IMG/VR virus record: IMGVR_UViG_3300027668_000008
Span: 124,001-188,000 of that record
Direction: 5' to 3' (one strand)
Length of the DNA stretch: 64,000 bases
In this document: one piece after another, positions 1-64,000 of the stretch
How the letters are laid out: every line of letters starts with the position of its first letter
Numbering within the stretch: position 1 is the first letter of the stretch
Notes under the pieces: generated by a model
What the model was told of the DNA's origin: nothing
Seen by the model: only the letters and a program-made list of their open reading frames with translations
The model's database searches: none
Translations under genes and position numbers: made by a program

Positions 1-131
1 AAAATGTCAACAGGCACGTCAGGCTTATCGAGCTCAGTAGTGCAAATGTATCGTACTTCGCCTCCGGTTTCGACTCCATAATATTTCTCCACTTGATCAG
101 TATCAGTTAAAGGTTCGTGATTAATCTTCAT
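1..131 (-). CDS. Conserved phage hypothetical protein, 5' part only (runs off the window edge)
   Basis: Manual translation from ATG at 131: MKINHEPLTDTDQVEKYYGVETGGEVRYICTTELDKPDVPVDI; start overlaps the stop of the upstream ORF. Confidence 0.7.
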   Translation of the reverse strand, partial: MKINHEPLTDTDQVEKYYGVETGGEVRYICTTELDKPDVPVDI

Positions 132-318
132 TATTCTCTTTATCTATTTTATCCACTGTTTGATGTATTCTGTCATCTGTTATATCAATAACACCAGATT
201 GTTGTAATACGTCTAATGTCGTAGTAACACCGTGTTCTACTCCTGCTTTCCAATTATAATAAGCACAAGCACCTGTAAAGATTATAAACGCACTGCAATG
301 CCAAACTGTTAATACCAT
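121..318 (-). CDS. Small hypothetical protein with N-terminal hydrophobic segment
   Basis: 65-aa ORF with GAGG RBS, packed in operon. Confidence 0.7.
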   Translation of the reverse strand: MVLTVWHCSAFIIFTGACAYYNWKAGVEHGVTTTLDVLQQSGVIDITDDRIHQTVDKIDKENNED

Positions 319-329
319 AACATTACCTC

Positions 330-1358
330 TTAATTGTTAAAAGATTCAAAGAATTTTATACTTGCTAAATTCTTTGCTTTTGATTCTACCATAATATCTG
401 CAAACTCATTAAATGTGGATGCCCAAGTATTTACCGCATTATTCCACATAAAGTCACTATGTCCACGCATCTTGCCTTTTTTGTAACCTTGTTCTAATAA
501 TAATTCCTTATCAGGTAATGTGTTAACATCGTGGTCTATAAGATAGTCAAGTCTACTTACTGAATAATGCATTGCAGGACGTAAGCCACGCCAACTATCT
601 ATTACGCCTTTAAATCTATCATCGGAGGGTTGTATGTATTCACCACTTTTGACCCAGTGATGGTGTATGTCAAGTACGAGTGCGAGGTGCTTGCCAAGTT
701 CGAGACTGTCTTCGATGCCCCACGAGTTTTCGTCGTTTTCAATGGTAATAACATTTCTCGCCTCTTTAGAAAGTCTTGGGAGGACATTAATGATACCGGT
801 TGGACCTTGTCTACCTGATATATGGACATTGCATTTGAAGTCTTGGAACTCCTTGCCGTAGCCCATGAATTTGATGCAATCAACATGATATTCGAACTCC
901 TCTATACTACGTTCTACAACTTCGGGCCTATCACTTGCTAATACAACAAATTGACCAGGGTGCATACTAAGACGTACATCATGTTGTCTGGCAATGTCGC
1001 CTACTTTAATTAAGTTGTCTTCTAAATATTTTTGTACATATGCTTGTTGCCAAAAGTAACGCCAACTAGGTTCTGTGTATGCTGGTAGCAAGTCACTGCC
1101 TAGTCTAAGCATTCTTAGTTCTGGTTGTAATGTACTTACATAGGTAATAAGATTTTTGTACGATTCAATATTATGAACCATAATATCCCAAAGTCGTTGT
1201 TCAGCAACTTCTTTAGTTTGCCTATTAAGCCATGAGATTGTTGTCGACCTACTGTTGTAAGGACGTTGCAGTTCTTCTAATACTTTTTTATTTTGGGTTT
1301 GATCTGCTACCATGTACTTACAAGCGAAACCAACTCTTTTTATATCTTGATTAAACAT
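330..1358 (-). CDS. uvsE: UV DNA damage endonuclease (UvdE/UvsE family)
   Basis: Motifs RVGFACK, MLRLGSDLLP, RLSMHPGQF, TIENDE, LVLDIHHHW, RGHSD. Confidence 0.93.
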   Translation of the reverse strand: MFNQDIKRVGFACKYMVADQTQNKKVLEELQRPYNSRSTTISWLNRQTKEVAEQRLWDIMVHNIESYKNLITYVSTLQPELRMLRLGSDLLPAYTEPSWRYFWQQAYVQKYLEDNLIKVGDIARQHDVRLSMHPGQFVVLASDRPEVVERSIEEFEYHVDCIKFMGYGKEFQDFKCNVHISGRQGPTGIINVLPRLSKEARNVITIENDENSWGIEDSLELGKHLALVLDIHHHWVKSGEYIQPSDDRFKGVIDSWRGLRPAMHYSVSRLDYLIDHDVNTLPDKELLLEQGYKKGKMRGHSDFMWNNAVNTWASTFNEFADIMVESKAKNLASIKFFESFNN

Positions 1359-1407
1359 AATATCCTATACATTAAACTAAACATAACACTATGTTAGCAC
1401 AATTATA

Positions 1408-2037
1408 TTATGTTGTCAACAGTTGATTTTCTAAGTTTTCGTAAGTATCGGCATACGCATTTGGGTGATTTAAAAGACTGTCCGGTGTCCAGTCATTAAC
1501 AAATATAAACTTAACATCGTTGAAGTGTTCAATAATGTGTCCTATTTGTTGGACATCATATCCCATGTCACGTTGCTTTGCAGTTTCTTTTGGATTGTTT
1601 TGTGATCCTGAATAGATACAATTAATTGCACCAAAAGGATTTTTCATTGATCGTTCGCCAGAACCAATAAAATCATAACCAATAATAGTTACAATTTCAT
1701 TTTCTAATGCGGCAAGTAGTATTGCATAAGAACCGGATGTCCAATTCTTTTCTTCATCTTTTTCGTGTGTAATAGTGTAAGGTATTTCTGGTAATACTTG
1801 TAAGTATGGATTCTTAACAATGTTGATTAAGTCAGTTGTTGTAAACAAGTAGGACTTTTTTTGTAAATTGTGTTCCACTGCTTCTTGTAAATGATGTAAC
1901 TTATTACAAACTATATTCTCTACAACAAAGTCTCTGTGAATACTGTTACACCCATATGTAATACCTCTGCCAAAAAGTTTTCGTAAATCAAAATCTTTCC
2001 TACTATTAGCATTACCTATTGCGTAACCAACATCCAT
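1408..2037 (-). CDS. Conserved phage protein, GNxxSR..YGCN Rossmann-like family (glycan-modification associated)
   Basis: True start likely ATG 2037 (TAATG overlap with upstream stop); AIGNANSRKDFDL, TYGCNSIHRDF, IIGYDF motifs. Confidence 0.55.
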   Translation of the reverse strand: MDVGYAIGNANSRKDFDLRKLFGRGITYGCNSIHRDFVVENIVCNKLHHLQEAVEHNLQKKSYLFTTTDLINIVKNPYLQVLPEIPYTITHEKDEEKNWTSGSYAILLAALENEIVTIIGYDFIGSGERSMKNPFGAINCIYSGSQNNPKETAKQRDMGYDVQQIGHIIEHFNDVKFIFVNDWTPDSLLNHPNAYADTYENLENQLLTT

Positions 2038-2954
2038 TATTGAGCTTGTCCAATAATGGCCCAAACTGTGCCACCTAAACAAATCCAACCAACCGGTTGA
2101 CCAACTGCTGGATTACTATTCCATGCAATGTCGCCTTTTTCTCCGGAATGTCCTGGTGTTTCTGTTACTGAAGAATGTCTTGTGCCTGCAAGTACAGGGT
2201 TAGATATTTTTGTTTCACCGTCTTGTGTTAATACAATGTTGTTGTGTGTCGCTGAGCCAATTTCCATATTGCTTTTGGATCTAATCTCAACTGTATGTTG
2301 TTTGCTCTTACCTATATTAAGATTTGTTTCCTCGTCCCATAAGGTTAATGTGCTTGTTGGTTCGTCTGTATTAATGCCAACTCTTTTTGTACTCGATGCG
2401 TATAATGTGTTACCAAGTAATGTTTCACCTACTACAACCAAGTCTGATAAGTTACCAACCGACTTAAGATTACTGTTAATTATAGTTTTAGGCAAACTAT
2501 CGCCTGCTACAAAATCTTGTAATTCTGATAATCCTTGTATGCTATCAGCAGTTAATAACCCTGTTACTGTTAATTTATCTACTGTAATTTCTTGTGCATT
2601 TAAGTTGTTAGTGTTTAAATTTTCTGATGTAATGTCTGGAGAGTGTAATGCGTGTGTTACTTGCACACCATTTGCGTCAACATCTAACTCTGGAGTTGAA
2701 AGTAATTCAGTACTAAGGTGTTTAAAATCGCCAGTAATCATACCAGCGTTCATTCTAAATCCTTCCCAATTAACTGCACTATTGTTAATAGACCCAGTTG
2801 GGAATTCTAAACTATCGATTGTTTCTTGTACAGATTGTTTAACAAATTCTGCGACAGATTCCTTAAGATTTACTTTATTAAGGTTCTCTCGTATTTGTTT
2901 TTCTACAGTTTCACGTATGAATGACTGTAATGCGTTTTGTAGTTCTTGTGACAT
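2037..2954 (-). CDS. Putative virion structural / tail-fibre-like protein
   Basis: Beta-rich repeats, RVGINTDEP motif, C-terminal GDIAWNSNPAVGQPVGWICLGGTVW typical of phage fibre proteins. Confidence 0.55.
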   Translation of the reverse strand: MSQELQNALQSFIRETVEKQIRENLNKVNLKESVAEFVKQSVQETIDSLEFPTGSINNSAVNWEGFRMNAGMITGDFKHLSTELLSTPELDVDANGVQVTHALHSPDITSENLNTNNLNAQEITVDKLTVTGLLTADSIQGLSELQDFVAGDSLPKTIINSNLKSVGNLSDLVVVGETLLGNTLYASSTKRVGINTDEPTSTLTLWDEETNLNIGKSKQHTVEIRSKSNMEIGSATHNNIVLTQDGETKISNPVLAGTRHSSVTETPGHSGEKGDIAWNSNPAVGQPVGWICLGGTVWAIIGQAQ

Positions 2955-2975
2955 TGTTGCCTCTTTGATTTATTA

Positions 2976-3719
2976 TTAAATCTTGGCAACTGCAATATAC
3001 TCGTAACTTCTACTGAATAGGTTTTTGTAAAACAGGCTTTGAGATATTTTAAAATCTGAACAGCCTAAGTCGTGTATATATTTTGCAAGTTGCTTGAAAT
3101 ATAATGTTCTTTTTATTTCAGTTACCTCGGATATTAATTTACCGTTGCTTAACTGATACATTGTTTCGTTGAATTTCTGCTTGTCTGCACGATCCCATGT
3201 TCTATGGCATACAAATACATGACTTGCTTCACCACTATTAATAACCATGGGTGGATCCACTAAACGGTCCACTGACTTCATATTTTTGAAATCTTTAATA
3301 GTAGTTACTAATGCTTTTCTAGTATAACCATGTGCATCAGCAATAATTTGTTTCTGAGTATCCTCAGTTCCGTATCTCGTAAAATAACTATCCAATGCTA
3401 ATGTAACATCAAACTTTTGATCTGTAATTTCATCTTTAGTTAATACTGTAACGTGCTTTAAATCTTCATGGTTACGGATAAATTCCGATTCATGATCATC
3501 TCTACACAATACATGATACTTAAAAGCATCTACGTTGTCTTTGCATAATGCCCAAAGAATAGGATTGAAGCCCAACACCAATGCAGTGCTATATTCGTCA
3601 GTTGTAAAATCGCCCATTGTATCTCTTATGATCTGAGCTTTTAATTCTACTAACTTTAGAAATTTAGTTTTATCCTGCTTATATAGATTGTCAACAGTAT
3701 TGTACCAATACATTTTCAT
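2976..3719 (-). CDS. Hypothetical protein, possibly degenerate SAM-methyltransferase fold
   Basis: 247-aa ORF; ALVLG and FDVTLAL resemble MTase motifs but the glycine loop is degenerate. Confidence 0.4.
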   Translation of the reverse strand: MKMYWYNTVDNLYKQDKTKFLKLVELKAQIIRDTMGDFTTDEYSTALVLGFNPILWALCKDNVDAFKYHVLCRDDHESEFIRNHEDLKHVTVLTKDEITDQKFDVTLALDSYFTRYGTEDTQKQIIADAHGYTRKALVTTIKDFKNMKSVDRLVDPPMVINSGEASHVFVCHRTWDRADKQKFNETMYQLSNGKLISEVTEIKRTLYFKQLAKYIHDLGCSDFKISQSLFYKNLFSRSYEYIAVAKI

Positions 3720-3784
3720 TTTTATCCTTTTGGATTGTTTTATACAATGTATTTATCAATACTATTGCGTAGCCGTATAAGACT

Positions 3785-3967
3785 CTACTTTTCGTACTTA
3801 CTAGTGTCTTTGGCTAATAGTAAACAGTCTGCTTGGATTGTTTGTATAGCAACATCAATCTCGTCTTTAGACGATTTAATTGGACCGTACTTCATATCTC
3901 GTAACTTATCCGATTGTACCTTAATGCTGTCTATCTTTTCACAGAACTGACTTATTTTATGCAACAT
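3785..3967 (-). CDS. Small hypothetical protein downstream of tRNA cluster
   Basis: 60-aa ORF with AGGAG RBS. Confidence 0.7.
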   Translation of the reverse strand: MLHKISQFCEKIDSIKVQSDKLRDMKYGPIKSSKDEIDVAIQTIQADCLLLAKDTSKYEK

Positions 3968-3984
3968 AGCATTTCTCCTTAATT

Positions 3985-4061
3985 TGGCGCACCCTACAGG
4001 ACTCGAACCTATTACCTCTGGTTCCGCAAACCAACGCTCTATCCAGATGAGCTAAGGGTGC
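3985..4061 (-). tRNA. tRNA-Arg, anticodon GCG
   Basis: GCACCCT/AGGGTGC acceptor stem, A20, anticodon arm TTGGT-TTGCGGA-ACCAG, TTCGAGT T-loop, encoded CCA. Confidence 0.9.
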
Positions 4062-4072
4062 CTTTATAGTTT

Positions 4073-4148
4073 TGGTGGAGGATACAGGGATCGAACCTGC
4101 TACCTCCTGAATGCAAATCAGGCGCTCTCCCAGATGAGCTAATCCCCC
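4073..4148 (-). tRNA. tRNA-Ala, anticodon TGC
   Basis: GGGGGAT/ATCCTCC stem with G3:U70, arm CCTGA-TTTGCAT-TCAGG, encoded CCA. Confidence 0.95.
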
Positions 4149-4181
4149 AAAACTAAATTCTTTTTGTAACATACTAATACT

Positions 4182-4210
4182 ATAATATAACATTCAACGA
4201 GTGTTGTCAA
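4182..4210 (-). promoter_or_regulatory. sigma70-type promoter for tRNA-Ala/tRNA-Arg
   Basis: TTGACA-N17-TATTAT. Confidence 0.75.
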
Positions 4211-4222
4211 GAGCCATAAAAG

Positions 4223-4312
4223 TGGCGGAGAGACTGGGATTTGAACCCAGGAAAGAGTTGCCCCTTTGCCGGTTTAGTAAACCGGTGCTTTCAACCGCTC
4301 AGCCATCTCTCC
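4223..4312 (-). tRNA. tRNA-Ser (long variable arm), anticodon ACT
   Basis: GGAGAGA/TCTCTCC stem, G73, long variable arm AAAG-GGGCAACT-CTTT, arm CCGGT-TTACTAA-ACCGG, encoded CCA. Confidence 0.88.
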
Positions 4313-4321
4313 GGAGTATTT

Positions 4322-4525
4322 TTATTTAGGTACGATTTCAAAACACTTAACTAGTGCCTGCATATCAGTCAAACCAGCCGCTTTACATTCTGCGTATAAT
4401 TTCTTTCTAGCGCCGACTACTTCGTCTGGTGCTACTTTTATACTTTGCATCCTATTTGATTTTGCATTAGGATTCATGCCACGATATCTGGTATTATGTT
4501 TATTATTTTTGTTACGATCATTCAC
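4322..4525 (-). CDS. Small basic hypothetical protein between tRNAs
   Basis: 67-aa ORF, GTG start. Confidence 0.55.
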   Translation of the reverse strand: MNDRNKNNKHNTRYRGMNPNAKSNRMQSIKVAPDEVVGARKKLYAECKAAGLTDMQALVKCFEIVPK

Positions 4526-4541
4526 GCAATTTATTTTTCTG

Positions 4542-4617
4542 TGGTGCCGCTTCCCGGATTCGAACTGGGCACCTACTGATTACAAATCAGTTGCTCTACC
4601 AAATGAGCTAAAGCGGC
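4542..4617 (-). tRNA. tRNA-Thr, anticodon TGT
   Basis: GCCGCTT/AAGCGGC stem, arm ACTGA-TTTGTAA-TCAGT, encoded CCA. Confidence 0.95.
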
Positions 4618-4695
4618 GTTGATATTATTTACCTGTTAAAATTTTCAATGTCTTATTATTGAATACAGTACAAGTATTTGTTTCATTATAACGAA

Positions 4696-4899
4696 CTATT
4701 GCTCGATTGTCAACTCTTTTTCTGCGTCTTGCCAAAAATCTTTTAACGAGTCTAATTTCTCTGTTAAGTCTTGTATTTTAATTCTTGTTTCTGCTTCTTC
4801 TTTTACATCTTCTATTAGTGGAAGATTGTCTTTCATTTCTGCTATACGCCTGGTATATTCAGATATGAGTGTCTTGTATAGTGTCTTTGATTGTTTCAT
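4696..4899 (-). CDS. Small coiled-coil hypothetical protein
   Basis: 67-aa ORF. Confidence 0.65.
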   Translation of the reverse strand: MKQSKTLYKTLISEYTRRIAEMKDNLPLIEDVKEEAETRIKIQDLTEKLDSLKDFWQDAEKELTIEQ

Positions 4900-4920
4900 T
4901 TTGTGATTATTCTTTAAAGG

Positions 4921-5817
4921 TTATGCTAGTTTGAACATTCCGCCAAAGATGTTATCAACAAATGTACTGTGGTCAATCTGCTCGTAACTTGTGCAGTTCT
5001 CGGGTAGAAACCCTCGATGCCACATATAAACAAAACTAGCAACTACACAGGCGTTAGCATAATGCCAACTGTTAAGTGTTCTTCGTCCAGGTATCAGTAA
5101 ATGACTGTGTTTTACTAAATCTTCTGTTTGATACTCTGAACTACTTGTAACCGTAGTATGGAACAATGTTTCTGTGTGCCAATCAACTTTACTAGCATCA
5201 ACGTTGTCGGTATCTGCTATCCAGTTTGTTTGTATGTCGATATTATCATCTCCTAGCCATGAATCAATTTCACTAGCGAAAAAATATTTATTTTGTAACT
5301 TAATAAGTTTAGGTTGCCCTAATACGTTATTCATTACTTCTTGGTAATCTTCTAATGACAATCCAGGTAAAGCATTTTCACCTGTTTCACTAGTTTTAGA
5401 AATTCCTGTAAAATGTTTGATAGACTTTACATTCTCGTTTACATTAACAATACGTTTAATCCACATATCCGTTGCCGCATATTGTAAATTAATATCATCT
5501 AAAATAATGTTATTGTGCGGTGCTACGTCATCTTGTAATGCAAATGTACAAAGTAACGGTATTCCGAATTCTGAACATAAGCCTACTATATTGTCATCTT
5601 CATAGTTTGGGTTTGTACAAACTACAATGTCAGCACCTCTGACAATATCATGCATTGTTAGTGTTGATGTAAATTTTCTAACATATGCTGGGTTCAAATA
5701 ATTATCACCAAAACAAGTAACTTGAATTTCATCATCGAACTGTACTGCATTAATTTCAAGTAATGTTTTTACGGCATATAAATTTTTGCCATCGCCTACT
5801 ATGTGTATATTAATCAT
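4921..5817 (-). CDS. Rossmann-fold protein, saccharopine dehydrogenase / homospermidine synthase-like (divergent)
   Basis: N-terminal IHIVGDG, DIVRGADIVVCT and CSEFGIPLL resemble the NAD(P)-binding domain of this family. Confidence 0.4.
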   Translation of the reverse strand: MINIHIVGDGKNLYAVKTLLEINAVQFDDEIQVTCFGDNYLNPAYVRKFTSTLTMHDIVRGADIVVCTNPNYEDDNIVGLCSEFGIPLLCTFALQDDVAPHNNIILDDINLQYAATDMWIKRIVNVNENVKSIKHFTGISKTSETGENALPGLSLEDYQEVMNNVLGQPKLIKLQNKYFFASEIDSWLGDDNIDIQTNWIADTDNVDASKVDWHTETLFHTTVTSSSEYQTEDLVKHSHLLIPGRRTLNSWHYANACVVASFVYMWHRGFLPENCTSYEQIDHSTFVDNIFGGMFKLA

Positions 5818-6121
5818 TGAACCTCTCCCTAACGTGTTGATAAAAAGTGTCTAATTCTCCACCAAACTGTCCGGTTAGATGGTCTACTGCTTGTAGGCAA
5901 TATTCTGTATTATTGTTGTTCAATTCAATTACAAAGTCTTCGTGCAACTTTGTCCAGTTTTCTAACTGTGGTAAACTGTCAAGGCTTAGTTTAGCAGTAT
6001 CTACAACTGCATATAGTGTAAGGTCTGTGTTCTTTTCTTTCACAGTAACCGTGTCTAGTTCAAGCACGGTGTACCTGTCTCTTAATGCTTCTGCTTGTTT
6101 TTTACCATATACTATGTGCAT
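5810..6121 (-). CDS. Stand-alone homologue of the adenylate cyclase C-terminal region
   Basis: MHIVYGKKQAEALRDRYTVLELDTVTVKEK aligns by eye with LTLLVGESSVSDEYTFIELDKIAVKGK of the cyclase at 9030-11063; the helical tail (LHEDF..ELDTFYQHVRER vs EHDKY..ELHNYYEVMSER) also aligns; ATG at 6121. Confidence 0.65.
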   Translation of the reverse strand: MHIVYGKKQAEALRDRYTVLELDTVTVKEKNTDLTLYAVVDTAKLSLDSLPQLENWTKLHEDFVIELNNNNTEYCLQAVDHLTGQFGGELDTFYQHVRERFND

Positions 6122-6201
6122 CTTTGCCTCTCTTGAATAACTTATTATACTAGTACTTATCTTCTTCAAAGATAGGTAAATAATAATGTAAGTTAAGTAT
6201 T

Positions 6202-6230
6202 ATAATAACAGAATTATGTTGTTATGTCAA
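6202..6230 (-). promoter_or_regulatory. sigma70-type promoter for the 6121-4696 operon
   Basis: TTGACA-N17-TATTAT. Confidence 0.7.
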
Positions 6231-6239
6231 GGAGAATGT

Positions 6240-6518
6240 ATGGATATTTTTAAACTCATAGCAGAACTAGGTTTCCCTATTGCAGGTGCTTTAGCGGCTG
6301 GCTTCTTTGTCTTTACAACAGTAAAATTTATACTTGCAAGTGTAACTAGTAGTATTCAAGGGCTAAAAGGTATTGTAGGCAGTTTAGACAACCGTGTACA
6401 AACAATGAATAACGACTTGGTTAAAATGGATTCATTAATAAGTTATGCATTTGGCGTTAAACCAAATGTAGACAGAATTGCCGCTAATGAAGGCAAAGAA
6501 GACGCAAGGAGAGACTAA
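6240..6518 (+). CDS. Small membrane protein with GFPI motif, paralogue 1 (one TM plus coiled coil)
   Basis: ATG 6240 with GGAGA RBS; LGFPIAGALAAGFFVF, then LDNRVQTMNNDL. Confidence 0.8.
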   Translation: MDIFKLIAELGFPIAGALAAGFFVFTTVKFILASVTSSIQGLKGIVGSLDNRVQTMNNDLVKMDSLISYAFGVKPNVDRIAANEGKEDARRD

Positions 6519-6802
6519 TGGCAGATATAGATATTAACCAAACAGTGGAAGCACCACCCGTTGATGATGGTTGCATTACTGAATGTTTTGGCGAAGCAGA
6601 CAGAGTTGGTGTAGAGTTCACTGACGCCGGTGTAGTTAAAAATATTACAATAGATGATAGTGTTTCCGGTATAGGTGATGTACAAGCAGGTATAGAATTT
6701 ATCTATAATATGCGAGAACATATGGTAGATATTAGTGTAGCCACAGTATATGCAATAACTGTGTATGCTCTTGTTTTATGGATTAAAAGGAAGTTAAGAT
6801 AG
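6518..6802 (+). CDS. Small acidic protein with C-terminal TM helix
   Basis: TAATG coupling; C-terminal hydrophobic helix followed by KRKLR. Confidence 0.75.
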   Translation: MADIDINQTVEAPPVDDGCITECFGEADRVGVEFTDAGVVKNITIDDSVSGIGDVQAGIEFIYNMREHMVDISVATVYAITVYALVLWIKRKLR

Positions 6803-6814
6803 TGATATTTAAAC

Positions 6815-7135
6815 ATGATAGTAACAGATTTAATTAGCGATTACGGATTTCCTATTGTTGCCGCGGTGGGCATGGGATATTTCGTATATTATATATGGAA
6901 ATGGGTAACTATTGAAGTTAAACCTTTAATTGGCGCAACTAGTGGAACACTTATAGGGTTAATTGACCGTATAAGAATGCTCGATAACGACATGATAAGA
7001 TTAACACAAAAGATTAACATGGTTATAGAGTTCAAAGAAGAATACGAAAAACTAACGGGGAAGAAACTCGCAATGACTGTCGATGACATCGAATCGATTA
7101 AGAAAGAGAACTTAAAGAATGCTAAAAAGAAATAA
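6815..7135 (+). CDS. Small membrane protein with GFPI motif, paralogue 2
   Basis: YGFPIVAAVGMGYFVYYIW, then LIDRIRMLDNDMIRL; clearly similar to 6240-6518. Confidence 0.8.
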   Translation: MIVTDLISDYGFPIVAAVGMGYFVYYIWKWVTIEVKPLIGATSGTLIGLIDRIRMLDNDMIRLTQKINMVIEFKEEYEKLTGKKLAMTVDDIESIKKENLKNAKKK

Positions 7136-7268
7136 CAACTGGCTTAATAGTCAAAATACTGCTACTAAAATATATTTAAAATCACAACCTATATGGCATG
7201 ATAAAGATATGCTTATCGTAATTACTGTTGCTTTATTGTCTGGATTTCTTGTAGGACTTGCAGTTTAA
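7119..7268 (+). CDS. 49-aa membrane protein (QPIWHD motif), not in the ORF track
   Basis: Manual translation MLKRNNNWLNSQNTATKIYLKSQPIWHDKDMLIVITVALLSGFLVGLAV; overlaps the end of 6815-7135. Confidence 0.65.
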   Translation: MLKRNNNWLNSQNTATKIYLKSQPIWHDKDMLIVITVALLSGFLVGLAV

Positions 7269-8241
7269 CAATTGGTAAGAATTTCCATTGTAATACGTTA
7301 TTATCTTTACAATAGTCTTCAAACCTATGTCTAATTGCAACAACATTATCTGCACCATATTTAATTCTAGTTGGCAAGTATGTAAAGATATTAGAACGCC
7401 ATATGCTAGAACCAGGCTTTATCCAGGAAAAATCTTCTATAATATCCTTATTAAGGAATTCAACTGGAATAGATTCAAACCAATCCCAAAAATCTTCTCT
7501 GTCTATACTATCAGGTAACTGATTTAATACCGTTTCTTTATTGGTATAAATTTCTTTGTAGTACTCGATACTGTGTTTGCTTATATCATAAAACACAACT
7601 GTGTCAGGTATTACGTTATTTTTATAATATTCAGTTAATGTTATAAATGGTTTGTTACCAGCACACAATAAGTAAAGTGTTTTATCATAAGAGTAAAATT
7701 TATCGTATTGTTCTTTGCTACAATCTTTGTACACAGGTTCTGTGTTTTCCACATATAACCTATCTAAGTCTAAATTATAGTTGTGTTCGGTTTCCCAATC
7801 ATCATCAGTTTTGACAAATGTATCCAATCCAACTTCTTTAGAAAACCATTTTATTGTTGTATTAACAGGAACATCTTGTACAAACGTATCAGATCCTGAC
7901 ACAAACCAATCATGATTTAATCGTATAACAAAACAAAAACTATTCATGTTTTTAAATGCAATAATATCCGGTTCATCTTTAATTGCTTCTTTTACAAAAT
8001 CTAACATTAATTCGTTACGCAAATATGTACCTTCTCGAACGATAAGTGCGTAATCTGCCTTGTTTCTGAGGTTAGTAAGAGTACTGTCTAATGTACCAGT
8101 AATTTTAAATATATCAATATGTTCGTTATCTGCTACAGTATTATCATCTCTGATCAATCCCATATCAAATATGTTTGACCAAGTTATGTTGTGTAAGTAC
8201 TCGTCACTTGTACAATTTAATGCTACTGCTACTAAATTCAT
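7222..8241 (-). CDS. Hypothetical protein
   Basis: 339-aa ORF coupled to the upstream hydroxylase. Confidence 0.7.
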   Translation of the reverse strand: MNLVAVALNCTSDEYLHNITWSNIFDMGLIRDDNTVADNEHIDIFKITGTLDSTLTNLRNKADYALIVREGTYLRNELMLDFVKEAIKDEPDIIAFKNMNSFCFVIRLNHDWFVSGSDTFVQDVPVNTTIKWFSKEVGLDTFVKTDDDWETEHNYNLDLDRLYVENTEPVYKDCSKEQYDKFYSYDKTLYLLCAGNKPFITLTEYYKNNVIPDTVVFYDISKHSIEYYKEIYTNKETVLNQLPDSIDREDFWDWFESIPVEFLNKDIIEDFSWIKPGSSIWRSNIFTYLPTRIKYGADNVVAIRHRFEDYCKDNNVLQWKFLPIVKLQVLQEIQTIKQQ

Positions 8242-8864
8242 ATCAACTTCCTGTAGTTTTCATAAGCCTGTTTCTTAAACTCTGTAGTTTTGCCACCATG
8301 TAAAATAATATGATATCTATGTTCATTGCTATTATTACGAACACTGTGCTTGTTACTTAAATCTAACCATGCACCTTTATTTTGTTTAAATGGTACAACT
8401 CCGACATCCTCCATAACAAATTCACATCCTTCTGGATTGTTAATTGCAATGTTGATAGGACCTAATCTACTTTTATCATAATCTCTATGTGATTCAATAT
8501 AACCACCGGGTGCTACAGACATAATTCTAATTCTATCAAAGTCTATAAAATAATTTTGTTCTAACAACCATTGTTTAAGTGAAGGTATACTGTTACTTGC
8601 GTTAGTCCAATCAAAGACTGCATCTTCTTCTTGTATATCATAAAACATTGGAGCATTAGTGAATTCATCACCTTGCCCGTGCATAACTAATGATGACCAA
8701 CCTTTTGATTGGTCTTCTCTGTGATTATAAAAGTTATCTTGTGCTTGTGATATTTCTTGTAAAATATTTTCTACAGGCATATTGACATCGAACATTAAAT
8801 AAGGTAACTTACTATCTGTTCTTAATTCAATTGGATTTTTACATTCTTTGTTAAAACTTAACAT
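8238..8864 (-). CDS. Aspartyl/asparaginyl beta-hydroxylase-like 2OG-Fe(II) oxygenase
   Basis: IRIMSVAPGGYIESHRDY (HxD) and HSVRNNSNEHRYHIILHG; likely start ATG 8864 (ORF extends to 8927). Confidence 0.8.
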   Translation of the reverse strand: MLSFNKECKNPIELRTDSKLPYLMFDVNMPVENILQEISQAQDNFYNHREDQSKGWSSLVMHGQGDEFTNAPMFYDIQEEDAVFDWTNASNSIPSLKQWLLEQNYFIDFDRIRIMSVAPGGYIESHRDYDKSRLGPINIAINNPEGCEFVMEDVGVVPFKQNKGAWLDLSNKHSVRNNSNEHRYHIILHGGKTTEFKKQAYENYRKLI

Positions 8865-8883
8865 TTGTCGATTGTCTTTTCTT

Positions 8884-9021
8884 TTATTCTTGTTCGCCGT
8901 TTGCTTTACTTTTTGCGTAGGCGGCATCTGCTCTCATTTGTGTTGCTATTCGCAGTTGCATATAATCTCTTAAAGGTGGCTTAGTCTTTGGTTTATCTTT
9001 TCGTGCAGAACCCAGACTCAA
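8884..9021 (-). CDS. Possible 45-aa basic peptide (TTG start)
   Basis: Manual translation MSLGSARKDKPKTKPPLRDYMQLRIATQMRADAAYAKSKANGEQE fills the intergenic gap. Confidence 0.35.
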   Translation of the reverse strand: MSLGSARKDKPKTKPPLRDYMQLRIATQMRADAAYAKSKANGEQE

Positions 9022-9029
9022 CGAATCTT

Positions 9030-11063
9030 TTATTTGCTTGTTGCGATGAATACTCCGTCCCATTGTTTTGTACCTTTTCTTTTTAGCTCATGGGCCCGTT
9101 CAGACATTACTTCATAGTAATTATGAAGCTCTTCAGGGCATACACTTTGTAATTTGGAAATTTGATTAATCGCTAGATCCCACTTGGAATCTCTATATAA
9201 CTGCAAATATTTATCATGTTCCTTGACGTAATTAACTGCACACTCACTAAACAAAGCAGTATAAATGGTAGCCGGTACTGTCTTGCCCTTAACTGCTATT
9301 TTATCTAGTTCTATGAATGTGTATTCGTCGGATACTGAACTTTCACCAACTAACAATGTTAAACCGTACTCTTTACTTTGCCCCTCTAGTCTTGCCGCTA
9401 AATTAACACAATCACCCAAAACTGAGTAGTCAAAACGTTGATTAGACCCCATATTACCTACCACAGCACTACCTGTGTTAATACCAACACCAATTTTAAT
9501 AGGCATTAATCCTTCGGATTCTAATTCTTTATTAAGTTTTCTTAATGCAACAAACATCTCATCAGCAGTTTTAATTGCTAATTCACGTTGTTTAGGAACA
9601 TCTAAAGGTGCGTTCCAAAATGCCATAAGTGCATCACCAATATACTTGTCTACTGTGCCTTCGTTTTTCATAACAATATCTGTCATAGGTGTCATGTACC
9701 TATTAATTAAAGAAGTTAACCCTTGTGGATTTGTTTTGTATTGTTCACTAATAGGAGTAAATCCTCTAATGTCACTAAACAATAAAGTTAACTCTCTTGT
9801 ATCGCCACCTAACTTTAATAGTTCTGGATTTTGTTGTAATTTCTTAACCATAGCAGGTGCTAGATAGTGCTCAAACTGTTTTTTAATTTGTTGTTTTAAA
9901 CTAAACTCTTTTACAAATCTATTAAACACTGCATGAAAGCCTGTAAGTACAAATACTATTAATGGCATTGTTACATCGAGCAAATACAAATAGTGTTGCC
10001 ATGCATACAATGAACCATATACTAATCCTGCACTAACACTTAATATCGTAAGTCCAACAATATAATATGGTAATCTAACACTTATTAAAATAATAAGGAG
10101 ACCTAACGTAACAGAAGTTAGTAATTCAACTAGCACGGCCCAATACGGGCGTTGTATCTGGTCTCCGTCGATAACTGTTTGTAGTGTTACTGCCGAAGGT
10201 ATATAATTATATTTAGGACCAGTAGGTGTAGCAATTACTCCACCGATGCCTTCTGCTGTCGAACCTATAATAACTGTTTTGCCTGCGAATAAAGAAAAGT
10301 CGTCACTACTTGCACTAATTGTTTCAAACTCTTTATTCCAACGTAACCATATTTGTCCATTGGGATCTGTACTAATAATTGGATATCCCGGAACACGAAT
10401 TTTATCTATTCCGCCTTGGTTTGCTTTAATTTGATAACTTGGTTTACCTGTACTAACTCTAATAACTTCGATTGCTATTGATGGGTATGTGTTAGTGCCT
10501 ACTCTCATAATTAAAGGAACACGTCTTACAACACCATCTATCTCATTAGGTGTATTTAGAACACCAACGCCGTCTGCATTTAAGCCTAGTAACGGAATAG
10601 GTCCTAACATACCGGGCCATTCGAACAAATAAGGTACTGCATCACCTATTGTTGCAACTCCTCTTGTTACCGCATTTTTATTTACTTTTAAACTTCCTAC
10701 TTGTGCAATAACAATCCCATTGCCGGCTATCGATTCAACAAATGCTTGGTCACCGCCTAATCTATCATCTTCACTAAACAGTATAGGTATTACAATTACA
10801 CCTGCTCCTGCTTCACGCAACTTCCAAATAAGTTCTGCTAGAACATCACGTTTCCAGGGCCACTGTCCGTATTTTTCAATAGATGCTTCATCTATTGTTA
10901 CAATACCAATGTCGTTGGATACAACCGGAGTATCGGTTTGTTGTAGTAAATCAAACTGTTTAAGTCTCAATATTTCAACTATACTACTATTGCCGTAATG
11001 GAAGAAGGTTAGAACTGCCAATGTTACAAAGGCAGTTAACCAATGCGTTAAATATTTTTTCAT
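9030..11063 (-). CDS. CHASE2-domain class III adenylate cyclase
   Basis: N-terminal TM; CHASE2 motifs IDEASIEKYGQWPWKR and DGVVRRVPL; three TMs; catalytic LFSDIRGFT, DKYIGDALMAF, VGNMGS, DYSVLGDCVNLAARLEG, IAVKGK. Confidence 0.95.
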   Translation of the reverse strand: MKKYLTHWLTAFVTLAVLTFFHYGNSSIVEILRLKQFDLLQQTDTPVVSNDIGIVTIDEASIEKYGQWPWKRDVLAELIWKLREAGAGVIVIPILFSEDDRLGGDQAFVESIAGNGIVIAQVGSLKVNKNAVTRGVATIGDAVPYLFEWPGMLGPIPLLGLNADGVGVLNTPNEIDGVVRRVPLIMRVGTNTYPSIAIEVIRVSTGKPSYQIKANQGGIDKIRVPGYPIISTDPNGQIWLRWNKEFETISASSDDFSLFAGKTVIIGSTAEGIGGVIATPTGPKYNYIPSAVTLQTVIDGDQIQRPYWAVLVELLTSVTLGLLIILISVRLPYYIVGLTILSVSAGLVYGSLYAWQHYLYLLDVTMPLIVFVLTGFHAVFNRFVKEFSLKQQIKKQFEHYLAPAMVKKLQQNPELLKLGGDTRELTLLFSDIRGFTPISEQYKTNPQGLTSLINRYMTPMTDIVMKNEGTVDKYIGDALMAFWNAPLDVPKQRELAIKTADEMFVALRKLNKELESEGLMPIKIGVGINTGSAVVGNMGSNQRFDYSVLGDCVNLAARLEGQSKEYGLTLLVGESSVSDEYTFIELDKIAVKGKTVPATIYTALFSECAVNYVKEHDKYLQLYRDSKWDLAINQISKLQSVCPEELHNYYEVMSERAHELKRKGTKQWDGVFIATSK

Positions 11064-11068
11064 ACTAG

Positions 11069-11074
11069 TATTTA
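11069..11074 (-). promoter_or_regulatory. TAAATA late-type promoter box directly upstream of the cyclase
   Basis: TAAATA 6 nt before the ATG; the same box recurs before many genes. Confidence 0.6.
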
Positions 11075-11094
11075 TTTAAAGGAAATTTGGGGTG

Positions 11095-12549
11095 CTAATC
11101 TGATTGTGTAAAGGTCGTTGTTCCACAACCAGCGGCATTAGTGCAACTTTGTGTTAAACTATATGTCTTATCTGAACTACCATCTTGGTGTAAATCCAAT
11201 GTACTTGAATACCCAGACATATTAATTGTTGCGGCATGGTCGCCTGATCCATCTTGGTCAACTGAAACAGTTTGGTTACTTCCAACTGTAATGTCTTGAA
11301 AGTGTGTTCCTGTTCCGGCTTGGTCTAAATCTAATGTGTTAGAACTTCCGTTAATATCCACAAACATCATTTTATCGCCATCGTCATTTTGTTGTAAATT
11401 TATATTGTTACTATTTCCTGCAATGTCGACATCCATAAAATGACCCAAGTTACCAACGGCTCCGTCTTCTTCTTGAGTGAAAGTTCCTGTATTACTATTA
11501 CCAACTACATTTAATCTTAAATCATGGTCACCATCATCATCGATATTGTCACCTTGTCGTATTGTCATAGTGTTACTATTTCCGTTAATATCTAGCAAAA
11601 CAGTATTGCCATCACTAAATGATCCTGAGTTATTACCCTGTGTAATTGATAGTGTATTATCGTCGCCAGTTATTTCTGCGTTGTCGATACTGCTGGAAGT
11701 TGTTCCTAAACCTGCAACTAAATTATCATTGTCGTATTGTATAATGTCTATGTTTGCATTATTACCACTTTGTGTAATATAAATTCCGTTGCCACTGTGT
11801 GTTATTCCTCTTGTAGTTGATCTTAAATTAGTTTGTGCAGTTGTAGGTTCTGAAGTATATGATGCTGGACTGAATACGCCTTCCTCTTCAAGTGTTTCTC
11901 CTAAAAAGACATACATTCTTGCTGAACGAGTTGTGTTAGCATTATTAAATTGTGCCTGGTCTAAAGTGATAATTAATTTACCACCATTACTACCATAACC
12001 ATATACTGCCCAAGATTTCCAGCCACTAAGGCCTGATGCTGTATTTGACGCTATCGCCGTACCACCCGATTGCATTGAAAAAAGATTTCTTGTTACCCAT
12101 GAATTTGAAACGGTATATTGAGAACCATTAGCGTGAGAAGTATAGTTTGCCTCACCATTGTATATTGAGATAGCACCTACACTTAATTTACTTTCAACAA
12201 GCGATTCAATGCTCAGCGTTCTAGCGCCATCATGGTCACCATTACCAGCAATTAAAACTGTGCCACCTGCACTAATGTAAGTTTCATATGCTGTCTTACA
12301 GGTACCACCACAACTGTTATTACCTGCTATGTTAATGTGTAAATCTTTACCAGTAAAATCACTTAAAGTAACTGAACCACTATTTGTGCCTGTAACTGTA
12401 AACCCATGACCCTCTAACTCACCTTTTACTTTATTGTACATATTGGTATCAGTATAGTTTATATGAGCTGTTTCGGCAAATGCTTGTATAGGTAATACTA
12501 ATAATAAACTAATTAGACTGATTAATAGTGATCTGATTAACACCGGCAT
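11095..12549 (-). CDS. Large secreted protein: N-terminal globular domain plus C-terminal curlin-like repeats
   Basis: Signal peptide; repeats of type I-x-G-x-x-N-x-x-x-I-x-Q (ITGDDNTLSITQ, INGNSNTMTIRQ, VVGNSNTGTFTQ, IAGNSNNINLQQ, INGSSNTLDLDQ). Confidence 0.8.
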   Translation of the reverse strand: MPVLIRSLLISLISLLLVLPIQAFAETAHINYTDTNMYNKVKGELEGHGFTVTGTNSGSVTLSDFTGKDLHINIAGNNSCGGTCKTAYETYISAGGTVLIAGNGDHDGARTLSIESLVESKLSVGAISIYNGEANYTSHANGSQYTVSNSWVTRNLFSMQSGGTAIASNTASGLSGWKSWAVYGYGSNGGKLIITLDQAQFNNANTTRSARMYVFLGETLEEEGVFSPASYTSEPTTAQTNLRSTTRGITHSGNGIYITQSGNNANIDIIQYDNDNLVAGLGTTSSSIDNAEITGDDNTLSITQGNNSGSFSDGNTVLLDINGNSNTMTIRQGDNIDDDGDHDLRLNVVGNSNTGTFTQEEDGAVGNLGHFMDVDIAGNSNNINLQQNDDGDKMMFVDINGSSNTLDLDQAGTGTHFQDITVGSNQTVSVDQDGSGDHAATINMSGYSSTLDLHQDGSSDKTYSLTQSCTNAAGCGTTTFTQSD

Positions 12550-13600
12550 CTCCTAACTGTACATTATCTACACCAACAAAATTCTGCTTTAATGTTATGT
12601 TATAACTGTAATCTCTATCTAATCGTAGTTCCATAAAATTACCTGCACTATCTTCTTTAATAATAAGGTAACTAGGATCGTTTGTAAATGTTATTCCTGT
12701 TGTTTCGTCGAATCCAATTTTAAAACCATTCCTAGGATCAAATGCTTGTTTAAGTTTTTTGCTTAATTCTGCATTTAATACGACTAGTAAGTCTTGTAAA
12801 AAATCTTGTAATAAGAAGTCAATGTCTAATTCGTTTGCAAGTTCCTCATTTGATTCTTCTAATAAATCTTCATCTAAATCGTTAAATTCTAAAAAGTCAA
12901 TATCTAATGCACTTGATACATCTGATAGTTGCTCTGCTAGTTCTATTGCTTCTTGTAAATCCTTGGGCTTTTGTACGATTAACAAGTTGTTAATCATATT
13001 AGCATCTAAATCCAGTATAATAGGTTTTAAAGGTTTAGATTCAAATGTTGTAACTACTGTTGTTTGAAATGCTTGATTCATTATAACAAATCCTGCATCT
13101 GTTTCAACTTCAATTTCTCCTACATAACAGTTGCCGTTGCTATCGCAACTCGGTAGTAAAATTATAAGACTGCTTCCAATCTCATCTACTGTCATCGTGA
13201 AGTCAGTGCCTCTTACTCCAATGACTGCCGTAGGTGTTTTGATCTTTACATTTTGTTTAAACTTTTTTCCTATTTGCCCACTTGCATACCTAACTGTGCC
13301 TAAACTGGCTTTGATAGATAGTGATCCAATATCATTTGCAGGGTCATAGACAAATTCATCGATTATTACATTACTGTGTGGCGTAATTTCTAATTTAGTA
13401 TCGTCTATAAATTCTATATTTTGTTTATGCTTAAATGTTTCTATTCGGTCCATAGAGAATATATCAGAATCCACATCACCTTGTTCAGTTGTGTCTTCTC
13501 TATAAATCTTACTTGGTCCGTCCGATTTAGTAATTTTACCTATACTGGCAAATCCACTAGTCGGAAGAAAGCAGATTAGTATAACACAGAGCCACTTCAT
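12509..13600 (-). CDS. Secreted FecR-domain protein
   Basis: Signal peptide; FIDDTKLEITPHSNVIIDEF, GTVRYASG, IKTPTAVIGVRGTDF. Confidence 0.85.
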   Translation of the reverse strand: MKWLCVILICFLPTSGFASIGKITKSDGPSKIYREDTTEQGDVDSDIFSMDRIETFKHKQNIEFIDDTKLEITPHSNVIIDEFVYDPANDIGSLSIKASLGTVRYASGQIGKKFKQNVKIKTPTAVIGVRGTDFTMTVDEIGSSLIILLPSCDSNGNCYVGEIEVETDAGFVIMNQAFQTTVVTTFESKPLKPIILDLDANMINNLLIVQKPKDLQEAIELAEQLSDVSSALDIDFLEFNDLDEDLLEESNEELANELDIDFLLQDFLQDLLVVLNAELSKKLKQAFDPRNGFKIGFDETTGITFTNDPSYLIIKEDSAGNFMELRLDRDYSYNITLKQNFVGVDNVQLGDAGVNQITINQSN

Positions 13601-14292
13601 TAGTCGCTCTGCGTAATGTCTATGTCAGAATTGGTGCCAACTGTTGTTAATTGTATTTTGTTGTCATAAATTCCACTTTGTGTAATGTCCACTGTAGTAC
13701 CTTCACCTGTATGATTATGTGTTAAACTATGTCCTGCACTATCTCCTGCGCCTGACATTATATAGTTCGCCGTGTTATCTACTGAACTGCCTAATGCATC
13801 ATTATCCATATCGATGTCTGCATCTGCGTTCGCGGCATTTACTGTTAGTGTGATAGTATCTTCGTTGCTAGTTGCTAAATCTATTGTTCCTACAAAGTTA
13901 GCCGATGATGCACTGGCTCCAATAGCAACTGTTACTGTTGCGTCATCGCCGACTACATCTATGCTCATACTTACTGTTTCACAATTAGAACTTGCACAAG
14001 TTAAAGCAACTGTGTTAGAGTTACCTGTTAAATCTATATTACCTGTGTAAGTAGTACCGTTAATAACTGTAGACACAACGTTACTGTTACCAACTTGATC
14101 AATATTAAATGTCATGCTGTTACCAGTTAAGGATATCGCTGTACTGCTGTTACCTGCCACGTTGTTCTGTCCGTCCTGTGTTATATCCAAGTTTAAATTA
14201 TTACCACTTTGTGTAATATAGATATCATTAGCATACACCGAACTTATAGAACAAACCAGAAACAAGAGCACATAAACTATTTTATTTGTCAT
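13600..14292 (-). CDS. Secreted curlin-like repeat protein
   Basis: Signal peptide then NDIYITQSGNNLNLDITQDGQNN; Gly/Asn/Gln beta-solenoid repeats. Confidence 0.8.
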   Translation of the reverse strand: MTNKIVYVLLFLVCSISSVYANDIYITQSGNNLNLDITQDGQNNVAGNSSTAISLTGNSMTFNIDQVGNSNVVSTVINGTTYTGNIDLTGNSNTVALTCASSNCETVSMSIDVVGDDATVTVAIGASASSANFVGTIDLATSNEDTITLTVNAANADADIDMDNDALGSSVDNTANYIMSGAGDSAGHSLTHNHTGEGTTVDITQSGIYDNKIQLTTVGTNSDIDITQSD

Positions 14293-15355
14293 TTATTTTC
14301 TCCGTCTGTTTCTGCCCTTTTAGTTTAGTTAACGTTTCCCATAGATACATATCAGCAGTGTTTTTAAAACAGTTGCCTCCTGCATTGCAAACGTTAAAGT
14401 CATCTCCCGGTGCTCCTTTTAGCATTTCACTTTCGTGCATAGTTGGGATTGAGTTAATGTCCGGTTTAGAAATAGGCACAGATTTTAATTTAGAACTTTG
14501 GAGAGTCGTATTTTTATCATCTGTATTAATTACTTCACCGGACTTATGGATTAACTTCGTAGTTTTTTGTGTCGTTTTCTTAAACTTCCACAAGCCCTTG
14601 ATTTCGCCTTCTTTGACGATCTCGACAATAGCCTGCTCAATAGCAAGTCTAACTGCCTGATTGGTAGGTTCATTAACTGCTGAACCTATCTCAATTTCTA
14701 ATGCTCTTGTACCTAAATCTAAAAATCTAAATACATCTGAGCTATCTTTATAACTTGCAATAGTCTTATCAACTGCAACCGACAGTAGTATTTCACCAGT
14801 TGATACACTAATAATTCTCATTGCCACAGATACTCTATCTGTTCTGTATTCTTTTGATGCTCCAATACCAAAGTATCTTGCACCTACACCGCCACTTTCA
14901 ATGTTGCTATCGTAACCTATAATAGCACCATCTAATAATAGTCCAGCAAATAACATAGGTTGTAATGCTAGTGCATCTTTACCTTCAAAATTTTCTCTTG
15001 TGCTTCTTATTAATTGTCTTTCTTTTACCAACGAGTCTAAACTAACACGTTCTAATACCTTAAACCATTTACCGCCTCCGGCTTGTTGCAATGCACGAAT
15101 CACATGACTCTCTGCACCTTGCGTTACTGCGGTACTTAATTGACTAAAATTTGTTGAAGGTTTACGTTGTCCTGTTTTATCTCCAAAGCCGTATAGTGCT
15201 ATGGTAATAATAGGTCCGTCGATTGGTGGTAAGTTTAGAAGTGCATTAACCCCTATTGGTATCGAAGCAGGTGGGTCGTATCTGACTTGCTTTACAGGGT
15301 TACCTGCACAAGCACCTAGTAACAATATGATGGATAATGCTACAAATATCCTCAT
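14282..15355 (-). CDS. csgG: Curli secretion channel CsgG (lipoprotein) with C-terminal extension
   Basis: Lipobox LLLGAC; FGDKTGQRKP, STAVTQGA, WFKVLERVSLDSLVKERQLIR, GAIIGYDSN, GVGARYFGIGA, GEILLSV. Confidence 0.95.
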   Translation of the reverse strand: MRIFVALSIILLLGACAGNPVKQVRYDPPASIPIGVNALLNLPPIDGPIITIALYGFGDKTGQRKPSTNFSQLSTAVTQGAESHVIRALQQAGGGKWFKVLERVSLDSLVKERQLIRSTRENFEGKDALALQPMLFAGLLLDGAIIGYDSNIESGGVGARYFGIGASKEYRTDRVSVAMRIISVSTGEILLSVAVDKTIASYKDSSDVFRFLDLGTRALEIEIGSAVNEPTNQAVRLAIEQAIVEIVKEGEIKGLWKFKKTTQKTTKLIHKSGEVINTDDKNTTLQSSKLKSVPISKPDINSIPTMHESEMLKGAPGDDFNVCNAGGNCFKNTADMYLWETLTKLKGQKQTEKINDK

Positions 15356-15358
15356 CCA

Positions 15359-15808
15359 TTAAAACCCGAAGCCACTTAATGGCACCACTAGTTCACTAAA
15401 TGAACCATCGGCTTCAGTTATCTGTACAGTAATTGTACTCGAAGATGTATCTTTAATCCAGTATATAGTTGCACCTTCGACAGTTGCAGTACCACTATTG
15501 GCACCAGTGTCAGAAAACATACTATCAACTAAATTTTTGGATAAGTTTGCGTAAATTCTTGATTCAACGTTTGCTAAGAATTTTGAAAGAGTTTCTTGGG
15601 CGGCATCTCTAACTGCTTGTCTTTCAGCCGCTTCTTTGGCTTTCTTTATTTCAGCCGCACGTTGGAATTGGAGTTGCTCTATACTTAAGACGTGTGTACT
15701 ATAACCTTTTCCACTAAAGGAAGGATTTTTAAATTCATGTGTTAAGTCGCTGGCGTATGCAGGCGTCATAACGAACATAGTCAAGGCTATAGTGATAAAA
15801 AATTTCAT
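15359..15808 (-). CDS. csgF: Curli assembly component CsgF
   Basis: Signal peptide then SDLTHEFKNPSFSG; ITVQITEADGSFSELVVP; directly upstream of csgG. Confidence 0.88.
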   Translation of the reverse strand: MKFFITIALTMFVMTPAYASDLTHEFKNPSFSGKGYSTHVLSIEQLQFQRAAEIKKAKEAAERQAVRDAAQETLSKFLANVESRIYANLSKNLVDSMFSDTGANSGTATVEGATIYWIKDTSSSTITVQITEADGSFSELVVPLSGFGF

Positions 15809-15828
15809 AATAATACGATCTCCATTAG

Positions 15829-15836
15829 TATTTATA
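15829..15836 (-). promoter_or_regulatory. TATAAATA late promoter of the csgF-csgG operon
   Basis: Exact T4 late consensus about 20 nt upstream of csgF. Confidence 0.7.
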
Positions 15837-15906
15837 ATTTATTCGATTAAATAAACCGACATTATTAAGGAAATCGTAAATATTTTTACACCTACATAAA
15901 TACTAA

Positions 15907-15968
15907 GGTATAGTAAGACGTTATTATACTGGACGGTAGTTTATAGCCCTTTACTACCGTCCTTTTAT
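15907..15968 (+). ncRNA. Candidate small RNA (hairpin plus terminator hairpin)
   Basis: TAAATA at 15897; hairpin GTATAGTAA-GACG-TTATTATAC; hairpin GGACGGTAGT/ACTACCGTCC followed by TTTT; no plus-strand ORF. Confidence 0.45.
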
Positions 15969-16205
15969 TTCTAAAACTTTCATTCTAGCAATGAGACGTG
16001 TTCTTCCCACACCCAAATATCTACTCGCGGCGGCAACTGACTTGTGCATTGTTAACGCCTCAGTTATCTCACTGGTTTCAATTTGTTTAAGTTTGTCTGG
16101 GAGGGTAGTGTCAAGGGATTCAATAGCAGAGCCTGGTGCTCCCCATATGTCGTCCATCATTTCGAACAGTACTGTCTGTTCATTTGTGAAAACGCCCTTG
16201 TTCAT
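15954..16205 (-). CDS. Stand-alone Fis-type HTH protein
   Basis: ITEALTMHKSVAAASRYLGVGRTRLIARMK matches the Fis/NtrC C-terminal HTH; ATG 16205 below TATAAATA 16211-16218. Confidence 0.75.
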   Translation of the reverse strand: MNKGVFTNEQTVLFEMMDDIWGAPGSAIESLDTTLPDKLKQIETSEITEALTMHKSVAAASRYLGVGRTRLIARMKVLEIKGR

Positions 16206-16253
16206 ACTAGTATTTATATACCGCATAAACAAAGGCGTTTCTAAGTGGTTCTG

Positions 16254-16304
16254 TTATCTTTTACCAGATAACCAATCTGATTCTTCTTCTGTGTAGGGCC
16301 ACAT
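16254..16304 (-). CDS. 16-aa peptide MWPYTEEESDWLSGKR
   Basis: ATG immediately after the DUF1127 stop, with GGAGA RBS inside the upstream gene. Confidence 0.55.
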   Translation of the reverse strand: MWPYTEEESDWLSGKR

Positions 16305-16523
16305 TTAGTTATGTTCTCCACGATAAATTTTACCGCCTTTAGAAACATAAGGAATGTCTCCACGACAAATACCTATGTCATGTAATTCTGCATCTGATAA
16401 CCTAGAAAGAGTTCTTAAAGTTGTTGCGTTTGCTCGGCGCTTTTTGTAAGCATCTTGTATTCCTAAAACATACTCTTTAATTGTGTTGCAAATTGCACAA
16501 ACATTTAGTGTTATAGTAGACAT
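16305..16523 (-). CDS. DUF1127 (YjiS-like) small protein
   Basis: RRANATTLRTLSRLSDAELHDIGICRGDI. Confidence 0.88.
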   Translation of the reverse strand: MSTITLNVCAICNTIKEYVLGIQDAYKKRRANATTLRTLSRLSDAELHDIGICRGDIPYVSKGGKIYRGEHN

Positions 16524-16705
16524 TATTTTAATTCCTTATTCTTTAGTGCCATCATAAGTGCTTTTGCTTCTTTATGATATCCCATTTGTGATAGTTGTGA
16601 CGCGGCTCTAATAGTACCTGCATTTTCGCCTAGATGTATTATTGCTGATAAAAACTTTCTTACTGCTTCGCAAAACGAACAGTAATATACTGATAATGTA
16701 TTCAT
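16523..16705 (-). CDS. Small protein, possibly divergent DUF1127-like
   Basis: Likely start ATG 16705; GTIRAASQLSQMGY; coupled to its neighbours. Confidence 0.6.
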   Translation of the reverse strand: MNTLSVYYCSFCEAVRKFLSAIIHLGENAGTIRAASQLSQMGYHKEAKALMMALKNKELK

Positions 16706-16706
16706 G

Positions 16707-16907
16707 TTATTGTGTGATCCCTGTTTCAAATTTATGTTTGTATCTGGGACCATTACCTGTCTGTTGCATAACTTCGTAAGCATATCTCCAGTCGTTTCCG
16801 TATTCTGTCTTTGCCCATAAGAGTAACTGATCGTCTTTCGCACCACGTGTAGGGGTGAATCGGACGTCAAGCCAACTCAAGATGGACGTATATAGCATTT
16901 GTGCCAT
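16707..16907 (-). CDS. Small conserved hypothetical protein (WAKTEY motif)
   Basis: 66 aa, AGGAG RBS, first gene after the structured leader. Confidence 0.75.
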   Translation of the reverse strand: MAQMLYTSILSWLDVRFTPTRGAKDDQLLLWAKTEYGNDWRYAYEVMQQTGNGPRYKHKFETGITQ

Positions 16908-16924
16908 TTGTCAATCTCCTAAGT

Positions 16925-17112
16925 ATAAAATATATATGATGCTTGAGGAAAGCAATACCCCGGAACTTCCCCGGCGGTGCGTGAACCTTTGGTTCCCGTC
17001 AGTCTTTTTAAAGCATAGCCAATGCTCTAGTCTTTCCTAGTGCCACTCTTTTTTTCTGAGCCGAGGTCGCTCTTGAATAAAAACAAACGAATGTTTGTGA
17101 TTTTTTTATTCA
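16925..17112 (-). ncRNA. Structured leader RNA with 3' pseudoknot (possibly manA-motif-like)
   Basis: Multiple hairpins and an H-type pseudoknot GGGG-TATTGCTT-TCC-TC-AAGCA, downstream of TATAAATA at 17117-17124. Confidence 0.6.
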
Positions 17113-17155
17113 ATGTTATTTATACAATAGGTCAGGATTACTGCCCTATTAGGAT

Positions 17156-17172
17156 TGCATACTCGTTATGCA
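17156..17172. promoter_or_regulatory. Palindrome TGCAT-N7-ATGCA, LysR-type (T-N11-A) box candidate
   Basis: Perfect inverted repeat upstream of the promoter of the DUF1127 operon. Confidence 0.4.
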
Positions 17173-17188
17173 TTTTTGTTATAATGGA

Positions 17189-18328
17189 TTACTCGCCTAT
17201 AGTTGAATTTTCATAGACTGTATTTAATTGATTTGCTACTTGAATAAATGTAGCACACTTCGAAAGTCGCTTTAACTTATTTGCTCCAACGTAAGTGCAG
17301 GCACTTCTGATGCCTCCTAGAATGTCTTGAATAGTTATGTCTACATCTCCGCGATAAGGTACTAGTGCAGTACGTCCTTCGCTACTACGGTAGTCTTTTA
17401 AGCCACTAAAGTGTTTTTCGTTGGCTGTTTTAGAACTCATACCGTAGAATTGCACAAACTTCTTTTCTTCTATCTTTCTAGTTGTACCAGTTGACATTTC
17501 ATTAGTCATATATTTTTTAGTAATTACTTCGCCACCGCCTTCATTATGTCCTGCTAACATACCGCCAAGCATAACAAAATCTGCTCCTCCGGCAAAAGCC
17601 TTAGCAACATCACCCGGGCAAGTACAGCCACCATCAGCAATGATATGTCCACCTAATCCGTGGGCCGCATCAGCACATTCCATAACTGCTGAAAGTTGAG
17701 GATATCCAACACCAGTTTTAAGTCTAGTAGTACAAACACTGCCAGGACCAATACCAACTTTAACAATATCGGCTCCATTTAATATCAATTCCTGTGTTTG
17801 GTCTGCCGTAACTACGTTACCGGCAATAATAACAATTTCTGGATAACTTTTCCTAAACGCACTAATAAAGTCTAAAAAGCGTTCACTATACCCGTTTGCT
17901 ACATCAATACAAACATATTTTAATTTGTTACCTGTTTGCTCGTATACATCACGAAACTTTTGTTGGTCGTGGTCTAAAATTCCTATGCTCATTGCTACAT
18001 TATTACTACGTTCGTTACCTTCTACGTCAAAGTAACTTACTAGTTCTGTAACTGTGTAAGTTTTAACTAGACAGGTAAAAATTCTTTGTTTTGCTAACTT
18101 ATCAGCCATAGCAAGTGTGCCAACACCGTCCATGTTTGAAGCCATAAGTGGTATGCCTTTAAAGTCGCCATGCTCTGAACGTCTATTTAATCCTGGTTCG
18201 CTTGGCTTATAATGACGATAAGTAAACCTACGGTGTAAATCTACTTCTTTCCGTGAACCCAATGTACTACGTTTAGGTCTCATTAATACACTAGCATAAT
18301 CTAGTTTGATATCTGATTCTATTCTCAT
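17189..18328 (-). CDS. guaC: GMP reductase
   Basis: PLMASNMDGVGT, CIDVANGYSE, IIAGNVVT, VKVGIGPGSVCTTR, ADGGCTCPGDVAKAF, FYGMSS, YRSSEG. Confidence 0.95.
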   Translation of the reverse strand: MRIESDIKLDYASVLMRPKRSTLGSRKEVDLHRRFTYRHYKPSEPGLNRRSEHGDFKGIPLMASNMDGVGTLAMADKLAKQRIFTCLVKTYTVTELVSYFDVEGNERSNNVAMSIGILDHDQQKFRDVYEQTGNKLKYVCIDVANGYSERFLDFISAFRKSYPEIVIIAGNVVTADQTQELILNGADIVKVGIGPGSVCTTRLKTGVGYPQLSAVMECADAAHGLGGHIIADGGCTCPGDVAKAFAGGADFVMLGGMLAGHNEGGGEVITKKYMTNEMSTGTTRKIEEKKFVQFYGMSSKTANEKHFSGLKDYRSSEGRTALVPYRGDVDITIQDILGGIRSACTYVGANKLKRLSKCATFIQVANQLNTVYENSTIGE

Positions 18329-19041
18329 TTTATTATCTCAATCCTTGGTGATAAATGTTTAGGTTGAAAACCTAATTTCTTCATATATGTAATGTCGGCT
18401 AATGTGTGTTGTCTTTCATGTGGCGTGTGTAATTTAATTGGTAAGTCGGGTGCATAATCTCTAACTTGCACACTATTACCCGATCCAATATCAATACACC
18501 CTATAACATCGGGATTAGTAACTAGTATCCAAATTGCATCTAAACAATCATCCATGTGTATAAAATCTCTAGTATGATTTGTTACATATTCTAATGTTTT
18601 ATTTTTTAACTTATCAAAAAACATTCCTTCTCTTGGTACATCCGAATATACAGTATGAAATCGCATACCAACTGTAAAAGGATAAGATGCTCCTAAGAAT
18701 TCCAAACAATGTTTGGAAGCCGCATACGGATTTAAATGTGGTTCATATTGTGAGCTCGAACTTGCATAAAGAATTCGTTTGCCTTTATACTTGTCAAATA
18801 AGCGTCTACTGGCTTCAATGTTATTCAACCAATAACTTGTTGGGTCTGCTAAACTTTGTCTTACTCCACTTTTACCTGCTAAATGTATAACAATGTCTAC
18901 AGTATGAGGTTCAGGCAGTTCACAATCCAGTAAATCGTTACCATCTTGTTTGTCGATACCTATTACATTATGAAAATCTCCAAGACGTTTTGTTAACTGA
19001 GATCCAATAAAACCTTTGTGTCCTGTTATTAGAATATTCAT
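18325..19041 (-). CDS. NAD-dependent epimerase/dehydratase (short SDR)
   Basis: ILITGHKGFIGS, IHLAG, YASSSS, YAASK, RDFIHMDD. Confidence 0.9.
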   Translation of the reverse strand: MNILITGHKGFIGSQLTKRLGDFHNVIGIDKQDGNDLLDCELPEPHTVDIVIHLAGKSGVRQSLADPTSYWLNNIEASRRLFDKYKGKRILYASSSSQYEPHLNPYAASKHCLEFLGASYPFTVGMRFHTVYSDVPREGMFFDKLKNKTLEYVTNHTRDFIHMDDCLDAIWILVTNPDVIGCIDIGSGNSVQVRDYAPDLPIKLHTPHERQHTLADITYMKKLGFQPKHLSPRIEIIK

Positions 19042-19574
19042 CGGGTTATTCCAAAATGTTTAAAGGACTGCTGAACACACTTTGCTTGATAATAACAATC
19101 TGCCAAGGCGTTGTGAGCATCTGTTTGTATTGCTTTACGAGGATCTACAGGCATCATACTAAACAATGTTCTACTATCTCGCACTTGCCAGAAGTTCCAT
19201 GGAATAGGTTGTTTCATCTGTCTATATAAATTTTCTAATATAACCATATCGAATGCAGGACCTTGACACCAAATTTGATCACAGCCAATTAACCATTTGT
19301 TAAGTTGTGCTAATGTATCTGCAACACTTGTGCGATTTTCATCACCTAATGCTTCGTCTTGAATTTCTTTCTTTTGTTTGCCCCACCACTCGAGTGTTCC
19401 AGGATCCACACTACGATTCATAGTAGATTGTTCATCTACATCTAAACGTAAATATAAACCTTTTGCAGGTTCTTCATTATTATATGGATTAAATTTTATT
19501 CCACCCAGTGTAAGTACTGTGCAGTCTGGTTGAGTGCCTAGTGTTTCTAGGTCAATCATTGCGTGTGTTGACAT
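19038..19574 (-). CDS. DEDDh 3'-5' exonuclease (DexA/Rv2179c-like)
   Basis: MIDLETLG, WCQGPAFD, VRDSRT, HNALADC. Confidence 0.9.
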   Translation of the reverse strand: MSTHAMIDLETLGTQPDCTVLTLGGIKFNPYNNEEPAKGLYLRLDVDEQSTMNRSVDPGTLEWWGKQKKEIQDEALGDENRTSVADTLAQLNKWLIGCDQIWCQGPAFDMVILENLYRQMKQPIPWNFWQVRDSRTLFSMMPVDPRKAIQTDAHNALADCYYQAKCVQQSFKHFGITR

Positions 19575-19582
19575 AGTTGCCC

Positions 19583-19894
19583 CTATTTGTCTTCTTCGAT
19601 TCTCACTTCTAACGGGTATCCGTCGTTTCTAGCCGCTAGTGTAACTTCGATGCCTTTTTGTTCTGCCATTTCATAAGGATAAGTTGCCACTACGGCTGAA
19701 CCATCTTCGTGTATGTCTACAACAATTTTATTGGCTTGTGCATCTGTATATTCAAAGTAATCTGTTAAACAACTAACTACAAATTCCATTGTAGTTACAT
19801 CATCATTTAACATGATAACTTTCCATAAATTAGGTTCTTTTAGCTCTACTTTAGATGCCGGTTTTACTATGGTTGCATTATTTGTATCTGTCAT
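19583..19894 (-). CDS. clpS: N-degron adaptor ClpS
   Basis: WKVIMLNDDVTTMEFVV, DIHEDGSAVV, AEQK, YPLEV. Confidence 0.93.
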   Translation of the reverse strand: MTDTNNATIVKPASKVELKEPNLWKVIMLNDDVTTMEFVVSCLTDYFEYTDAQANKIVVDIHEDGSAVVATYPYEMAEQKGIEVTLAARNDGYPLEVRIEEDK

Positions 19895-19936
19895 AAGCCC
19901 TTACTTCTTTTATGTGTTTTATTCATTTACTGTTAC

Positions 19937-19965
19937 AGTATACAATATCGTGATGTACTTGTCAA
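19937..19965 (-). promoter_or_regulatory. sigma70-type promoter of the clpS operon
   Basis: TTGACA-N17-TATACT. Confidence 0.8.
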
Positions 19966-19975
19966 CCGCTAAGAT

Positions 19976-20009
19976 AAGGATAGCGACTACAGATTACTGC
20001 AATCGCTAT
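19976..20009 (-). terminator. Hairpin after hsp20
   Basis: GATAGCGA/TCGCTATC inverted repeat. Confidence 0.55.
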
Positions 20010-20023
20010 CTACAGAATTGAAA

Positions 20024-20458
20024 TTACTTAATTTCGATTGTTTTTGGCTTCTTAGACTCTGGAATAATCTTTTCCAATGATACTGTAAGTAAACCATCTT
20101 TTAGTTCTGCACCCTGTGTTACCATATCTTCTGCAAGTGTGAACTTTCTAACAAACTGACGTTTTGAAATACCTTTATGTATTACGCCAGGTTCTGGCTC
20201 TTGCCCTTCATCTGATACTACAGATTTGATGATTAGCTCGTTTTCGATAGTTTTGACTTCAATGTCGTCTTTACCGAATCCTGCTAATGCAACTTCAATA
20301 GTATATGTAAGGTCACCTGTTTTAATGATATTGTACGGTGGGTAATTCAACTGGTTACCTGAGCTCATACGTTCGAAAGAATCGAACATCTCGTCAAAGC
20401 CGATTGTCATCGGGCGTAATTGGTTGAAAAATGATAGATTTGTTTTGTATTGTGTCAT
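20024..20458 (-). CDS. ibpA: Small heat shock protein Hsp20 (IbpA-like)
   Basis: NYPPYNII, IEVALAGF, IHKGISKRQF, LKDGLLTVSL, KPKTIEIK. Confidence 0.95.
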   Translation of the reverse strand: MTQYKTNLSFFNQLRPMTIGFDEMFDSFERMSSGNQLNYPPYNIIKTGDLTYTIEVALAGFGKDDIEVKTIENELIIKSVVSDEGQEPEPGVIHKGISKRQFVRKFTLAEDMVTQGAELKDGLLTVSLEKIIPESKKPKTIEIK

Positions 20459-20520
20459 GCTATAACTCCTTTTTTAGTAAGCAAGTTTGTTGTAATGCAA
20501 CCCTATAATTAGGCATTGCG
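20459..20520 (-). promoter_or_regulatory. ROSE-like RNA thermometer in the hsp20 5'UTR
   Basis: CTTGCTT pairs with the SD AAGGAG leaving a bulged G; upstream hairpin GCAATGCCT/AGGGTTGC. Confidence 0.7.
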
Positions 20521-20688
20521 TATAATAATATGCACTAGAACTATTTCTAATACATACTGTATTATATAGTTATTTATATTCAAAAGTCAAGTCCTTTTGG
20601 TAAAAAAACTCTATAATATGGTACTTTAAACGCACACAGACGTCATATAACGGCACTTTACAGTATATATTACTGTTTACCGTATATA

Positions 20689-20979
20689 TTAACTACGTCT
20701 TTCGTTTTCTTTTTGTAGTTTTTTAGCCCGAGCAATGCCTTGTTTCTTCTTTTCTCTTTTAATTTCCGAAGGCTTTTGATAGTATTGTCTATCTCGTTGC
20801 AGTTGTAGTATACCATCATTCATAATTCGCTTTTTGAGTTTTCTCATAGCCTTAGTCAATGCTTCTGGTCCGTCACCTACTACGTGAACCATTAGTCCCT
20901 CGTCTCGTGGTCTGTCTTCCCATTTCTTCTTGTTATTGAAGTTGTTCTTAAAATTACTTTTGTTTCCTTGGTACGCCAA
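20689..20979 (-). CDS. rpsU: Ribosomal protein bS21 with N-terminal extension
   Basis: ALTKAMRKLKKRI, RDRQYYQKPSEIKREKKK; TTG start. Confidence 0.9.
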   Translation of the reverse strand: MAYQGNKSNFKNNFNNKKKWEDRPRDEGLMVHVVGDGPEALTKAMRKLKKRIMNDGILQLQRDRQYYQKPSEIKREKKKQGIARAKKLQKENERRS

Positions 20980-20980
20980 A

Positions 20981-21355
20981 TTATCCTCCGTTGTTGCTAT
21001 CTAGTTGTTTAACTAATGAAGTAAACACATCGAAACTATAGTTATTGTTTATTGTCCGATGTTCTTCACTATTGTGGTATACGTTAGGGCGTGATAGTAC
21101 CCAACCTAAGTATAACCTGTCAATCTTTGTTTGTTTATCAACAAATACAAAATTGCTTGAATTTATTGTGTTTGCAATCCAAGTAAAGTCTTTGTCGTTT
21201 TCTGTAACACAATGAACACTTACTCTACGTTCATCTTTATCCAGTATTGGTAATATGTCGTTAATTAAAGGAGAATCTCCTACTAAACATATTTTATAAT
21301 CACTATTGTGATCAAAGTCTGGACTTGTTACTATTGTAATTTTATCGTTTATCAT
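20981..21355 (-). CDS. Hypothetical protein
   Basis: 124-aa ORF in operon. Confidence 0.7.
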   Translation of the reverse strand: MINDKITIVTSPDFDHNSDYKICLVGDSPLINDILPILDKDERRVSVHCVTENDKDFTWIANTINSSNFVFVDKQTKIDRLYLGWVLSRPNVYHNSEEHRTINNNYSFDVFTSLVKQLDSNNGG

Positions 21356-23436
21356 TCTTTACCGTTGGATAAAAAGTCTGTCATTGTTCCTTTTTCAGAA
21401 TCTGTTAAATCTTCAAGTTCTATTTCGCCTTGTGCTACTTTCTCGACAAGTGTGCGAACATAATCTTCTGTTAAGTAACCGTCTGTTCCGGACTTATCAA
21501 CTTCGATCCATTTCTTTTCATTCCACTTGTACAATTTGTGTGGGAATAAATCAGTTTTTGTAAACAGTTGTCCATTAACTGCATCTACCGGAAACTTACT
21601 TCCATATGTCGCAGGTGGTACAACGTCTCCATCTTTCATACTAGCCATCATAGTAGCAATATCATTATCTACTTGTGGTTTTAAAATATCAGGTGTCATA
21701 TCTGGAGCACCGTCAACTTCTACTAGTTTATATTTTTCGTTTAATCTAGCAATCGCGGCATCTCTTGCCTTAATTTCTTTTTCCCTTGCTGACAGATTTG
21801 CTTCTACTTCTAATTTTTGTTTTTGTACTTCCAGTTTTTCTAGTAACTGCTTTTCGCTTTCCGATAGTGCCGCTTGTATCTTCGTTTCGTCTTCCACTAG
21901 TTTTTCTACTTCCACCAGTTTCTCTACGACTTCGGGCTCTTTCTCTTCTAAGAACTTTACTGTTGCTTGTAGTTCAGCAAGATTATCATCTTTATTAGAT
22001 ATCTTTTGTTTTAAGCCGTCAGTAACTTTAAGATGTTTTGCATCTGCATCTTCCATTAGTTTCATTAAACGTTGTTCAAGTGCATCTTTGTCTTTGATAG
22101 TTTTATCAATCGCTTTTTGCAGTTTAGTAATGTCTTTATCTTTTGCAGTATTACTAGCCTGCAGAGCATCCATCTTTTCTTCAAGTTGATGGAGGAACTT
22201 CGTATAGTCGTCGATCTTCATTTGTAACTCCTCAATTTTCTGTTGTTTTGCTTCGGGACGATTATGGAATTCTTTTTCCTCACGTCTCCATTTTAATTGC
22301 ATTGTTCCTGCCAACACTAACATGATTGCTAGTGGATCAAACACTATAACAATAATAATGATTACCCAACGCACTGCGTCTTCGAGCATATTTTTGTCTG
22401 CGTCATTGCCGTATATAAACTGTGCAATATATTTAATAGGCCCTACTTCTGCTTCTAGTTTACGATACTCGCCTTCTAGTGCATACTTCTCATCTACAAG
22501 ATTATCAATCTCGTTATTAGCCGTCTTAATTCTTAAATTTTGTGTATCTACTTCTGCATCAATACTTTCTGTTTTATCAGTATCGCCAAGTTGGTTACGC
22601 AACCTATTAATTAATTCATTCGATTGTGTAATTTGTGATTCAACTGTTTTACGCAATCTTTGTATTTCTAAAGCCGCCGCTTTTGCTTGTGTATTGTTAG
22701 AGGCTTGTTCAATTTGAGATAACAAAGATAAACGTTCTTTTTGTTTTAAGTCTTTCCAATCACCAATCTTTTCAGCAGTCTTTTTACCAAACACTCCATC
22801 AGCACTTGCACCGATCATTTGTTGTGCTTTTTTAGTTTCGCCACTATCTATATAACTTTGCAGTGTTGCTAGTGATTGATCTAGTCTAGTAAGTTCTGTT
22901 CTATATAACTCTGCTTGACTATTAATAATTAATTGTTGCTCGTCGATGGAAGGTTGTACCCTAGTATATGCACTATCGATACGTTTTTGTTCCTTGTCGA
23001 TTTGCGATTGTATATTAGCGTCACCGCCAACATTACTTGTTTCTAACTTTTTAATTTTGTTTTCAGCACGGAGAATGATATCCTCTTGCCTAACAATTTC
23101 CCCAGAGATACGTTCAACTTGTGCTACACTTTCTTGTCCAGCACTTGTTTGTTCAATATGTGCTTTACTTAAAAATCCAAAAATTCCCATGCTTGTAATA
23201 AACATAAGAATAATAACTGCTATAACCAAATACCAGCGGGTAAATGCAGGTGCTCTTTTCCAATAAGTGTGTAACCATACTGTAGCAGTAATTTTGCCTA
23301 CTTCCAGTACTATACCCATAAGAATAATAGGAAAAACTGCCGCCGCAAAGATGGCTGTTAATCCTACAATACTGTAGTAAGCCGCTATTGCACTTATACT
23401 TAAAGCGACTAATAATGTTATTAATGCGTAGAACAT
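21352..23436 (-). CDS. Large membrane-anchored coiled-coil protein with a peptidoglycan-binding-like motif
   Basis: Three N-terminal TMs, long coiled coil containing QQMIGASADGVFGKKT, second TM, cytoplasmic coiled coil; TATAAATA at 23441-23448. Confidence 0.7.
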   Translation of the reverse strand: MFYALITLLVALSISAIAAYYSIVGLTAIFAAAVFPIILMGIVLEVGKITATVWLHTYWKRAPAFTRWYLVIAVIILMFITSMGIFGFLSKAHIEQTSAGQESVAQVERISGEIVRQEDIILRAENKIKKLETSNVGGDANIQSQIDKEQKRIDSAYTRVQPSIDEQQLIINSQAELYRTELTRLDQSLATLQSYIDSGETKKAQQMIGASADGVFGKKTAEKIGDWKDLKQKERLSLLSQIEQASNNTQAKAAALEIQRLRKTVESQITQSNELINRLRNQLGDTDKTESIDAEVDTQNLRIKTANNEIDNLVDEKYALEGEYRKLEAEVGPIKYIAQFIYGNDADKNMLEDAVRWVIIIIVIVFDPLAIMLVLAGTMQLKWRREEKEFHNRPEAKQQKIEELQMKIDDYTKFLHQLEEKMDALQASNTAKDKDITKLQKAIDKTIKDKDALEQRLMKLMEDADAKHLKVTDGLKQKISNKDDNLAELQATVKFLEEKEPEVVEKLVEVEKLVEDETKIQAALSESEKQLLEKLEVQKQKLEVEANLSAREKEIKARDAAIARLNEKYKLVEVDGAPDMTPDILKPQVDNDIATMMASMKDGDVVPPATYGSKFPVDAVNGQLFTKTDLFPHKLYKWNEKKWIEVDKSGTDGYLTEDYVRTLVEKVAQGEIELEDLTDSEKGTMTDFLSNGKE

Positions 23437-23455
23437 ATAGTATTTATAACTTCCT

Positions 23456-24085
23456 TTATTTCATAAACGTATGGTTTCCTAGTATACCTAGGTGTTCCAT
23501 TTTGTCTGCCCAGTAAGGATAAACTAAATTATGTGCATAATAATATACTGCACCTATTGTATTATCCGAAATCGTGTACGAACCGTGTCCACTAACTATA
23601 ATTGCAATTTGCACAGATTCTCTCCACGCCCTTGCATTACCTTCGATAGTTTGTCCAGTCGATTCTTTGTTTGCCCAAATCGTATCTGCTTTTCCATCAC
23701 AATACCAACTGAATTGGCATCTATGCTTTTTTGGATAAAATATTGCATCATCTGGATCAGGTGTCTGTTTTGTTTTCCAACTTTCTCTAACCGGACCATC
23801 CATTACAACACCACATAAAGTATTGGGCCATCTTTTATCTGCAACTCTATTTTTAGTTACGTTTGCAACTGCGGCTTTACCACTATAACTTTCAGCTCTT
23901 GCTTCAAAGTAGATATTCTCTGCTAAACACTGTATCGCTGGGTGATAAGCATTTTCTACTTTTTCGTTATTAAGTTCGCCCCACAGAATGTGCTTTGCTT
24001 GTGTTGTCAACGTTGCACCAGTAGTAGCAACTGCTGAATTGGATATTGACATTAAAATACCCGTAATAATTAATAGTTTCCGCAT
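23456..24085 (-). CDS. Cell wall hydrolase, SleB/Hydrolase_2 family
   Basis: CLAENIYFEARAE, AVANVTKNRV, WPNTLCGVV, CQFSWYCDGK, YYYAH, GNHTF. Confidence 0.92.
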   Translation of the reverse strand: MRKLLIITGILMSISNSAVATTGATLTTQAKHILWGELNNEKVENAYHPAIQCLAENIYFEARAESYSGKAAVANVTKNRVADKRWPNTLCGVVMDGPVRESWKTKQTPDPDDAIFYPKKHRCQFSWYCDGKADTIWANKESTGQTIEGNARAWRESVQIAIIVSGHGSYTISDNTIGAVYYYAHNLVYPYWADKMEHLGILGNHTFMK

Positions 24086-24120
24086 ACATATCTCCTTATG
24101 TTTGTTTAACTTACTTTATA

Positions 24121-24148
24121 AGTATAACACAAACAGATATATTGTCAA
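24121..24148 (-). promoter_or_regulatory. sigma70-type promoter (extended -10) with conserved early leader
   Basis: TTGACA-N16-TATACT with TGn; followed by TAAGTTAAACAAACATAAGGAG. Confidence 0.75.
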
Positions 24149-24155
24149 CCTTTAA

Positions 24156-24989
24156 TTAGGCCCTATCTTGCACACTTTTTAAATACTTTTCTAGCATTTT
24201 TCCCCAAGTATCGTCAAAATTGTCACTTATCTTCAGTTGTGCTTCTCTTATTAGTGTAGAATCGCACCCACAGTAGTTTATATTCGCCCCTATATGTTGT
24301 AAAAACGTACTGTAAAAGTTGTGCCCTATTAAGTAGGATTTGGCTTTTACTTCGTTTTCTGCATAAAATTTGTTGAATAATTCGATATGGTTTTTTATTG
24401 AATGTGCATTGTAATCTTTTATGAAATCAGATGTTAATCCTGCATACAACCAATCGTTAGTATGTAATAATCCGTGTTTTTCATTTTGTACACCTGTAAA
24501 AACGTATGCTTTATTGTTCCATGCACTTTGTACAAAGTCTTGCAAGAAGTTTGTATTTCTAATAGCACAATCCCAACGAGCATGGAGTACAACATCTGAT
24601 TTTGCTATGTTATCTCTGTGTAAAGAAAGTATGTTATTTAACATGAATAATCTACCAAAGTAGTAGTCAAATGTGACATTGTGACCTAGATGCGATTCGT
24701 TTGAATTGTTTAAGTACTGTTTTAAAACAGGCGAGCATAGGTACTCTTTTGTAAGTACTTGTTCCGGAGATGTTGTCATAACACTACCCCAAAGTGCTTT
24801 GCCTTTAGTATAGTTTTTATGTTTGGCGTTATCCGGTAACTTGTGTAGTTTCTTTATATCGTCTGAATAGTAAGTGTTACTATAAAACGTTACATTGTAT
24901 GTTGACTTGTCAACTAGATTTTGCCACCATTCTAAACAGAAGTCCAAATGTCTTGGATCTCCTGTTAGTATAATAGCAATGCTCTTCAT
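24156..24989 (-). CDS. Hypothetical glycosyltransferase-like protein
   Basis: IAIILTGDPR, DVVLHARWD, HTNDWLYAG. Confidence 0.5.
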   Translation of the reverse strand: MKSIAIILTGDPRHLDFCLEWWQNLVDKSTYNVTFYSNTYYSDDIKKLHKLPDNAKHKNYTKGKALWGSVMTTSPEQVLTKEYLCSPVLKQYLNNSNESHLGHNVTFDYYFGRLFMLNNILSLHRDNIAKSDVVLHARWDCAIRNTNFLQDFVQSAWNNKAYVFTGVQNEKHGLLHTNDWLYAGLTSDFIKDYNAHSIKNHIELFNKFYAENEVKAKSYLIGHNFYSTFLQHIGANINYCGCDSTLIREAQLKISDNFDDTWGKMLEKYLKSVQDRA

Positions 24990-25420
24990 TAAAGCACAAC
25001 TACGCCTTCTTTAAGTAATCTTTTACGATTCTTTTCATGTTGTTTAGCAACATCTTCTTTAGCACCGCCAAAGTACGCAACTGCGTGTCCTGATTTAATC
25101 ATAATCTCTGTGGCACGTTTATCGTCAATTAGGAAGTCACCTAATATTCTACCAAATTTACCTTTTGCATCTTCACCACTTCTGTCAATTTCAGTTTTAA
25201 GTACTGACGTTGATCCCAGTGGCAACATTTCTTTAAGTTTAGCCTTTGCCGCCAAGCCAAATTTCTTTTCAACTTTGTCTCTTGTTCTAGATTCTGGTGT
25301 ATCAATACCCATCATTCTAACACGTTCTTTTTTAAGCCAGACGCCAAAGCCTAAGTCAATATCTACATCAACTGTGTCGCCGTCTACTACTTTAATAATT
25401 TTGCATTTATATTCGTACAT
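24989..25420 (-). CDS. Thermonuclease (SNase-like)
   Basis: VVDGDTVDV, RVRMMGIDTPESRT, GKFGRILG, GHAVAYFGG. Confidence 0.92.
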   Translation of the reverse strand: MYEYKCKIIKVVDGDTVDVDIDLGFGVWLKKERVRMMGIDTPESRTRDKVEKKFGLAAKAKLKEMLPLGSTSVLKTEIDRSGEDAKGKFGRILGDFLIDDKRATEIMIKSGHAVAYFGGAKEDVAKQHEKNRKRLLKEGVVVL

Positions 25421-25422
25421 TT

Positions 25423-25566
25423 TTATTTTCCTTGTCCTCGGTATTTTTTGTAACTTCGTTTTTTACTTTTGTTCATAGAACTAAACTTTGTTCTAGAGTG
25501 GTTGTTCCCAATACTTGTTTTTTTTGGGCTTGTGACATGACCTTCATGTCCTTTATGTAATTTCAT
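25423..25566 (-). CDS. 47-aa highly basic peptide, not in the ORF track
   Basis: MKLHKGHEGHVTSPKKTSIGNNHSRTKFSSMNKSKKRSYKKYRGQGK. Confidence 0.7.
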   Translation of the reverse strand: MKLHKGHEGHVTSPKKTSIGNNHSRTKFSSMNKSKKRSYKKYRGQGK

Positions 25567-25590
25567 AAAACCTTTGGGTTAATGGGTTAA

Positions 25591-26265
25591 TTATATACTA
25601 ATATTTAGTTGTTTAAGTCTAGGGTTGACTACTAGTTCAGCCCAGTCTTTATGTGCTTGTTCGCCTGGGTGATCTGCTATCCATTCATAATTGTAATCAT
25701 CTGTAAACTGCCAAAGTCCGCTTTTTTCTTCATGAAACATCCAATTATTCCAATTTACTTGATTCCATAATTGTTCTATATAATGTTTCTCATCATTTGT
25801 TTTTAGTTTTTCAAAAAATGAATTATCACGTTTATTCATATCCCAATCTGCGTAAACCATATCTCCCATATGGGAGAACAAAACAGGAATATTATTTACT
25901 TTACAAGTATTTTGTATTAATAATATATATTCTAATGTTTTTGCAAATTGATTGAAATCTGTATAAAAGTATTTTAAGTAATTTTCTTTAGGGCCTGTAT
26001 AACTAGCACCTTCTGATTTGTATGCATTATATTCAGGCATATACCAATCATAACGTTCAATAGTACTCCACATAATAACTACTGCTTCAGTACTACTATC
26101 AATGTTGTCTAACACTCTACGAGCAATTAATCTGTTACCTGCTCCACCTATTGCTACATTTTTAGAATTTGGGATAAAGTTGGGCCAGTGTTTATAATCG
26201 ACATCATTATTATTGACGTCTTTGTGTGATCCGATTGTAAAACTACAACCACTACATAATATCAT
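25591..26265 (-). CDS. SGNH/GDSL-like hydrolase-fold protein
   Basis: GCSFT, NVAIGGAGN, C-terminal DHPGEQAH. Confidence 0.65.
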   Translation of the reverse strand: MILCSGCSFTIGSHKDVNNNDVDYKHWPNFIPNSKNVAIGGAGNRLIARRVLDNIDSSTEAVVIMWSTIERYDWYMPEYNAYKSEGASYTGPKENYLKYFYTDFNQFAKTLEYILLIQNTCKVNNIPVLFSHMGDMVYADWDMNKRDNSFFEKLKTNDEKHYIEQLWNQVNWNNWMFHEEKSGLWQFTDDYNYEWIADHPGEQAHKDWAELVVNPRLKQLNISI

Positions 26266-26310
26266 TGAATACCTCTTATTGTAATATACTTATCTTATCT
26301 TATTTTAACC

Positions 26311-26340
26311 AAAAAAAATCCCCAGGCAGAGTGGGGATTT
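26311..26340 (-). terminator. Rho-independent terminator downstream of tmRNA
   Basis: AAATCCCCA-CTCTGCC-TGGGGATTT followed by a T tract. Confidence 0.85.
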
Positions 26341-26479
26341 AAAATTACTTGGTACTTTTTATATATCTGTATATAGTTCGTCACGTTCACTGAAACGTGT
26401 GCAATTAGAAAGTGTATTTCCATGTTACCAGTGTATGCTTGTAACAATCCTTTGTCACTAATGTTTCTAACTTTGGTAT

Positions 26480-26745
26480 ATGCAACGATTTCTGTTGCTA
26501 GGTACGTTGCCAACCCCCACGTGCTTATTTTACTAAGCCGCTAATGCCATTTCTGGCTGATAATTGTTATTTGCAATTATAAAGTTTCTTCGCGATAACG
26601 GTGCTTAGATCCCGAGAACTCCACTAACTCTAGTAATTACCTGTCGATCCTATTCATCCCCATATGAAAAATCTGTTGTATTTGGTGGAGATGCCGGGAT
26701 TCGCACCCGGGTCCAGTTTAACTTTTGAATTGCTTCAACGTTCTA
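26480..26745 (-). ncRNA. ssrA: Circularly permuted two-piece tmRNA (alphaproteobacterial type), tag ANNNYQPEMALAA
   Basis: Acceptor piece ends with T-arm and CATCTCCACCA at 26683; 21-nt spacer; coding piece starts GGGGATGAATAGGATCGAC at 26661 (G3:U70); tag ORF 26574-26533; CCTAGCAACAGAA near the 3' end. Confidence 0.93.
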
Positions 26746-26749
26746 AGTA

Positions 26750-26780
26750 TATTTATACACTATTCACTTGACTTTGTCAA
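26750..26780 (-). promoter_or_regulatory. Hybrid sigma70 / late promoter of tmRNA
   Basis: TTGACA-N17-TATAAA, where the -10 is part of TATAAATA. Confidence 0.8.
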
Positions 26781-26865
26781 CCAAATAATATACAAATAAA
26801 GTACTAATATTAAAAATAAAAGATAAGTATTCTATAAAAGCAAAATACATCAACTAAAGGTAATT

Positions 26866-27114
26866 ATGAAGAAATTAAGAACTTACACGTTTATTGACGG
26901 AGAAGACACAAAAACAATCGAAGCCCTATCTTATAGGAAAGCAGTAAGATCATTCCAAGGTGGATCAGAAAGCAAAGTTGTTAGAGTAGAATGGGAAGCC
27001 AAAAAAGGCGGTGAATACGAAAAGATCCAAACATTACCCTTAGGTAGAAAAATAAGACAAGCGGCAATAATACAAGCGAAAAAAGATATTGCCAAAGCAA
27101 AGATCGGAAAATAA
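26866..27114 (+). CDS. Small basic hypothetical protein
   Basis: 82-aa ORF below a TAAGTA box. Confidence 0.75.
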   Translation: MKKLRTYTFIDGEDTKTIEALSYRKAVRSFQGGSESKVVRVEWEAKKGGEYEKIQTLPLGRKIRQAAIIQAKKDIAKAKIGK

Positions 27115-27140
27115 ACGTGAGTGTAAATCATAACCCAATA

Positions 27141-27272
27141 ATGAAACAACTAGTAAAACTAATTGTGAAACTTCGTATGTCCTATGCAGATATCAGAGGA
27201 CACCACGGTAAAAAGTGGAACTATGAACCAAGTAAGAATTACATGGGCATGGCTAAACGAAGAGTCAAGTAA
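27141..27272 (+). CDS. 43-aa basic peptide, not in the ORF track
   Basis: MKQLVKLIVKLRMSYADIRGHHGKKWNYEPSKNYMGMAKRRVK. Confidence 0.6.
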   Translation: MKQLVKLIVKLRMSYADIRGHHGKKWNYEPSKNYMGMAKRRVK

Positions 27273-27279
27273 GGAATAA

Positions 27280-27474
27280 ATGGCTGGAGTCAAAGCAAGA
27301 GGCATTATCTCTGTTAATAACAAGAGAATGCGAGAAAACGCAAACGGCGAGTTAACTGAAGTAAGACCTGTAAAATATTACGGTGCAGGTTCAAATGGTA
27401 GAATGTGTGGTAGCATCGATGGTGAAATGATCGTAGATGACAATGGAAGACCCATACCTTTAAGCCAGTGTTAG
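27280..27474 (+). CDS. Small hypothetical protein
   Basis: 64 aa with AAGGA RBS. Confidence 0.75.
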   Translation: MAGVKARGIISVNNKRMRENANGELTEVRPVKYYGAGSNGRMCGSIDGEMIVDDNGRPIPLSQC

Positions 27475-27478
27475 ATTT

Positions 27479-27880
27479 ATGGAACATCTTGTACATAAAC
27501 ATATTATCATCAGAGCTGATGTAATAAATCCACCGTTAGATGCTACAAGTACATCTGACAGTGTAAAAGAATTAATTCAACAAATAGGTATGAAAATACT
27601 TATGGGACCTTACGCAACATATTGCGATATGCCAGGTAACAGAGGTCTTACAGTTGCAACAATAATAGAAACTTCACATATAGTATTACATTCATGGGAC
27701 GAATCAAGTCCTGCTAATCTACAATTAGATGTTTATACTTGCGGTGAGTTTAATCCCCAAATAGTATTCGATTGGTTAAAACAATTTAACCCTGTCAGAG
27801 TAGACTACAAATACTTAGACAGAGAACACGGTTTAACCGAAATAGATATACACCCCTCAACAGTAAATATAGCAGTTTAA
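27479..27880 (+). CDS. speD: Pyruvoyl-dependent S-adenosylmethionine decarboxylase family protein
   Basis: HKHIII, GLTVATIIETSHIVLHSWDE, QLDVYTCG. Confidence 0.85.
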   Translation: MEHLVHKHIIIRADVINPPLDATSTSDSVKELIQQIGMKILMGPYATYCDMPGNRGLTVATIIETSHIVLHSWDESSPANLQLDVYTCGEFNPQIVFDWLKQFNPVRVDYKYLDREHGLTEIDIHPSTVNIAV

Positions 27881-27889
27881 TTCAGTCAT

Positions 27890-27925
27890 AAAAAAAGGCC
27901 CTTTGCTATTATGCATTGGGCCTTT
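27890..27925. terminator. Bidirectional terminator between convergent genes
   Basis: AAAGGCCC/GGGCCTTT inverted repeat with A/T flanks. Confidence 0.75.
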
Positions 27926-27950
27926 AAATTTACTTAATTATTTAAAATAA

Positions 27951-28208
27951 TTATGCAGATACTCTACGTCTTGGAATAGAGTAAGTTGCCGCTGGTCTTC
28001 CAACAGATCCTGAATCAGATTTTGTTGCTTTTACGTTAAAGCCTGCATCTCTTAATTCAGTTAGTCTAGCACCCGGAGATGCGATACCTAGGTCTGATCT
28101 TAGGTCATCAGCAGTAAACGTTGAACCGTTACCCCAATAGTTTGCTAGAATTGTTTGATTTTGAGTTCCTTCTTTGAAGAACTTTGTTCCTATTGCTTTA
28201 GTCATCAT
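27951..28208 (-). CDS. Small winged-HTH DNA-binding protein
   Basis: TFTADDLRSDLGIASPGARLTELRDAGFNV; both sigma70 (28255-28283) and TATAAATA (28222-28229) upstream. Confidence 0.7.
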   Translation of the reverse strand: MMTKAIGTKFFKEGTQNQTILANYWGNGSTFTADDLRSDLGIASPGARLTELRDAGFNVKATKSDSGSVGRPAATYSIPRRRVSA

Positions 28209-28313
28209 ATGTTTCCTTTTCTATTTATAAATGTTAATGTTAACTAACTTCTATAATATAACAGATTGCGAGGTAAATGTCAACCTTTTATTTTACCTAT
28301 ATAAACTGCGAGT

Positions 28314-28637
28314 TTAAGTGATGATTTTAGGTGCACCTGGGGAAATAATCTTAGATGTTAACTGTTTAACTACAGTATGATATCCGTCAACCATTTCTTT
28401 CTTAGGTTCACCAGTCATTGTGATTGCACTTTTGTATATATTAATAGGTACATTTTCCCAATCAACACTAATAAACATAGGTGCCATTGCAGGGCCAGTT
28501 TTTTGCATAAGAAATGCAAATGGCTTTTCTACTACATAATGAGCGATATGCTCTTCTTTTACTTCAGTAATTACTTCTTCGCCTGTAACTAACTTGAATG
28601 TTAGTACTACGTCTTTTAGCCCTTTTTCTAATAACAT
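28314..28637 (-). CDS. Conserved phage protein, Sm-like beta fold likely
   Basis: TFKLVTGEEVI motif. Confidence 0.55.
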   Translation of the reverse strand: MLLEKGLKDVVLTFKLVTGEEVITEVKEEHIAHYVVEKPFAFLMQKTGPAMAPMFISVDWENVPINIYKSAITMTGEPKKEMVDGYHTVVKQLTSKIISPGAPKIIT

Positions 28638-28640
28638 ATT

Positions 28641-28898
28641 CTATCCTATTTTTGATCCACCTGTGCCATTATAGCCAGTGTTTTCGATGTATTCTAATAA
28701 TTGGTCGTATCCGCCGATTTTGTCTTTATATACTTTAATCTGCGGAAATGTTCTTGCTCCCGGAAACTCTTCCATTACATCTTCTCTTTGAAAGTCTGTT
28801 CCCAACTGTTTGTATACAAACTCGTATCCACGTTGCTCACATAATGCTTTTGCTTTTGTGCAACTTGGACAAGCAGGTTTGCCCCATATTTCTATCAT
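28641..28898 (-). CDS. nrdC: Glutaredoxin (NrdC-like)
   Basis: CPSC, ARTFPQI, IGGYDQL; follows nrdB. Confidence 0.93.
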   Translation of the reverse strand: MIEIWGKPACPSCTKAKALCEQRGYEFVYKQLGTDFQREDVMEEFPGARTFPQIKVYKDKIGGYDQLLEYIENTGYNGTGGSKIG

Positions 28899-30013
28899 AA
28901 ACTAAATCCCTTAAATGTATCTGTGTCAACGTCTTGTTTAGTACCGCCGGTTACATAAGAACTAATCTCTGTTTCTTGTGGTGCTACTTGTACTTCTGCT
29001 CCACTAATCCAATTTTGTGTCCAAGGTAACGGGTTACTTCCACCTTTATAAGGACTAGTCAATCCAACTGCTAACATACGTTTATGTGCAGTCCATTCAA
29101 CATAGTCTTTTAGTAATTGTGCATTAAGACCAATCATACTGCCATCTTTAAACAAATACTCGGCCCATGCACTTTCTTGTTCAACTGCTTCAACAAACAT
29201 CTTTTCACACTCTTCTTTTGTTTCTTCTGCAATCTTAATAAAGTCTTTATCATCTTTTGGAAGGATCTTTAACAATGCTTGTGTACTTGCCAAGTGTACG
29301 TTTTCATCACGGCAAATAAATTTGATAATTTTTGCATTGCCTTCCATTTTTTTAAGTTCTGCAAATGCCCAACTACAGGCAAAAGAAACATAAAAACGAA
29401 TTCCTTCTAATATGTTAACACTGTTAATTGCTAACCATAATTTTTTCTTTAGTTCATATAAGTCTACTTCAACTTTTTTACCATTAACTGTATGTGTTCC
29501 TTCACCCATTAGTTGGTATGCTAAACTTAACTGAATAAGATCATCATAGTTCTTACTAATGTCATCAGCACAATCTGTAATTTCTGAAATGTCCATCATC
29601 TCGTCAAAGATTTTACTTGGATCGCTATAGATATTACGGATAATATGTGTATAACTACGTGAGTGAATTGTTTCACTAAATGTCCAAGTTTGAACCCATG
29701 CTTCTAATTCAGGGATACTAATTAACGGACCAAATGCTTCAGTAGGTGCTCTACCTTGTACACTGTCTAGCAAGATTTGTCTTTTAAGATTACTTGTAAA
29801 GATGTGTTGTTCATGTGGTGTCAAATCTTTAAAATCTTTACTATCTTTACCAATGTCAACTTCTTCAGGTCTCCAAAAGAATCCTAGTTGTTTATCTGTA
29901 AACTTGTCAAATTGTCTATACTTAACGGCATCATACCTTTGTATATTAACACCGCCGTCTAAGAAGGCTTTGCTTTCAAGGTGATTTCGTTTCTCATTAC
30001 TGAATACTGTCAT
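28895..30013 (-). CDS. nrdB: Class Ia ribonucleotide reductase beta subunit
   Basis: FFWRPEEVD, ILLDSVQGR, ETIHSRSY, LEGIRFYVSF, RDENVH, VAPQETEISSY. Confidence 0.97.
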   Translation of the reverse strand: MTVFSNEKRNHLESKAFLDGGVNIQRYDAVKYRQFDKFTDKQLGFFWRPEEVDIGKDSKDFKDLTPHEQHIFTSNLKRQILLDSVQGRAPTEAFGPLISIPELEAWVQTWTFSETIHSRSYTHIIRNIYSDPSKIFDEMMDISEITDCADDISKNYDDLIQLSLAYQLMGEGTHTVNGKKVEVDLYELKKKLWLAINSVNILEGIRFYVSFACSWAFAELKKMEGNAKIIKFICRDENVHLASTQALLKILPKDDKDFIKIAEETKEECEKMFVEAVEQESAWAEYLFKDGSMIGLNAQLLKDYVEWTAHKRMLAVGLTSPYKGGSNPLPWTQNWISGAEVQVAPQETEISSYVTGGTKQDVDTDTFKGFSL

Positions 30014-30037
30014 TTTATTTTATCTCTCCGTATCTAT

Positions 30038-32356
30038 CTATATTGTGCAGGCTTCACAATAATCATCATACTCAGCATCGGTTTTAAATTCATCTCTGCC
30101 TAATAATTCTGCCTTATTAATGTTAAACTTATCAACATCAATTTCACCTTGTCCGTCATATGTATTAAAGTAGTAAAGTTGTTTACCACCATACTTATAG
30201 AACATAATTAAATGTTGTAACATCACACTCATTGGAATCTTTTCATCTTCGTAGTGTGTTGGATTATAACTGGTATTAACACTAATACCTTGATCAATAT
30301 ATTTTTGCATCACTGCCATAATCTTCAGATAACCCTCTGGAGATTTTTGATCCCATAACATTTCATACTTATTTTTAAGTCTTCGATATTCTGGTACAAC
30401 TTGCTTTAAAATACCATCTTTGCTTTGTTTAACACTTACAAATGCACGTGGTGGTTCAATTCCGTTGGTACTGTTACTTATCTGTGCTGACGTTTCTGCA
30501 GGCATAAGTGCCATCAAAGTACTGTTTCTGATACCTGTTTTTTGCAGTTGTTTACGCAAACTAGTCCATGCCATACGTTCTTTGTGTGGCACTAACTCGT
30601 CTACATCAGTCTTATATGTCATATTAGGCGTAATACCTGCACCATACTTTGTTTCGTCTATTCCTGGACAAGCACCTTGCTCTACTGCCAAATCCGCACT
30701 TGCTTTAATTAAGTAGTAACTCCATGCTTCTGCATATCTGTCAACTAACTCTAAGTTTGGATTTGTGTAAGTCATGTCATGTTTAGCCATCCAATATGCT
30801 AAATTAATAATACCAATACCTAAAGGACGTCTTTTGTTTGTGCTATTCTCTGCCGCTTTTACAGGATAATGTTGATACGTTAGTAACGCATCTAATCCAC
30901 GCACTGCAAGTCTGCATACACGTTCAAAGTCTGCAATGTCTTTAATGTTTCCCCAGTTGACTGCACTTAATGTACACAATGCAATTTCACCTTCTTCGTC
31001 ATTAAAGTCGTTAAGAGGTTTAGTTGGTAAGTTAATCTCACAACATAAATTACTTTGTTTAATTGGTGCTTTACTGGCAATGAATGAACTGTGGTCGTTT
31101 GCATGGTCTACATTCATTAAATAAATTCTACCTGTGTTTTTACGTTCTTCCATAAACGCACTAAACAAGTCACTAGCACGGATACTTTTCTTTCGAATTT
31201 TTGTATTACGTTCTGCACGTTCATAAAGTTCTTTAAACTTATCTTGATCTTTAAAAAATGATTCGTATAATCCAGGTACATCTTGAGGCGAGAAAAGAGT
31301 TATGTTGTCGTTTGTAAGTAAACGTTCATACATTAATTTGTTAAACTGAACTCCATAATCCATGTGCCTAACTCGATTTTCTTCTGTGCCTTTGTTATTT
31401 TTTAGCACAAGCATATCTTCAATTTCTAAATGCCATAAAGGATAATACAATGTTGCCGCTCCATTACGCACACCTCCTTGTGAACAAGAACGTGTTGCCG
31501 CTTGGAACATTTTATAAAAAGGTATAACACCTGTATGGTATGCGTCACCGTTACGAATAGGACTACCTAATGCACGAATACTTCCTGCACCAATACCAAT
31601 ACCTGCCTTTTGTGAAACATACTTAACAATAGCACTTGTTGTTGCATTAATACTGTCTAAACTATCGCCTGTTTCTACTAGTACACAACTACTAAACTGT
31701 CGTTGTGGAGTTCTAACTCCTGCCATTACTGGCGTAGGTAAACTAATGTCGAAAGTACTTGTAGCATCATAATACTCTTTAACATATTGCATTCTTGTTT
31801 CTTTTGGGTAGTTACTAAACAGTGTTGCCGCAATTAACATATATGCTACTTGTGGTGTTTCATATATTACTTTTGTTACACGATTTTGTACAAGATACTT
31901 ACCACGCCATTGTTCCATAGCCGCATAAGTCATGCTCTCGTCACGGTCGTGTTTTATGTATTTGTCAAAGTCATTAAATTCTTCTTCTGAATAAAGTTCT
32001 AAAATTTCTGCATCATAAAATCCTAGTTCAATATTCTTCTTTACAATATCTAAAATGTGTTTGGGTTTAAACGAATCATAAACCATTTTACGCAAATGGT
32101 AGTTAATAAGTCTACCTGCTACCCATTGATAATTAGGAGTGTCTTCGCTGATTAAATCAGCCGCACTCTTTATCATTGTTTCTTGTATTTCTGTTGAAGT
32201 GATTCCTGTATAAAAGGAAAGGTGGGATTTAATTTCTACTTCACTTGCACTTACACCTGTTATATTCTCACACGCATAAAATACTACTTTATGCATTTTT
32301 TCTAGGTCTAAGTCTTCTTTTGTTCCGTCTCTTTTCGTTACTTGAATTTGTGTCAT
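30038..32356 (-). CDS. nrdA: Class Ia ribonucleotide reductase alpha subunit with ATP cone
   Basis: VTKRDG ATP cone, QFSSCVL, SNLCCEI, ALMPAETSAQI, C-terminal CEAC. Confidence 0.98.
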   Translation of the reverse strand: MTQIQVTKRDGTKEDLDLEKMHKVVFYACENITGVSASEVEIKSHLSFYTGITSTEIQETMIKSAADLISEDTPNYQWVAGRLINYHLRKMVYDSFKPKHILDIVKKNIELGFYDAEILELYSEEEFNDFDKYIKHDRDESMTYAAMEQWRGKYLVQNRVTKVIYETPQVAYMLIAATLFSNYPKETRMQYVKEYYDATSTFDISLPTPVMAGVRTPQRQFSSCVLVETGDSLDSINATTSAIVKYVSQKAGIGIGAGSIRALGSPIRNGDAYHTGVIPFYKMFQAATRSCSQGGVRNGAATLYYPLWHLEIEDMLVLKNNKGTEENRVRHMDYGVQFNKLMYERLLTNDNITLFSPQDVPGLYESFFKDQDKFKELYERAERNTKIRKKSIRASDLFSAFMEERKNTGRIYLMNVDHANDHSSFIASKAPIKQSNLCCEINLPTKPLNDFNDEEGEIALCTLSAVNWGNIKDIADFERVCRLAVRGLDALLTYQHYPVKAAENSTNKRRPLGIGIINLAYWMAKHDMTYTNPNLELVDRYAEAWSYYLIKASADLAVEQGACPGIDETKYGAGITPNMTYKTDVDELVPHKERMAWTSLRKQLQKTGIRNSTLMALMPAETSAQISNSTNGIEPPRAFVSVKQSKDGILKQVVPEYRRLKNKYEMLWDQKSPEGYLKIMAVMQKYIDQGISVNTSYNPTHYEDEKIPMSVMLQHLIMFYKYGGKQLYYFNTYDGQGEIDVDKFNINKAELLGRDEFKTDAEYDDYCEACTI

Positions 32357-32375
32357 TTGATGCCTTGCTATTGTA

Positions 32376-32816
32376 TTATAGATACTTCTGTGCCTTTAGA
32401 TCCTCTACTGTGAAGACCTTCTGGATTGATAAATCTTGTGGTATCGATGTTGTATTTACTACTTGTCGATACACTATATTAAGAGCATATTTTGTTATAT
32501 GCACTGCGTTAACGAATTTGTTTTCACTCTTATATATTACTACACTTATAGTACTATTGTCAAGTATTTCCGACAAATAAATTGTATAAAAGATCCCTAG
32601 TGCTATTGCTACGTCACAATAGTGATTGTCGTTAAGTAATGTCCACGGATCTGGCCATTCTTCACAACGTGTCCAATCTAAGTAACCGTTGGTTGTAGGA
32701 GCCTTGCCCCATAAATCAACTACGGCTTGTAGAGCTTCTTCTTCAGGTAAACTCTTTAGGTCGGCACGAAATTGCCTCCAGAAATGTAGCCTGTCTTCGG
32801 GTTTTAAATCAAACAT
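32376..32816 (-). CDS. Hypothetical protein, transglutaminase-like (BTLCP) fold candidate
   Basis: WPDPWTLLNDNHYCDVAIALGIFYT resembles the W-x-T-P-x-E..G-D-C-E-D motif. Confidence 0.45.
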   Translation of the reverse strand: MFDLKPEDRLHFWRQFRADLKSLPEEEALQAVVDLWGKAPTTNGYLDWTRCEEWPDPWTLLNDNHYCDVAIALGIFYTIYLSEILDNSTISVVIYKSENKFVNAVHITKYALNIVYRQVVNTTSIPQDLSIQKVFTVEDLKAQKYL

Positions 32817-32822
32817 TCTTAA

Positions 32823-34388
32823 TTAAGAAAAATTAGTTATACGATATTTAAGTGTTGCGTCTGCACCTGTTGATGTTGTTGTGTACTGAACAGTACCATC
32901 AGAGGCTAATAGTGTTAATCCTGCACCTACGTCTGCATTTTCAGTGAAGGCTTGTTCAAAAGTATAACCAGCAGTATTACTACCAGCAACTTTCATAACA
33001 CCCATTCGTCTTGCATTACCACGTTCAATAACAAAGTCTATTTCTGCATTAATTAAAACACTTGAATCAAAGTCAATTGCAGTGCTCGTTACTGAAGTAG
33101 TGTTATCAACTAATGTAAAACTTTTTCCTGGCTCTTGAGTATGTAAACCATAAGTTAGTTTATCACCTGCAATTAAACCAAATACTGCTTTACCATTATT
33201 TTGTAGGTTTGGGTGTGTTGCCTGTTGTGATACAGTTCTGTCGAACCCATCACCGAGGCTAATATTGTTGTCTGCATCAAAGTCAATAATTGGACAAGTA
33301 GGTGTTCCACCACTAGCAATGTTTGCCACGCCACAAGTTGTAAATGTATTAAACGAACTCGTAAACTCTTGTACTGTTACAGTTTTGATTGCTTCTTTGT
33401 ATATAAGTTCAAACAAAGAATTTGTTACTTTAACACCACGTGGGCCTGATCCTGATCCAACTGCTGAAAGTAAAATACCTGCAAAGTTATCGTGTATGTA
33501 ACAATTATTTAATATTACATTTGTAGCATCGTTATTACTATATAATCCAACATCTAATTTTGCAAAGTCACAGTTTTCAAATTTAACATTTTTAGTATCT
33601 GTTGAAGCAGTTTGTGTAATAATTACACCTGCTTTACCGTTGCTTAATGATGATGGATTAGTAACGTGTCTTCCTTTAAATCTAACGTTAGTAAACGTTA
33701 CCATGTTTGCTTGGTCAACTAAAAAGTTGTGATCATCTTGTGTATGATAAAATTGTATATTCGAAATGTTTATGTTTTTAGGTTTTAATGCTCCACCTAT
33801 TCCAACATTGGCTCCTACTTGTTGCTTACTATCAGAAGTTTCGCCAACATATCCTGAAACAGATGTTCTTTTAAGTATAGTAGCACCTGGACCGTCACCA
33901 ACAATGTTTGCATTCCTAGGAAACTTAATTGAATCAGATACAAGATACACGCCTGCAGGAAAGTAAACTGTTTTTAATGTTTCTTTGTTTGTTGCTTCAC
34001 GTGAATAAATTTGATTTAACATAAAGTTAATTTTAGCAGTATGATCCGTGACACCGTCTCCTTCAATGCCAAAATCTTTAGCATTAATGAAGTCATCTAA
34101 TTTGTTTTGGAGAGAACGTTGTATACTAGCACCACTTGATGTAGTTTGTGCAGTATATCCTACTTCAGCGCCTTTATATGTATAACTGTTAATACTTCCT
34201 AATATATCACTATATTGTGTTAATATTTCTGTATTACCAATAGCCGGTGCACCCTCTGATGTGGTTCCGTTACCAATGTATAATTTACGTTCGTCAATCA
34301 CCCAGCCAATTTCTGCACTTGACAGTTGTGGCAAGTCAGCGTTCAGACCCCTGCGATGTTGAATTTTTGATATTTGAATTACTGCCAT
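32823..34388 (-). CDS. Virion fibre/spike protein with pectate-lyase-like beta-helix
   Basis: N-terminal QHRRG..LPQLSSAEIGW..LYIGNG; AKDFGIEGDGVTDHT, VYFPAGVY; TATAAATA at 34406-34413. Confidence 0.8.
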   Translation of the reverse strand: MAVIQISKIQHRRGLNADLPQLSSAEIGWVIDERKLYIGNGTTSEGAPAIGNTEILTQYSDILGSINSYTYKGAEVGYTAQTTSSGASIQRSLQNKLDDFINAKDFGIEGDGVTDHTAKINFMLNQIYSREATNKETLKTVYFPAGVYLVSDSIKFPRNANIVGDGPGATILKRTSVSGYVGETSDSKQQVGANVGIGGALKPKNINISNIQFYHTQDDHNFLVDQANMVTFTNVRFKGRHVTNPSSLSNGKAGVIITQTASTDTKNVKFENCDFAKLDVGLYSNNDATNVILNNCYIHDNFAGILLSAVGSGSGPRGVKVTNSLFELIYKEAIKTVTVQEFTSSFNTFTTCGVANIASGGTPTCPIIDFDADNNISLGDGFDRTVSQQATHPNLQNNGKAVFGLIAGDKLTYGLHTQEPGKSFTLVDNTTSVTSTAIDFDSSVLINAEIDFVIERGNARRMGVMKVAGSNTAGYTFEQAFTENADVGAGLTLLASDGTVQYTTTSTGADATLKYRITNFS

Positions 34389-34415
34389 ATTCGTCTCCTA
34401 TAACGTATTTATACT

Positions 34416-35099
34416 CTAAAAATGATTTGTATAAAAGTCTTCTACTCTTTTCCACCATTCTTTAACAGTTTTATCCCACTCGTCACCTTCAAGTACCCAA
34501 TACTGGTATTCATAGTCTTTACTACACATTAAAATAGCACCTTGATGTATATCAGTACCGTGTATTTCGTTGTGAGCAGTGGCATAGGCTGTTAACTGTA
34601 AGAAGTAATCACCTACCCATTCGGTCTTTTTAGGTTTATTAGTTTGCTTGAAATCTATAATAGAGGGTTTACCGTCATACAATCCAACACAGTCCGTTGT
34701 ACCAGCATAGATACTTGGGAAATACAACGGAACTTCTGTTCCCCATATTTCGCTTACATGAGACATACCTTTTTCAATAACAATCTCAGCCATTTTATGA
34801 CTTTGTTGGCTGAATGGGTTACTGCCTGGTGCTTTAATTTTATCTTCTATGCAATAGTCTTCTAACCATTTATGCATACGAGTTCCACGTCCAGATGCTT
34901 CAGTTACAATTTCTTGTGCCTTTGCTTCACCTACACGTTTTTTCCAGTTACGAAGTATCTGTTTTTTCTCTTCTGATTTTGTTTTGTCAAGGATTGTTGT
35001 AACACTTGGAACGGCTACACCTGATGGTGTTGTGTATAATCTTTTGCCGTCTACTTGTTTACGTTTGATTGGTGTATAATCGTACCGTTCAGTTATCAT
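34416..35099 (-). CDS. PD-(D/E)XK exonuclease (Cas4/MGME1-like)
   Basis: VPSVTTIL, RGTRMH, YAGTTDCVG, IIDFKQT, QLTAYA; sigma70 promoter at 35133-35162. Confidence 0.9.
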   Translation of the reverse strand: MITERYDYTPIKRKQVDGKRLYTTPSGVAVPSVTTILDKTKSEEKKQILRNWKKRVGEAKAQEIVTEASGRGTRMHKWLEDYCIEDKIKAPGSNPFSQQSHKMAEIVIEKGMSHVSEIWGTEVPLYFPSIYAGTTDCVGLYDGKPSIIDFKQTNKPKKTEWVGDYFLQLTAYATAHNEIHGTDIHQGAILMCSKDYEYQYWVLEGDEWDKTVKEWWKRVEDFYTNHF

Positions 35100-35165
35100 G
35101 AATAATTCTCTTATTGATTATGTATAACTTTAATTATACAGTAGTATTGCCTACAATGTCAAGTA

Positions 35166-35528
35166 TTATTTTCTTTTATTTAAGGCACGTTTAGCCATTT
35201 TGTCAACTTGCGTTGTTGGCTCTAACTCAACATCAGATGCATTTGCAATAGACTGGTCGTCCTGTCCATCTGTGTTTTTAAATATAATAAGATCTTTATT
35301 ATAATCTGTAACTAAATTTTGTATAGATTGATTATTTTGGAATAGCTCACTAAAACTATCGTAAGATAAAGGCACACCTAAACGATTTGCCATAGAAGAA
35401 AATGCTTTCATAGAGATTTGTGTTTTAGCACCCATCTGTTCAGCACGGTTTCTAAGGAACAATAACAAACTTATAAGTTTGTCTATTCCGACTGGTGCTT
35501 TTTCTGTGATGAAATCACTTGCTTTCAT
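35166..35528 (-). CDS. Hypothetical, putative internal head protein
   Basis: N-terminus MKASDFITEK. Confidence 0.6.
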   Translation of the reverse strand: MKASDFITEKAPVGIDKLISLLLFLRNRAEQMGAKTQISMKAFSSMANRLGVPLSYDSFSELFQNNQSIQNLVTDYNKDLIIFKNTDGQDDQSIANASDVELEPTTQVDKMAKRALNKRK

Positions 35529-36529
35529 TATGAACGTTCTTGTCGATCTAAATCGTCAACGCCTTCTTGTCCAGAAGCGTCTGCGTCTAAGTCTATATCT
35601 AATGTATCATCGACTGCATTTACTTCTGCGTCTGCATCAGCATCTGCTACAGGCTCTTCAAGTTCAAGGTCGTCAGCAGTAGTTAAGTCTGTTCCAGACT
35701 CGTCTGCATTTCCAGTTAAAATACGTGATGCATTATCCATGTCGCCTCTTGCAGTTGTTAACGCATCATATAGTGCATCCAACGAACCTTTAGCGGCATT
35801 TATAAATGCTTCTGCTTTTTCATTACCCATTTCATCACGGATTTGATCCGTTAATGGAAGTAAATCTTCTGCCTGCATATCACTCACATCTTCTAACATA
35901 GATTGAATTCTGTCAACTAGGTCTTTTGATGCTAGTACTAATTCAGCACTCTCAACATCACCTTCGTTAATTTGTTTAGACTCTGCAATGCCTAATTGTT
36001 TTTTAGCACGTTTGTCTACCATTTGTAAGAAACGCACATTTGCTAAATTACTAGACATAATTTCATCAATCATATCTATAATTGGCATAAGTCCTGTCAT
36101 TAAAGTCGGGGGAACTGTTTGACCTTTTTTGTACATTTCTAAAGCACGTTTGGCTTTCATATAATTTTGTGGGCCTACTAGTAGTCTTAAAGCATTTGCT
36201 TTTCTACTTTGTGCCGCTGGAGATTCTTGTTCTGGTTCTACTTTACCATCATTGGGCTCAATCTCACCTTTTTCTTTTGTAGTTGGACCTTCGTTAACAC
36301 CTAAGTTATTTTCAATTTGCCATGCTTCAACTGTTTCTAAAACAACTTTAGACATCATATACTTCTTGCCCTCAGTTTCTTCTGCCATTTCTCTTTTAGC
36401 AGTTTTTATCATTTGGTTGGCGATGTCTTCGTTCATTTTGCTTAAATCAAAACCGAATCCAAAACGAGTAGACAGTAATTTGTTTAACTTACTACTTCTC
36501 GATACTTTGTTTAAATCATTTAATTCCAT
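35528..36529 (-). CDS. Putative prohead core/scaffold-like protein with acidic tail
   Basis: Multiple [LIV]-x-E sites (VNEG, IAES, INEG); acidic C-terminus; TAAATA upstream. Confidence 0.55.
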   Translation of the reverse strand: MELNDLNKVSRSSKLNKLLSTRFGFGFDLSKMNEDIANQMIKTAKREMAEETEGKKYMMSKVVLETVEAWQIENNLGVNEGPTTKEKGEIEPNDGKVEPEQESPAAQSRKANALRLLVGPQNYMKAKRALEMYKKGQTVPPTLMTGLMPIIDMIDEIMSSNLANVRFLQMVDKRAKKQLGIAESKQINEGDVESAELVLASKDLVDRIQSMLEDVSDMQAEDLLPLTDQIRDEMGNEKAEAFINAAKGSLDALYDALTTARGDMDNASRILTGNADESGTDLTTADDLELEEPVADADADAEVNAVDDTLDIDLDADASGQEGVDDLDRQERS

Positions 36530-36559
36530 GTGAGTTCCCTAATTCTATGTTATTACTAT

Positions 36560-37000
36560 TTAGTTGATTTTAATCTTTTTAATTGTTTCATCTAACTGTC
36601 CTCTAACGTAATTCTTATGGTATTCGCTCTCTTCATACCTAATATACATCAAATCTTTGCGAAATTCGTCATTTGCAGTACGATATCTTTGATGAAATAT
36701 CATCGAATCATTAGCAAACCTACTAAACTTCAAATCCTGTGCTTCAACTAGTTGTGCTTCTGTCTGTTGCCCTTGTAATGAAGCGACAGCCCATGCTAGA
36801 GCACTGTTTCGTAGTGTAAAGGAGTTAACTAACTCTCCGTTATCATATACTTGCCATACACCATTACGTTCTAAGCAATAGTATTTACCCACTTTAACAT
36901 GAGCACCATTTATTGATACAACGGGTAAGTTATCAGATTTTTCTTCTAAGAAGTTTTTAATCTTTGTTATACTTACTTTACTTTTTATTTTCTTTGACAT
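36560..37000 (-). CDS. Hypothetical protein
   Basis: Likely start ATG 37000 (ORF extends to 37039). Confidence 0.65.
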   Translation of the reverse strand: MSKKIKSKVSITKIKNFLEEKSDNLPVVSINGAHVKVGKYYCLERNGVWQVYDNGELVNSFTLRNSALAWAVASLQGQQTEAQLVEAQDLKFSRFANDSMIFHQRYRTANDEFRKDLMYIRYEESEYHKNYVRGQLDETIKKIKIN

Positions 37001-37184
37001 AGTAGAGATCACCATTTTTCTTTTTCCTATTGAGTACACTTTTATTCACTAACATAAATGCCAACTTTAGTTGACCTGGGCTTAACTCAGTCATTATAAT
37101 TGACTGCTTAAATTCTCCTAAAAAGTCTTCTTCTTCCTTTGTCAATGAAACTCTTGCTCCATCGGAAAACTTATAGTATGTCAT
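36978..37184 (-). CDS. Small hypothetical protein
   Basis: 68 aa, coupled to the upstream stop. Confidence 0.7.
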   Translation of the reverse strand: MTYYKFSDGARVSLTKEEEDFLGEFKQSIIMTELSPGQLKLAFMLVNKSVLNRKKKNGDLYYVKENKK

Positions 37185-38091
37185 TACTTGCCTTGTTGCG
37201 TCTTAATCCATGCTTTTGCAACAGGATTAGTATGCGGTGTTTCTGTGTATGCTTTCATTCTTCTATACATACTCAGTAATACACCCTTTAGGCTTTCATT
37301 ATTTGAATTGTCTACTACGAACATATTTCTACCAAAAAAGTTGTGGAATTTTCCAATGTTTGTTTGTACACTTTTCCACATTTTAGTAACTAGTTCGTTG
37401 GGTAATCTTCTATCTCTTTTAGCATTACGTTCTAATGCCGTATCTAAGTCAGTGTTAACAAACACCATTGCACAATCGTATCCGATTTTACGCAATTCTC
37501 CACTTAGATGTTCTATTTTGTCATAATCTTTACCGGTGCCATCTATAACTACGCCTAGGCGTCCATCTAAAAAAGATTGTTGTTTTATATCAGTTAAGGC
37601 TTTAGCACGTTGTCTTGTCGCTTGTCCGTCAGTACTAGCAAGTGCATCTGGATCTGTTAAATCAATATTGCTCTTTTTTGCTAGATACTCATAAGCATCG
37701 TCGGTGTTTATTATTTTATATCCTAAAGACACAAATGCAACATTCTTAGCAATAAAGCTCTTACCACTACCAGGACCACCTGCTAGGAATACTGCTTTAA
37801 AAATTGCGGGATCGTTTACACCTTCTTCAAGGTCAGTCAGTCTTTTTTTTTGACCTCGGTAGCAATGGATACTGTTTGTCCGGGTTTAATTTTGGAGCCT
37901 TGTCCTTGGGGTTTAGCGGATTTTGGCTTAATGGTTGGAGCATTAGGATTTGAAGTATCTATATCCATTTTCTTTAGGTCAATTTTAGTCGTAACACCTG
38001 GCTTCTTTGGATCGATAATTTCAACATTATCGCCAGCAACCTTAGTTACTTTACCTTGCATAGGTTCTTCAAATAAATCACTAATTCTCAT
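37184..38091 (-). CDS. P-loop kinase (AAA_33/Pnk-like) fused to the 84-aa upstream ORF via a -1 frameshift at A9 (37843-37851)
   Basis: Walker A in AVFLAGGPGSGKSF lies upstream of the first canonical start (GTG 37732); no ATG/GTG/TTG in frame between the in-frame TAA and Walker A; VVIDGTG and ERNAKR lid downstream. Confidence 0.7.
37837..38091 (-). CDS. 84-aa unshifted product (MRISDLFEE...)
   Basis: ORF ends AAA AAA AAA GAC TGA. Confidence 0.75.
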   Translation of the reverse strand: MRISDLFEEPMQGKVTKVAGDNVEIIDPKKPGVTTKIDLKKMDIDTSNPNAPTIKPKSAKPQGQGSKIKPGQTVSIATEVKKKD

Positions 38092-38092
38092 T

Positions 38093-38410
38093 TTAACTCC
38101 GTTTATTCAATGCTTGAACACGTTTACTTGCTGGGTTGATACGTTTAGTACGTTTTGATTTCAACTTCATTCTGGATCCAAGTTTTGCTTTAGTCATTTT
38201 TAGTTTAATACGTTTTCTTATATCAGGTGCTTTAAAACACGCACCAGGACTACTTACTATTTTACCTTTTAATCTACCAATTGAGCATCTGTACTTTCGT
38301 ACAACTTTGTTACCCGAACGGCCCCAAGCCATTTTGGTTTCATCTAAAGAAGTAGGATGTACTTCTTCGATAGGTGTATTTTCGTCGCTGAATAGTTCTA
38401 ATATAAGCAT
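38093..38410 (-). CDS. Small basic putative internal head protein
   Basis: MLILELF, LDE site, basic C-terminus; TAAATA upstream. Confidence 0.65.
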   Translation of the reverse strand: MLILELFSDENTPIEEVHPTSLDETKMAWGRSGNKVVRKYRCSIGRLKGKIVSSPGACFKAPDIRKRIKLKMTKAKLGSRMKLKSKRTKRINPASKRVQALNKRS

Positions 38411-38459
38411 AACACTACTATTTAGTTAAGTTTAATCGGTTTTAATTTTTTGTGAATTA

Positions 38460-38717
38460 CTATATGAATAAGTTGTAGGATAGTATGCCTACTGCACTGA
38501 TTAAAGAACCAATGATAGTCATACCCCACATGATAAGTTGAGATTGACGTTTTTCTCTATCTTTGACAACAGTGTCTCGGATTTCCCCAAGTACAGTTTC
38601 AATGCCGATAACTCGGCCCTCTAAATTGTCTAATTTTTCTTCCAATCGTGAATACCTCGCCGCACATAATTCTACATGGGCCTCTAGGCTTTCTTTCTCA
38701 ATTTCTCTTGTACTCAT
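38460..38717 (-). CDS. Coiled coil plus C-terminal TM protein (XhlA/holin-like architecture)
   Basis: SLEAHVELCAARYSRLEEKL coiled coil, then one TM. Confidence 0.6.
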   Translation of the reverse strand: MSTREIEKESLEAHVELCAARYSRLEEKLDNLEGRVIGIETVLGEIRDTVVKDREKRQSQLIMWGMTIIGSLISAVGILSYNLFI

Positions 38718-38737
38718 TCTCTTTTAGTTCCTGTTAC

Positions 38738-38840
38738 GCCTACCTGGGGCGGGTTGATAATTTCGGAGCCTTAATGAATGCCTTTGATTTGCCTATAAAT
38801 TGTTGCCTGTATGCCTAAGTTTGTTGCCTTAATTTTGCCT
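38738..38840 (-). repeat. Leader with eight AGGC (six AGGCA) motifs
   Basis: GCCT on the plus strand at 38738, 38768, 38780, 38791, 38805, 38813, 38826, 38837; TATAAATA at 38875-38882. Confidence 0.8.
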
Positions 38841-38926
38841 ATGTAACAAACGTTTATTACGTTTCTTACTAATGTATTTATAAAAGTCAAACAGTAGTAA
38901 AACACAAATATAATGTATAGGGTGTT

Positions 38927-39679
38927 TTACGCCTTTTTAATCTTATATTTCTTATGTACGTTTTGAATGTTCTTATCTCGGATTGCTTTGTATCCTATAA
39001 CTGCACCAACTGCCACACCTGCAATAGTTTTTGCGAATGTGTTACCAGTGTACGGACTTTTAGCATTTTGTGAAACTATACCAGTAACACTTTTGTTATA
39101 CGGTCCTGCTAAATCACTGCCTCTGGCATAATGATTAAGCATAAACCCTAAACGTGTTGCTCCTGCTTTTTGTTCATTTGGTAAAGCACGAGGCCAGTCT
39201 GAAATGATTCGTCTCATTGCAGTTAGTTTTGGATCTCTAATTTGTAGTGAACGTTCAACGGCAAGCATAGTACGTCTGTCTAATTGTGTATCTACTACAC
39301 CATTTTGTACGTTCTTTAAATATCTTTTAATTTGTGCAGTCGGAATACTGTATCCGCCTTTACGTTCCAATCCTGCAATTAAGTTATGCAAGTCTGTTGC
39401 ACCGGTTCTTACTCCGTCGAAGCCGTTGTATGACATAGTTTTCCTAGCATATGTACTTGCTTGTCCAGGATCAGTATAACGCATTGCTTGTACACCCATT
39501 AAGTGTGCATACACGTTCTTTGCAATATCTTCTTTATTTGATGTAGCGAATTGTGTTGGGTTTCTAAACAATCTTGCTTCAACTAGTTCATCGTTCATAA
39601 ATCCAAACATCTTTTGTTTAGGTTCAATTGTATGACCACCGTCCATTGCCGCCCATTCACTTGCAGTATACTTGTCCAT
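38927..39679 (-). CDS. Conserved phage hypothetical, putative virion protein
   Basis: LVE site near the N-terminus; C-terminal hydrophobic GVAVGAVIGY. Confidence 0.6.
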   Translation of the reverse strand: MDKYTASEWAAMDGGHTIEPKQKMFGFMNDELVEARLFRNPTQFATSNKEDIAKNVYAHLMGVQAMRYTDPGQASTYARKTMSYNGFDGVRTGATDLHNLIAGLERKGGYSIPTAQIKRYLKNVQNGVVDTQLDRRTMLAVERSLQIRDPKLTAMRRIISDWPRALPNEQKAGATRLGFMLNHYARGSDLAGPYNKSVTGIVSQNAKSPYTGNTFAKTIAGVAVGAVIGYKAIRDKNIQNVHKKYKIKKA

Positions 39680-39683
39680 TAAC

Positions 39684-40940
39684 TTATTTGCTCCAAGTTT
39701 TAGTTGCTGAGAAATTCAATGCATTGAATTCCATTCTATCATTTAGTTTAACTGCTCCACCGTCTATACCAAATGCTACAAATCCTTCATGGTTTGTAAC
39801 TCTGTATCCATTTTCAGTTTTTACAAATGTTCCAATTTTATCTACATTACTTAATTTACTAATTAATAATAGTTTAGCACTAATTATACGACGATACACT
39901 GCTAGTGTCAAGAGCAACGTATTACTATTGTCTGCTAAAAATTTCTTTTGTTGTTCAATTTTTTCAAAACGTTTTTGTGCCGCTGGACTTTCAGCGCCGC
40001 CTTTTAATTTTTCAACTTCTTTATTCATCTTATCATTATAATAATTCATAAAGTCTTGTAGGAACTTTGTCGGTTCACCGACTTGTTCCCCTGCTCTTAC
40101 ATTATTATTAATAAAAGGTTTAATAAACTTTGCAAATTCAGCCTGTAGTACTTGATCCATTTTAGGACCTACTTTTTTAAGTGTAGTACGCCCTGTTGCA
40201 ATAGTACCGTCTATAGCCTTTTCTTCGCTAGGTGTTAGTGTTGCAATACCGGATACATCTTTATAATTTGCGTCATCATACCATACATCTGCTGTAGGTT
40301 GTAAACCTCTAACACTGTAACCAAAATTTGCAGTCATTTCTGGTAGTGTAGCACCTGTATATTCTGTATGAAATACTATTCCGATTTTTGCTTTAGCGAC
40401 ACGTTTGCCAATAGCACTATCCACAGGAACTGCGTATGTAATAGTGTTAGGGGTAAACGTATAACAGTTGTCATCACCAACGTCTTCTGTTTTAACATCA
40501 CCTGGGCCAAAAAGGAAGTCGCCTTGTACAACTGATCCTATGCCTAATTTAGGTAATAGTTTAAACGCCATTAATAATTTTGCTTCTAGTGAAGGTTGCT
40601 CGGAATACCATTCTTTAATTTGTGCTACTGATTTAGCAACTTTAGGTGTCTTTGCATTAAACACTGATTTAGTGCCTACAAAGAATTTACTATCTTCTGG
40701 ATCTATTCCGCAAATAATTGCCGGGGCACCATCCCACTTAACAGTAACTTTACCTTCTGGTTGTCCGCCTTCTAATAAACCTTTAACTGCATCTAGATAA
40801 TTAAATGCTCTTTGGGCACCTGCGTAACCTTCATTAAAGATTAAGTCTTCAATATGTTCTAAGTGTGTGTTTTTACCTTCTGCTTCGTTAAGAATATTCC
40901 AGTAATGTGTTTTAGGTTCAAAAATTTCTTTTATAATCAT
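39684..40940 (-). CDS. ATP-dependent ligase-superfamily nucleotidyltransferase (RNA-ligase-like)
   Basis: KWDG (motif I), VGTKS (Ia), VQGDFLF (III), HEGFV (IV), AVKL (V). Confidence 0.6.
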   Translation of the reverse strand: MIIKEIFEPKTHYWNILNEAEGKNTHLEHIEDLIFNEGYAGAQRAFNYLDAVKGLLEGGQPEGKVTVKWDGAPAIICGIDPEDSKFFVGTKSVFNAKTPKVAKSVAQIKEWYSEQPSLEAKLLMAFKLLPKLGIGSVVQGDFLFGPGDVKTEDVGDDNCYTFTPNTITYAVPVDSAIGKRVAKAKIGIVFHTEYTGATLPEMTANFGYSVRGLQPTADVWYDDANYKDVSGIATLTPSEEKAIDGTIATGRTTLKKVGPKMDQVLQAEFAKFIKPFINNNVRAGEQVGEPTKFLQDFMNYYNDKMNKEVEKLKGGAESPAAQKRFEKIEQQKKFLADNSNTLLLTLAVYRRIISAKLLLISKLSNVDKIGTFVKTENGYRVTNHEGFVAFGIDGGAVKLNDRMEFNALNFSATKTWSK

Positions 40941-40941
40941 G

Positions 40942-41205
40942 TTATGCCGCTCGCTTACTTCTGGCTAAGATAGCTCTTACTTCGTCGTCTAAGTCTAGTG
41001 ATTTAATAACCATTGCTAGTGCTTCTACATCAACAGTTGCTTGTGTTACTTCTGGTGCTTGTGCTGTAGGCTCTACTGTAGGCTCTACTGTAGGCTTTGC
41101 TTTAGGTATTGCGTTTGCTTTTTGCTGGCGCTTTTTTGCTTGTTGCTTTTTACGTTGTTTACGACTTTTCTTTTCAGTTAAATCGTTTAACTCATTAAGT
41201 TTCAT
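40942..41205 (-). CDS. Small putative internal head protein
   Basis: MKLNELNDLTEK, basic stretch, PTVE repeats. Confidence 0.6.
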   Translation of the reverse strand: MKLNELNDLTEKKSRKQRKKQQAKKRQQKANAIPKAKPTVEPTVEPTAQAPEVTQATVDVEALAMVIKSLDLDDEVRAILARSKRAA

Positions 41206-41747
41206 TATGCTTTGCTCCCAGCCTTATTAAGTAGAGCATCTAATTGGGCTTTTTGCTCATCTGTTAAATTTTGTAATGTTTGTGATATATCATCTGGAAG
41301 TTTTTCAGGATTCTTTTGTTCTTCGCCTCTAATAAATCTACCAAACACTTGGTCTGCTATGTTAACTAACTGCGGATCTACTATCTTAACAATTTTCATA
41401 AAAGTGTTAGCACCTTGAAACGGAGTTTTAGGTTTTAAGTAGTAATTCTGTGATGCATATGCAACTACAAGTTTTCCAACTTTTTTAATGTTAGCATCTG
41501 AAAGTTTTAATGCAGGTATATTCAATACCTTTTCAACATCATTTTTAAACATATGTTTAAACCAATTAGCAAAGGCTTGCATTGGTTCTGCGTCAAATTG
41601 CTCAGCATTTTCAATTTCGACATCTGCGAAATTTTGTTGTGCTTTTTCATACATTCCCTTAACTTTTTTACCAAGTTCTTTTAGTTCTTGTATTTTTGCT
41701 TTGCTGTCTGTGACTCGTTTTCCAAAGTCAATTTCATCTATTCTCAT
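41205..41747 (-). CDS. Hypothetical, putative internal head protein
   Basis: N-terminus MRIDEI. Confidence 0.6.
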   Translation of the reverse strand: MRIDEIDFGKRVTDSKAKIQELKELGKKVKGMYEKAQQNFADVEIENAEQFDAEPMQAFANWFKHMFKNDVEKVLNIPALKLSDANIKKVGKLVVAYASQNYYLKPKTPFQGANTFMKIVKIVDPQLVNIADQVFGRFIRGEEQKNPEKLPDDISQTLQNLTDEQKAQLDALLNKAGSKA

Positions 41748-41986
41748 TTTTTTAACTTCTTTAATCCGTTATTAAACTTGGCAGGGTCCTGCCTCTTAAT
41801 TGCTAGTAGCAATTTACGTTCCATTTCTTCTACAACTTCATCATCGTAACACTCTCTAATTAAGTTAACTAGGTTTATGGCGCCTGCAATAATATGTTGA
41901 GCCCTTGATTCGATAAGATGTACACGATCTCGAGGAATTGCTATTTTGTCTAGTTCTTCTAGTAGACTACGATGTTTGTGTTGCAT
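41744..41986 (-). CDS. Conserved small phage protein
   Basis: 80 aa; TAAATA boxes upstream. Confidence 0.75.
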   Translation of the reverse strand: MQHKHRSLLEELDKIAIPRDRVHLIESRAQHIIAGAINLVNLIRECYDDEVVEEMERKLLLAIKRQDPAKFNNGLKKLKK

Positions 41987-42074
41987 TAAAATTATCTCCG
42001 TATTATATGTTATTTATTTAAAAAATTTGGTTAAATACATATTATTAAGTTAACTAAAGAAGGAGTCTGATAAT

Positions 42075-42857
42075 ATGAACTATGATTCACACCATGCAAT
42101 GCTTTCTGCCTGTGCATACACGGATCTAAACCCATCTATTGAAGCAACTTTTAGTAAAATAGGGTATAAAACCATCCATTTTTTGAATACCGATGGGGCT
42201 CAAGCATATTTGTTGAGCAATGATGACCTTATTACGATTGCTTTTAGAGGTACTGAACCTAGTCAACCTAGCGATCTTATTGCTGATGCCAAAAGTTGGA
42301 AAAGTAAGAGTAAAGTTGCAGGTAAAGTACATGATGGATTTTATGATGAAATTGAAAAGATTTGGGATGAAATTGAAGAATTTGCAAATAACAACCCAAA
42401 AAAACAAATGACTATTACCGGTCACAGTTTAGGTGCCGCGATGGCAACACTCTGTGCCGCAAGGTTACAAGATAAGTTTGAGGATTTAGCATTATATACA
42501 TATGGTTCGCCACGTGTTGGTAATAAAGAATTCATAAACAGTTGTAAATTTAAACACTATCGTTGGGTTAATAACAATGATGCGGTAACTAGAGTTCCAC
42601 CTGCGTTTATTGGTTTTAGACATCACGGTCAAATGAAATATTTAAACCATTTTGGCAATATTAGAAACGGGTTAAGTACATGGCAACGTTTCAAAGACAG
42701 GATACGAGGAAGAATTTCTGCTTGGAAAAAGTGGCAATTATTTGATGGTGCATATGATCACAGTATTAGTGATTACCATAGAAAAATTAATAAAGCACAT
42801 TTATCTAAAACAAAAGATGGTAAAGTGATACTAGACCAATTTAAACCTAAAGACTAA
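42075..42857 (+). CDS. Lipase class 3
   Basis: IAFRGTE, VHDGFY, ITGHSLGAAMA, YGSPRVGN, NNDAVTRVPP, DHSISDY; AGGAG RBS; TAAATA at 42032. Confidence 0.92.
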   Translation: MNYDSHHAMLSACAYTDLNPSIEATFSKIGYKTIHFLNTDGAQAYLLSNDDLITIAFRGTEPSQPSDLIADAKSWKSKSKVAGKVHDGFYDEIEKIWDEIEEFANNNPKKQMTITGHSLGAAMATLCAARLQDKFEDLALYTYGSPRVGNKEFINSCKFKHYRWVNNNDAVTRVPPAFIGFRHHGQMKYLNHFGNIRNGLSTWQRFKDRIRGRISAWKKWQLFDGAYDHSISDYHRKINKAHLSKTKDGKVILDQFKPKD

Positions 42858-44251
42858 GTCTTTAAATTTTTAAGCATATCATTCAGTTTATTAGACTGTA
42901 CTTCGGCTCGGACAATCTTTTCTGGTTGTTCGGCTGATTGGTTCCCTACATTAGATTGTGCTTTAATTTTATTCATCACATCTGTACTAATAGTAGAAGA
43001 AGCCGATGCAGAATCACTATCAGATTCATCACAATCTCTAATACGCAAACTATTGTTATCAAATTCTAAGTCTACTTTTTGCCCTACTCCACTACTACTT
43101 CTAGTTTTCATAAATTGTATTTGATATCTTCCACGTTCTCTCATTGCCCTACTAGTAAATATACCAATAACGTTATCAGCAGTATTAATTTTACTAATAC
43201 CACCAGCGATATGAGAATGGTCAAATTCAATTTCTTCAACTGCCGCTCTGTTTAACTGCGAAGCAGTTACCATAATAAAGTCCATTTCTTTTGCCAAGTT
43301 ACGCAATTCTTCACTTACATATTTGTCTTTAATAAACTGATCATTTGGACTAACTTTTGCACTAACAGGCATTAACAAGTCTAAGTAATCAACACAAATA
43401 TAATCTAGTTTTTTACCTATTTTAACTTGTAATTCTTTTATGTATGACCTAATATCGTTAATGTTACTTTGTGCTGGCATATACTTAATACGCAAACTTC
43501 CTGCTTTTTTACCAGCCATGCCAATTTTCATTTCAAGTGTATCTAAATCTTTAAAGACATCTTTAGTTGGAATTTCGGAAACCATACTGTCTAAACGCAT
43601 AGCACACAATCCTTCACTTAACTCTAATGTTAAGTATACACCATTAAGTCCTGCCATTGTCCAGTTAACTGCAAGATTTTGCATAAACAAACTCTTACCA
43701 GATCCACTACCACCTGCAAAGATGTTTAGTTCGCCTCTGTTAAATCCACCAAATAATTTCTTATCTAAGTTTGCCCAGCCAGTACTTACTTGACCATTGC
43801 CGTCTTTAAGAGCCATAAGTCTTGCTCTAGGATCTTCCCAATACTCGATACCTAAGTCTTTTGTTAAACTTATTTGTACTGCATCTTTAATTAGTTTCTC
43901 TACAGGATCATACTCGCCTTTTTCAAGTAAGTCTGCACTTTTTAAAATAGCACGTTCTAATTCGTTACGTCTAGTAAATGCTTCAAACTCAGACATAAAC
44001 CAATCATAATGACCTTCGGTTAATTCTTTTACTGGTTTAAGTTTACTTCCAGTAGCCGCATTAATCTGGTCTGCCGTAGGCATAGTGCTATATTCAGAAG
44101 TATGCTTTTCGATAAACTTTGCCGGTTCTCTTAAACTTTTATCAAAGTTTTCTGCGTTAAAAATATTTTGTACTCTAACGTAAGACTCTGCATCGTTGAG
44201 CATCATCTCTAAGAATAGTCTTTGTAAGTCTATTGTATATTCAGTTGCCAA
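42854..44251 (-). CDS. Replicative DnaB-like helicase (gp41-like)
   Basis: AGGSGSGKS, TLELSE, CVDYLDL, TASQLNR, IQFMKTRSS. Confidence 0.95.
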   Translation of the reverse strand: MATEYTIDLQRLFLEMMLNDAESYVRVQNIFNAENFDKSLREPAKFIEKHTSEYSTMPTADQINAATGSKLKPVKELTEGHYDWFMSEFEAFTRRNELERAILKSADLLEKGEYDPVEKLIKDAVQISLTKDLGIEYWEDPRARLMALKDGNGQVSTGWANLDKKLFGGFNRGELNIFAGGSGSGKSLFMQNLAVNWTMAGLNGVYLTLELSEGLCAMRLDSMVSEIPTKDVFKDLDTLEMKIGMAGKKAGSLRIKYMPAQSNINDIRSYIKELQVKIGKKLDYICVDYLDLLMPVSAKVSPNDQFIKDKYVSEELRNLAKEMDFIMVTASQLNRAAVEEIEFDHSHIAGGISKINTADNVIGIFTSRAMRERGRYQIQFMKTRSSSGVGQKVDLEFDNNSLRIRDCDESDSDSASASSTISTDVMNKIKAQSNVGNQSAEQPEKIVRAEVQSNKLNDMLKNLKT

Positions 44252-45248
44252 GTTTTTTCCTCATAAGTTCGATTTTAATTTTACTAGTTTGTGCAGTGTT
44301 TATAATGCTCCACAATGTATACAGTTTACCATATGTATCTATTGCATCACTTACATCCTTAACATCTGCGTCCCAGTCTGGAAAGGCTACACTCCAACCA
44401 TATTCGATTGCAGTGTCAATTACTTTACTTCCTGCATTGTCCTGGTCTGGTACTACTATAACATCTTTTCCTAAAGAGTCAAGTAAATCCGCTTGGGTAT
44501 CGTTAATCATATTACTGTTTATTCCAACACCACCAATCTTTAGTGCATCTATTGGGCCTTCCATAACTAATACAATCTTTCTATCTTTTTGTTGTTCATC
44601 AACATTAAACACATACCCTGGTTGCATATAATTCATATACTTAGGTTGTATGTTATTGTTAATCGATCTTCCTGTATGACCAACACATTTATTCTTGTAA
44701 TAAAACGGAATAATTAATCGTTGATTCAAGTTTCCTGCTCTACTAGGTGACCATCTCAATGTGTCAAGTTTAGATTCAAGTCCTCTAGTTATGGCATACT
44801 CTGCCACCGCTGAAATTTGTTCTTCGTGATCGCCTGGATTATGTATCCAATGCATAAGTGTTTGTGATCCATCTGGGAAGTCTTTTTCTTCAAAAGTAAT
44901 TTCTTCTACTACTTCGACTTCACCTATTTCTTCTGCATACTCTTTTAATCGTAATGCTTCAATTTGCAAACCTTTTATTTGCTTATCGTCAGCACCAAAC
45001 CATTGAAATAACTTTCTTACTTTATATGTAAGATGATATCCAGGTTTCCAATGTGCTTTATAGCCACAGTTAAAACAATGGTAACTTAAAACTCCGTCAC
45101 CACCGGCTATACCTGCTCTGCCTCGTTTGTCTTGTGACTCTCCATTGTGAGTACAACACGCACCATTAAAAGATATCCAACCACTTGGGCTAGTCTTCTT
45201 TTTAGAAGGCAGTAAAGCGATAAATGTATTATAGATTATATTTTGCAT
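44241..45248 (-). CDS. DNA primase (gp61-like; Zn finger plus TOPRIM)
   Basis: CC..H..CFNC Zn site, VMEGPIDA, VPDQDNAG, KDVSDA. Confidence 0.9.
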   Translation of the reverse strand: MQNIIYNTFIALLPSKKKTSPSGWISFNGACCTHNGESQDKRGRAGIAGGDGVLSYHCFNCGYKAHWKPGYHLTYKVRKLFQWFGADDKQIKGLQIEALRLKEYAEEIGEVEVVEEITFEEKDFPDGSQTLMHWIHNPGDHEEQISAVAEYAITRGLESKLDTLRWSPSRAGNLNQRLIIPFYYKNKCVGHTGRSINNNIQPKYMNYMQPGYVFNVDEQQKDRKIVLVMEGPIDALKIGGVGINSNMINDTQADLLDSLGKDVIVVPDQDNAGSKVIDTAIEYGWSVAFPDWDADVKDVSDAIDTYGKLYTLWSIINTAQTSKIKIELMRKKLGN

Positions 45249-45270
45249 ATGCTATTATTATAGCACAGAA

Positions 45271-46053
45271 CTACGAACGATACAAGACTTTTGTTAAGGT
45301 TCCGTAAGTTTTTACGTCTTTAAATCTAACGGCAGTAAAAACTCCATTAAATTCAACGTATTCATTGCCAGTTTTTGATGTATAAGTGTTAGATTTTACA
45401 TCAATCCAGTTAGCAGATAGTAGATTTGTAACATCATCCATAGTCGCTTGGACTGTTATTGTACCGGTGTATCCACTTAGATAGTACTGAGCAGTATGAA
45501 GTGCTTTATTTTGATTTAATTCTGGGTATGAGTTTGTAGAAGAGGTAAATTTGGTTGTTTCGGTTCCTGTACCAACTACGTCACTAATAACTAGTACTGT
45601 TGCACTATCTTTAAATTGGTTATAAACACCGTCAACAATATCGATAGTTCCGCCTGCATCATAGTTATCACCGCTGAATACTACTTTTCTAGTACCATCA
45701 GCAAGTTGTTCGTGTACACTATAAGTGTACATACTAGCGTCTGTATTTCTTAAATCTGAATCAGAAAGTTCAAAGTCTACTTTGCCTAGATTCGCATTCG
45801 TTATGGTCCCGGTTTTAGAAAGGATAACTACATATGTAGAAGGATTTAAAATATTAAAAACAAAAGTTTTGCCAGTAATGACAACGGGTTTTTGGTCTGA
45901 ATCTTTCAGTTGAAGTTGTAGAGTGTTTTTAATTCCTCTATATGCTTTTAAGGGACGTGAGTACACTGTTCTATTCCTATGTTCTACAGATGTATCTGTT
46001 GAATATACAACTGTTTGTTTCTGATCTACTAAATAACCTGTTAATTTCTGCAT
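45271..46053 (-). CDS. Putative baseplate/structural Ig-like protein
   Basis: YRGIKNTLQLQLKDSDQKP..GKVDFEL, BppU-N-like pattern; TAAATA at 46080. Confidence 0.5.
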   Translation of the reverse strand: MQKLTGYLVDQKQTVVYSTDTSVEHRNRTVYSRPLKAYRGIKNTLQLQLKDSDQKPVVITGKTFVFNILNPSTYVVILSKTGTITNANLGKVDFELSDSDLRNTDASMYTYSVHEQLADGTRKVVFSGDNYDAGGTIDIVDGVYNQFKDSATVLVISDVVGTGTETTKFTSSTNSYPELNQNKALHTAQYYLSGYTGTITVQATMDDVTNLLSANWIDVKSNTYTSKTGNEYVEFNGVFTAVRFKDVKTYGTLTKVLYRS

Positions 46054-46099
46054 TATATTTTATCTTCCACATACAACTATATTTATGTAAAAAGGCGCC

Positions 46100-46474
46100 A
46101 TGGACGAGTTACTAGAAAAATTACTTAATCAATACCCATTTTTAAGCCATATTAGTTATGGGCAAAAAGAGTATATCGGGATAATTCAAAACCGAGACTC
46201 TCATTGCACTAGTTTTTATGACTACGAAAAAGTTCAAGACATAGAGCTAAAAAGGCACTATCTGTCATTAGCCGAAACTTGGTGGTGGGAATCAAATAGA
46301 ATGATTCCAATCAACATATTCCTTAAACAAGATTGGGTCTGCTTTAGACCTTACCTAACAACTTTTGTTAGTAAGGACTGTAATGTACTTGCAGGACCAC
46401 AAGTTAGTCTTAGTGAATTGTCTAAAAAGCGTACTAAAAGACGCTCTATTCAATTGGTCAAAAAAGTAAACTAA
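46100..46474 (+). CDS. Conserved hypothetical protein
   Basis: 124-aa ORF, convergent with the ferredoxin. Confidence 0.75.
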
Positions 46475-46830
46475 ACTTCCTCACCAGGATTTTCACTTAA
46501 AAATTCTGTCTTATCACCTATGTCCGGATTCAGTTTTGGATTATTAGCATCTGCATCATCCATTTCATCAATTTTTTCAGTAATGACAGGCCATAGTTCA
46601 GACATTCTAGTATTAATGTCTAACCATTTTTCTCGCTCTTCTGGTTCAAAGTCTGTATCTGCTCTAATAGCACCTGCTGGACATTCCGGTTCACACACTC
46701 CACAATCAATACATTCATCTGGATTAATTGCTATTGAATTCTCTCCTATGTAGAAACAATCTACTGGGCATACTGATACGCAATCTGTATACCTACATTT
46801 AATACATTTATCGTCTACTAGATATGTCAC
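46471..46830 (-). CDS. fdxA: 7Fe ferredoxin (FdxA type)
   Basis: [18 protein letters not shown] and [13 protein letters not shown]-terminal W..IN...S..WP. Confidence 0.93.
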
Positions 46831-47408
46831 TTATACTCCTCGCATAATAAGTTTATATGAACTGCTACTAAATGAGCATACGCAACTGCGTGAGCTTTTT
46901 TAAAATAGTAAGCACTGCCCTCAGGTTTGTTCCAAACACTTTCCGAAACTTCCTTCCAAGTCTTACCTTGTAAGTTTGCTTTACCGGGTCTTATAATGCT
47001 TAACAACATTGCCATTCTAGGTATGCTATCGGGTTTCATTTTTTTGATTAAATCGTGATAGTTTCCTATATGAATAACTTGCTCACAAAATTCTTTACTT
47101 TTCCAAAGCAATTCCCATAAAGGTTCTTGCTTTATTAATTTATCTAAATGTGCTTCATCTTTTACTTTTTGATACACTGCTACATTAAGTAAATCTAATT
47201 TAAAATATCCTCTATCTTCTGCAATCTTATAATCTAACGTACTCATGTTAGTTGCTGGATCTACAGGTATCTGTGTATAATAAACACCAGTGTTATGTTT
47301 CTTAACAACCCCGTGTTCGTTCATAGAAGCCGCTATAGCAGGCAAGGCACTTAATACTTGTTCTCTGTCTGCAAAGTCTATATCGACGTCTGGTAATCTA
47401 TGACTCAT
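46827..47408 (-). CDS. Miniature family C (DnaE-like) polymerase catalytic core
   Basis: [35 protein letters not shown] in order within 193 aa. Confidence 0.85.
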
Positions 47409-48139
47409 AATTTTGCTTCTTTTAATGCATCTTTAACTATTGCAGTTTCTGTATGAAACTTTACAAAGTTCTTACGCCAATAATCAGGATCAATATATTC
47501 ATAAATTATTCCTAATTGTTCTTGGCTTAATTTTCCTAAGAATGCAACGCCTGAATCACAGTTAAATATAATCCACGGACTTAGTCTGCCATTTACAATA
47601 TGGCTACAAATTTTGTTTGGATTTGCCGCAAAGAAATAAGTGTGTAAATGTACACCATGTTCTTTCATATGGGATTCCATTGTTTTTAAACTTCTTGTAA
47701 TAGCATCTTGCCATGTTTCAGTTCTTAAATGTGTTTCTAAATATTCCTGATAATACTTGTCATGTGTCCATTGGTCTAATTTAATATTGTTCTTAACAAC
47801 AAACTTAATAAATGCACTAGTGTTAATACAAGAAATACTAACCATATGCTTACCAAACTTTACAAATGCATTATAATACTGACTGTTAACAAAGTCGCCA
47901 TATGACTTCTTAGCCGCATCGCCTCCTTGAGTCATTTCATAAAAACGTAAGTATGCTTGTAAGCCTAACTGTACACCTTTGTCACCTTCTTGTTGCCATC
48001 TGCGTTTTTGTTCGCATACATGGGTAGTTAAAGTTTTTTCTCTACTAAACCCTCGTTCACAATATTTACATATAAACGCCTTTGTTGGCGGTTTGTAATT
48101 TTCTTTAGTTTGTTTTGCTATAGCCATTAAGTTGATCAC
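47405..48139 (-). CDS. Zn-finger-containing conserved hypothetical protein
   Basis: CKYCERGFSREKTLTTHVC (C2HC-type). Confidence 0.7.
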   Translation of the reverse strand: MINLMAIAKQTKENYKPPTKAFICKYCERGFSREKTLTTHVCEQKRRWQQEGDKGVQLGLQAYLRFYEMTQGGDAAKKSYGDFVNSQYYNAFVKFGKHMVSISCINTSAFIKFVVKNNIKLDQWTHDKYYQEYLETHLRTETWQDAITRSLKTMESHMKEHGVHLHTYFFAANPNKICSHIVNGRLSPWIIFNCDSGVAFLGKLSQEQLGIIYEYIDPDYWRKNFVKFHTETAIVKDALKEAKL

Positions 48140-48660
48140 AATTTCAAATTCTTTTCATGGTATTGAATAATACTTTTATCCCACTCTGGGAATACAGTTC
48201 GGTTAACGTAAATATCATTATAGTCGAATCTTTGTAGATTGTCAATCTTTTTTGCTACTTTATCAACAATCGCATTGTATTCATCTAAATGACGTTGCTT
48301 AACCGTCTTCTTGCCTGCGGAGCCGTATATTTTCTTTAAACGTAAATCCATAACATACTGTAGTGTTTGTAAATCGCTTATTGTTATTGCCCATGCTTGT
48401 TCACATTTAAAATTGTAGTTATCTAAATAAAAGTCACTTGGGTTATGAGCACTTATCATGTTTGCACCTTCGACACTATGTATGTCATTCATTGTGTCAA
48501 TTTGTGCTACACTAGGTAAAGGTGTGCTATCATATAAATTATTATGTATTTCACATGGTACATTTTCAATATCTTTCCAAGTATATAGACTCTGCAGGAA
48601 GTTGCCGCCTGAACCTGGTCGCCAAAGGAGAAATAATTTACAATTTATTGTCGGGGTCAT
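48136..48660 (-). CDS. Sulfotransferase-like P-loop protein
   Basis: LWRPGSGGNF motif, shared with 63319-63999. Confidence 0.4.
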   Translation of the reverse strand: MTPTINCKLFLLWRPGSGGNFLQSLYTWKDIENVPCEIHNNLYDSTPLPSVAQIDTMNDIHSVEGANMISAHNPSDFYLDNYNFKCEQAWAITISDLQTLQYVMDLRLKKIYGSAGKKTVKQRHLDEYNAIVDKVAKKIDNLQRFDYNDIYVNRTVFPEWDKSIIQYHEKNLKL

Positions 48661-49124
48661 AGCATCTCTTTTATTTGTTTGTCATCATATCCTAAATCTA
48701 TCAAATGTGCTTTCACATCTTTCTTTGTATTCAAACTTGCTAGTAATTCTAGCTCATCTTCTTTTGCTGAAGGATATAAAACTTTTAGTGTTTTCAATAT
48801 CTTGTTATTTACTGCATTCTTCTTTTTACCGCCTGCAATCCATTCGTGATATGCAGTACCCAATCCCGGACTTGCAGTTGTCATTAATAACCATTGCAGT
48901 TTAGGATGTTTTGTTAAATCAAAGAAGTTTGTATTAACACGTTTATTAGTTGCAATAAGCCACCACTCTTGTAATGCAGACTCGCCTTTCACACTACTAG
49001 CATATCTGTTCATAAGAAACGGACTAAAAGCCTTCTTTTCCTCGTCGCTTAAGGTATCAAAGAAGCCCTTGTGCTTACGATCCATTGCTCCGAGTACTTT
49101 GTTAAGTGGTAGTTTGTTTGCCAT
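48657..49124 (-). CDS. Clamp-loader small-subunit-like protein (gp62-like)
   Basis: FSPFLMNRYAS, HPKLQWLL, LYPSAKEDELELL; replication context. Confidence 0.55.
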   Translation of the reverse strand: MANKLPLNKVLGAMDRKHKGFFDTLSDEEKKAFSPFLMNRYASSVKGESALQEWWLIATNKRVNTNFFDLTKHPKLQWLLMTTASPGLGTAYHEWIAGGKKKNAVNNKILKTLKVLYPSAKEDELELLASLNTKKDVKAHLIDLGYDDKQIKEML

Positions 49125-49142
49125 GTTGTTATTATAACACCT

Positions 49143-49415
49143 TTATAAATATTCTGCAAATGTTATTTCAAATAAATTTGCATCATCGATACTTTCAAAT
49201 TTGATGTAGTACCATCTGTTGTTATCTTTGCCCCAATCGATCCGTATAGTTACACCCTTATTTACTAATTGTCTGTCATTAAAAAAGTTTATAACATTCT
49301 CTATTAAAGACCTCTGTACATTGATCCAATACTCTTCGTTTTCTGCGTTAAGTTTTAAATCATATTCGTGCGAGTTTTGTTTAACAATCAACTTACCAAA
49401 CTTGGGAGACATCAA
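49143..49415 (-). CDS. Small hypothetical protein
   Basis: 90-aa ORF. Confidence 0.6.
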   Translation of the reverse strand: MMSPKFGKLIVKQNSHEYDLKLNAENEEYWINVQRSLIENVINFFNDRQLVNKGVTIRIDWGKDNNRWYYIKFESIDDANLFEITFAEYL

Positions 49416-49893
49416 CTACTTCCGACGTTCTGCTAATTTCTTCAACAAAGTACACGCAAGGTGGATTCTCGCCCTCACACAAAGGTACTGCTAATAAATG
49501 CCCAGGTTTAAGTTTAGGGAAATACCATTTAACTTCCTGATACACATCTACTATTTCTACTGGATAAAACTCAGGTCTAAAATCACCACGTGGATTAAAC
49601 GTAAATGCATTAAACCCTCTATCGTTTAAACTTGTTAACGGAACAACTTCTAAGTCGCCTACTTCTGCTTCACCAATTAATAGTTGCCAATCACGTGGCA
49701 TTCTAATTGTATACTCTCCGATTCTTAATACTAATGCCGGAGCATTAAAACTTTGTAGGAAAATAAGTGGAATAAAGTAATAATCAGGATCTTTAGGATT
49801 ACTGTTGTCTAAAACGGCAAACCTTAAATCATCTACTTCTTCAGGCAAGTCGTTCATTACAAAAGTTTTATTTTCTAATGTAAGAATTTGCAT
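49393..49893 (-). CDS. Conserved beta-rich protein, Hint-like fold candidate
   Basis: ILTLE at the N-terminus, IRMPRDWQLL, VEIVDVYQEVKWYFP. Confidence 0.45.
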   Translation of the reverse strand: MQILTLENKTFVMNDLPEEVDDLRFAVLDNSNPKDPDYYFIPLIFLQSFNAPALVLRIGEYTIRMPRDWQLLIGEAEVGDLEVVPLTSLNDRGFNAFTFNPRGDFRPEFYPVEIVDVYQEVKWYFPKLKPGHLLAVPLCEGENPPCVYFVEEISRTSEVVDVSQVW

Positions 49894-49894
49894 A

Positions 49895-50503
49895 TTAATA
49901 TAACTCCTTAATTTTGTCTGCTATACCAAATTTGACTGCTTCTTTGGCTGATAACCAAATGTCCTGTGGTGGTAACAATACTTCTCTGATTTTCTTTTCA
50001 GATAATCCAGTACATTTTTTATAATGTTGCATCATACGTTCGCTTGATAGTTCAAACTCTCTAACACGGGCAAATAACTCATGTTCTTTACCTGTTGAAC
50101 CCCAACTGTATTGATGTGATAAAATACTTGTATTAGGCGTAATGATACGTTTGCCTTTTGCTCCACTCATAAATGTAAGTATACCACAACTTGCAATAAG
50201 TCCTAGTCCTACGGTTTTGATTGGAATACCACTTGCCTTCATTGTATCAATTAAAGCAAATGCACTATGCACATCACCGCCTGGACTATTAATAATAAGT
50301 GTTAGCTCTTTAGGGCGTTCAGTATCCGGTGCCAAGTTCTTTTCAATAATCCACTGAATTACTGGCTTTGTAGTTTCAGTTGTAAATGGATCTGCAAAGT
50401 AATAAACACCTGCCTCCCACATAAGTATTCCAGGTGGTTTAGGTTGCACTGTAGGTTTTCCTTGTTTAACGTTTTTCATTATTTGATTCTCCATATTATT
50501 CAT
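49895..50503 (-). CDS. clpP: ClpP-family protease
   Basis: INSPGGDV, GLIASCG (Ser), ILSHQY (His), DIWLSAKEAVKFGIAD. Confidence 0.92.
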   Translation of the reverse strand: MNNMENQIMKNVKQGKPTVQPKPPGILMWEAGVYYFADPFTTETTKPVIQWIIEKNLAPDTERPKELTLIINSPGGDVHSAFALIDTMKASGIPIKTVGLGLIASCGILTFMSGAKGKRIITPNTSILSHQYSWGSTGKEHELFARVREFELSSERMMQHYKKCTGLSEKKIREVLLPPQDIWLSAKEAVKFGIADKIKELY

Positions 50504-51959
50504 TCCAATCTGTCTTTTTTACAACAAATGGATAATTTGCTTCTTTATAGAAGTTTTTTCGTTTAGTTAAATGTCGCTTGGCATATTTACAAGTACTTGT
50601 AATATCCCATATTTTAACAAAATCTTTATCACTTGCTTTACGAATACCACGTCCAATACTTTGTATTACTCTTACAAAACTTTTTCCTGGTTCGATTAAT
50701 ACAAGGTTAAATATCCTTGGTATATTAATACCTACTGCCGCAACACCATATGTTGCTACAATAATCTTATTGTCAACGTCTGCAATCTCGTCATAGTGTG
50801 CTTTTCTGTCACTTGTTTTAGTGGCACCACTTACAAATACTGCTTTGTCTCCAAGTCTGCTTACTAGTTCTTTACCCGATTCTACTCTGTCTACTAATAC
50901 AAGAGTATTGCCATCTTGCCCTATTGTACCGAGCAGTTTAGCAAGATAATCCAATCTTTTTGCGTTTGTTAGCAAATACTTTAATTCACTTTGATAGTTT
51001 CCATAATCTCCATGGTCAATTAATTGCAATACATTAACTTCACAGTTAGCAAGTACACCCTGTTCTTGTAATTCACTTGCAGTTTTTCTACCAACTACTT
51101 CTCCTAAACTTACCATAATACTCATAAATTCAAAATCTTCTTTTGGCACTGTTCCTGTTAGTCCCCAACGAATTGGTATTTGACTCATAGGTCCTGTTAA
51201 CAATGTTTTCAATGCATCCGCTTTTGCCATATGCACTTCATCTACCATAACACAAACTACACCTGCAATAAATTCTTGTATAGTAATAGGTGCAACTGCG
51301 TTCTTTGTATTCTTTAAAAGAATGTTTAGACTTTGCCAAGTACAAATAGTATGCTTGTGTCCAAACTCTTTTCGGTCTCCGTAAAACACACCAACGTCTA
51401 GTCCCATGTTGACATAGTCTTCTTCTGTTTGTGTTACTAGCGACTTATTTGGCACTATTACAATGCTTCTACCGTACTGTTCGACTTTACTACTTAATGC
51501 GGCAGTTATTAATGTCTTACCTGCACCAGTGGCAATCTCCTGCATACTTTGTGGATTCTTTAAGAAATTATTAATAATCTCTACTTGGTAATCACGCAAT
51601 ACAATTGGTTCGCCTACAAGTTGATGACCTTTGGGCCACATCACATCATTAAATGCAGTTTCGTCAATTTCATCAAAATCAAATCTTGTTTGATAATCTC
51701 GTTGATCATCTAGTTCAATTTGATATTTCATTTCTTCTAACACAGGAATAATCTTTGGAAGAAGATTAATGTATGTGCTACCACCTAACTGAAAGTATGC
51801 AACTTTTCCGTCCCACCGTCCTAAACGAACTGCTGGAAGATATCGTGCATAAGGAACTTCGTACTTAAACATATTAGACAATCGACGCCTAGCGTCTAGT
51901 TCTAACCCTTTTATAGAAACGTTTACTTCGTCTCTAATCAATAATTTTGCTTGTGGCAT
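50496..51959 (-). CDS. uvsW: SF2 helicase (UvsW-like)
   Basis: LRDYQ, ATGAGKT, DEVH, GLTGT, QSIGRGIR. Confidence 0.9.
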   Translation of the reverse strand: MPQAKLLIRDEVNVSIKGLELDARRRLSNMFKYEVPYARYLPAVRLGRWDGKVAYFQLGGSTYINLLPKIIPVLEEMKYQIELDDQRDYQTRFDFDEIDETAFNDVMWPKGHQLVGEPIVLRDYQVEIINNFLKNPQSMQEIATGAGKTLITAALSSKVEQYGRSIVIVPNKSLVTQTEEDYVNMGLDVGVFYGDRKEFGHKHTICTWQSLNILLKNTKNAVAPITIQEFIAGVVCVMVDEVHMAKADALKTLLTGPMSQIPIRWGLTGTVPKEDFEFMSIMVSLGEVVGRKTASELQEQGVLANCEVNVLQLIDHGDYGNYQSELKYLLTNAKRLDYLAKLLGTIGQDGNTLVLVDRVESGKELVSRLGDKAVFVSGATKTSDRKAHYDEIADVDNKIIVATYGVAAVGINIPRIFNLVLIEPGKSFVRVIQSIGRGIRKASDKDFVKIWDITSTCKYAKRHLTKRKNFYKEANYPFVVKKTDWNE

Positions 51960-53154
51960 TTATTTTCCCTAGTGTGTAATAACAAATCCACGCATCATTA
52001 ACAAATGTCACTCCGGATTGTCCGTTGATGACATTGAAGCCATATTGTCTAAACTTGCTTATAGAATTCGTACTAATAACAAAGTCAGGCTTCCAGTCAC
52101 TTTTTACTTTAGGATTGGAATACCTTTGTATACTATCTATTATAGCAAATTTTGTGTCCGAAGTCAATGACTTATTAACGTTAAAGTAGTGGTGATTGTT
52201 CTTTAACTGCACTGTACAGACGTCTTTGCCCAACTTAGACACCAAATCTTCCAGGTTATTAGTTAGTTCGGGTGTAAGTGTTCTACCGTCTATAACGAAT
52301 GCAACTCGTTTAAAGCCAAAATCGTTAACTGCTGAATTATAAATTTCTTCTGGTTTTACTTCTGTCCAGTCGAACTTACCGCCTCTATTTTGTAACATTT
52401 CTGTTCCAACTTTAGAAAGTTTTATGTTTGTACTGTTATTAACAATGTCTAAGTTTTGATTAGCCGCAGTAACTATTTGGTTCATACGGTTCTTACTCGA
52501 CATATTAGTTGTCCACCATTCGTTTAAAGTGTCCGGTGCGTTACGCAATAAACAAGTATCGTCTTCGACTACTAATTGTATTGCATACTCGCTTCGATTA
52601 CTAGTAATCGATTTACATTTCTTGTACACGTCTTTTACTGCATCAGAATAGTCAAACTTATATTTGGCTGACCAATTATATAATGCAAGTAAGTTATATT
52701 CATTATATGTTGTTTGGTATTGTTTTGTCTCTTTTTCAAAATATGTTTTATTAGATTTTAACTTCTTTGCTAATGAATTTATTTCCCTAATCATTTCCTT
52801 GTTATAAGGAAACTTCATAATAATCTTGTCGTCTTCGATATCAATATATTTTGTTCTATCTACTTGACGTAATTCGCTTGTCCAAGTCGGAGATTGCACT
52901 AGCTCAGTAACATCGATACCTAATCGTTTATACTGGCGTTCGTATTTGCTTACAAGTTTGATTGTAAGAGCTCGTTGCCTATCGCTTAATCCTTCACCTT
53001 TGTTAATACTACGAACCGCATTATTAACAAAACCAACATCATAATTTGCTAGACTAATAGGCTTATGTATAAACTTCGGAGGTACCGGACTTGCTATCAC
53101 ACCTATTGCTATTTTTAAGCAATACTCTAGGTCTGTGGGTTTATAAAATTGCAT
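51934..53154 (-). CDS. Conserved hypothetical protein
   Basis: 406 aa; LSDRQRALTIKLVSKYERQ. Confidence 0.7.
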   Translation of the reverse strand: MQFYKPTDLEYCLKIAIGVIASPVPPKFIHKPISLANYDVGFVNNAVRSINKGEGLSDRQRALTIKLVSKYERQYKRLGIDVTELVQSPTWTSELRQVDRTKYIDIEDDKIIMKFPYNKEMIREINSLAKKLKSNKTYFEKETKQYQTTYNEYNLLALYNWSAKYKFDYSDAVKDVYKKCKSITSNRSEYAIQLVVEDDTCLLRNAPDTLNEWWTTNMSSKNRMNQIVTAANQNLDIVNNSTNIKLSKVGTEMLQNRGGKFDWTEVKPEEIYNSAVNDFGFKRVAFVIDGRTLTPELTNNLEDLVSKLGKDVCTVQLKNNHHYFNVNKSLTSDTKFAIIDSIQRYSNPKVKSDWKPDFVISTNSISKFRQYGFNVINGQSGVTFVNDAWICYYTLGKINATSKIID

Positions 53155-53172
53155 TCTTATTCCTTAAAGGTA

Positions 53173-53193
53173 AAAAGCGGTCCGAAGACCGCC
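53173..53193 (-). terminator. Rho-independent terminator
   Basis: GCGGTC-TTCG-GACCGC followed by TTTTT on the minus strand. Confidence 0.85.
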
Positions 53194-53204
53194 TTATTAA
53201 TTTG

Positions 53205-54230
53205 TTATGCTCTTCGCATACACGTTGAAGCCGCCAAGTTCTGCCAATTGCTCGGACTTAACTTTTTAAGGTCCGCAATCTTTAGTGCCATCCTTAACGA
53301 CATTTCCCTTAGGAACTTTCTTTTCTCAAACATGAATTGAAGTATTTCTTTCTCTTCATCATCTGACATCTTAAAGTTTTGAAACAAATCACCTTTTCGA
53401 GCAATTTGTTGAATTCTAAGATACTTGTCTCGTTCAGTATCAAGTGTTAAGTCAATGTAATGACAACGTGACATTAAAGCATCTAAGTGATCTTTAAGTC
53501 TTTTGCTTTTAACATTGTCAAACTTGATGTTTGTAATAAAGCAAACACTTCCTTGGAAGTCGAAACTGTTAGGAATACCTTCTGCTCTCAATTTACTTGA
53601 ATCTGCATTCCAGTAAATCTTACGTCTAGCACCACTATCAAGTGCCGCTTTAAGAATGTTAAGAGCTAAATCATCTAGCAATACACTATCACAGTCATCA
53701 AATACAACTACGTTACCACGAGCACTGTATTCATAAAGTTTAGCATAAAGACCTAGTGCCGTCATTGCACCTTTTACAAATTCAAACTTCCTATTACCAG
53801 CAAGGTCATCGAAACCCGACTGTTCTTCTAGTGTAGTTTCGACACCGTATGATTTACCAACACCTGGAGGTCCAGTAACAATCATTGCCCTAATGTCATT
53901 ATTTTTAAGAGCACCTGTCATTTCATTCAGGATCTCAAACCTATCCTGGATTTCTATGATCCTCTTTTCGTCTTTTGCATTTAACTTGGAACTTTCTTTA
54001 GGTGTATCTGCTTCAACTTGTGAAGCATATTCTGACCTATCAACGAAAGTAATTGCGGTAGGGGTTTTAATCTTTACCCTAATTTTGTCTGATCCAAAGC
54101 CCTCTGTTCCATCTACAGTAACAAACATTCCTGTTTTGCTTTCTGTAATGTTTTTCACTAATGGGAAAACTTTGTTCTTTATTGCTTGGTTTCTGTATGA
54201 ACCACTTTTAACTAAAACGTAACTATTCAT
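53205..54230 (-). CDS. AAA+ ATPase
   Basis: IVTGPPGVGKS, VVFDDCD, FITN, ALMSR; sigma70 promoter at 54276-54303. Confidence 0.9.
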   Translation of the reverse strand: MNSYVLVKSGSYRNQAIKNKVFPLVKNITESKTGMFVTVDGTEGFGSDKIRVKIKTPTAITFVDRSEYASQVEADTPKESSKLNAKDEKRIIEIQDRFEILNEMTGALKNNDIRAMIVTGPPGVGKSYGVETTLEEQSGFDDLAGNRKFEFVKGAMTALGLYAKLYEYSARGNVVVFDDCDSVLLDDLALNILKAALDSGARRKIYWNADSSKLRAEGIPNSFDFQGSVCFITNIKFDNVKSKRLKDHLDALMSRCHYIDLTLDTERDKYLRIQQIARKGDLFQNFKMSDDEEKEILQFMFEKRKFLREMSLRMALKIADLKKLSPSNWQNLAASTCMRRA

Positions 54231-54315
54231 GTATGACTCCTATTCGTCGTTTTTTGTTTAAATGTTTATATTACTATAATAACACATCTGTACTATGTGT
54301 CAACCTTTTATTTCA

Positions 54316-54753
54316 TTATGCGGCAACCTTTTGGTTAGTTGTTTCATAATTTTTGTTCCATGCACCAACGGCAATGTTGATATAATATGCAGTATGGAAA
54401 TAATCTGTTTGGCAGTCTGACTCATCAAACCAACCTTTGCCTTTATGATAACCGTTTCCGTTAATTGGAGCAGTTTTACATATTTCATATATGCTATCAA
54501 ACAATGCTTTATGTATACCATAAAAATTTGTATGATAATGATTAATTTGTGCCGAGCCTGGAAATGGTGTAATTTTCTGTGAATACCTGTCAAAGAAATC
54601 TAAAGATCCATCATAAAAGTCAACATCACCTGAAACCAATGTAACTTGTACACTTGAATGGTGATCTTTTCTTACACTAAACTTAATGTTAGGATATTGT
54701 TTTTTAAGTTCTTGTCTAATTGCTTTAACATCTTCTTTATTAACAAACGCCAT
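54316..54753 (-). CDS. LPD29-like polyvalent-protein domain
   Basis: AIRQELKKQYPNIKFSVR, DCQTDYFH; sigma70 promoter at 54790-54817. Confidence 0.7.
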   Translation of the reverse strand: MAFVNKEDVKAIRQELKKQYPNIKFSVRKDHHSSVQVTLVSGDVDFYDGSLDFFDRYSQKITPFPGSAQINHYHTNFYGIHKALFDSIYEICKTAPINGNGYHKGKGWFDESDCQTDYFHTAYYINIAVGAWNKNYETTNQKVAA

Positions 54754-54813
54754 ATTATGTATCTCCTTATTTGTTTAACTTATATTACTAGTATAGCATC
54801 TTACGTCTATCTG

Positions 54814-55134
54814 TCAACCTTTTAGACCCCATTTCTTTAATAATGGTGCAATATTAACCATTGATTTTACTGGATTTTCTGACTCAATGGAAGTTTTTAA
54901 AACTTTTTTCTTCTTTTTTAAACGTATTTGGTAAGATCCAGGACCTCTCATAGGTGTTAATACTTCGGATATACTAGGTATTGCTTCACACCATTTGTGC
55001 ATTTCGTCATATATCTTGCCCTGTCCTGTAATTACTGTAAACTTTACAACACCATTTAATTCACATAACTCAACGTGTACTTTAAATTTACGCCAAGCAT
55101 CGTGTAATGTGTATCCGTGTAAATCTAACCGCAT
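54814..55134 (-). CDS. Stand-alone Smr domain protein
   Basis: LDLHGYT, VITGQG, GPGSYQI. Confidence 0.85.
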   Translation of the reverse strand: MRLDLHGYTLHDAWRKFKVHVELCELNGVVKFTVITGQGKIYDEMHKWCEAIPSISEVLTPMRGPGSYQIRLKKKKKVLKTSIESENPVKSMVNIAPLLKKWGLKG

Positions 55135-55340
55135 TAATCAAAACTGAATGTTAATTCCATACCACTAAAATTTGCAACATATAAGTTCTTACCCTTATAT
55201 CTATTAAAGTTTAGAGGTACTCCCTCTAACATTACTTTAACTACATCATTATGTGATTGAATAACAGTCCCTTCCCATTTCCTATCGTTATCAGTACAAT
55301 GTACCATAACTTTATCTGGTTCTCCACTATCAAATTGCAT
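55134..55340 (-). CDS. Small beta-rich hypothetical protein
   Basis: 68-aa coupled ORF. Confidence 0.65.
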   Translation of the reverse strand: MQFDSGEPDKVMVHCTDNDRKWEGTVIQSHNDVVKVMLEGVPLNFNRYKGKNLYVANFSGMELTFSFD

Positions 55341-55839
55341 TGACTACTCCTTGTGCTTGTTTGTATATATCCATTAAATGTATCTTTGTCATTGCTTTTA
55401 ATAACAAGTCCATTTCAGCGATATAAGTTACTGCGAACTTTGGATCGTTAACTTTGATATCCTTACCATTGCTAATCATATCTGCCGCTTTTATTAATTG
55501 TGCCGCCGCTGATGCTTGGCTTAACCGGTCTCTATCAATGCCTTTACGCACTGTACGATTCCCGTCTCCGGGCTTTGAAGTATCAGTTAACCATTTAACC
55601 ATGTCAGCAGTAGAATTGCCAAATAAGACTCGTATTTCATCATTTGTTACGTTAGTGTCTTCTACTACATCATGTAATAAAGCCGCGGCAATCATTTCTT
55701 TACTGCCGTTGTGACTACGAACAATGTCTGCTACTTCTTCTGTGTGAGTAACATAAGGTAAGCCTGTGTATTTGCGAACTTGCCCTGTGTGTGACACACG
55801 GGCAAATTCTTTGGCTTTTTCTATAAACACTTCGTCCAT
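55330..55839 (-). CDS. RelA/SpoT-type HD hydrolase (small alarmone hydrolase, Mesh1-like)
   Basis: HTGQVRK, PYVTH, AALLHDVVEDT, VKWLTD, IKAADMISN. Confidence 0.9.
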   Translation of the reverse strand: MDEVFIEKAKEFARVSHTGQVRKYTGLPYVTHTEEVADIVRSHNGSKEMIAAALLHDVVEDTNVTNDEIRVLFGNSTADMVKWLTDTSKPGDGNRTVRKGIDRDRLSQASAAAQLIKAADMISNGKDIKVNDPKFAVTYIAEMDLLLKAMTKIHLMDIYKQAQGVVNAI

Positions 55840-55840
55840 C

Positions 55841-56209
55841 TTATTGAATCCCTGTCCAACTAATTATATTCATGTTATTGGCATCTTCATAAACGTTACC
55901 ACGTTTAAAGTTCATCGCAGGAGCATTATACCCTGCCGCTTTAAGCATATCGCCTTCTACAAATCCTTTAGTAGGAACCTTAACAATAAAGCCTTGCACA
56001 CTGCCACCTTGCATTGAACTTTTGTGGTCTTTTTTGATTAGTTTAATATACTTTTGACCATCTTTAATTTCAATGTTCCAGTTATCAACAACTTCCTTAC
56101 TGTACTCTGACATTGCTTTTTTGCCGTCTTGTGTAGACCAACGAATATAATCGTTCTTCATTGTTTCAACAACTTGCTCAACTGCTTGTTTAAGTAAAAT
56201 GTTCATCAT
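55841..56209 (-). CDS. Conserved early phage protein
   Basis: GSVQGFI..GDMLKAAGYNAPA..RGNV; sigma70 promoter at 56243-56270. Confidence 0.75.
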   Translation of the reverse strand: MMNILLKQAVEQVVETMKNDYIRWSTQDGKKAMSEYSKEVVDNWNIEIKDGQKYIKLIKKDHKSSMQGGSVQGFIVKVPTKGFVEGDMLKAAGYNAPAMNFKRGNVYEDANNMNIISWTGIQ

Positions 56210-56286
56210 ATCAATAACTCCTTTAATTAACTTACTATAACTATAATAACATCTATAGCAGATCTGTCAACCTTTTCAGTCATAAA

Positions 56287-56311
56287 AAAAGCCTTGATAA
56301 ACAAGGCTTTA
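56287..56311 (-). terminator. Rho-independent terminator
   Basis: AAAGCCTTG/CAAGGCTTT with a T tract on the minus strand. Confidence 0.8.
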
Positions 56312-56326
56312 ATTATTAATTTTTAT

Positions 56327-56533
56327 TTAACTAAAATATGTTTCTGCTTCTTTGCGTGATTCCTTTGCAGATGCTTGGTTTGTGATGCTCAAAACGTTAA
56401 TATAATCAACTATATCTAAGAACTCGTCTTCTAGTTGCTTTTTAGCATCTTGTTCATCGCCTGCTAACATAATAACTTCTTTACTTCTGGGATCGTCGTC
56501 TGTAACGTATCGTACAATATACTTGTGTGTCAT
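56327..56533 (-). CDS. Small hypothetical protein
   Basis: 68 aa with RBS and sigma70-like promoter. Confidence 0.7.
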   Translation of the reverse strand: MTHKYIVRYVTDDDPRSKEVIMLAGDEQDAKKQLEDEFLDIVDYINVLSITNQASAKESRKEAETYFS

Positions 56534-56596
56534 TTTTGCTAGTCTCCAATTTAATTACTATAGTGTTAATATACACTCAGTAATGCGTCTTGTCAA

Positions 56597-57421
56597 CTAG
56601 TATTCTAATCTTTTATACATCTTTACATAAGTATCATCAATACCTAACACCGGCTGTAATGCTTTGTTCAAAATTTCGGAGTTTTGCTTACTTCTATGTA
56701 CTGCTATAATATTCACTACACCACTATTTAAGAAGATGTTTGCTCGTTGACCTTTGAAATTTGTTGGATTGTAGTTTTTAACCGGTAACCACCATAAGCC
56801 GTAATCTTTGTTTACTAATGTATTCCACAGAAACTCTACATGGGTCTTGCTATCGTTTACTTCAATAAGCATACTTGGTTTAAACTTTTCAATAGATTTT
56901 ATAGCACCTTGTATTACTTCCTTTTCGTACCCTTCAACATCTATTTTCATAAAGTCAATTTTTACAGGGTCTAGGTCATCAACAGTTACCATTTGTGATG
57001 TATGGAAAGGTCCTGCACGTTTGTTCAATACAGTGCATTCTCCATAATTACCTGGAACGTGTGGACTATACGAACTTATAAAAACCGAACTAACCTTATT
57101 ACCCAAACAGTTGTTGTACACTGTTACATTTTTAATTTGATTGTTGTGTAAATTCTTTTGTAATAATTCTCTACTAAATTCATTTGGTTCAAATGCACTA
57201 ACAAATCCTTGAAATGCGTGTTTGGCAAACCATATAGTATGTACACCAATATTAGCACCTATGTCTAATACATAATCAGTTGGTTTAACCATATGTTGCA
57301 TAATTGTGAACTCTTGTTCACAATACTCGCCATACAGATCCAAACTTTTACCAATAATAACATCATTAGTAAAGTAAGAAAACTTACCATGTTTGCATTG
57401 TGTTGTTTTAATGCTACTCAT
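56597..57421 (-). CDS. FkbM-family methyltransferase
   Basis: LDIGANIG, AFEPN, FMKIDVEGYE. Confidence 0.92.
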   Translation of the reverse strand: MSSIKTTQCKHGKFSYFTNDVIIGKSLDLYGEYCEQEFTIMQHMVKPTDYVLDIGANIGVHTIWFAKHAFQGFVSAFEPNEFSRELLQKNLHNNQIKNVTVYNNCLGNKVSSVFISSYSPHVPGNYGECTVLNKRAGPFHTSQMVTVDDLDPVKIDFMKIDVEGYEKEVIQGAIKSIEKFKPSMLIEVNDSKTHVEFLWNTLVNKDYGLWWLPVKNYNPTNFKGQRANIFLNSGVVNIIAVHRSKQNSEILNKALQPVLGIDDTYVKMYKRLEY

Positions 57422-58187
57422 TTTTATGTTCTATGTCTTCCTCTGTACACTTATCGCCGTATTGTATTTCAATTAACTTTACGTCTTCGTTACTAGGATT
57501 ATTTAACTGATGCCATGTGCCTACTGTTATATTTGTGAATTCATGCTTATTAAAAGTTTCTGTTTTAAGTAATCTACGATCCGCCGGATGTTCTGTATTA
57601 TTAGCAAGTACACCTTTTGTTACAAACCATATTTCACTTCTAAGATTATGTCTTTGGTACGACAACGTTTCTCCAGGACGTATAACAATTTCTTTTACTT
57701 TAACGTTATCGTCTCTGTATAATACTTTGTAATGACCCCAGGATTTTTCTGTTTGTTGGTTTACCCAAGATGCTAAAAAGTCACGTGAACCGTATTTCTT
57801 TTCTTCACCTACACCATAAGCAAATGTTAATCTGTCTTTAAGTGCAAAACTTTTGTGTTCGGGTGTTGTCTCGTCTGTTCTGTCTCCACCATTTGCAAAT
57901 ACGATTTCATCTTCTGGATATTTCTCTAAAAGAACTTGTATAGCATCTTTGGCAGTTCCATCTGAATCATCGAAATGAATACATTCCGATACCATGTCTA
58001 AATGTTGTATGATTGTTGTTCGAATTTCCAATGATTGAAATTCTTTACCCTTCTTGCGTCTTAACCATTCGTCACTATTAATGCCGACAATAAGTTTGTC
58101 GCCTAGTTTCTTGGCTTCGACGAAGTAGGAGATATGTCCATCGTGAATGGGATCAAAGCCTCCTGTAACTAATACAAGTTTCTTCAT
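57414..58187 (-). CDS. Cytidylyltransferase (RfaE-like) fused to a mannose-6-phosphate isomerase cupin
   Basis: GGFDPIHDGH, FANGGDR; WGHYKVL, LSYQRH..RSEIW, LIEIQYG. Confidence 0.9.
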   Translation of the reverse strand: MKKLVLVTGGFDPIHDGHISYFVEAKKLGDKLIVGINSDEWLRRKKGKEFQSLEIRTTIIQHLDMVSECIHFDDSDGTAKDAIQVLLEKYPEDEIVFANGGDRTDETTPEHKSFALKDRLTFAYGVGEEKKYGSRDFLASWVNQQTEKSWGHYKVLYRDDNVKVKEIVIRPGETLSYQRHNLRSEIWFVTKGVLANNTEHPADRRLLKTETFNKHEFTNITVGTWHQLNNPSNEDVKLIEIQYGDKCTEEDIEHKNE

Positions 58188-58218
58188 ATATACTACTTAT
58201 CTGATTTACTGCTATAAT

Positions 58219-58971
58219 TTAGACGTTTGAATAGTCTACTATGGTGCCTGTTAACCATTTTAGGATCAATCCCTTGTTTGTTATATAACCAAACTTTTCA
58301 ATTTGTTGTGTACATACTTCGGGCATAAAGTCCAGTAACTCGTGTATTGACTTTTCGTTATAATCAAACACTTCTGCTGAATCTTTGTATACAAATGCAT
58401 TGATAACATTCGTGTTAGGTTGTTTGTAGATAAAACCATCTCTACTATTGAATCCACTTAATGCCAACATATAAATTAAACTTGGTATAGTAATTTGATG
58501 TTTTGCAGTTTCGTAAATTCTATGATCTGGTTCGCCATAAAATGTGTTTATTGTTGTAGGGAAACTTAAACACATAACTCCACCATCACTAGTGAATTCA
58601 TTCATTCTGTGTAAAAACTTTAAAGGGTTATTTGCTTCTTGTAAAACACTATGAGCCCATACTACATCAAACTTTTTATCAAATGTAATAGTGTCCCAGT
58701 CGGCTTTTACCTTGTTAACATTACTATGTTCAAAGTCTTTATTCCAATTAGGATTATTATCCAATGCAGTAACATTAATGTTTAATGGTAAAGGATTTGT
58801 CTCGTCTCCATCATCACACTCTGCCCACCAATGAGCATCATGTCCATCTCTACTTCCAACATCTAACACACTGTCGATGCTTTCTAGCATTTCAGGATAT
58901 TCGTATATTATCTTTAAAAAATTAAGACTGTGTAGTCTAGAGTTCGCTGGGTTACTTAACAGAAAATCCAT
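58219..58971 (-). CDS. SAM-dependent methyltransferase
   Basis: VLDVGSRDG, FDVVWAHSVL. Confidence 0.85.
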   Translation of the reverse strand: MDFLLSNPANSRLHSLNFLKIIYEYPEMLESIDSVLDVGSRDGHDAHWWAECDDGDETNPLPLNINVTALDNNPNWNKDFEHSNVNKVKADWDTITFDKKFDVVWAHSVLQEANNPLKFLHRMNEFTSDGGVMCLSFPTTINTFYGEPDHRIYETAKHQITIPSLIYMLALSGFNSRDGFIYKQPNTNVINAFVYKDSAEVFDYNEKSIHELLDFMPEVCTQQIEKFGYITNKGLILKWLTGTIVDYSNV

Positions 58972-59245
58972 CGTTTAACATTCCCTTCATGAACTCTACT
59001 TTAACATCTTCGAGTTTGTTTTTTGTATTAGTTATTTTCTTATTAAATACATCTGCTTTAACTCGATTAAAACTACGATTCAAGTCTTCTGCTAGTTGAT
59101 CTAACAAATATTTATTGCGTTTAAAATCTAAACTAGCCGAACTATCGTCTTTTAACGATGTAAGAAACGTGTTATAATCCTTAGTAAACTTGTTGTATTC
59201 GTACAGTATATCTACTGCACGTTTACTTGTTTTATAATGATACAT
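58952..59245 (-). CDS. Hypothetical protein
   Basis: 97-aa coupled ORF. Confidence 0.65.
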   Translation of the reverse strand: MYHYKTSKRAVDILYEYNKFTKDYNTFLTSLKDDSSASLDFKRNKYLLDQLAEDLNRSFNRVKADVFNKKITNTKNKLEDVKVEFMKGMLNDGFSVK

Positions 59246-59687
59246 CTTCCATTCCGGCTGTTCTAAGTTTTACAATATGACCTAGTTGCCATTGTTTAGC
59301 ATCTATGCCTTTAAGTATACCTAACCACTTGTTACGCAATAACGCAACTTCGTTAATTAAGGTTTCAAAGTCTATTACTTCGTCTTCTCCGTCAACATAT
59401 TTTTCTGCATCACGGCTTGTTAAAGCCCTAGCATATGTTTCTAGATATTTTTGAAAATACTTACGTCTAATTTTTCGTAATTGAATGTGTAGGTGATTAA
59501 GCACCGCCTCAACCTCTTGTAACTGGTTAAAACGATGCTCAGTAATACCTGGTAAAGACCTTAAACTTTTTTCAACAATACCATATATACCCACATCTTT
59601 TCGTGCATTTTCTAATTCTGTTTCAAAATGCATTATAAATCCAGGTAAGTTAGATAAGTCATGTGTTACTTTACCGTACCAACTCAT
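59232..59687 (-). CDS. uvsY: Recombination mediator UvsY-like
   Basis: KYLETYARALTSRDAEKYVDGE; located downstream of uvsX. Confidence 0.75.
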   Translation of the reverse strand: MSWYGKVTHDLSNLPGFIMHFETELENARKDVGIYGIVEKSLRSLPGITEHRFNQLQEVEAVLNHLHIQLRKIRRKYFQKYLETYARALTSRDAEKYVDGEDEVIDFETLINEVALLRNKWLGILKGIDAKQWQLGHIVKLRTAGMEDVSL

Positions 59688-59918
59688 TTATTCGTCTCCG
59701 TATTCATCTTCGTCATCTACTAATTCATCATCAGGAATAGCGTCTGCTACTGCACTACGGATTTGTGGATCTTCTTTCCCCAAGTCTGTTAGTGTTTCGT
59801 CTGCTACACCTAAGTCAATCAATGACGACACCCAATGATCGGCGGCTGTTTGTCTATCTTTTGCTGGAATATATTCTTTGAGAACATTCCATATTTCTGG
59901 CAAACAATCTTCGTCCAT
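59688..59918 (-). CDS. Small acidic hypothetical protein
   Basis: 76 aa. Confidence 0.75.
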   Translation of the reverse strand: MDEDCLPEIWNVLKEYIPAKDRQTAADHWVSSLIDLGVADETLTDLGKEDPQIRSAVADAIPDDELVDDEDEYGDE

Positions 59919-59927
59919 AATAACCTC

Positions 59928-60998
59928 TTATTCAGTTTCAACAGTTTCGATTTCTGTTTCTGCTTCTGTTTCTAAATCTAAGCCGACATCGCTAGATTGA
60001 ACATCATTCATAACAACTTGTAGTTTTTCACCAATCCAGTTCTTACGAAATTCTATCATCTCTGTTCCATCTTTAGCCTTATAGGCAAGTCTGTTACCTT
60101 GCTTTTTAAGTAACCCGGCTTTTTCAAATAAATCAACAAGTCCACTATAAGGATCCATTCCTGTTTCATAAGGGATCTTAACTTGTACGCCTTCGAACGG
60201 TTTTGCATAACGAGTTTTCATTACTTTACAACCTGCTCTAATACCACGTACATCACTTACTTTATTACCATCTTGATCTTCTTTAAGTTTCATCTTCTTC
60301 ATTGCAATAACAATACTTGAAGCATAGATAAAGCCTTGTCCGCCCGAAATCTTATCGTCTGGGTCAAACATATCTTGTGATTGGTAAGTGTGGTTTGTTG
60401 CTACTAGCCCTACATTATAACTACCGAACATATTAACACAGTTCATTACTAATGCCTTTAGAGCTTTTGCTTTACGACCCATATCGCCTTTCATGTCACC
60501 TGCATCGAACTGATTAAGTTCTGTCGGTGTCATCATCATGCCTAATGAGTCAATTACGAATAGTACTTTAGGTCTTTCACCCTCAGCCATATCCCTATAA
60601 TCTTTCATAAACGTACTAATAGTTTTAGCAACATCATCTAGCATTGCCATACTTAACTTTAATAGTTTACTTTCGCTTGTGTCTACGCCTAATGCTTTTA
60701 GCCACGTTTCATCTAATGCGTTCTCAGAATCAATTAATACTACAAAGATACCTTGTTCTTGTGCAGACTTAACTACATTACCTGATGCAAAATAACTTTT
60801 ACCTGCACCGGATTCTCCTGCGAATACACTTACTTTTCCTAGTGGAAGTCCTTTATTAAAGTCTCCACTTATTAGATAGTTTAGTGCATAACTGCCTGTG
60901 CTGACCCAATCTGTTGGATCATTAAAGCCTACACTTAAACCACTAATGCTTTTCGTAATATCTTTACGAAATTTACTAACGTCAAATGGTCTTACCAT
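59928..60998 (-). CDS. uvsX: RecA-like recombinase UvsX
   Basis: STGSYALN, AGESGAGKS, IDSLG, ISGGQG, KTRYAKPF. Confidence 0.95.
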   Translation of the reverse strand: MVRPFDVSKFRKDITKSISGLSVGFNDPTDWVSTGSYALNYLISGDFNKGLPLGKVSVFAGESGAGKSYFASGNVVKSAQEQGIFVVLIDSENALDETWLKALGVDTSESKLLKLSMAMLDDVAKTISTFMKDYRDMAEGERPKVLFVIDSLGMMMTPTELNQFDAGDMKGDMGRKAKALKALVMNCVNMFGSYNVGLVATNHTYQSQDMFDPDDKISGGQGFIYASSIVIAMKKMKLKEDQDGNKVSDVRGIRAGCKVMKTRYAKPFEGVQVKIPYETGMDPYSGLVDLFEKAGLLKKQGNRLAYKAKDGTEMIEFRKNWIGEKLQVVMNDVQSSDVGLDLETEAETEIETVETE

Positions 60999-61015
60999 GT
61001 TTGTTTCTCCATGTT

Positions 61016-61047
61016 AAAAATGAGAGACGACATAAAGCCGTCTCTCT
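61016..61047 (-). terminator. Terminator after ssb
   Basis: AGAGACG/CGTCTCT stem followed by a T tract on the minus strand. Confidence 0.75.
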
Positions 61048-61059
61048 ATTATTTTTAAT

Positions 61060-62085
61060 TTATGCTTGGCGTGAACGAATCATTGCTAAAATGTCTTCTG
61101 CATTTTGAGATGATCCACCAGCAGGTGCACTTGGCTCAGGTGTTGCAACAGGTGTTGCTACTGCCTCAGTTTGTACAGGTGCTGATATTGGTGCCGCCGG
61201 AGTTGGTGTTGGTTCTGCAAACGGTGCCGCAGTAGGTGTTGCCACTGGTGTTGCCACTGGTGTTGCTACTGGTGCCTTGTTAGCCGATTCCGGTAATTGT
61301 ACTCCTGAAGGACGGAAGTATTGCGAATACTTCTCGGAATCATAAGCCTTACCGTCAACACTATCTTCAAACATTTGTTTGATAATGCCTAGTTCTGCTT
61401 CGTTCGGCTTCTTTGGTAAGAAGTCGTTCAAATCATACAGACCATAAGTTTCGATTGCTTTTTGTTCTTCCTCAGTTAGAGCAGTTTCTTTCCTTGCCCA
61501 GTTAGAAGTAGAATAATCTGCATATCCGCCTTTACTAGTTTTTAGTACACGGAAGTCGATACCCTTTGTATAATCAGTAGGTAATTCTTCCATATCAGGA
61601 TCCATTAAACTTGCTTTAATAATATTAAAGAGTTGTGGTCCCATAATAAACCTACGAATTGGATTCTCAGGTGCATCTTCGTCTAATGCCGAATCGCGAA
61701 CAATACCTTGGAAAACATAAGATTTCTTTTTCCAATATTTACGACCCATGTCCTCTAAAGAACTGTCTTTAAACCACGGACGTACTTCCGCTAGTATTGG
61801 ACAAGAACCTACTGGTTCCCACATTTCCATACAAGGTACTTGTACAGTAATTGGCTTACTGTCCATTTGACCTTTAATGCCATTGAACGGTAAACGAATC
61901 ATCGCTCGCTCTGCCCAAAAGAATGTGTTTTGATTGTTGGAGTCTGGAAGGAATCGCAGTGTACTACTTGTTCCTTCTGCTATGTTCCAGTGTGGATAAA
62001 TTGCGTTGTCGCCGCCGCGGTTTCCGCCTTGTGAACGGGTATCCTGTGCTTGTAGTTTTGCACGGATTTCTGCTAATGATGCCAT
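61060..62085 (-). CDS. Single-stranded DNA-binding protein (gp32-like)
   Basis: LRFLPD, VPCMEMW..CPI, RKYWKKKSY; Pro/Ala linker; EDILAMIRSR tail. Confidence 0.92.
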   Translation of the reverse strand: MASLAEIRAKLQAQDTRSQGGNRGGDNAIYPHWNIAEGTSSTLRFLPDSNNQNTFFWAERAMIRLPFNGIKGQMDSKPITVQVPCMEMWEPVGSCPILAEVRPWFKDSSLEDMGRKYWKKKSYVFQGIVRDSALDEDAPENPIRRFIMGPQLFNIIKASLMDPDMEELPTDYTKGIDFRVLKTSKGGYADYSTSNWARKETALTEEEQKAIETYGLYDLNDFLPKKPNEAELGIIKQMFEDSVDGKAYDSEKYSQYFRPSGVQLPESANKAPVATPVATPVATPTAAPFAEPTPTPAAPISAPVQTEAVATPVATPEPSAPAGGSSQNAEDILAMIRSRQA

Positions 62086-62180
62086 GTTATGTGCCTCTCT
62101 GTTGCCTAGTTAATAGCCTAGTTATGTTGTTTTAATATTGCCTTGATAGCAATGTGTACACCTTCCTGATGTACTGCTAA
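62086..62180 (-). promoter_or_regulatory. ssb 5' leader: 5' hairpin plus four AGGC motifs
   Basis: TAGCAGTACA..TGTAC..TGCTA hairpin; GCCT at 62093, 62104, 62116, 62140; promoter TTGACT-N17-TATAAT at 62183-62211. Confidence 0.6.
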
Positions 62181-62239
62181 CAATTATACTTATCTTTAAA
62201 CCCAAAGTCAACCTTTATTTTCTGAATCTAATATAATTG

Positions 62240-62462
62240 TTACAACTAACTGTTTGGAAGGACTTGCTGTGAACTCACCTCCAACTTTCTAATAGCAGAT
62301 CACATCTAATATTGCAAGGTTTCGACGTGAAATTTACTAGAACCACCGCTTCTTAAACCAACCCACTTGGGCGCCTAAAAAGATTAAGTGTGCGTTACCC
62401 CTCTGCCGAAGAGTTATTCCGCCACAAACACAAAAGAATTATAAGCCCTTTTGTTTTAGTTG
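62240..62462 (-). ncRNA. Unassigned ~220-nt structured RNA
   Basis: Own promoter TTGACT-N17-TATATT (62471-62499); no ORF; GC-richer than its flanks; multiple helices. Confidence 0.65.
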
Positions 62463-62517
62463 TTAAGTATAATATACATTAGAATGTATCCGAAGTCAAC
62501 CATTTTTTTAAATTATT

Positions 62518-62889
62518 TTATAAATCGCCGTTTTTTCGCATATTTGCACGGATTTTAGTAGCACTAATGTCGTGTATCTCTTTACCTAAGTCATGTTCTG
62601 TAATAGTATATCCTACTCCACGCCCATAACTAATGTCTACAATATTTGGAACATTGATAATATTGTACTCTTTACGATACTCGAATCCTTCGAAACTTAA
62701 TCCATTAATGATGTTTTTACGGACTGTATCAATATCAAATGGATTATCGTCTACACCCTGTACATTACGAATCATAATGCAAACTTGCCCGGTTTGTGCT
62801 AGTGCTTTTTTAAATAATGCTGTGTGGCCATCATGCCACGGTTGCCAGCGACCCAACATCTGAACTGTTGGCTTCTTACTATCAAACAT
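62518..62889 (-). CDS. Cytidyltransferase-like nucleotidyltransferase
   Basis: LGRWQPWHDGH (HxGH), ISATKIR. Confidence 0.85.
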   Translation of the reverse strand: MFDSKKPTVQMLGRWQPWHDGHTALFKKALAQTGQVCIMIRNVQGVDDNPFDIDTVRKNIINGLSFEGFEYRKEYNIINVPNIVDISYGRGVGYTITEHDLGKEIHDISATKIRANMRKNGDL

Positions 62890-63307
62890 TGTTTCTGTTC
62901 ATATAGTTTAGTATTACTTCAGATAATTGTGCGTGTGTATCGTCAAACCATTCACGTACATGGTAATTAACCTTGTTAGGCATTTGAAACATTCTGTTAG
63001 TATCCTCGTACTTGCCAATTTTAATTGTATCCATCCAAACTGTATAATCAGCATTAAACTCTTTTCTTGCTGTTTCAGTAGGACAAATAAAATCACAAAC
63101 TGCGATTTTATCAGACATAACTACTCCATCTGCTAAATGTTTCATGCGTTGTGCTTGTCTTATTCTTCCCTCAGGACTAAAATCCCAATCGTCATATTTT
63201 TTGCGTACTACATCGGCATTGATGTGTACTGCACCAATTAAGTTAGCAAATGGTTTTGCTAGTGTTGTTTTACCACTTCCAGGTAACCCAAAGATTAAAA
63301 TTTTCAT
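62882..63307 (-). CDS. Adenylylsulfate (APS) kinase-like protein
   Basis: GLPGSGKTT, NADVVR, WDFSPEGRIRQA, DFICPT. Confidence 0.85.
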   Translation of the reverse strand: MKILIFGLPGSGKTTLAKPFANLIGAVHINADVVRKKYDDWDFSPEGRIRQAQRMKHLADGVVMSDKIAVCDFICPTETARKEFNADYTVWMDTIKIGKYEDTNRMFQMPNKVNYHVREWFDDTHAQLSEVILNYMNRNNV

Positions 63308-63318
63308 ATTGCACTCCT

Positions 63319-63999
63319 CTAAACCAAACTATCAAGTTTAGGTAAAAAATGTTGTTGTTGCTCTGTGCTTAAATATTCTTTTACAAAGTTTCTAACTAAT
63401 GTTATGTTATCGTGTGTGTATTGTTCTACTACATCTTTAGTTAAGTTATATCTTTTCATTACTTCTTCATCATATTTAAAGAATAAACTTTCATAATCAA
63501 TGATGTATGTTTTGTTTGTTGCAAAACTATTAACTTCGTTAACTCGCTGTTTGTAGTCTGATTCCAATAATTTTAAGTCGTTGTCTTCTAATGCGTTGTT
63601 TACAAACTTATTATATGTATTTGTTGTTCGGTTTTTAAGTAAAGTTAAAAAACTAATGTACCACTGTATTTCGGGCTTTGGCAAAATGTAATGTATCTCA
63701 TTTATATCCAAATATTCTTTTAGATATATTGGCACCCAATGCCACGATAAGTTTTCCTCTTTGCTTTCAACTAACTTGCGTATATTATCTTCGTAAATGT
63801 CTTGTCTTATAGTATGCCCAATTTTTAGATAATGATATGCATGAATTTTGTTAAAGAACATTGGTATCCATTTGACCGGACCTTCGACTTGAAATTCGTT
63901 GTTAGGTTTTTCTGTACCGCTTCCGTAATGGTTAACCATTACAAAATTCCCACTTGCTCCGGGTGGCCATATCCATAGTTCGTTAACTTGTTTTTTCAT
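63319..63999 (-). CDS. Sulfotransferase-like P-loop protein
   Basis: WIWPPGASGNF, IIDYESLF. Confidence 0.4.
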   Translation of the reverse strand: MKKQVNELWIWPPGASGNFVMVNHYGSGTEKPNNEFQVEGPVKWIPMFFNKIHAYHYLKIGHTIRQDIYEDNIRKLVESKEENLSWHWVPIYLKEYLDINEIHYILPKPEIQWYISFLTLLKNRTTNTYNKFVNNALEDNDLKLLESDYKQRVNEVNSFATNKTYIIDYESLFFKYDEEVMKRYNLTKDVVEQYTHDNITLVRNFVKEYLSTEQQQHFLPKLDSLV

Positions 64000-64000
64000 A

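What the first reader, a model, noticed from the sequence alone, without database searches (positions are those of the whole stretch)
16925..17124. ~190-nt structured leader RNA ending in a pseudoknot just upstream of an RBS
On the minus strand after TATAAATA: long hairpin TTGAATAAAAA..ACAAAC/GTTTGT..TTTTATTCAA; GAGC/GCTC; CTAG/CTAG; AGCAT/ATGCT; GAACC/GGTTC; CCGG/CCGG; then GGGG-TATTGCTT-TCC-TC-AAGCA (pseudoknot). It is GC-rich in an AT-rich genome. The architecture is reminiscent of the orphan manA riboswitch candidate of marine phages, but I cannot confirm that.
Basis: partly seen in the sequence, partly recalled or inferred. Interest (0 to 1): 0.65.

Follow-up and report, generated by a model that had tools for sequence, protein, structure and literature searches.

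The report
New structured leader RNA of marine phages
The flagged stretch is a real, previously uncatalogued structured RNA leader, shared by well over a hundred uncultured marine T4-like phage contigs, that sits between a late promoter and an operon of tiny proteins; it is not the manA motif and what it binds is still unknown.

Summary
The structure is more than chance: MFE z = -2.9, and a covariance model finds the same leader in 84 of 87 related sources, always on the coding strand just upstream of the same small-protein gene. In that alignment 21 of 28 pairs show compensatory changes. More than 120 viral contigs carry its 20-nt core, giving 113 distinct leaders. The RNA is modular. It has an optional 5' hairpin and an optional H-type pseudoknot with an A-rich strand, supported by covariation from few events. 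It then has 1-4 short hairpins with an N-A-N-A-G-A loop closed by G-C and flanked by [U/A]GAC, and an almost invariant terminal hairpin with a CCU loop 9-22 nt before the SD. No Rfam 15 family matches, manA included. Exact-match contigs from three marine RNA libraries cover it. Most likely it is a cis-acting translational operator and stabiliser read by a protein, not a metabolite riboswitch, but the mechanism is inferred. Cultured relatives HTVC008M and Melnitz lack the leader.

The parts
17117..17124 (-). T4-type late promoter box TATAAATA; the predicted transcript start is about 17111.
   Evidence: Sequence. 99 of 104 related leaders have (N)ATAAATA, 73 of them exactly TATAAATA, at a median of 176 nt before the ATG. 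Its role as a late promoter rests on established knowledge of T4-like phages; it was not tested here.
17073..17113 (-). M0: 5'-terminal long hairpin (UUGAAUAAAAA..ACAAAC/GUUUGU..UUUUAUUCAA). This is a variable module.
   Evidence: It forms in the MFE. L097 has a hairpin of different sequence at the same place, and other relatives carry unrelated 5' hairpins.
17046..17072 (-). M1: H-type pseudoknot. Stem 1 is GAGC (17072-17069) with GCUC (17061-17058). Loop CUC (17065-17063) pairs with GAG (17048-17046) across the A-rich strand AGAAAAAAA (17057-17049). This is an optional module.
   Evidence: There are 16 distinct instances. Stem 1 alternates between GAGC/GCUC and AAGC/GCUU. Stem 2 is CUCA/UGAG, UUCA/UGAA, UCCA/UGGA or CCUCA/UGAGG, plus a shifted CACC/GGUG. 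On an unfitted MAFFT alignment 95.9% of cells pair against at most 43% when slid, and 3 pairs have double changes.
17027..17040 (-). Pa: unit hairpin CUAG-GAAAGA-CUAG, preceded by GGCA. This is the repeated N-A-N-A-G-A unit.
   Evidence: Helix 1 of the model has all 5 pairs with double-sided changes. There are 183 such units in 110 leaders; the closing pair is G-C in 169 of 183, and more than 25 stem sequences occur.
17012..17026 (-). Pb: hairpin AGCAU-UGGCU-AUGCU.
   Evidence: Helix 2 has all 5 pairs with double-sided changes and 95.4% of cells paired. RNAalifold also predicts it on the MAFFT alignment.
16980..16998 (-). Pc: hairpin C-GGGAACC-AAA-GGUUCAC-G, preceded by the linker UUAAAAAGACUGA (17011-16999).
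   Evidence: Helix 3 has 5 of 8 pairs with double-sided changes and up to 5 pair types per position.
16960..16974 (-). Pd: hairpin CCGG-GGAAGUU-CCGG. It lies inside the block GCACCGCCGGGGAAGUUCCGGGGUAU (16980-16955), which is invariant in 22 close leaders.
   Evidence: The block is invariant. In more distant leaders the hairpin is replaced by a unit hairpin such as CCGG-AAAAGA-CCGG, and 4 of 4 pairs show double changes.
16938..16958 (-). Pe: terminal hairpin GG-U-AU-U-GCUU-UCCUC-AAGC-AU-C. Its loop carries an invariant CCU that resembles the anti-SD.
   Evidence: The 20-nt core GGTATTGCTNNCCTYAAGCA occurs in more than 120 viral contigs, once per contig. Loop CCU and the 5' GG are invariant in 96 of 96 leaders. 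Diverged types keep the helix as GGAUGC/GUAUCC or GGAUUC/GAAUCC.
16905..16937 (-). G-poor spacer (16937-16921), SD AGGAGA (16920-16915) and start codon ATG (16907-16905).
   Evidence: Sequence. The distance from the end of Pe to the SD is 9-22 nt in 104 leaders.
16707..16907 (-). First gene of the operon: a 66-aa protein of the 'AKTEYGNDWRYAY' family, the constant partner of the leader.
   Evidence: It is present behind 80 of 84 leaders that have enough downstream sequence. There are 231 viral hits and only 1 in GTDB genomes, at the end of a MAG contig. It has no Pfam, PHROG or NCBIfam family. AF2 predicts two helices at pLDDT 67.
16305..16705 (-). Further tiny genes of the operon: a ~60-aa 'GxxRAAxxLSxxGY' protein (16526-16705) and a 72-aa DUF1127 protein (16305-16523).
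   Evidence: DUF1127 matches at E 6.8e-13. Operon composition in relatives is given. One 541-nt exact-match RNA-library contig spans 16559-17099, joining the leader to the ORFs.

Best explanation
The stretch is the 5' leader, about 204 nt from about 17111 to 16908 on the minus strand, of an operon of very small proteins in an uncultured marine T4-like jumbo myophage. The operon sits behind a late-promoter box. The leader belongs to a phage-specific RNA family that is not in Rfam.

Shown here:
- It folds into a string of independent modules: a 5' hairpin, a small H-type pseudoknot with an A-rich third strand, and several short hairpins.
- One or more of those hairpins carry an N-A-N-A-G-A loop closed by G-C and flanked by [U/A]GAC.
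- A nearly invariant terminal hairpin with a CCU loop lies 9-22 nt before the Shine-Dalgarno sequence.

Inferred:
- It acts in cis on the translation and stability of the operon mRNA.
- The repeated unit hairpins are recognition sites for an RNA-binding protein of the phage or the host. The operon's own products are candidates, the DUF1127 protein among them.
- The terminal hairpin sets ribosome access to the SD, either through its CCU loop pairing with the SD's GG or through the bound protein.
- The 5' hairpin and pseudoknot protect the 5' end of the mRNA.
- It is a protein-responsive operator rather than a metabolite-sensing riboswitch.
For: Real and structured:
- MFE z = -2.9.
- 84 model hits in 87 sources, all on the coding strand directly upstream of the small ORF.
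- 21 of 28 pairs are compensatory, and 94% of cells pair against 74% in shuffles and at most 44% when slid.
- G.U outnumbers A.C 45 to 12.
- Pseudoknot covariation.

A leader rather than a free gene:
- (N)ATAAATA lies upstream in 99 of 104 leaders.
- The terminal hairpin is always 9-22 nt before GGAG.
- There is no convincing terminator.
- A 541-nt exact-match RNA-library contig spans the leader and the ORFs.
- Conservation is highest next to the RBS: the 20-nt core occurs in more than 120 contigs and a 26-nt block is invariant.

Protein-binding reading:
- The same hairpin unit occurs 1-4 times per leader. Its loop, closing pair and flank are conserved while its stem is free.
- Whole modules are present or absent between relatives. 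That pattern is typical of repeated protein sites and unusual for a metabolite aptamer.
- The window's operon encodes a DUF1127 protein. A DUF1127 protein, CcaF1, binds hairpins of RNAs co-transcribed with its gene in Rhodobacter (PMC8034643).
Against: - No binder is identified.
- The number of units does not track any operon protein. The type-A block with DUF1127 association (23 of 36 against 10 of 48) is confounded by shared ancestry.
- DUF1127 was found in only 33 of 84 operons, a lower bound from a strict regex.
- The constant partner, the AKTEY protein, is not notably basic by inspection. Its model is a plain two-helix hairpin of modest confidence.
- Nearest-neighbour folding does not consistently pair the SD with the terminal hairpin. 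That hairpin is the main partner in 26 of 104 leaders, and the loop-SD duplex averages -5.5 kcal/mol against -4.3 +/- 2.0 with shuffled loops.
- The RNA evidence comes from assembled contigs at low depth. It shows presence in RNA libraries, not transcript ends or strand.
- The fitted alignment leans towards the model structure.
Confidence: 0.5

Rival explanations
1. It is a new riboswitch class. The minimal conserved core, [U/A]GAC plus one unit hairpin plus GG plus the terminal hairpin (about 45 nt), or the M1 pseudoknot, binds a small molecule and gates the adjacent SD.
For: - There is extreme sequence conservation next to the RBS.
- The H-type pseudoknot with an A-rich strand has the topology of small pseudoknot aptamers such as preQ1-I and SAM-II (own knowledge).
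- Tandem hairpins with conserved loops just before an SD are how the guanidine-II riboswitch is built (own knowledge).
- The 5' GG, the loop CCU and the SD GG could form mutually exclusive pairings.
Against: - The number of unit hairpins varies from 1 to 4, and M1 is absent from most leaders (26 of 84 have it).
- No Rfam aptamer matches, even at E <= 10 on 61-141-nt sub-windows.
- The downstream genes are tiny proteins of unknown function with no metabolic link.
- No alternative pairing is supported by covariation.
Confidence: 0.17
2. The leader is mainly a precursor of a trans-acting RNA. It would be cut off the mRNA and would act through its pyrimidine-rich anti-SD-like loop on host or phage mRNAs, or as a decoy that titrates a host RNA-binding protein. 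This would be a phage counterpart of the alphaproteobacterial CcsR ('cuckoo') RNA / DUF1127 module.
For: - CcsR RNAs are multi-hairpin RNAs in the 5' or 3' UTR of DUF1127 genes. They carry anti-SD loops and are bound by the DUF1127 protein (PMC8034643).
- The window's operon contains a DUF1127 gene, and the terminal loop is UCCUC.
- Repeated hairpins with a shared loop resemble sponge RNAs.
- Short exact contigs covering only the leader occur in two RNA libraries: 16918-17085 and 16947-17120.
Against: - Only one CCU loop is present, and it always lies at a fixed short distance from its own SD.
- There is no terminator between the leader and the ORF.
- One RNA contig joins the leader to the ORFs.
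- DUF1127 is not obligatory.
- No Rfam family matches.
- Contig ends at 2-5x depth are not RNA ends.
Confidence: 0.12
3. The hairpins are purely structural: generic barriers to 5'-end-dependent RNase attack, or insulators that keep the RBS context constant, with no specific binder or signal.
For: - The leader is densely structured, with G-poor unpaired linkers.
- The variable 5' modules look interchangeable.
- The SD is left unpaired in the window's MFE.
Against: Generic stabilisers do not need these features:
- invariant loops, closing pairs and flanks;
- a 26-nt block identical across phages whose first-gene protein is only about 40-55% identical;
- a 20-nt core kept in more than 120 contigs.
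Confidence: 0.13
4. The conservation acts at the DNA level, for example as promoter or regulator sites or a packaging or recombination signal, or reflects coding on the opposite strand (ORFs 16855-17040 and 17040-17216 on the plus strand).
For: Mechanical ORFs of 58-61 aa overlap the region on the plus strand. The plus strand also folds well, with z = -2.4.
Against: - Compensatory changes keep pairing rather than sequence.
- G.U outnumbers A.C 45 to 12, which points to the minus strand as RNA.
- Modules come and go, with length differences that are not kept in frame.
- All 84 model hits are co-oriented with the downstream gene.
Confidence: 0.03

Closest known systems
manA RNA motif (Rfam RF01745), an orphan riboswitch candidate of marine bacteria and T4-like cyanophages
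   Same: Both are found in marine T4-like phages, as a multi-stem 5'-UTR element with a proposed pseudoknot and an unknown ligand (PMC2864571).
   Different: The covariance model does not match here at any threshold tried. The architecture differs, being a string of independent short hairpins rather than manA's nested multi-stem fold. The gene context also differs: tiny unknown proteins instead of mannose/fructose, nucleotide, ibpA or photosynthesis genes.
CcsR / 'cuckoo' RNAs with DUF1127 (CcaF1) in CIN1 loci of Alphaproteobacteria
   Same: Both are multi-hairpin RNAs co-transcribed with small DUF1127 protein genes, in the 5' or 3' UTR. Both have a pyrimidine-rich loop resembling the anti-SD. 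The CcsR hairpins are bound by the DUF1127 protein (PMC8034643).
   Different: Here only one loop is pyrimidine-rich (UCCUC, not CCUCCUCCC); the repeated loops are purine-rich N-A-N-A-G-A. DUF1127 was found in 33 of 84 operons. The constant partner is a different, phage-specific protein. No Rfam match was found.
Autogenous translational operators of T4-type phages (for example the gene 32 mRNA leader with its 5' pseudoknot)
   Same: Both are phage mRNA leaders with an H-type pseudoknot upstream and protein-controlled access to the RBS (own knowledge of T4 biology).
   Different: No sequence or model similarity was tested or seen. The T4 gene 32 operator relies on an unstructured A/U-rich tract, whereas this leader is a chain of hairpins with a conserved loop. 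The binder here is unknown.
Repeated-hairpin protein-binding RNAs (lambda boxB/N-type hairpins; CsrB/RsmZ-type sponges)
   Same: Both have short hairpins whose purine-rich loop, closing pair and flank are conserved while the stem is free, present in a variable number of copies (own knowledge).
   Different: The loop here is a hexaloop N-A-N-A-G-A closed by G-C. It is not the GNRA-like pentaloop of boxB, nor a GGA motif, since GGA is not conserved. The element is a leader fixed to one operon and occurs once per genome.
Small H-type pseudoknot aptamers (preQ1-I, SAM-II) and the tandem-hairpin guanidine-II riboswitch
   Same: M1 has a 4-bp stem, a loop-to-tail helix and an 8-9-nt A-rich strand, like preQ1-I. 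Tandem hairpins with conserved loops just before an SD resemble guanidine-II (own knowledge).
   Different: No covariance-model match was found, even on short sub-windows. M1 is optional and lies about 130 nt from the SD. The number of unit hairpins is not fixed.

Membership tests
manA RNA (RF01745) | Match to the Rfam covariance model at or above its gathering score (55.2 bits). | tested here: not met
   There is no hit at the locus at the gathering score or at E <= 10. The genome-wide RF01745 scan hits only window 62247-62452, at 22.9 bits.
manA RNA (RF01745) | Location in the 5' UTR of genes for mannose/fructose metabolism, nucleotide synthesis, ibpA or photosynthesis (PMC2864571). | tested here: not met
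   The downstream gene is a 66-aa protein with no Pfam, PHROG or NCBIfam family. The GMP-reductase-like gene lies upstream, and the leader travels with the downstream gene in relatives.
manA RNA (RF01745) | Occurrence in marine metagenomes and T4-like phages. | tested here: met
   The host record is a 306-kb marine virus contig. The relatives are IMG/VR marine viral contigs, and the CsgG neighbour is 53-56% identical to those of HTVC008M and Melnitz.
CcsR/cuckoo RNA - DUF1127 (CIN1) module | Units of two hairpins, each with a CCUCCUCCC anti-SD loop. | tested here: not met
   Only the terminal hairpin has a pyrimidine loop (N-C-C-U-Y). All the repeated loops are N-A-N-A-G-A.
CcsR/cuckoo RNA - DUF1127 (CIN1) module | Co-transcription with a DUF1127 protein gene. 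| tested here: inconclusive
   DUF1127 is the third gene in the window and was found in 33 of 84 relatives' operons by a strict regex. Co-transcription is supported only by a contig that reaches 16559, short of the DUF1127 gene.
CcsR/cuckoo RNA - DUF1127 (CIN1) module | The RNA hairpins are bound by the DUF1127 protein. | not testable with these tools
   This needs a gel shift or co-immunoprecipitation.
Metabolite riboswitch (generic) | A single aptamer of fixed architecture, conserved across representatives. | tested here: inconclusive
   The number and presence of modules vary: 1-4 unit hairpins, and M1 in 26 of 84 leaders. However, a minimal core of about 45 nt (flank, one unit hairpin, terminal hairpin) is universal.
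Metabolite riboswitch (generic) | Ligand-dependent structural switch coupled to an expression platform. | not testable with these tools
   This needs in-line probing and reporter assays. Thermodynamic folding gives no consistent partner for the SD.
Phage autogenous translational operator (T4 gene 32 type) | The leader is bound by the product of the regulated gene, which represses its translation. | not testable with these tools
   The context fits only in outline: a pseudoknot, proximity to the RBS and a constant gene partner. No binding data exist.

The most novel reading that the evidence does not exclude
This may be a phage-encoded riboregulatory module of a new type. In this reading the repeated N-A-N-A-G-A hairpins are docking sites for one of the operon's own tiny proteins, a phage analogue of the CcaF1-CcsR pair. 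The processed leader, with its anti-SD-like CCU loop, would then also act in trans on the translation or RNA turnover of the host late in infection of abundant marine bacteria. Alternatively, the 45-nt core may be a new riboswitch class with tandem-hairpin logic.
Probability: 0.2. Interest if true: 0.8.

Novelty: new variant of a known kind. Interest (0 to 1): 0.6.

Why it matters
Structured cis-regulatory RNAs of phages are few, and almost none are known from the T4-like myophages related to those that infect abundant marine bacteria such as SAR11 and OM43. This leader is widespread: more than 120 viral contigs and 113 distinct variants. It is present in ocean RNA libraries from several studies and is absent from Rfam 15 and from 50,697 deposited phage genomes. 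Its repeated-unit design gives a clear handle for finding the factor that reads it. That factor may be a new RNA-binding small protein, possibly linking DUF1127-type proteins to phage biology, or a new ligand. The leader also marks a conserved operon of tiny proteins behind a late-promoter box, none of which has a known function.

Tried and rejected
- blastn ('distant') of the 701-nt region and of the 116-nt core, and tblastn of the 66-aa protein, against 50,697 deposited phage genomes gave no match.
- Rfam at the gathering score and at E <= 10 on the locus and on two sub-windows gave only chance-level rows: SpF39 at E 3.5, CRISPR-DR43 at 4.2, and Flavi_CRE at 3.5-6. The Flavi_CRE row merely shares a CNNG-GAAAGA-CNNG hairpin.
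- A generic regex for the unit hairpin over the whole genome found 31 hits against about 13 in shuffles, mostly inside genes. With the GAC flank it found 5 against 1. The unit is therefore not a genome-wide repeat.
- Weak model hits elsewhere in the genome (E 0.05 and 0.2) and in HTVC008M and Melnitz (about 18 bits) are just one hairpin plus a generic AAGGAGAAAAAAATG RBS in front of unrelated genes.
- SD sequestration tested by partition-function folding gave a mean SD P(unpaired) of 0.41 but no consistent partner. The loop-SD duplex is only about 1.2 kcal/mol better than with shuffled loops. This was rejected as evidence either way.
- The long-range helix AGGAAAG:CUUUCCU in the window's MFE is not conserved on inspection. 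Many relatives have GAUAGA or AAAAGA loops that cannot form it.
- The AF2 model of the first-gene protein has pLDDT 67 and two helices. It was judged too plain and too uncertain for a fold search. The ESM Atlas feature search gave no usable hit.
- Associations between RNA modules and operon proteins are weak and confounded by shared ancestry.
- The terminator-like call at 16974-16960 is the Pd hairpin without a real U tract, so it was not taken as a terminator.
- The costly protein searches were not run, because the question concerns the RNA and the family scans were already blank.

Full report
**Setting.** The window is bases 124001-188000 of a 306.7-kb IMG/VR virus record with 36% GC. It carries a tRNA cluster and a permuted two-piece tmRNA. 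Its CsgG/CsgF genes are 53-56% identical to those of Pelagibacter phage HTVC008M and the OM43 phage Melnitz. That combination has been described for marine T4-like myophages (PMC9004378; PMC7029224).

The finding lies in a 280-nt gap on the minus strand. Upstream is an IMPDH/GMP-reductase-like gene (17189-18328). Downstream are a 66-aa ORF (16707-16907), a ~60-aa ORF, a DUF1127 gene (16305-16523), an HTH_8 gene, and then csgF and csgG.

**Observation.** The RNA strand folds to -54.2 kcal/mol, against -41.9 +/- 4.2 for shuffles (z = -2.9). The structured core has 51% GC in a 36% GC genome.

**Relatives.**
- The 66-aa protein (motif AKTEYGNDWRYAY) has 231 relatives in viral contigs. It has one in 185,579 species genomes, at the end of a MAG contig.
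- It has no relative in 50,697 deposited phage genomes.
- In all relatives the region upstream of this gene resembles the window's leader, most strongly in its 3' half.
- Pooling gave 113 distinct leaders.

**Structure and covariation.**
- A MAFFT alignment of 22 window-like cores shows freely changing stems beside a 26-nt invariant block, GCACCGCCGGGGAAGUUCCGGGGUAU. RNAalifold on that alignment already finds compensatory pairs.
- A covariance model with five hairpins (R1) finds one strong copy in the phage's own genome (124 bits).
- R1 finds 84 hits in 87 sources, all co-oriented with and directly upstream of the small gene.
- On the fitted alignment 94.4% of cells pair, against 74.1% in shuffles and at most 44% when partners are slid. 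Twenty-one of 28 pairs show double-sided changes, with up to five pair types per position.
- G.U outnumbers A.C 45 to 12, which points to the minus strand as the RNA.
- The fitted alignment leans towards the model, but an alignment-free tally agrees with it. There are 183 unit hairpins in 110 leaders with more than 25 different stem sequences. The closing pair is G-C in 169 of 183. The loops are AAAAGA, GAAAGA, GAUAGA, CAAAGA and similar. The 5' flank is UGAC, AGAC or UGGC in most. Each leader has 1-4 units.

**Pseudoknot.**
- The 5' module GAGC-GACCUCG-GCUC-AGAAAAAAA-GAG (17072-17046) recurs in 16 distinct forms.
- Stem 1 alternates between G-C and A-U at one pair.
- The loop-to-tail helix appears as CUCA/UGAG, UUCA/UGAA, UCCA/UGGA or CCUCA/UGAGG, plus a shifted CACC/GGUG.
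- On an unfitted alignment 95.9% of cells pair, against at most 43% when slid. The independent events are few, so this is good but not overwhelming support.
The GG and the loop CCU are invariant in 96 of 96 leaders.
- The alternative partner of that GG, a 3' CC, is present in 59 of 96. It clearly pairs in the diverged types (GGAUGC/GUAUCC and GGAUUC/GAAUCC).
- Neither reading can be decided here.

**Promoter and expression.**
- (N)ATAAATA precedes 99 of 104 leaders, at a median of 176 nt from the ATG. Sixteen relatives also have a sigma-70-like promoter just upstream.
- Eighteen marine RNA libraries from about ten studies hold parts of the locus.
- In the four laid, exact-match contigs cover 16559-17099, 16918-17085 and 16947-17120. 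These come from three runs of three studies.
- None bridges 17120-17160. Diverged copies of the core and of M1 also appear.
- These are low-depth contigs. They show presence in RNA libraries and continuity between leader and ORF, but not transcript ends or strand.

**Known families.**
- No Rfam 15 family matches at the gathering score or at E <= 10, on the locus or on its sub-modules.
- manA does not match here. Its only match in the genome is below threshold and elsewhere.
- Literature searches found no description of this leader.
- HTVC008M and Melnitz lack it.

**Mechanism.**
- *Shown:* a modular, conserved, strand-specific RNA structure fixed between a late-promoter box and the RBS of one operon.
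- *Inferred:* cis control of translation and stability through a trans-acting reader of the repeated unit hairpins and the terminal hairpin.
- *In favour of a protein reader:* the units vary in copy number while their loops, closing pairs and flanks stay constant, and whole modules can be absent. In addition, DUF1127 proteins bind hairpins of RNAs co-transcribed with them in Alphaproteobacteria (PMC8034643).
- *Against it, or open:* no binder is identified, DUF1127 is not obligatory, no module-protein association is informative, and folding gives no consistent SD partner.
- *Rivals kept:* a riboswitch reading (a 45-nt universal core, tandem-hairpin logic, or M1), a processed trans-acting RNA, and a purely structural role.

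**Verdict.** The 'structured leader' reading is supported. The manA reading is rejected. The pseudoknot is relocated to the 5' module. This is a new RNA family of a known general kind, with an unknown reader.

Noticed in passing
window 62247-62452 (-): There is a sub-threshold manA-like RNA here (RF01745, 22.9 bits against a cut-off of 55.2; E 6e-4 in the local search). It lies in a 432-nt gap upstream of ORF 61060-62085. It matches manA's first hairpin, the outer long-range helix, the GAAUAA...GUAA hairpin and the last hairpin, but lacks the two internal stems. The flanking ORFs have no Pfam family.
   Followed up: partly
window 17126-17172 (-): Two conserved elements lie upstream of the late-promoter box. 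One is the inverted repeat TGCAT-N7-ATGCA (17172-17156); related forms such as TTGCA-N9-TGCAA and GCAAG-N5-CTTGC occur in relatives. The other is the hairpin AAUAGGGCAG..CUGACCUAUU (17150-17126). In the window and some relatives that hairpin lies upstream of TATAAATA; in others it lies downstream of it. Sixteen relatives also have a sigma-70-like promoter (TTGAYH-N16-18-TAKAWT) just before the late box. This suggests two transcripts with different 5' ends.
   Followed up: partly
relatives, e.g. L098:1501-2400, L295:7788-7985, L029:4485-5400: Different tiny proteins of these operons (the AKTEY, DUF1127 and 'DLxDLE' families) share two features. One is an N-terminus of the form M-x-x-x-L-x-x-L-V-x-M-F-G. 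The other, in 33 of 84 operons, is a C-terminal tail N-L-[KR]-G-W-V. A common targeting or docking signal is possible. The window's own three small proteins lack the tail.
   Followed up: no
window 26481-26799 (-) and 3988-4617 (-): The window holds a permuted two-piece (alpha-type) tmRNA gene (112.7 and 107 bits) and a cluster of four tRNA genes. This has been reported for Melnitz-like and pelagimyophage genomes.
   Followed up: no
window 14282-16232 (-): csgG, csgF and a small Fis-type HTH_8 protein gene follow the small-protein operon directly. The CsgG is 53-56% identical to those of HTVC008M and Melnitz, but those cultured phages lack both the leader and the AKTEY protein.
   Followed up: partly
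window 17120-17160: No RNA-library contig from the four runs laid bridges this stretch. Exact contigs end at 17160/17182 on the upstream-gene side and at 17120/17099/17085 on the leader side. This fits a transcript boundary at the late-promoter box, but depth is only 2-5x, so the gap proves nothing.
   Followed up: no

What the first reader, a model, noticed from the sequence alone, without database searches (positions are those of the whole stretch)
19583..55839. Dispersed but coherent ribosome-rescue and proteostasis toolkit
The window encodes tmRNA with an ALAA degron, a stand-alone Smr domain, ClpP, ClpS, Hsp20, bS21, four tRNAs and an alarmone hydrolase. In E. coli, SmrB cleaves mRNA at collided ribosomes, feeding tmRNA, which feeds Clp proteolysis. 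Nearly the whole chain is phage-encoded here, except SmpB and ClpX/A. Inference: it frees ribosomes stalled by host mRNA decay or anti-phage tRNases.
Basis: partly seen in the sequence, partly recalled or inferred. Interest (0 to 1): 0.65.

Follow-up and report, generated by a model that had tools for sequence, protein, structure and literature searches.

The report
Phage translation and Clp proteolysis genes
A 307-kb marine T4-like phage carries its own tmRNA, ribosomal protein bS21, small heat-shock protein, Smr nuclease, alarmone hydrolase and a full ClpA/ClpS/ClpP-type protease. The set is real and conserved in its relatives, but it consists of separate early gene modules of a kind already seen in jumbo phages, not a demonstrated single rescue pathway.

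Summary
The four tRNAs lie at 3985-4617, outside the stated range. The window is part of a 306.7-kb marine T4-like phage record. SmpB and ClpX are absent from that record. A full-length ClpA is present 47 kb upstream of the window, in a DnaJ-deformylase-ClpA cluster, so the phage has a complete ClpA/ClpS/ClpP-type set.

The ClpP-like gene is not the head protease, because a T4 gp21-type protease sits next to the capsid gene. It is a divergent ClpP with an intact catalytic triad but no canonical N-terminal loop.

The Smr has the Smr fold and keeps the DxH and GxG motifs. It lacks the SmrB N-terminal hook, which SmrB needs to bind ribosomes. It is translationally coupled to the alarmone hydrolase in a conserved four-gene operon.

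The tmRNA is structurally intact. Its tag ends in ALAA in all 13 related phages read, and marine RNA libraries contain it.

The genes travel together in a large uncultured clade and partly in a soil Sinorhizobium jumbo phage, but large relatives lack some of them. E. coli ClpS inhibits ClpAP degradation of ssrA-tagged proteins, which works against a simple tmRNA-to-Clp chain here.

Verdict: observation confirmed, linear-pathway reading partly supported, and the gene set is a new member of a known kind.

The parts
3985..4617 (-). Four tRNA genes: Arg(gcg), Ala(tgc), Ser(act), Thr(tgt). All encode CCA.
   Evidence: ARAGORN and Rfam tRNA hits of 59-67 bits. Four more tRNAs (Gln, Leu, Trp, Arg-tct) lie at genome positions 108.5-112.8 kb.
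19038..19574 (-). Rv2179c-like DEDD 3'-5' exonuclease. It starts 9 nt downstream of the ClpS stop and is probably co-transcribed with ClpS.
   Evidence: PF16473, 135 bits. The spacing is read from the ORF list.
19583..19894 (-). ClpS, the N-degron adaptor of ClpA. A sigma-70-like promoter (TTGACA-17-TATACT) lies at 19965-19937 and a hairpin at 20010-19979 upstream.
   Evidence: Pfam ClpS 94.9 bits. The NDDxTxMxFV and His pocket motif is read from the sequence. Predicted binding to the phage ClpA N-domain scores ipSAE 0.84 against a best control of 0.04. Promoter and hairpin.
20024..20458 (-). Small heat-shock protein (Hsp20, IbpA-like), with its own promoter-like site at 20590-20561.
   Evidence: PF00011 59.6 bits; phrog_432 147.9 bits; IbpA model 105 bits, below its equivalog cut-off.
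20689..20979 (-). Ribosomal protein bS21 homologue. It has a TTG start with a 30-residue basic N-terminal extension; an internal ATG would give 67 aa.
   Evidence: PF01165 37 bits; TIGR00030 40.9 bits against 28.95; phrog_21469. RNA-library contigs cover 20800-21202 with no mismatches.
26442..26799 (-). Two-piece (permuted) alphaproteobacterial-type tmRNA gene. Promoter TTGACA at 26780-26775 and TATAAATA at 26757-26750. Acceptor piece (T-arm, CCA) at 26721-26683. Coding-piece 5' end (GGGGAUG) at 26661. Tag ORF at 26574-26530, encoding ANNNYQPEMALAA followed by two stops.
   Evidence: RF01849 107 bits and RF04321 112.7 bits. ARAGORN anatomy. The promoter and stems are conserved, with compensatory changes in relatives. 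RNA contigs end exactly at 26661.
49895..50503 (-). Divergent ClpP-family serine peptidase ('ClpP-like'). Its start overlaps the stop of the UvsW-like helicase gene (50496-51959) by 8 nt.
   Evidence: PF00574 111 bits. All ClpP equivalog models score far below their cut-offs. Ser105, His130 and Asp181 are invariant in 24 sequences. The AF2 model matches solved ClpPs at TM about 0.8. It lacks the canonical LVPMVVEQ..RGERSYDI N-terminus. Relatives occur in 323 IMG/VR contigs.
54814..55134 (-). Stand-alone minimal Smr-domain protein (106 aa). The LDLHG motif is at residues 3-7, so there is no N-terminal extension. A TGxG motif is present. A lysine-rich linker is followed by a conserved C-terminal tail, ..PLLKKWGLKG.
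   Evidence: PF01713 26.8 bits against 25.7. D4, L5, H6, G7, T36, G37 and G39 are invariant in 11 homologues. The AF2 core has pLDDT about 90, and the top 11 PDB matches are Smr domains, including MutS2 Smr (TM 0.80-0.81), YdaL and SmrB on the disome.
55134..55340 (-). ORF68, an unknown small protein. It is translationally coupled to both neighbours: an 11-nt overlap with the hydrolase gene and a TAATG overlap with Smr.
   Evidence: Sequence. No Pfam family; only viral hypothetical clusters in the ESM Atlas. Conserved between the hydrolase and Smr in five relatives.
55330..55839 (-). Small alarmone hydrolase-like protein: a RelA/SpoT-type HD domain only, with no synthetase domain.
   Evidence: PF13328 HD_4 57.9 bits; TIGR00691 N-terminal region 72.9 bits; phrog_990. 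The HD and ED motif 'LLHDVVEDT' is read.
55841..56310 (-). First gene of the operon (122 aa, unknown function, phrog_5014) at 55841-56209. Upstream lie a promoter-like site TTGACA-16-TATTAT (56270-56243) and a terminator-like hairpin (56310-56288).
   Evidence: The gene order gene122, hydrolase, ORF68, Smr, LPD29 gene is conserved in five relatives.

Best explanation
The window is the early, non-structural arm of a marine T4-like jumbo phage. That arm carries a modular set of genes for translation and protein quality control, conserved across its clade. The modules are transcribed separately:

1. DnaJ, peptide deformylase and ClpA, outside the window.
2. ClpS (with an exonuclease gene), Hsp20 and bS21, each with its own promoter-like site.
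3. A two-piece tmRNA behind a conserved sigma-70-type promoter.
4. A divergent ClpP-like peptidase coupled to a UvsW-like helicase gene.
5. An operon of gene122, alarmone hydrolase, ORF68 and Smr.

Most likely mode of action (inferred): these genes are expressed early by host RNA polymerase and re-tune the infected cell's translation and proteolysis.
- The phage tmRNA, charged by host AlaRS and delivered by host SmpB, adds trans-translation capacity and marks truncated products with an ALAA-ended degron. Those products go mainly to host ClpXP. In the sister subclade the phage supplies its own ClpX and canonical ClpP.
- Phage ClpA, steered by phage ClpS, forms a second route that prefers N-degron substrates. 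It would use the ClpP-like peptidase or host ClpP.
- Hsp20 and DnaJ hold or hand over unfolded proteins. Deformylase and bS21 act on nascent chains and on initiation. The hydrolase removes alarmone-type pyrophosphates.
- The role of the Smr nuclease is open. It could act on mRNA at ribosomes or on DNA.

Shown here: gene identities, intact motifs, conservation, operon structure, and presence of the tmRNA in RNA libraries. Inferred: every functional coupling between the modules.
For: Identity of the parts.

The genome is T4-like and has its own gp21-type prohead protease at 234.9 kb, beside the gp23 capsid gene at 232.5 kb.

ClpA is full length. It aligns collinearly with E. coli ClpA (E 1.8e-178, residues 5-748 against 3-746). 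It has both Walker sets and an IGF loop, 'KRGIGFNS'. ClpS is predicted to bind the ClpA N-domain: ipSAE 0.84, best control 0.04. That mark was reached by 51 of 78 solved complexes and 2 of 108 mismatched pairs. The runs share at least 74% of contacts, and partner pLDDT is at least 85.

Conservation among 15 contigs carrying the ClpP-like orthologue, most of them 35-65-kb fragments: tmRNA in 10, Smr in 10, bS21 in 10, ClpS in 8, hydrolase in 5. The complete 328-kb relative G001 has DnaJ-PDF-ClpA, the tmRNA and the ClpP-like gene. It also has Smr, ClpX, bS21, Hsp20, ClpS and a canonical ClpP within 19.5 kb.

The tmRNA tag ends in ALAA in all 13 phage tmRNAs read, while upstream tag residues vary. 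The acceptor and T stems covary.

RNA-library contigs identical to the phage (186 nt, no mismatches) stop exactly at the predicted mature 5' end of the coding piece, in two runs.

The four-gene hydrolase-Smr operon is conserved in five relatives.

A cultured soil phage, Sinorhizobium phage Phosso, has a ClpP-like orthologue (55.8% identity), an annotated Smr/MutS family protein, a small heat-shock protein one gene from ClpS, a ribosome recycling factor and IF-1.

Published jumbo phages of Alphaproteobacteria carry comparable sets (PMC6102473, PMC11242549, PMC7824862).
Against: - There is no direct functional evidence for any coupling.
- Co-occurrence is largely shared ancestry within one syntenic clade.
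- Large relatives lack subsets. G003 (131 kb) has ClpS, bS21 and ClpP-like but no tmRNA or Smr. G029 (280 kb) has ClpS, Hsp20, bS21, a weak tmRNA match, ClpA and DnaJ but no ClpP or Smr. G030 (282 kb) has only ClpA, DnaJ and a third-type ClpP.
- Promoter-like site counts do not exceed shuffled controls (37 against 33.3 +/- 5.0; 31 against 30.0 +/- 4.7).
- The ClpP-like protein lacks the canonical N-terminal axial loop, so docking to ClpA is unproven.
- The host, and therefore the host's SmpB and ClpXP, is unknown.
- RNA-library contigs cannot prove transcription.
Confidence: 0.5

Rival explanations
1. The phage Smr cleaves mRNA at collided ribosomes, which creates non-stop complexes. The phage tmRNA resolves them and tags the products. 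The phage Clp proteins then degrade the tagged products. The result is an almost self-contained viral ribosome-rescue pathway.
For: - The Smr keeps the DxH and GxG catalytic and RNA-binding motifs and the Smr fold.
- Smr, tmRNA, bS21 and the Clp genes co-occur in the clade.
- In sister phages, Smr, ClpX, bS21, ClpS and ClpP lie within about 20 kb.
- The SmrB paper reports that the SMR domain contacts bS21 on the stalled ribosome, and that S21 and SMR genes are linked in operons in several bacteria.
- The tag ends in ALAA.
Against: - There is no N-terminal hook. An SmrB cut down to its SMR domain alone does not bind ribosomes.
- Short-form homologues (78-80 aa) are nothing but the domain.
- This genome has no ClpX. 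Its ClpA comes with ClpS, which in E. coli inhibits degradation of ssrA-tagged proteins.
- G003 and G029 keep ClpS and bS21, with or without the tmRNA, but have no Smr.
- Smr and the tmRNA are in different transcription units, 28 kb apart.
Confidence: 0.15
2. There is no pathway at all. The genes are unrelated auxiliary or host-takeover genes. They sit together only because T4-like phages gather accessory early genes in one genomic arm and then inherit them together.
For: - There are at least five separate transcription units, interspersed with ribonucleotide reductase, DnaB-like helicase, primase, UvsW, lipase, ferredoxin and cell-wall hydrolase genes.
- Large relatives lack subsets.
- With the ClpA block included, the clustering is not significant (p about 0.08).
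- Each component is individually known in phages.
Against: - The Hsp20-ClpS neighbourhood and the DnaJ-(PDF)-ClpA cluster persist from marine to soil jumbo phages, at about 45-55% protein identity.
- Six such genes lie within 19.5 kb in G001 (p about 8e-6 under a uniform null).
- ClpS and ClpA are a known obligate pair and are predicted to bind.
- The hydrolase, ORF68 and Smr genes are translationally coupled.
Confidence: 0.2
3. This is a counter-defence reading. The operon of gene122, hydrolase, ORF68 and Smr, together with the phage tRNAs and tmRNA, mainly neutralises host immunity that targets translation. Targets would include toxic alarmone synthetases that pyrophosphorylate tRNA or make (pp)pApp, and anticodon nucleases.
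For: - A phage small alarmone hydrolase (PaSpo, from Salmonella phage SSU5) is reported to neutralise toxic small alarmone synthetase toxins (PMC9712102).
- The hydrolase here is the second gene of a tight early operon that ends in a nuclease.
- Two phage tRNAs carry unusual wobble bases, Ser-ACT and Arg-GCG.
- In Phosso the Smr gene lies one gene from a polynucleotide kinase gene and near a nucleotidyl transferase gene, which is an RNA-repair-like setting.
Against: - The hydrolase is missing from the complete relative G001 and from G002, which keep Smr.
- No substrate is known.
- No defence system of the unknown host can be named.
- No PADLOC or anti-defence search was run.
Confidence: 0.12
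4. The Smr is a DNA-nicking enzyme used in phage recombination or repair, like the Thermus MutS2 Smr domain or E. coli YdaL. On this reading it has nothing to do with ribosomes.
For: - The best structural matches include the MutS2 Smr domains of Thermus and Deinococcus and the stand-alone YdaL.
- The gene lies among replication and recombination genes: UvsW-like 50496-51959, primase, DnaB-like helicase, and UvsX-like 59928-60998.
Against: - The same fold search matches ribosome-bound SmrB and B. subtilis MutS2 equally well.
- The gene is co-translated with an alarmone hydrolase, not with DNA enzymes.
- No clamp-binding or DNA-binding motif was identified.
Confidence: 0.2
5. The ClpP-like protein is a virion (prohead) maturation protease.
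For: The best PHROG match is phrog_94, 'head maturation protease' (104 bits). The NCBIfam ClpP-related head-maturation model scores 66 bits.
Against: - The genome has a T4 gp21-type S77 protease beside the capsid gene, 60 kb away.
- The ClpP-like gene is coupled to a helicase gene.
- Its orthologues in Phosso, BUCT-ZZ01 and RsoM2USA also lie outside the head modules, next to MutT and IF-1, or near PhoH.
- Its scores against true ClpP models are higher (97 bits), and the head-maturation model's cut-off of 120 bits is not reached.
Confidence: 0.04

Closest known systems
Translation and proteostasis gene sets of T4-like jumbo phages of Alphaproteobacteria (Agrobacterium phage Atu_ph07, Sinorhizobium phages AP-J-162 and Phosso)
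   Same: - They carry several Clp genes (ClpA, ClpS, ClpP, ClpX), Hsp20, DnaJ, deformylase, bS21, tRNAs, and a tmRNA in AP-J-162.
- ClpA lies next to DnaJ.
- Phosso has a ClpP-like orthologue at 55.8% identity, an Smr/MutS family protein, and a small heat-shock protein one gene from ClpS.
   Different: - The phage here is marine, 307 kb long and 35% GC, and it carries curli CsgGF genes like pelagimyophages.
- It has fewer translation factors and only 8 tRNAs.
- It has no ClpB, ClpX or canonical ClpP.
- Its Smr is fused into an operon with an alarmone hydrolase.
- It has no nucleotide-level similarity to any GenBank phage except 177 bp.
Two-piece tmRNA of marine T4-like myophages (Methylophilales phage Melnitz and pelagimyophages; PMC9004378)
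   Same: - It is a permuted alphaproteobacterial-type ssrA behind an early-type promoter in a T4-like marine phage that also carries hsp20 and curli csgGF genes.
- No SmpB is encoded.
   Different: - No glutamine riboswitch reached the Rfam gathering score in this window.
- The genome is twice as large and adds the Clp, Smr and hydrolase genes.
- blastn finds no tmRNA similarity to any GenBank phage.
E. coli ClpAPS N-degron protease
   Same: - ClpA is full length and has an IGF loop.
- ClpS has a conserved N-degron pocket motif and a predicted ClpA N-domain interface at residues 72-82.
   Different: - The only ClpP-family partner encoded here is divergent: 27-29% identical to the canonical phage ClpPs and lacking the N-terminal axial loop.
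- No Aat (Leu/Phe transferase) is encoded.
E. coli SmrB (collision-sensing mRNA endonuclease)
   Same: It shares the Smr fold and the DxH and GxG motifs.
   Different: - It lacks the whole N-terminal extension that hooks onto uS2. SmrB needs that extension to bind ribosomes.
- Motif II is TGxG.
- The long form has an unrelated conserved C-terminal tail.
Phage small alarmone hydrolases (for example PaSpo of Salmonella phage SSU5)
   Same: It is a hydrolase-only RelA/SpoT homologue encoded by a phage.
   Different: - Its subfamily was not determined.
- It is co-translated with ORF68 and Smr.
- It is present only in one subclade.

Membership tests
Two-piece (alphaproteobacterial-type) tmRNA | Covariance-model score above the curated gathering score over the full model | tested here: met
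   RF01849 scores 107 bits against 50 over model positions 1-355. RF04321 scores 112.7 against 47.
Two-piece (alphaproteobacterial-type) tmRNA | tRNA-like domain with a G3:U pair for AlaRS, a T-arm and a 3' CCA, with stems maintained by compensatory changes | tested here: met
   The acceptor is 5' GGGGAUG paired with CAUCUCCACCA. In relatives the stem reads AUG/CAU, GCG/CGC, GUG/CAC and CCG/CGG. The T stem covaries as well.
Two-piece (alphaproteobacterial-type) tmRNA | Resume codon and short tag ORF ending in a hydrophobic degron plus a stop codon | tested here: met
   The tag is ANNNYQPEMALAA followed by two stops. ALAA is invariant in all 13 phage tmRNAs read.
Two-piece (alphaproteobacterial-type) tmRNA | SmpB partner available | tested here: not met
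   SmpB (PF01668) is absent from G000 and from G001, G002, G003, G029 and G030. The phage must depend on host SmpB. The host is unknown, so compatibility cannot be tested.
Two-piece (alphaproteobacterial-type) tmRNA | Expressed and processed into two pieces | tested here: inconclusive
   RNA-library contigs cover 26476-26661 (no mismatches) and 26512-26661. Both end at the predicted 5' end of the coding piece. Contigs cannot prove transcription or transcript ends.
ClpS | ClpS domain above cut-off, with the N-degron pocket residues present | tested here: met
   Pfam 94.9 bits. The motif 'LNDDVTTMEFV' and the His in 'DIHEDG' are read; assigning them to the pocket rests on knowledge of E. coli ClpS. 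The NCBIfam equivalog cut-offs are not reached.
ClpS | Binds the ClpA N-domain | tested here: inconclusive
   The predicted complex scores 0.84 against a best control of 0.04. That mark was reached by 51 of 78 solved complexes and 2 of 108 mismatched pairs. A like complex has been solved, so the pass may reflect memory.
ClpA (class I Clp/Hsp100 unfoldase that docks on ClpP) | N-domain plus two AAA+ modules, collinear with ClpA and without the ClpB middle domain | tested here: met
   E 1.8e-178 to E. coli ClpA, as one stretch, residues 5-748 against 3-746. ClpB, ClpC and Hsp104 match in two stretches. AAA, AAA_lid_9, AAA_2 and ClpB_D2-small domains are found.
ClpA (class I Clp/Hsp100 unfoldase that docks on ClpP) | ClpP-docking IG(F/L) loop | tested here: met
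   'EKRGIGFNSAEEN' lies in the D2 module. Its position was judged against the E. coli ClpA loop from knowledge.
Canonical ClpP | Ser-His-Asp triad and the ClpP fold with its handle helix | tested here: met
   S105, H130 and D181 are invariant. The model matches solved ClpPs at TM 0.72-0.83 over 168-181 columns. The handle region has low pLDDT.
Canonical ClpP | Curated ClpP equivalog or subfamily score | tested here: not met
   The best score is 97.4 bits against a cut-off of 249. TIGR00493 scores 76.8 against 308.6.
Canonical ClpP | N-terminal axial loop that contacts the unfoldase | tested here: not met
   The canonical phage ClpPs begin LVPMVVEQSSRGERSYDI. The ClpP-like family instead has a K/P/Q-rich, low-confidence N-terminus.
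ClpP-type head maturation protease | Encoded in the head module and is the phage's prohead protease | tested here: not met
   A T4 gp21-type S77 protease (99 bits) lies at 234.9 kb, beside the gp23 capsid gene at 232.5 kb. The ClpP-like gene is at 173.9 kb and is coupled to a helicase gene. NF045542 scores 66 bits against a cut-off of 120.
SmrB-type collision endonuclease | Smr domain with DxH and GxG motifs | tested here: met
   D4, L5, H6, G37 and G39 are invariant. Fold matches include 7qgr_v, which is SmrB on the disome.
SmrB-type collision endonuclease | N-terminal helix and hook that binds uS2 and is needed for ribosome binding | tested here: not met
   The protein starts at the LDLHG motif (residue 3) in all 11 homologues. 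The requirement is reported in the SmrB paper.
SmrB-type collision endonuclease | Cleaves mRNA between collided ribosomes | not testable with these tools
   This needs a biochemical assay.
Small alarmone hydrolase (hydrolase-only RelA/SpoT homologue) | RelA/SpoT-type HD domain above cut-off, HD and ED motifs present, no synthetase domain | tested here: met
   HD_4 scores 57.9 bits against 27.2. The protein is 169 aa. The only other family hit is the generic HD domain.
Ribosomal protein bS21 | Equivalog model above cut-off | tested here: met
   TIGR00030 scores 40.9 against 28.95, and Pfam scores 37 against 27.

The most novel reading that the evidence does not exclude
The phage runs its own ribosome quality-control circuit, with these parts:
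- A hook-less Smr nuclease reaches stalled or collided ribosomes by a viral route. That route could be phage bS21, which sits at the known SMR contact site, or ORF68, or the conserved C-terminal tail.
- The Smr is co-translated with an alarmone/tRNA-pyrophosphate hydrolase.
- It feeds the phage's tmRNA.
- The ALAA-tagged products are then cleared by phage-encoded Clp machines: ClpXP in the sister subclade and ClpA with the ClpP-like peptidase here.

The purpose would be to keep translation going against host shut-off or against immunity that targets translation.
Probability: 0.12. Interest if true: 0.8.

Novelty: new member of a known kind. Interest (0 to 1): 0.4.

Why it matters
If the modules do cooperate, this abundant marine phage clade would be a natural example of a virus importing much of a bacterial ribosome-rescue and regulated-proteolysis network. 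The ClpP-like orthologue alone occurs in 323 IMG/VR contigs, and the phage is found in marine metagenomes from many studies.

Three specific questions then become testable:
- Can a minimal Smr domain without the SmrB hook act on ribosomes, perhaps through a phage bS21?
- What does a divergent, loop-less ClpP do beside a phage ClpA and ClpS?
- Does a phage tmRNA tag host or phage proteins?

As it stands, the finding mostly extends known jumbo-phage gene repertoires to a new marine lineage. It also corrects two points: ClpA is present, and the ClpP-like gene is not the head protease.

Tried and rejected
- **Close GenBank relatives.** There are none. Megablast found only a 177-bp match to the Melnitz phages. 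The tmRNA had no blastn match in GenBank phages. The Smr had no tblastn match there, although a family search did find an Smr in Phosso.
- **Host identification.**
It gave at most 41-45% identity, mostly to Gammaproteobacteria, so it says nothing about a donor or a host.
  - The tmRNA was searched against 401 sampled alphaproteobacterial genomes. Only 27-41-nt matches turned up, nearly all in the T-arm region, at 83-93% identity.
  - The host remains unknown. Only weak pointers exist: an alphaproteobacterial-type tmRNA, curli csgGF genes as in pelagimyophages and Melnitz, and marine samples.
- **Further rescue or N-degron genes.** SmpB, the RF-1/ArfB domain and Aat were not found in G000, nor in G001, G002, G029 or G030.
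- **ORF68.** A KOW-like partner for Smr was considered. ORF68 has no Pfam hit and matches only viral hypothetical clusters, so this stays untested.
- **Smr C-terminal tail.** It was compared by eye with clamp-binding motifs, and no convincing match was seen. No tool test was run.
- **Promoter scans.** Total site counts equal the shuffled expectation. Only individual 11-of-12 sites in intergenic positions, and the conserved tmRNA promoter, are used, and only as hints.
- **ARAGORN tag 'GTPTLVLIG' in G006 and G008.** This call is rejected. It is the end of an ORF inserted in the tmRNA spacer. The real tags there end in ALAA.
- **ClpP-like as head protease.** Rejected.

Full report
**1. Setting**

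The window is positions 124001-188000 of a 306,714-bp IMG/VR virus record. The record is linear, and CheckV puts its completeness at 87%. GC content is about 35%, and nearly all genes are on the minus strand.

The genome is T4-like. It has a gp23-type major capsid gene at 232.5 kb (330 bits) and a T4 gp21-type S77 prohead protease at 234.9 kb (99 bits). No GenBank phage is close; the only match is 177 bp to the Methylophilales phage Melnitz group.

The window also carries curli csgG and csgF genes. The Melnitz paper describes these as a hallmark of pelagimyophages and Melnitz. The sequence occurs in marine metagenomes from many studies and, in part, in marine metatranscriptomes.

**2. The observation**

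| Item | Window coordinates (minus strand) | Evidence |
|---|---|---|
| ClpS | 19583-19894 | |
| Hsp20 | 20024-20458 | |
| bS21 | 20689-20979 | |
| Permuted alphaproteobacterial-type tmRNA, tag ANNNYQPEMALAA | 26442-26799 | |
| ClpP-family gene | 49895-50503 | |
| Stand-alone Smr | 54814-55134 | |
| HD_4 alarmone-hydrolase-like gene | 55330-55839 | |
| Four tRNAs | 3985-4617 (outside the stated range) | |

The genome has four more tRNAs at 108.5-112.8 kb. The rest of the window holds replication, nucleotide-metabolism and miscellaneous genes:
- ribonucleotide reductase and glutaredoxin;
- a DnaB-like helicase, a primase, and UvsW-like and UvsX-like proteins;
- a staphylococcal-type nuclease and a cell-wall hydrolase;
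- a lipase, a ferredoxin, UvdE and a CHASE2-cyclase.

**3. What the window did not show**

A search of the whole record found a 778-aa protein at genome positions 74604-76940. It aligns end to end with E. coli ClpA (E 1.8e-178, residues 5-748 against 3-746, one stretch). ClpB, ClpC and Hsp104 match it in two stretches. It carries both Walker sets and an IGF loop.

Directly upstream of it lie a peptide deformylase gene and a DnaJ-domain gene. The phage therefore encodes ClpA, ClpS and a ClpP-family peptidase.

Phage ClpS is predicted to bind the phage ClpA N-domain. The ipSAE score is 0.84 against a best control of 0.04. That mark was reached by 51 of 78 solved complexes and 2 of 108 mismatched pairs. 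The runs agree in at least 74% of contacts, and partner pLDDT is at least 85. A like complex has been solved, so this shows likeness, not binding.

The record has no match to the SmpB, ClpX zinc-finger, Aat or RF-1/ArfB families.

**4. The ClpP-like gene**

It clears the Pfam cut-off (111 bits) but falls far short of every curated ClpP model (97 bits against 249). Its best PHROG match is a head-maturation family.

It is not the head protease. The T4-type protease sits beside the capsid gene. The ClpP-like start overlaps the stop of a UvsW-like helicase gene. Its orthologues also lie outside head modules in Sinorhizobium phage Phosso (55.8% identity), Synechococcus phage BUCT-ZZ01 (48.5%) and Ralstonia phage RsoM2USA (34%).

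Ser105, His130 and Asp181 are invariant across 24 sequences of three ClpP classes. The model superposes on solved ClpPs at TM about 0.8. The family lacks the canonical N-terminal axial-loop sequence.

Relatives at 71-100% identity fill the 80 best of 323 matching IMG/VR contigs. The complete relative G001 and the relative G002 each carry three ClpP-family genes, one of them canonical at 271-281 bits.

**5. The Smr**

The Pfam hit is marginal. Eleven homologues share invariant DLHG and TGxG motifs. The AF2 model has a core pLDDT of about 90, and its top eleven PDB matches are all Smr domains. They include the MutS2 Smr domain, YdaL, SmrB on the disome and B. subtilis MutS2 on the disome.

All homologues begin at the DLHG motif, so the SmrB N-terminal hook is absent. 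The SmrB paper reports that the SMR domain alone does not bind ribosomes. The same paper notes that the SMR domain contacts bS21, and that S21 and SMR genes are linked in operons in several bacteria.

There are two forms:
- a 78-80-aa bare domain;
- a 106-108-aa form with a conserved tail..PLLKKWGxKG.

The long form is always the last gene of an operon made of gene122, the hydrolase, ORF68 and Smr. That operon has overlapping stop and start codons, a promoter-like site and an upstream hairpin. It is conserved in five relatives. RNA and DNA substrates cannot be told apart with these tools.

**6. The tmRNA**

The structure is complete:
- a 3' tRNA-like piece ending in CCA;
- a 5' piece starting GGGGAUG, with a G3:U pair;
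- a resume codon and tag ORF followed by two stops.

The TTGACA-N17-TATAAATA promoter is conserved in relatives, and the acceptor and T stems change by compensatory pairs.

The tags differ between relatives:

| Phage record(s) | Tag |
|---|---|
| G000 (this window) | ANNNYQPEMALAA |
| G014 | ANDNYAPEMALAA |
| G007 | ANDNFASEDFALAA |
| G006, G008 | ANTMFANEDLALAA |
| G011, G041 | ANDNFANEEFALAA |
| G001, G002, G005, G009, G010 | ADENLALAA |
| G029 | a 31-aa tag ending in FALAA |

All 13 end in ALAA.

In two marine RNA libraries, contigs matching the phage end exactly at 26661, the predicted mature 5' end of the coding piece. One is 186 nt long with no mismatches. Their depths are 68 and 118, against 4-23 for contigs of neighbouring genes. 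The tool warns that contigs prove neither transcription nor levels.

**7. Co-occurrence**

Fifteen contigs carry the ClpP-like orthologue, mostly as 35-65-kb fragments. Among them the tmRNA is found in 10, Smr in 10, bS21 in 10, ClpS in 8 and the hydrolase in 5. The hydrolase is always found beside Smr.

Two subclades appear:
- Subclade A, which includes this genome, has long tags, the long Smr with the hydrolase operon, and no ClpX or canonical ClpP at the syntenic place.
- Subclade B, which includes the complete 328-kb G001, has the short tag, the short Smr, ClpX and a canonical ClpP, and no hydrolase.

In G001, Smr, ClpX, bS21, Hsp20, ClpS and ClpP lie within 19.5 kb.

Large relatives show that the modules can be separated:
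- G003 has ClpS, bS21 and ClpP-like, but no tmRNA or Smr.
- G029 has ClpS-Hsp20-bS21, a weak tmRNA match, ClpA and DnaJ, but no ClpP or Smr.
- G030 has only ClpA, DnaJ and a third-type ClpP.

Outside the clade, Phosso has ClpP-like, Smr, ClpS, a small heat-shock protein, a ribosome recycling factor and IF-1. BUCT-ZZ01 and RsoM2USA have neither Smr nor ClpS.

The clustering statistics are and are post hoc. Most of the co-occurrence is explained by shared ancestry and synteny.

**8. Interpretation**

Clp genes, bS21, tmRNAs and chaperones in jumbo phages are already documented (PMC7824862, PMC6102473, PMC11242549, PMC7162821, PMC9004378).

The best-supported reading is a modular early-gene set that re-tunes translation and proteolysis. 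The pairings within modules are well supported: ClpS with ClpA, DnaJ-PDF-ClpA, and hydrolase-ORF68-Smr. The coupling between modules is unproven.

- the missing SmrB hook;
- the reported inhibition of ssrA-substrate degradation by ClpS (PMC8666677);
- the separate transcription units.

It is helped by the invariant ALAA tag end, by ClpX and ClpP in sister phages, and by the published link between bS21 and SMR domains.

**9. Limits**

The host is unknown. The record is 87% complete. All family searches of fragmentary contigs can show presence but not absence.

Noticed in passing
window 3985-4061 and 4223-4312 (minus strand): Two phage tRNAs have unusual wobble bases. tRNA-Arg has anticodon GCG (loop ttGCGga). 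The type-II tRNA-Ser has anticodon ACT (loop ttACTaa). The usual bacterial forms are ACG and GCT. All four tRNAs in the window encode their CCA end.
   Followed up: partly
L190 (G006), L189 (G008), L187 (G011), L188 (G041): the spacer between the two tmRNA pieces: In four relatives, the segment between the acceptor piece and the coding piece of the permuted tmRNA gene holds an insert of about 330 nt. The insert contains an ATG..TAA ORF for a hydrophobic protein of about 110 aa. ARAGORN mistakes the end of that ORF for the tag.
   Followed up: partly
window 9030-15808 (minus strand): A curli-type secretion set: CsgG at 14282-15355, CsgF at 15359-15808, a FecR-like gene at 12509-13600 and a weak curlin-repeat protein at 11095-12549. 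It lies beside a 677-aa CHASE2 sensor fused to an adenylate/guanylate cyclase (9030-11063). This suggests phage-encoded cyclic-nucleotide signalling.
   Followed up: no
genome G000:C1:74604-78194 (outside the window; loci L001, L003): The DnaJ-domain protein, peptide deformylase and ClpA genes are adjacent. The DnaJ-ClpA neighbourhood recurs in G001, G029 and G030. According to the literature it also occurs in Atu_ph07 (gp292 and gp293) and AP-J-162 (gp154 and gp155).
   Followed up: partly
G001:C1:156926-157456, G002:C1:73956-74465, G030:C1:273316-273834 (loci L193, L195, L196): There is a third, distinct ClpP-family class of 186-191 aa, 31-36% identical to the ClpP-like gene, with the catalytic triad intact. 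G001 and G002 therefore carry three ClpP paralogues each.
   Followed up: partly
window 54814-54900 (Smr C-terminus) and homologues in L172, L175, L176, L178, L179: The long-form Smr has a lysine-rich linker and a conserved C-terminal peptide, ..KNPxKSxxNxxPLLKKWGxKG. Its function is unknown, and it may be a docking motif.
   Followed up: no
window 27479-27880 (+), 17189-18328 (-), 46471-46830 (-), 42075-42857 (+): Other auxiliary metabolic genes are present: an S-adenosylmethionine decarboxylase, a GMP reductase/IMPDH-family enzyme, a 2x[4Fe-4S] ferredoxin and a class-3 lipase.
   Followed up: no
PV764938.1 (Sinorhizobium phage Phosso) 367954-372209; locus L203: In Phosso, the annotated Smr/MutS family protein lies one gene from a polynucleotide kinase gene and near a nucleotidyl transferase gene. 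This is an RNA-repair-like neighbourhood.
   Followed up: no
The look-up of sequencing runs rows X14 and X21: The phage stretch (66% of its sampled words) also occurs in the assembly of a run labelled with a single organism ('organism A'). That run belongs to a study that also has a 2026 Hi-C library. Such data might link the phage to a host.
   Followed up: no

What the first reader, a model, noticed from the sequence alone, without database searches (positions are those of the whole stretch)
26480..26780. Permuted two-piece tmRNA with its own tag variant and a hybrid early/late promoter
The gene order acceptor-CCA, 21-nt spacer, coding piece is diagnostic of alphaproteobacterial ssrA and indicates the host group. 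The tag ANNNYQPEMALAA keeps the ClpX ALAA degron, but its upstream part may differ from the host tag and change adaptor use. The -10 box doubles as TATAAATA, implying expression throughout infection.
Basis: partly seen in the sequence, partly recalled or inferred. Interest (0 to 1): 0.6.

Follow-up and report, generated by a model that had tools for sequence, protein, structure and literature searches.

The report
Phage two-piece tmRNA, early-plus-late promoter
A 307-kb marine phage carries its own complete, naturally expressed ribosome-rescue RNA (a two-piece tmRNA of the alphaproteobacterial type), driven by a promoter that joins a host-type and a phage-late-type signal and is conserved in about thirty related uncultured phages; phage tmRNAs are known, this promoter design seems not to have been described.

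Summary
On the minus strand at 26744-26472 lies a circularly permuted (two-piece) tmRNA. ARAGORN gives the tag ANNNYQPEMALAA. Rfam scores are tmRNA_permuted 112.7 bits and alpha_tmRNA 107; the beta and cyano models fall below their cut-offs.

The window belongs to a 306.7-kb marine T4-related jumbo myovirus. Its nearest cultured relatives infect Rhizobiaceae. It encodes a gp55-type late sigma factor, and TATAAATA precedes its virion genes.

The composite promoter is conserved in at least 28 distinct related IMG/VR tmRNA loci, with unrelated N17 sequences, and it ends about 5 nt before the acceptor piece. It is absent upstream of 65 bacterial alpha-type tmRNA genes.

Contigs from four marine metatranscriptome studies cover only this transcription unit. 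One ends exactly at the predicted 5' end of the coding piece.

The tag differs from its phage relatives (ANDNYQPEMALAA) by one G-to-A change (D3N). This was seen in 0 of 68 bacterial tags and in no other phage copy.

Two claims go too far: gene order alone is not diagnostic of alphaproteobacteria, and the host is not established. The adaptor idea is untested. Verdict: a new member of a known kind, with a new regulatory detail.

The parts
26775..26780 (-). -35 box TTGACA, preceded by GG as in this phage's early promoter class
   Evidence: Read directly. The class GGTTGACA-N16-18-TAnnnT has 40 intergenic sites in the genome. The box is conserved at exactly 17 nt from the octamer in at least 28 distinct related loci.
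26750..26757 (-). TATAAATA octamer. It serves as an off-consensus -10 (TATAAA, no T at position 6) and as an exact T4-type late-promoter box.
   Evidence: the sigma-70 scan does not call it. 14 of the genome's 22 TATAAATA sites are intergenic, and they precede virion genes. The box is conserved upstream of the tmRNA in relatives. It is absent upstream of 65 bacterial alpha tmRNA genes.
26683..26744 (-). Acceptor piece: outer-helix strand AGAAC (26744-26740), P2 strands, T-arm (26710-26694), 3' acceptor strand CAUCUCC (26693-26687), discriminator A, CCA (26685-26683). The predicted +1 is A26744.
   Evidence: T-stem and inner P2 helices show compensatory changes. The 5-nt gap after the octamer fits T4 late-promoter geometry, box at -13 to -6 (PMC2988020).
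26662..26682 (-). 21-nt intervening spacer, removed on maturation
   Evidence: In relatives it is 29 to 493 nt and forms a covarying helix that extends the acceptor stem. RNA contigs X17 and X18 bridge it, and X20 ends at 26661.
26472..26661 (-). Coding piece, conserved body: 5' acceptor strand GGGGAUG, D-loop analogue AAUAGGAUCGAC, outer-helix strand GUUCU (26619-26615), PK1 hairpin, tag ORF, 3' helix GCAACG/CGUUGC (26510-26505 / 26487-26482) with the conserved loop ACCUAGCAACAGAA
26530..26574 (-). Tag reading frame: GCA resume codon, ANNNYQPEMALAA, then TAG TAA
   Evidence: Relatives encode ANDNYQPEMA(L/M)AA; the focal copy differs by GAC to AAC.
26341..26471 (-). 3' trailer of unknown role, transcribed with the tmRNA
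   Evidence: RNA contig X15 reaches 26350. No Rfam family matches, fold z = -2.0, and it is not found in other viral contigs.
26316..26340 (-). Intrinsic terminator (9-bp stem followed by a T-run)

Best explanation
This is a working phage-encoded two-piece tmRNA (ssrA) of the alphaproteobacterial type. It sits on its own roughly 430-nt transcription unit in a marine T4-related jumbo myovirus.

Proposed mechanism, step by step:
1. Transcription starts at about A26744 from a composite promoter. The host sigma-70 holoenzyme can use the perfect -35 box TTGACA with the 17-nt-spaced TATAAA. This step is inferred.
2. After the switch to late transcription, the phage gp55-type sigma factor can use the same TATAAATA octamer. 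This step is inferred from the motif, from the gp55 homologue, and from conservation across relatives.
3. Both routes give the same 5' end, which is already the first base of the helix that joins the two pieces. No 5' leader then needs to be removed.
4. Host tRNA-processing enzymes cut out the 21-nt spacer. This leaves an acceptor piece ending in CCA and a coding piece beginning GGGGAUG. This step is partly supported by RNA contig ends.
5. Host AlaRS charges the RNA through G3.U70 and the A discriminator. Host SmpB and EF-Tu deliver it to stalled ribosomes. These steps are inferred; the phage has no SmpB.
6. Translation resumes at GCA and appends ANNNYQPEMALAA. The ALAA end targets the product to Clp-type proteases. 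This step is inferred.

The likely benefit is to keep ribosome rescue, and the disposal or recycling of truncated proteins, running through a long infection while host RNA synthesis declines.
For: Identity and integrity:
- ARAGORN and two Rfam models detect the gene, and the subtype is alpha.
- All tRNA-like identity elements are read directly.
- The resume-codon context UAUAAUUGCAAA matches the family consensus.
- The T-stem, inner P2 helices, spacer helix and 3' helix show compensatory changes across relatives.
- The outer helix can form in 31 of 31 members, with three standard pair types at its second position.

Expression:
- In four marine metatranscriptome studies, the only contigs lying on a 901-nt stretch fall within 26350-26723, at 99% identity or better. 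None lies on the flanking protein genes.
- One contig ends exactly at 26661.

Promoter:
- TATAAATA is rare in the genome (22 sites), yet 14 of those sites lie in the 6% that is intergenic. They read TATAAATAcTA 5-25 nt before the start codons of tail-fibre, tail-spike-like and virion protein genes, with no -35 box.
- A gp55-type late sigma factor is encoded next to gp46/gp47 homologues.
- The early class GGTTGACA-N16-18-TAnnnT has 40 intergenic sites.
- Among related phage tmRNA loci, 20 of 24 have exact TATAAATA. Of these 24, 18 are fused to TTGACA/T at N17 and 4 have a separate sigma-70-type promoter 5 nt upstream. A further 16 loci of the same tag family all have the fused form, and the N17 sequences are unrelated.
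- The gap from octamer to acceptor piece is 5 nt in 25 of 31 loci. This fits the T4 late box at -13 to -6 (PMC2988020).
- None of 65 bacterial alpha-type tmRNA genes has TATAAATA upstream.

Terminator.
Against: - There is no direct mapping of the transcription start site, no time course of infection, and no test of processing, alanylation or tagging.
- Contigs cannot prove RNA ends or strand. Two RNA-library contigs bridge the spacer, so they come from precursor RNA or from contaminating DNA.
- The -10 element lacks the near-invariant T at position 6, so early use by sigma-70 may be weak. The tool's consensus scan does not call it.
- The gene scores far below bacterial alpha tmRNAs on RF01849: 107 bits against 160-313. 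It is therefore much diverged.
- PK1 pairs only 3-4 bp in the focal copy.
- Each 5-bp outer helix, taken alone, is not significant against shuffled sequence.
- The host is unknown, so compatibility with host SmpB and AlaRS is assumed.
Confidence: 0.8

Rival explanations
1. The tmRNA is functional, but the promoter is a plain host-type (sigma-70) promoter. [quoted passage not shown]
For: A perfect TTGACA lies at 17 nt, and many relatives have TG at -15/-14, an extended -10. Buchholz et al. placed the Melnitz ssrA behind an early promoter (PMC9004378). HTVC008M's tmRNA has TTGACA but no TATAAATA.
Against: This phage's 40 early promoters use TATAAT, TATTAT or TATACT, with T at position 6. Only two sites in the whole genome combine TTGACA-N17 with TATAAATA. 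The full octamer, not just a hexamer, is conserved in at least 28 lineages. In four loci TATAAATA stands apart, 5 nt downstream of a complete sigma-70 promoter, where it cannot act as that promoter's -10. The same octamer without a -35 box precedes virion genes, and a gp55 homologue is present.
Confidence: 0.12
2. The RNA acts mainly as a competitor or re-router of host trans-translation rather than as a supplement. It would outcompete host tmRNA for SmpB and attach a tag whose D3N change escapes a host adaptor, or suits the phage's own ClpA/ClpS/ClpP set.
For: D3N is unique among 68 bacterial tags and more than 29 phage tags. The phage encodes ClpA-type, ClpS and ClpP-family proteins but no SspB, ClpX or SmpB. 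A tRNA-like-domain-only phage tmRNA inhibits host tmRNA in E. coli (cited in PMC11915505).
Against: Close relatives keep ANDN, so D3N is a single recent G-to-A change in an AT-rich genome and may be neutral. The C-terminal ALAA is kept. From background knowledge of E. coli, ClpS inhibits ClpAP action on ssrA-tagged proteins. No binding data exist, and neither the host nor its adaptor is known.
Confidence: 0.06
3. The gene is a non-functional passenger: a captured host ssrA, or an integration-site remnant, in the process of decay.
For: Its score on the alpha model is low compared with bacteria. One RNA contig carries a frame-shifting 1-nt deletion at low depth.
Against: The gene is complete, with its own promoter and terminator. 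It is conserved, with compensatory changes, in dozens of phage lineages. It is found in metatranscriptomes from four studies. It is not a 3' fragment of the kind that att sites leave behind.
Confidence: 0.02

Closest known systems
Two-piece (permuted) ssrA of marine T4-like phages: Pelagibacter phage HTVC008M and OM43 phage Melnitz (Buchholz et al. 2022, PMC9004378)
   Same: Alpha-type permuted tmRNA carried by a marine T4-related myovirus. It has a complete tag frame ending in LAA or ALAA. HTVC008M scores 90.6 bits on RF04321 with tag ANFNEYALAA. The Melnitz gene is described as lying behind an early promoter.
   Different: No blastn-level similarity to the focal gene or to its relatives L157 and L167 was found in the phage collection. 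HTVC008M lacks the TATAAATA box and the phage-family acceptor-piece 5' segment. Melnitz is reported with a glutamine riboswitch, and none was found here. The focal phage is a 307-kb jumbo phage of another lineage.
Bacterial alphaproteobacterial two-piece tmRNA (Caulobacter type; Rfam RF01849)
   Same: Same gene order and the same tRNA-like domain, with G3.U70 and ACCA. Same D-loop analogue, resume context, 13-residue tag ending in ALAA, and conserved 3' loop ACCUGGCAACAGAA.
   Different: It scores 107 bits, where 146 of 151 sampled genomes score above the cut-off, mostly at 160-313 bits. Bacterial genes have a CTATAT-type -10 and a leader hairpin. The phage gene has neither; instead it has TTGACA-N17-TATAAATA with +1 on the mature 5' end. 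The tag starts ANNN, not ANDN.
tmRNA of Sinorhizobium jumbo phages (Phosso; AP-J-162, PMC11242549)
   Same: These are the closest cultured relatives of the focal phage by DNA polymerase, at 48.7% identity. Phosso carries an alpha-type permuted tmRNA scoring 108 bits.
   Different: The Phosso spacer is about 400 nt, ARAGORN misses the gene, and its tag is ANDNVSTKVALAA. Its relative Atu_ph07 has no tmRNA.
T4 late promoters (TATAAATA read by gp55; Geiduschek and Kassavetis 2010, PMC2988020)
   Same: Identical 8-bp box and geometry consistent with -13 to -6. A gp55 homologue is present, and the box precedes virion genes.
   Different: Here the box is fused to a -35 hexamer at 17 nt and drives a stable RNA gene. 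Activity has not been tested.

Membership tests
Two-piece (permuted) tmRNA, alpha subtype (Rfam RF04321 / RF01849) | Covariance-model score above the curated cut-off, and higher than for the other permuted subtypes | tested here: met
   RF04321 scores 112.7 bits (cut-off 47) and RF01849 scores 107 (cut-off 50). The beta model scores 53.6 against a cut-off of 84, and the cyano model 32.6 against 70.
Two-piece (permuted) tmRNA, alpha subtype (Rfam RF04321 / RF01849) | tRNA-like domain: 7-bp acceptor stem with G3.U70, discriminator A, encoded CCA, and a T-arm | tested here: met
   Read directly. The acceptor stem is invariant and the T-stem shows two compensatory columns.
Two-piece (permuted) tmRNA, alpha subtype (Rfam RF04321 / RF01849) | Permuted order: acceptor piece ending in CCA, then an intervening segment, then the coding piece | tested here: met
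   The spacer is 21 nt; bacterial spacers range from 3 to 105 nt.
Two-piece (permuted) tmRNA, alpha subtype (Rfam RF04321 / RF01849) | Tag reading frame with an alanine resume codon in the consensus context, a hydrophobic C-terminus and a stop | tested here: met
   UAUAAUU-GCA..., tag ANNNYQPEMALAA, stops TAG TAA.
Two-piece (permuted) tmRNA, alpha subtype (Rfam RF04321 / RF01849) | Helices that hold the two pieces together, supported by covariation | tested here: met
   Inner P2 helices have changes on both strands in 1-3 of 6 sequences. The outer helix can form in 31 of 31 members with A-U, G-C, U-A and C-G variants. Each 5-bp helix alone is not significant.
Two-piece (permuted) tmRNA, alpha subtype (Rfam RF04321 / RF01849) | Pseudoknots flanking the tag frame | tested here: inconclusive
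   The PK1 hairpin forms only 3-4 bp in the focal copy. The 3' helix and its loop pairing covary when read by eye. No formal pseudoknot test was run.
Two-piece (permuted) tmRNA, alpha subtype (Rfam RF04321 / RF01849) | Processing of the precursor into two RNAs | tested here: inconclusive
   One RNA contig ends exactly at 26661, and two bridge the spacer. Contigs cannot prove RNA ends.
Two-piece (permuted) tmRNA, alpha subtype (Rfam RF04321 / RF01849) | Alanylation, SmpB binding and trans-translation activity | not testable with these tools
   Needs biochemistry. The phage encodes no SmpB.
T4-type late promoter | 8-bp TATAAATA box about one helical turn upstream of the start; no -35 box needed | tested here: met
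   The box lies at 26757-26750. Ten of the other 13 intergenic copies lie within 150 nt upstream of a gene start, most of them 5-25 nt before it. Twelve of those 13 lack a TTGACA -35 box at N17. Geometry follows PMC2988020.
T4-type late promoter | gp55-type late sigma factor encoded by the phage | tested here: met
   G000 248160-249008 (-): phrog_12791 at 254 bits and phrog_234 at 86 bits, E = 1.6e-60 to Atu_ph07 gp694, in gp46-gp47-gp55 synteny.
T4-type late promoter | gp33 co-activator and gp45 sliding clamp | not tested
   Not searched for.
T4-type late promoter | gp55-dependent initiation late in infection | not testable with these tools
   Needs start-site mapping in infected cells or in vitro transcription.
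Sigma-70-type (early) promoter | -35 TTGACA, 16-18 nt spacer, and -10 TATAAT with A at position 2 and T at position 6 | tested here: not met
   The -35 box is perfect and the spacer is 17 nt. The -10 is TATAAA, with no T at position 6, so the consensus scan does not list it. It may still work like an early promoter, but that is not shown.

The most novel reading that the evidence does not exclude
A large, uncultured marine group of T4-related phages has remodelled ssrA into a phage-specific module. The module is leaderless and driven by a fused sigma-70/gp55 promoter, so both polymerase forms start on the mature 5' nucleotide. It carries phage-only tag families (such as ...YQPEMALAA) that are read by the phage's own ClpA/ClpS/ClpP rather than by the host adaptor pathway. 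In the focal phage, D3N would mark a further shift in adaptor recognition. On this reading the phage runs its own protein-tagging and recycling branch through late infection.
Probability: 0.12. Interest if true: 0.7.

Novelty: new member of a known kind. Interest (0 to 1): 0.42.

Why it matters
Phage-encoded tmRNAs have been catalogued: about 2% of phage genomes carry one, and two-piece forms come mostly from marine phages. Why phages carry them, and when they are made, remains open.

This locus and its roughly 30 relatives give a concrete, testable answer on timing. The conserved composite promoter should work with both host-type and phage-late polymerase. It is placed so that the primary transcript already has the mature 5' end.

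This argues that rescue or tagging capacity is wanted throughout infection, not only at takeover. It also offers a compact natural example of a dual-specificity promoter for studies of T4-type transcription.

Two limits follow for annotation. An alpha-type ssrA is only weak evidence for host assignment. This phage tag family was not found in 401 sampled alphaproteobacterial genomes.

Tried and rejected
- blastn of the focal tmRNA and of two relatives against about 50,000 cultured phage genomes gave no tmRNA match, only tRNA-Gly or short T-arm hits.
- Host assignment failed.
  - The exact T-arm 22-mer recurs in Maricaulales/Caulobacterales, but also in Elusimicrobia and Acidobacteriota tmRNAs, so it is too short to use.
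  - BLAST of the whole gene against 401 evenly sampled alphaproteobacterial genomes gave at best 57 bits.
  - The tag pattern NDNYxPEMA was found in 0 of 401 genomes.
  - Genome names behind G handles are withheld, so no labelled tree was built.
- I rejected the idea that the 21-nt spacer is special. Fifteen of 68 bacterial genes have spacers of 21 nt or less.
- The 3' trailer matched no Rfam family at a relaxed threshold and was not found in other viral contigs.
- RNAalifold mis-paired the outermost helix, so I scored it separately.
- A 15-mer scan of IMG/VR returned mostly chance hits and had to be filtered with ARAGORN.
- Two papers on the alphaproteobacterial SspB adaptor were not held. 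Statements about adaptor contacts therefore rest on background knowledge only.
- No complex prediction was run, because I make no binding claim.
- The phage has no SmpB, SspB or ClpX zinc-finger domain.

Full report
**1. Observation**

The finding is real and lies on the minus strand.

- ARAGORN reports a permuted tmRNA at 26442-26775 with tag ANNNYQPEMALAA**.
- Rfam reports tmRNA_permuted at 112.7 bits (cut-off 47) and alpha_tmRNA at 107 bits (cut-off 50).

Reading the reverse strand gives the following anatomy:

- TTGACA at 26780-26775, then a 17-nt spacer, then TATAAATA at 26757-26750.
- An acceptor piece at 26744-26683. It holds the T-arm (CCGGG / UGCGAAU / CCCGG), the 3' acceptor strand CAUCUCC, discriminator A and CCA.
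- A spacer of exactly 21 nt at 26682-26662.
- The coding piece starting GGGGAUG at 26661. This gives a G3.U70 wobble, the alanine identity element.
- The D-loop analogue AAUAGGAUCGAC.
- The resume codon GCA at 26574, in the consensus context UAUAAUU-GCA.
- The 13-codon tag, then TAG TAA.
- A strong intrinsic terminator at 26340-26316.

**2. What the window is**

- The window is bases 124001-188000 of a 306,714-bp IMG/VR virus record. GC content is 35.9%. The record has 8 tRNAs and this one tmRNA.
- The two ends share a 160-nt repeat with 4 mismatches, so the genome is probably complete.
- It is a myovirus, with tail sheath, baseplate wedge and DNA polymerase genes.
- By DNA polymerase, its closest cultured relatives are Sinorhizobium phage Phosso (48.7%) and Agrobacterium phage Atu_ph07 (45.4%). 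The Rak2/121Q-like jumbo phages follow at about 41%.
- DNA runs that hold the locus are marine, seawater or plankton metagenomes from more than ten studies.

**3. Subtype and host claim**

- The alpha model scores 107 bits. The beta model (53.6, cut-off 84) and the cyano model (32.6, cut-off 70) both fail. The alpha subtype is therefore supported.
- Gene order itself is not diagnostic. Permuted genes occur in three bacterial lineages and in mitochondria (PMC11915505).
- The spacer length is ordinary. In 68 bacterial alpha-type genes spacers run from 3 to 105 nt with median 29, and 15 are 21 nt or shorter.
- The phage gene is a strong outlier. In a sample of 151 alphaproteobacterial genomes, 146 exceed the cut-off, mostly at 160-313 bits.
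- BLAST of the whole gene against 401 sampled genomes gives at best 57 bits.
- The exact T-arm 22-mer is shared with Maricaulales/Caulobacterales tmRNAs, but also with unrelated phyla.
- Phage Melnitz carries an alpha-type ssrA while infecting OM43 (PMC9004378). This shows that subtype does not fix the host.
- An alphaproteobacterial host is plausible, given the nearest cultured relatives, but it is not shown.
- The samples include one unpublished genome (G035). Only tallies rest on it.

**4. A phage family with compensatory changes**

Three word searches of IMG/VR recovered dozens of low-GC viral contigs with permuted tmRNAs. These contigs share proteins with the focal phage at 30-66% identity. 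One keeps the tmRNA near nrdB, as in the window. One lies on a 342.6-kb contig.

Structure across the family:

- The T-stem, the inner P2 helices and the 3'-terminal helix change on both strands. The 3' helix reads GCAACG/CGUUGC here, and CCACUU/AAGUGG, GCCAC/GUGGC or GGAGGGA/UCCCUCC elsewhere. Its loop ACYUAGCAACAGAA is conserved.
- In relatives the spacer forms a long covarying helix that extends the acceptor stem. The focal 21-nt spacer is a minimal version of this.
- The outer helix that joins the two pieces is AGAAC/GUUCU here. It can form in 31 of 31 members, with several pair types. A 5-bp helix alone is not significant against shuffled sequence.

Comparison with cultured phages:

- Phosso carries an alpha-type tmRNA with a spacer of about 400 nt. 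Atu_ph07 has none.
- HTVC008M has a permuted tmRNA of a different design.
- blastn of the focal gene and of two relatives found no member of this family in the collection of cultured phage genomes.

**5. Expression**

Six marine metatranscriptome runs from four studies hold part of the locus. I laid one run from each study on 26100-27000. Each gave a single contig at 99% identity or better:

| Run | Contig span | Note |
|---|---|---|
| X15 | 26350-26647 | flanked by adapters |
| X17 | 26491-26723 | bridges the spacer |
| X18 | 26501-26707 | bridges the spacer |
| X20 | 26451-26661 | ends at the first G of GGGGAUG |

- Nothing lay on the flanking protein genes.
- The pattern fits an abundant stable RNA bounded by the predicted start (about 26744) and the terminator.
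- The X20 contig ends exactly at the predicted 5' end of the coding piece.
- The two contigs that bridge the spacer come from precursor RNA or from DNA.
- Contigs cannot prove RNA ends or strand, so processing is supported but not shown.
- The tag sequence is identical in three of the four contigs. X17 has a 1-nt deletion in an A-run, at depth 2.8.

**6. Promoter**

Within this genome:

- TATAAATA occurs 22 times. The median for 8-mers of the same composition is 46. Fourteen of the 22 sites lie in the 6% of the genome that is intergenic.
- Most of those sites read TATAAATAcTA, lie 5-25 nt before a start codon, and lack a -35 box. Where annotation is possible, they precede virion genes: a 1287-aa tail fibre, a 521-aa tail-spike-like protein, a 398-aa virion protein and a 694-aa virion protein.
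- The phage encodes a gp55-type late sigma factor (phrog_12791 at 254 bits, phrog_234 at 86 bits). It lies in gp46-gp47-gp55 synteny, as in Atu_ph07 and T4 (PMC6102473).
- A separate early class, GGTTGACA-N16-18-(TG)nTATnAT, has 40 intergenic sites.
- The tmRNA promoter has the early -35 box, but its -10 is TATAAA. That lacks T at position 6, so the consensus scan does not list it. The -10 forms the exact late octamer instead.
- Only one other site in the genome combines the two boxes.

Across relatives:

- Of 24 distinct tmRNA loci, 20 have exact TATAAATA and 2 have TATAACTA.
- Eighteen of the 24 are fused to TTGACA/T at exactly 17 nt. Four have a complete sigma-70-type promoter 5 nt upstream of a free-standing TATAAATA.
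- All 16 further loci of the ANDNYQPEMA(L/M)AA family have the fused form, and their N17 sequences are unrelated.
- The gap between the octamer and the first base of the acceptor piece is 5 nt in 25 of 31 loci. With the T4 late box at -13 to -6, that base becomes +1 (PMC2988020).
- None of 65 bacterial alpha-type genes has TATAAATA upstream. They show a CTATAT-type -10 and a leader hairpin instead.

Conservation of both boxes, but not of what lies between them, is the signature of selection for recognition by both polymerase forms. The free-standing late box in the tandem loci points the same way. 'Expression throughout infection' remains an inference from this architecture.

**7. Tag**

- Length (13 residues, the modal value) and the ALAA ending (35 of 68 bacterial tags) are typical.
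- The start is not typical. ANDN occurs in 60 of 68 bacterial tags, and ANNN in none.
- The nearest tags are phage ones. ANDNYQPEMA(L/M)AA occurs in 16 contigs, and the focal gene differs from it by a single GAC to AAC change.
- The NDNYxPEMA tag pattern that this family encodes was not found in 401 sampled alphaproteobacterial genomes.
- Whether D3N alters adaptor binding cannot be judged here. From background knowledge, the N-terminal tag residues are the SspB contact region in E. coli and Caulobacter; the specific papers were not held.
- The phage encodes a ClpA-type unfoldase (ClpA equivalog, 774 bits over its full length), ClpS (Pfam 94.9 bits) and a ClpP-family protein (111 bits). It has no SspB, ClpX zinc-finger domain or SmpB.
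- Atu_ph07-like phages are already known to carry several Clp genes (PMC6102473).

**8. Verdict**

- This is a genuine and almost certainly functional phage-encoded alpha-type two-piece tmRNA. That kind is already known from marine phages (PMC9004378), from the tmRNA database (79 phage entries, PMC11915505) and from huge phages (PMC7162821).
- Two things add value. The first is the conserved composite early/late promoter, with its leaderless start. The second is natural-sample RNA evidence.
- The D3N tag change and the 130-nt 3' trailer remain unexplained.
- I rate it a new member of a known kind, of moderate interest.

Noticed in passing
G000 1-160 and 306555-306714 (outside the window): The genome ends share a 160-nt direct repeat with 4 mismatches. 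The record is therefore probably a complete, terminally redundant or circularly assembled genome, although it is listed as linear and 87% complete.
   Followed up: partly
window 19583-19894 (-), window 49895-50503 (-), G000 74604-76940 (-), window 20024-20458 (-): The phage encodes ClpS, a ClpP-family protease (beside a UvsW-like helicase, not beside head genes), a full-length ClpA-type unfoldase and Hsp20. It has no ClpX, SspB or SmpB. This is a phage-borne proteolysis set alongside the tmRNA.
   Followed up: partly
window 26341-26471 (-): A trailer of about 130 nt lies between the conserved tmRNA body and the terminator. It is present in an RNA contig, matches no Rfam family, and is absent from relatives.
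   Followed up: partly
window 4223-4312 (-): ARAGORN gives tRNA-Ser the anticodon ACT (A at position 34). This is unusual for a bacterial-type tRNA. It sits in a cluster with tRNA-Arg(GCG), Ala(TGC) and Thr(TGT).
   Followed up: no
G000 26410-26440 (+), outside the window: This is the only other TTGACA-N17-TATAAATA composite promoter in the genome. It precedes a 174-aa ORF with no PHROG match.
   Followed up: partly
L156 10619-10692, L157 1026-1099 and their relatives: In two groups of related phage contigs, a tRNA-Gly(TCC) begins a few nt after the tmRNA 3' helix. RNase P cleavage of that tRNA would then define the 3' end of the coding piece.
   Followed up: no
L018 1501-2190 (-) (Sinorhizobium phage Phosso); L158 and L169: These permuted tmRNAs have very long intervening segments, about 400 nt and 493 nt. 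ARAGORN fails to detect them, but Rfam models or direct reading do.
   Followed up: partly
window 26570 (RNA contig of run X17): There is a one-base deletion in the AAA run at the resume codon, in one low-depth metatranscriptome contig. If real, it would shift the tag frame. It is probably an error or a rare variant.
   Followed up: no
L178, L189 (unnamed 1.2-Mb, 32-33% GC alphaproteobacterial genomes) versus L167, L168, L273: The phage tag ANESYALAA nearly equals the tag ANESYAIAA of two small, low-GC genomes. Part of this phage tmRNA family may therefore track streamlined marine hosts.
   Followed up: partly
window 27479-27880 (+): An S-adenosylmethionine decarboxylase-like gene (Pfam AdoMet_dc, 54.6 bits) is transcribed divergently from the tmRNA.
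   Followed up: no
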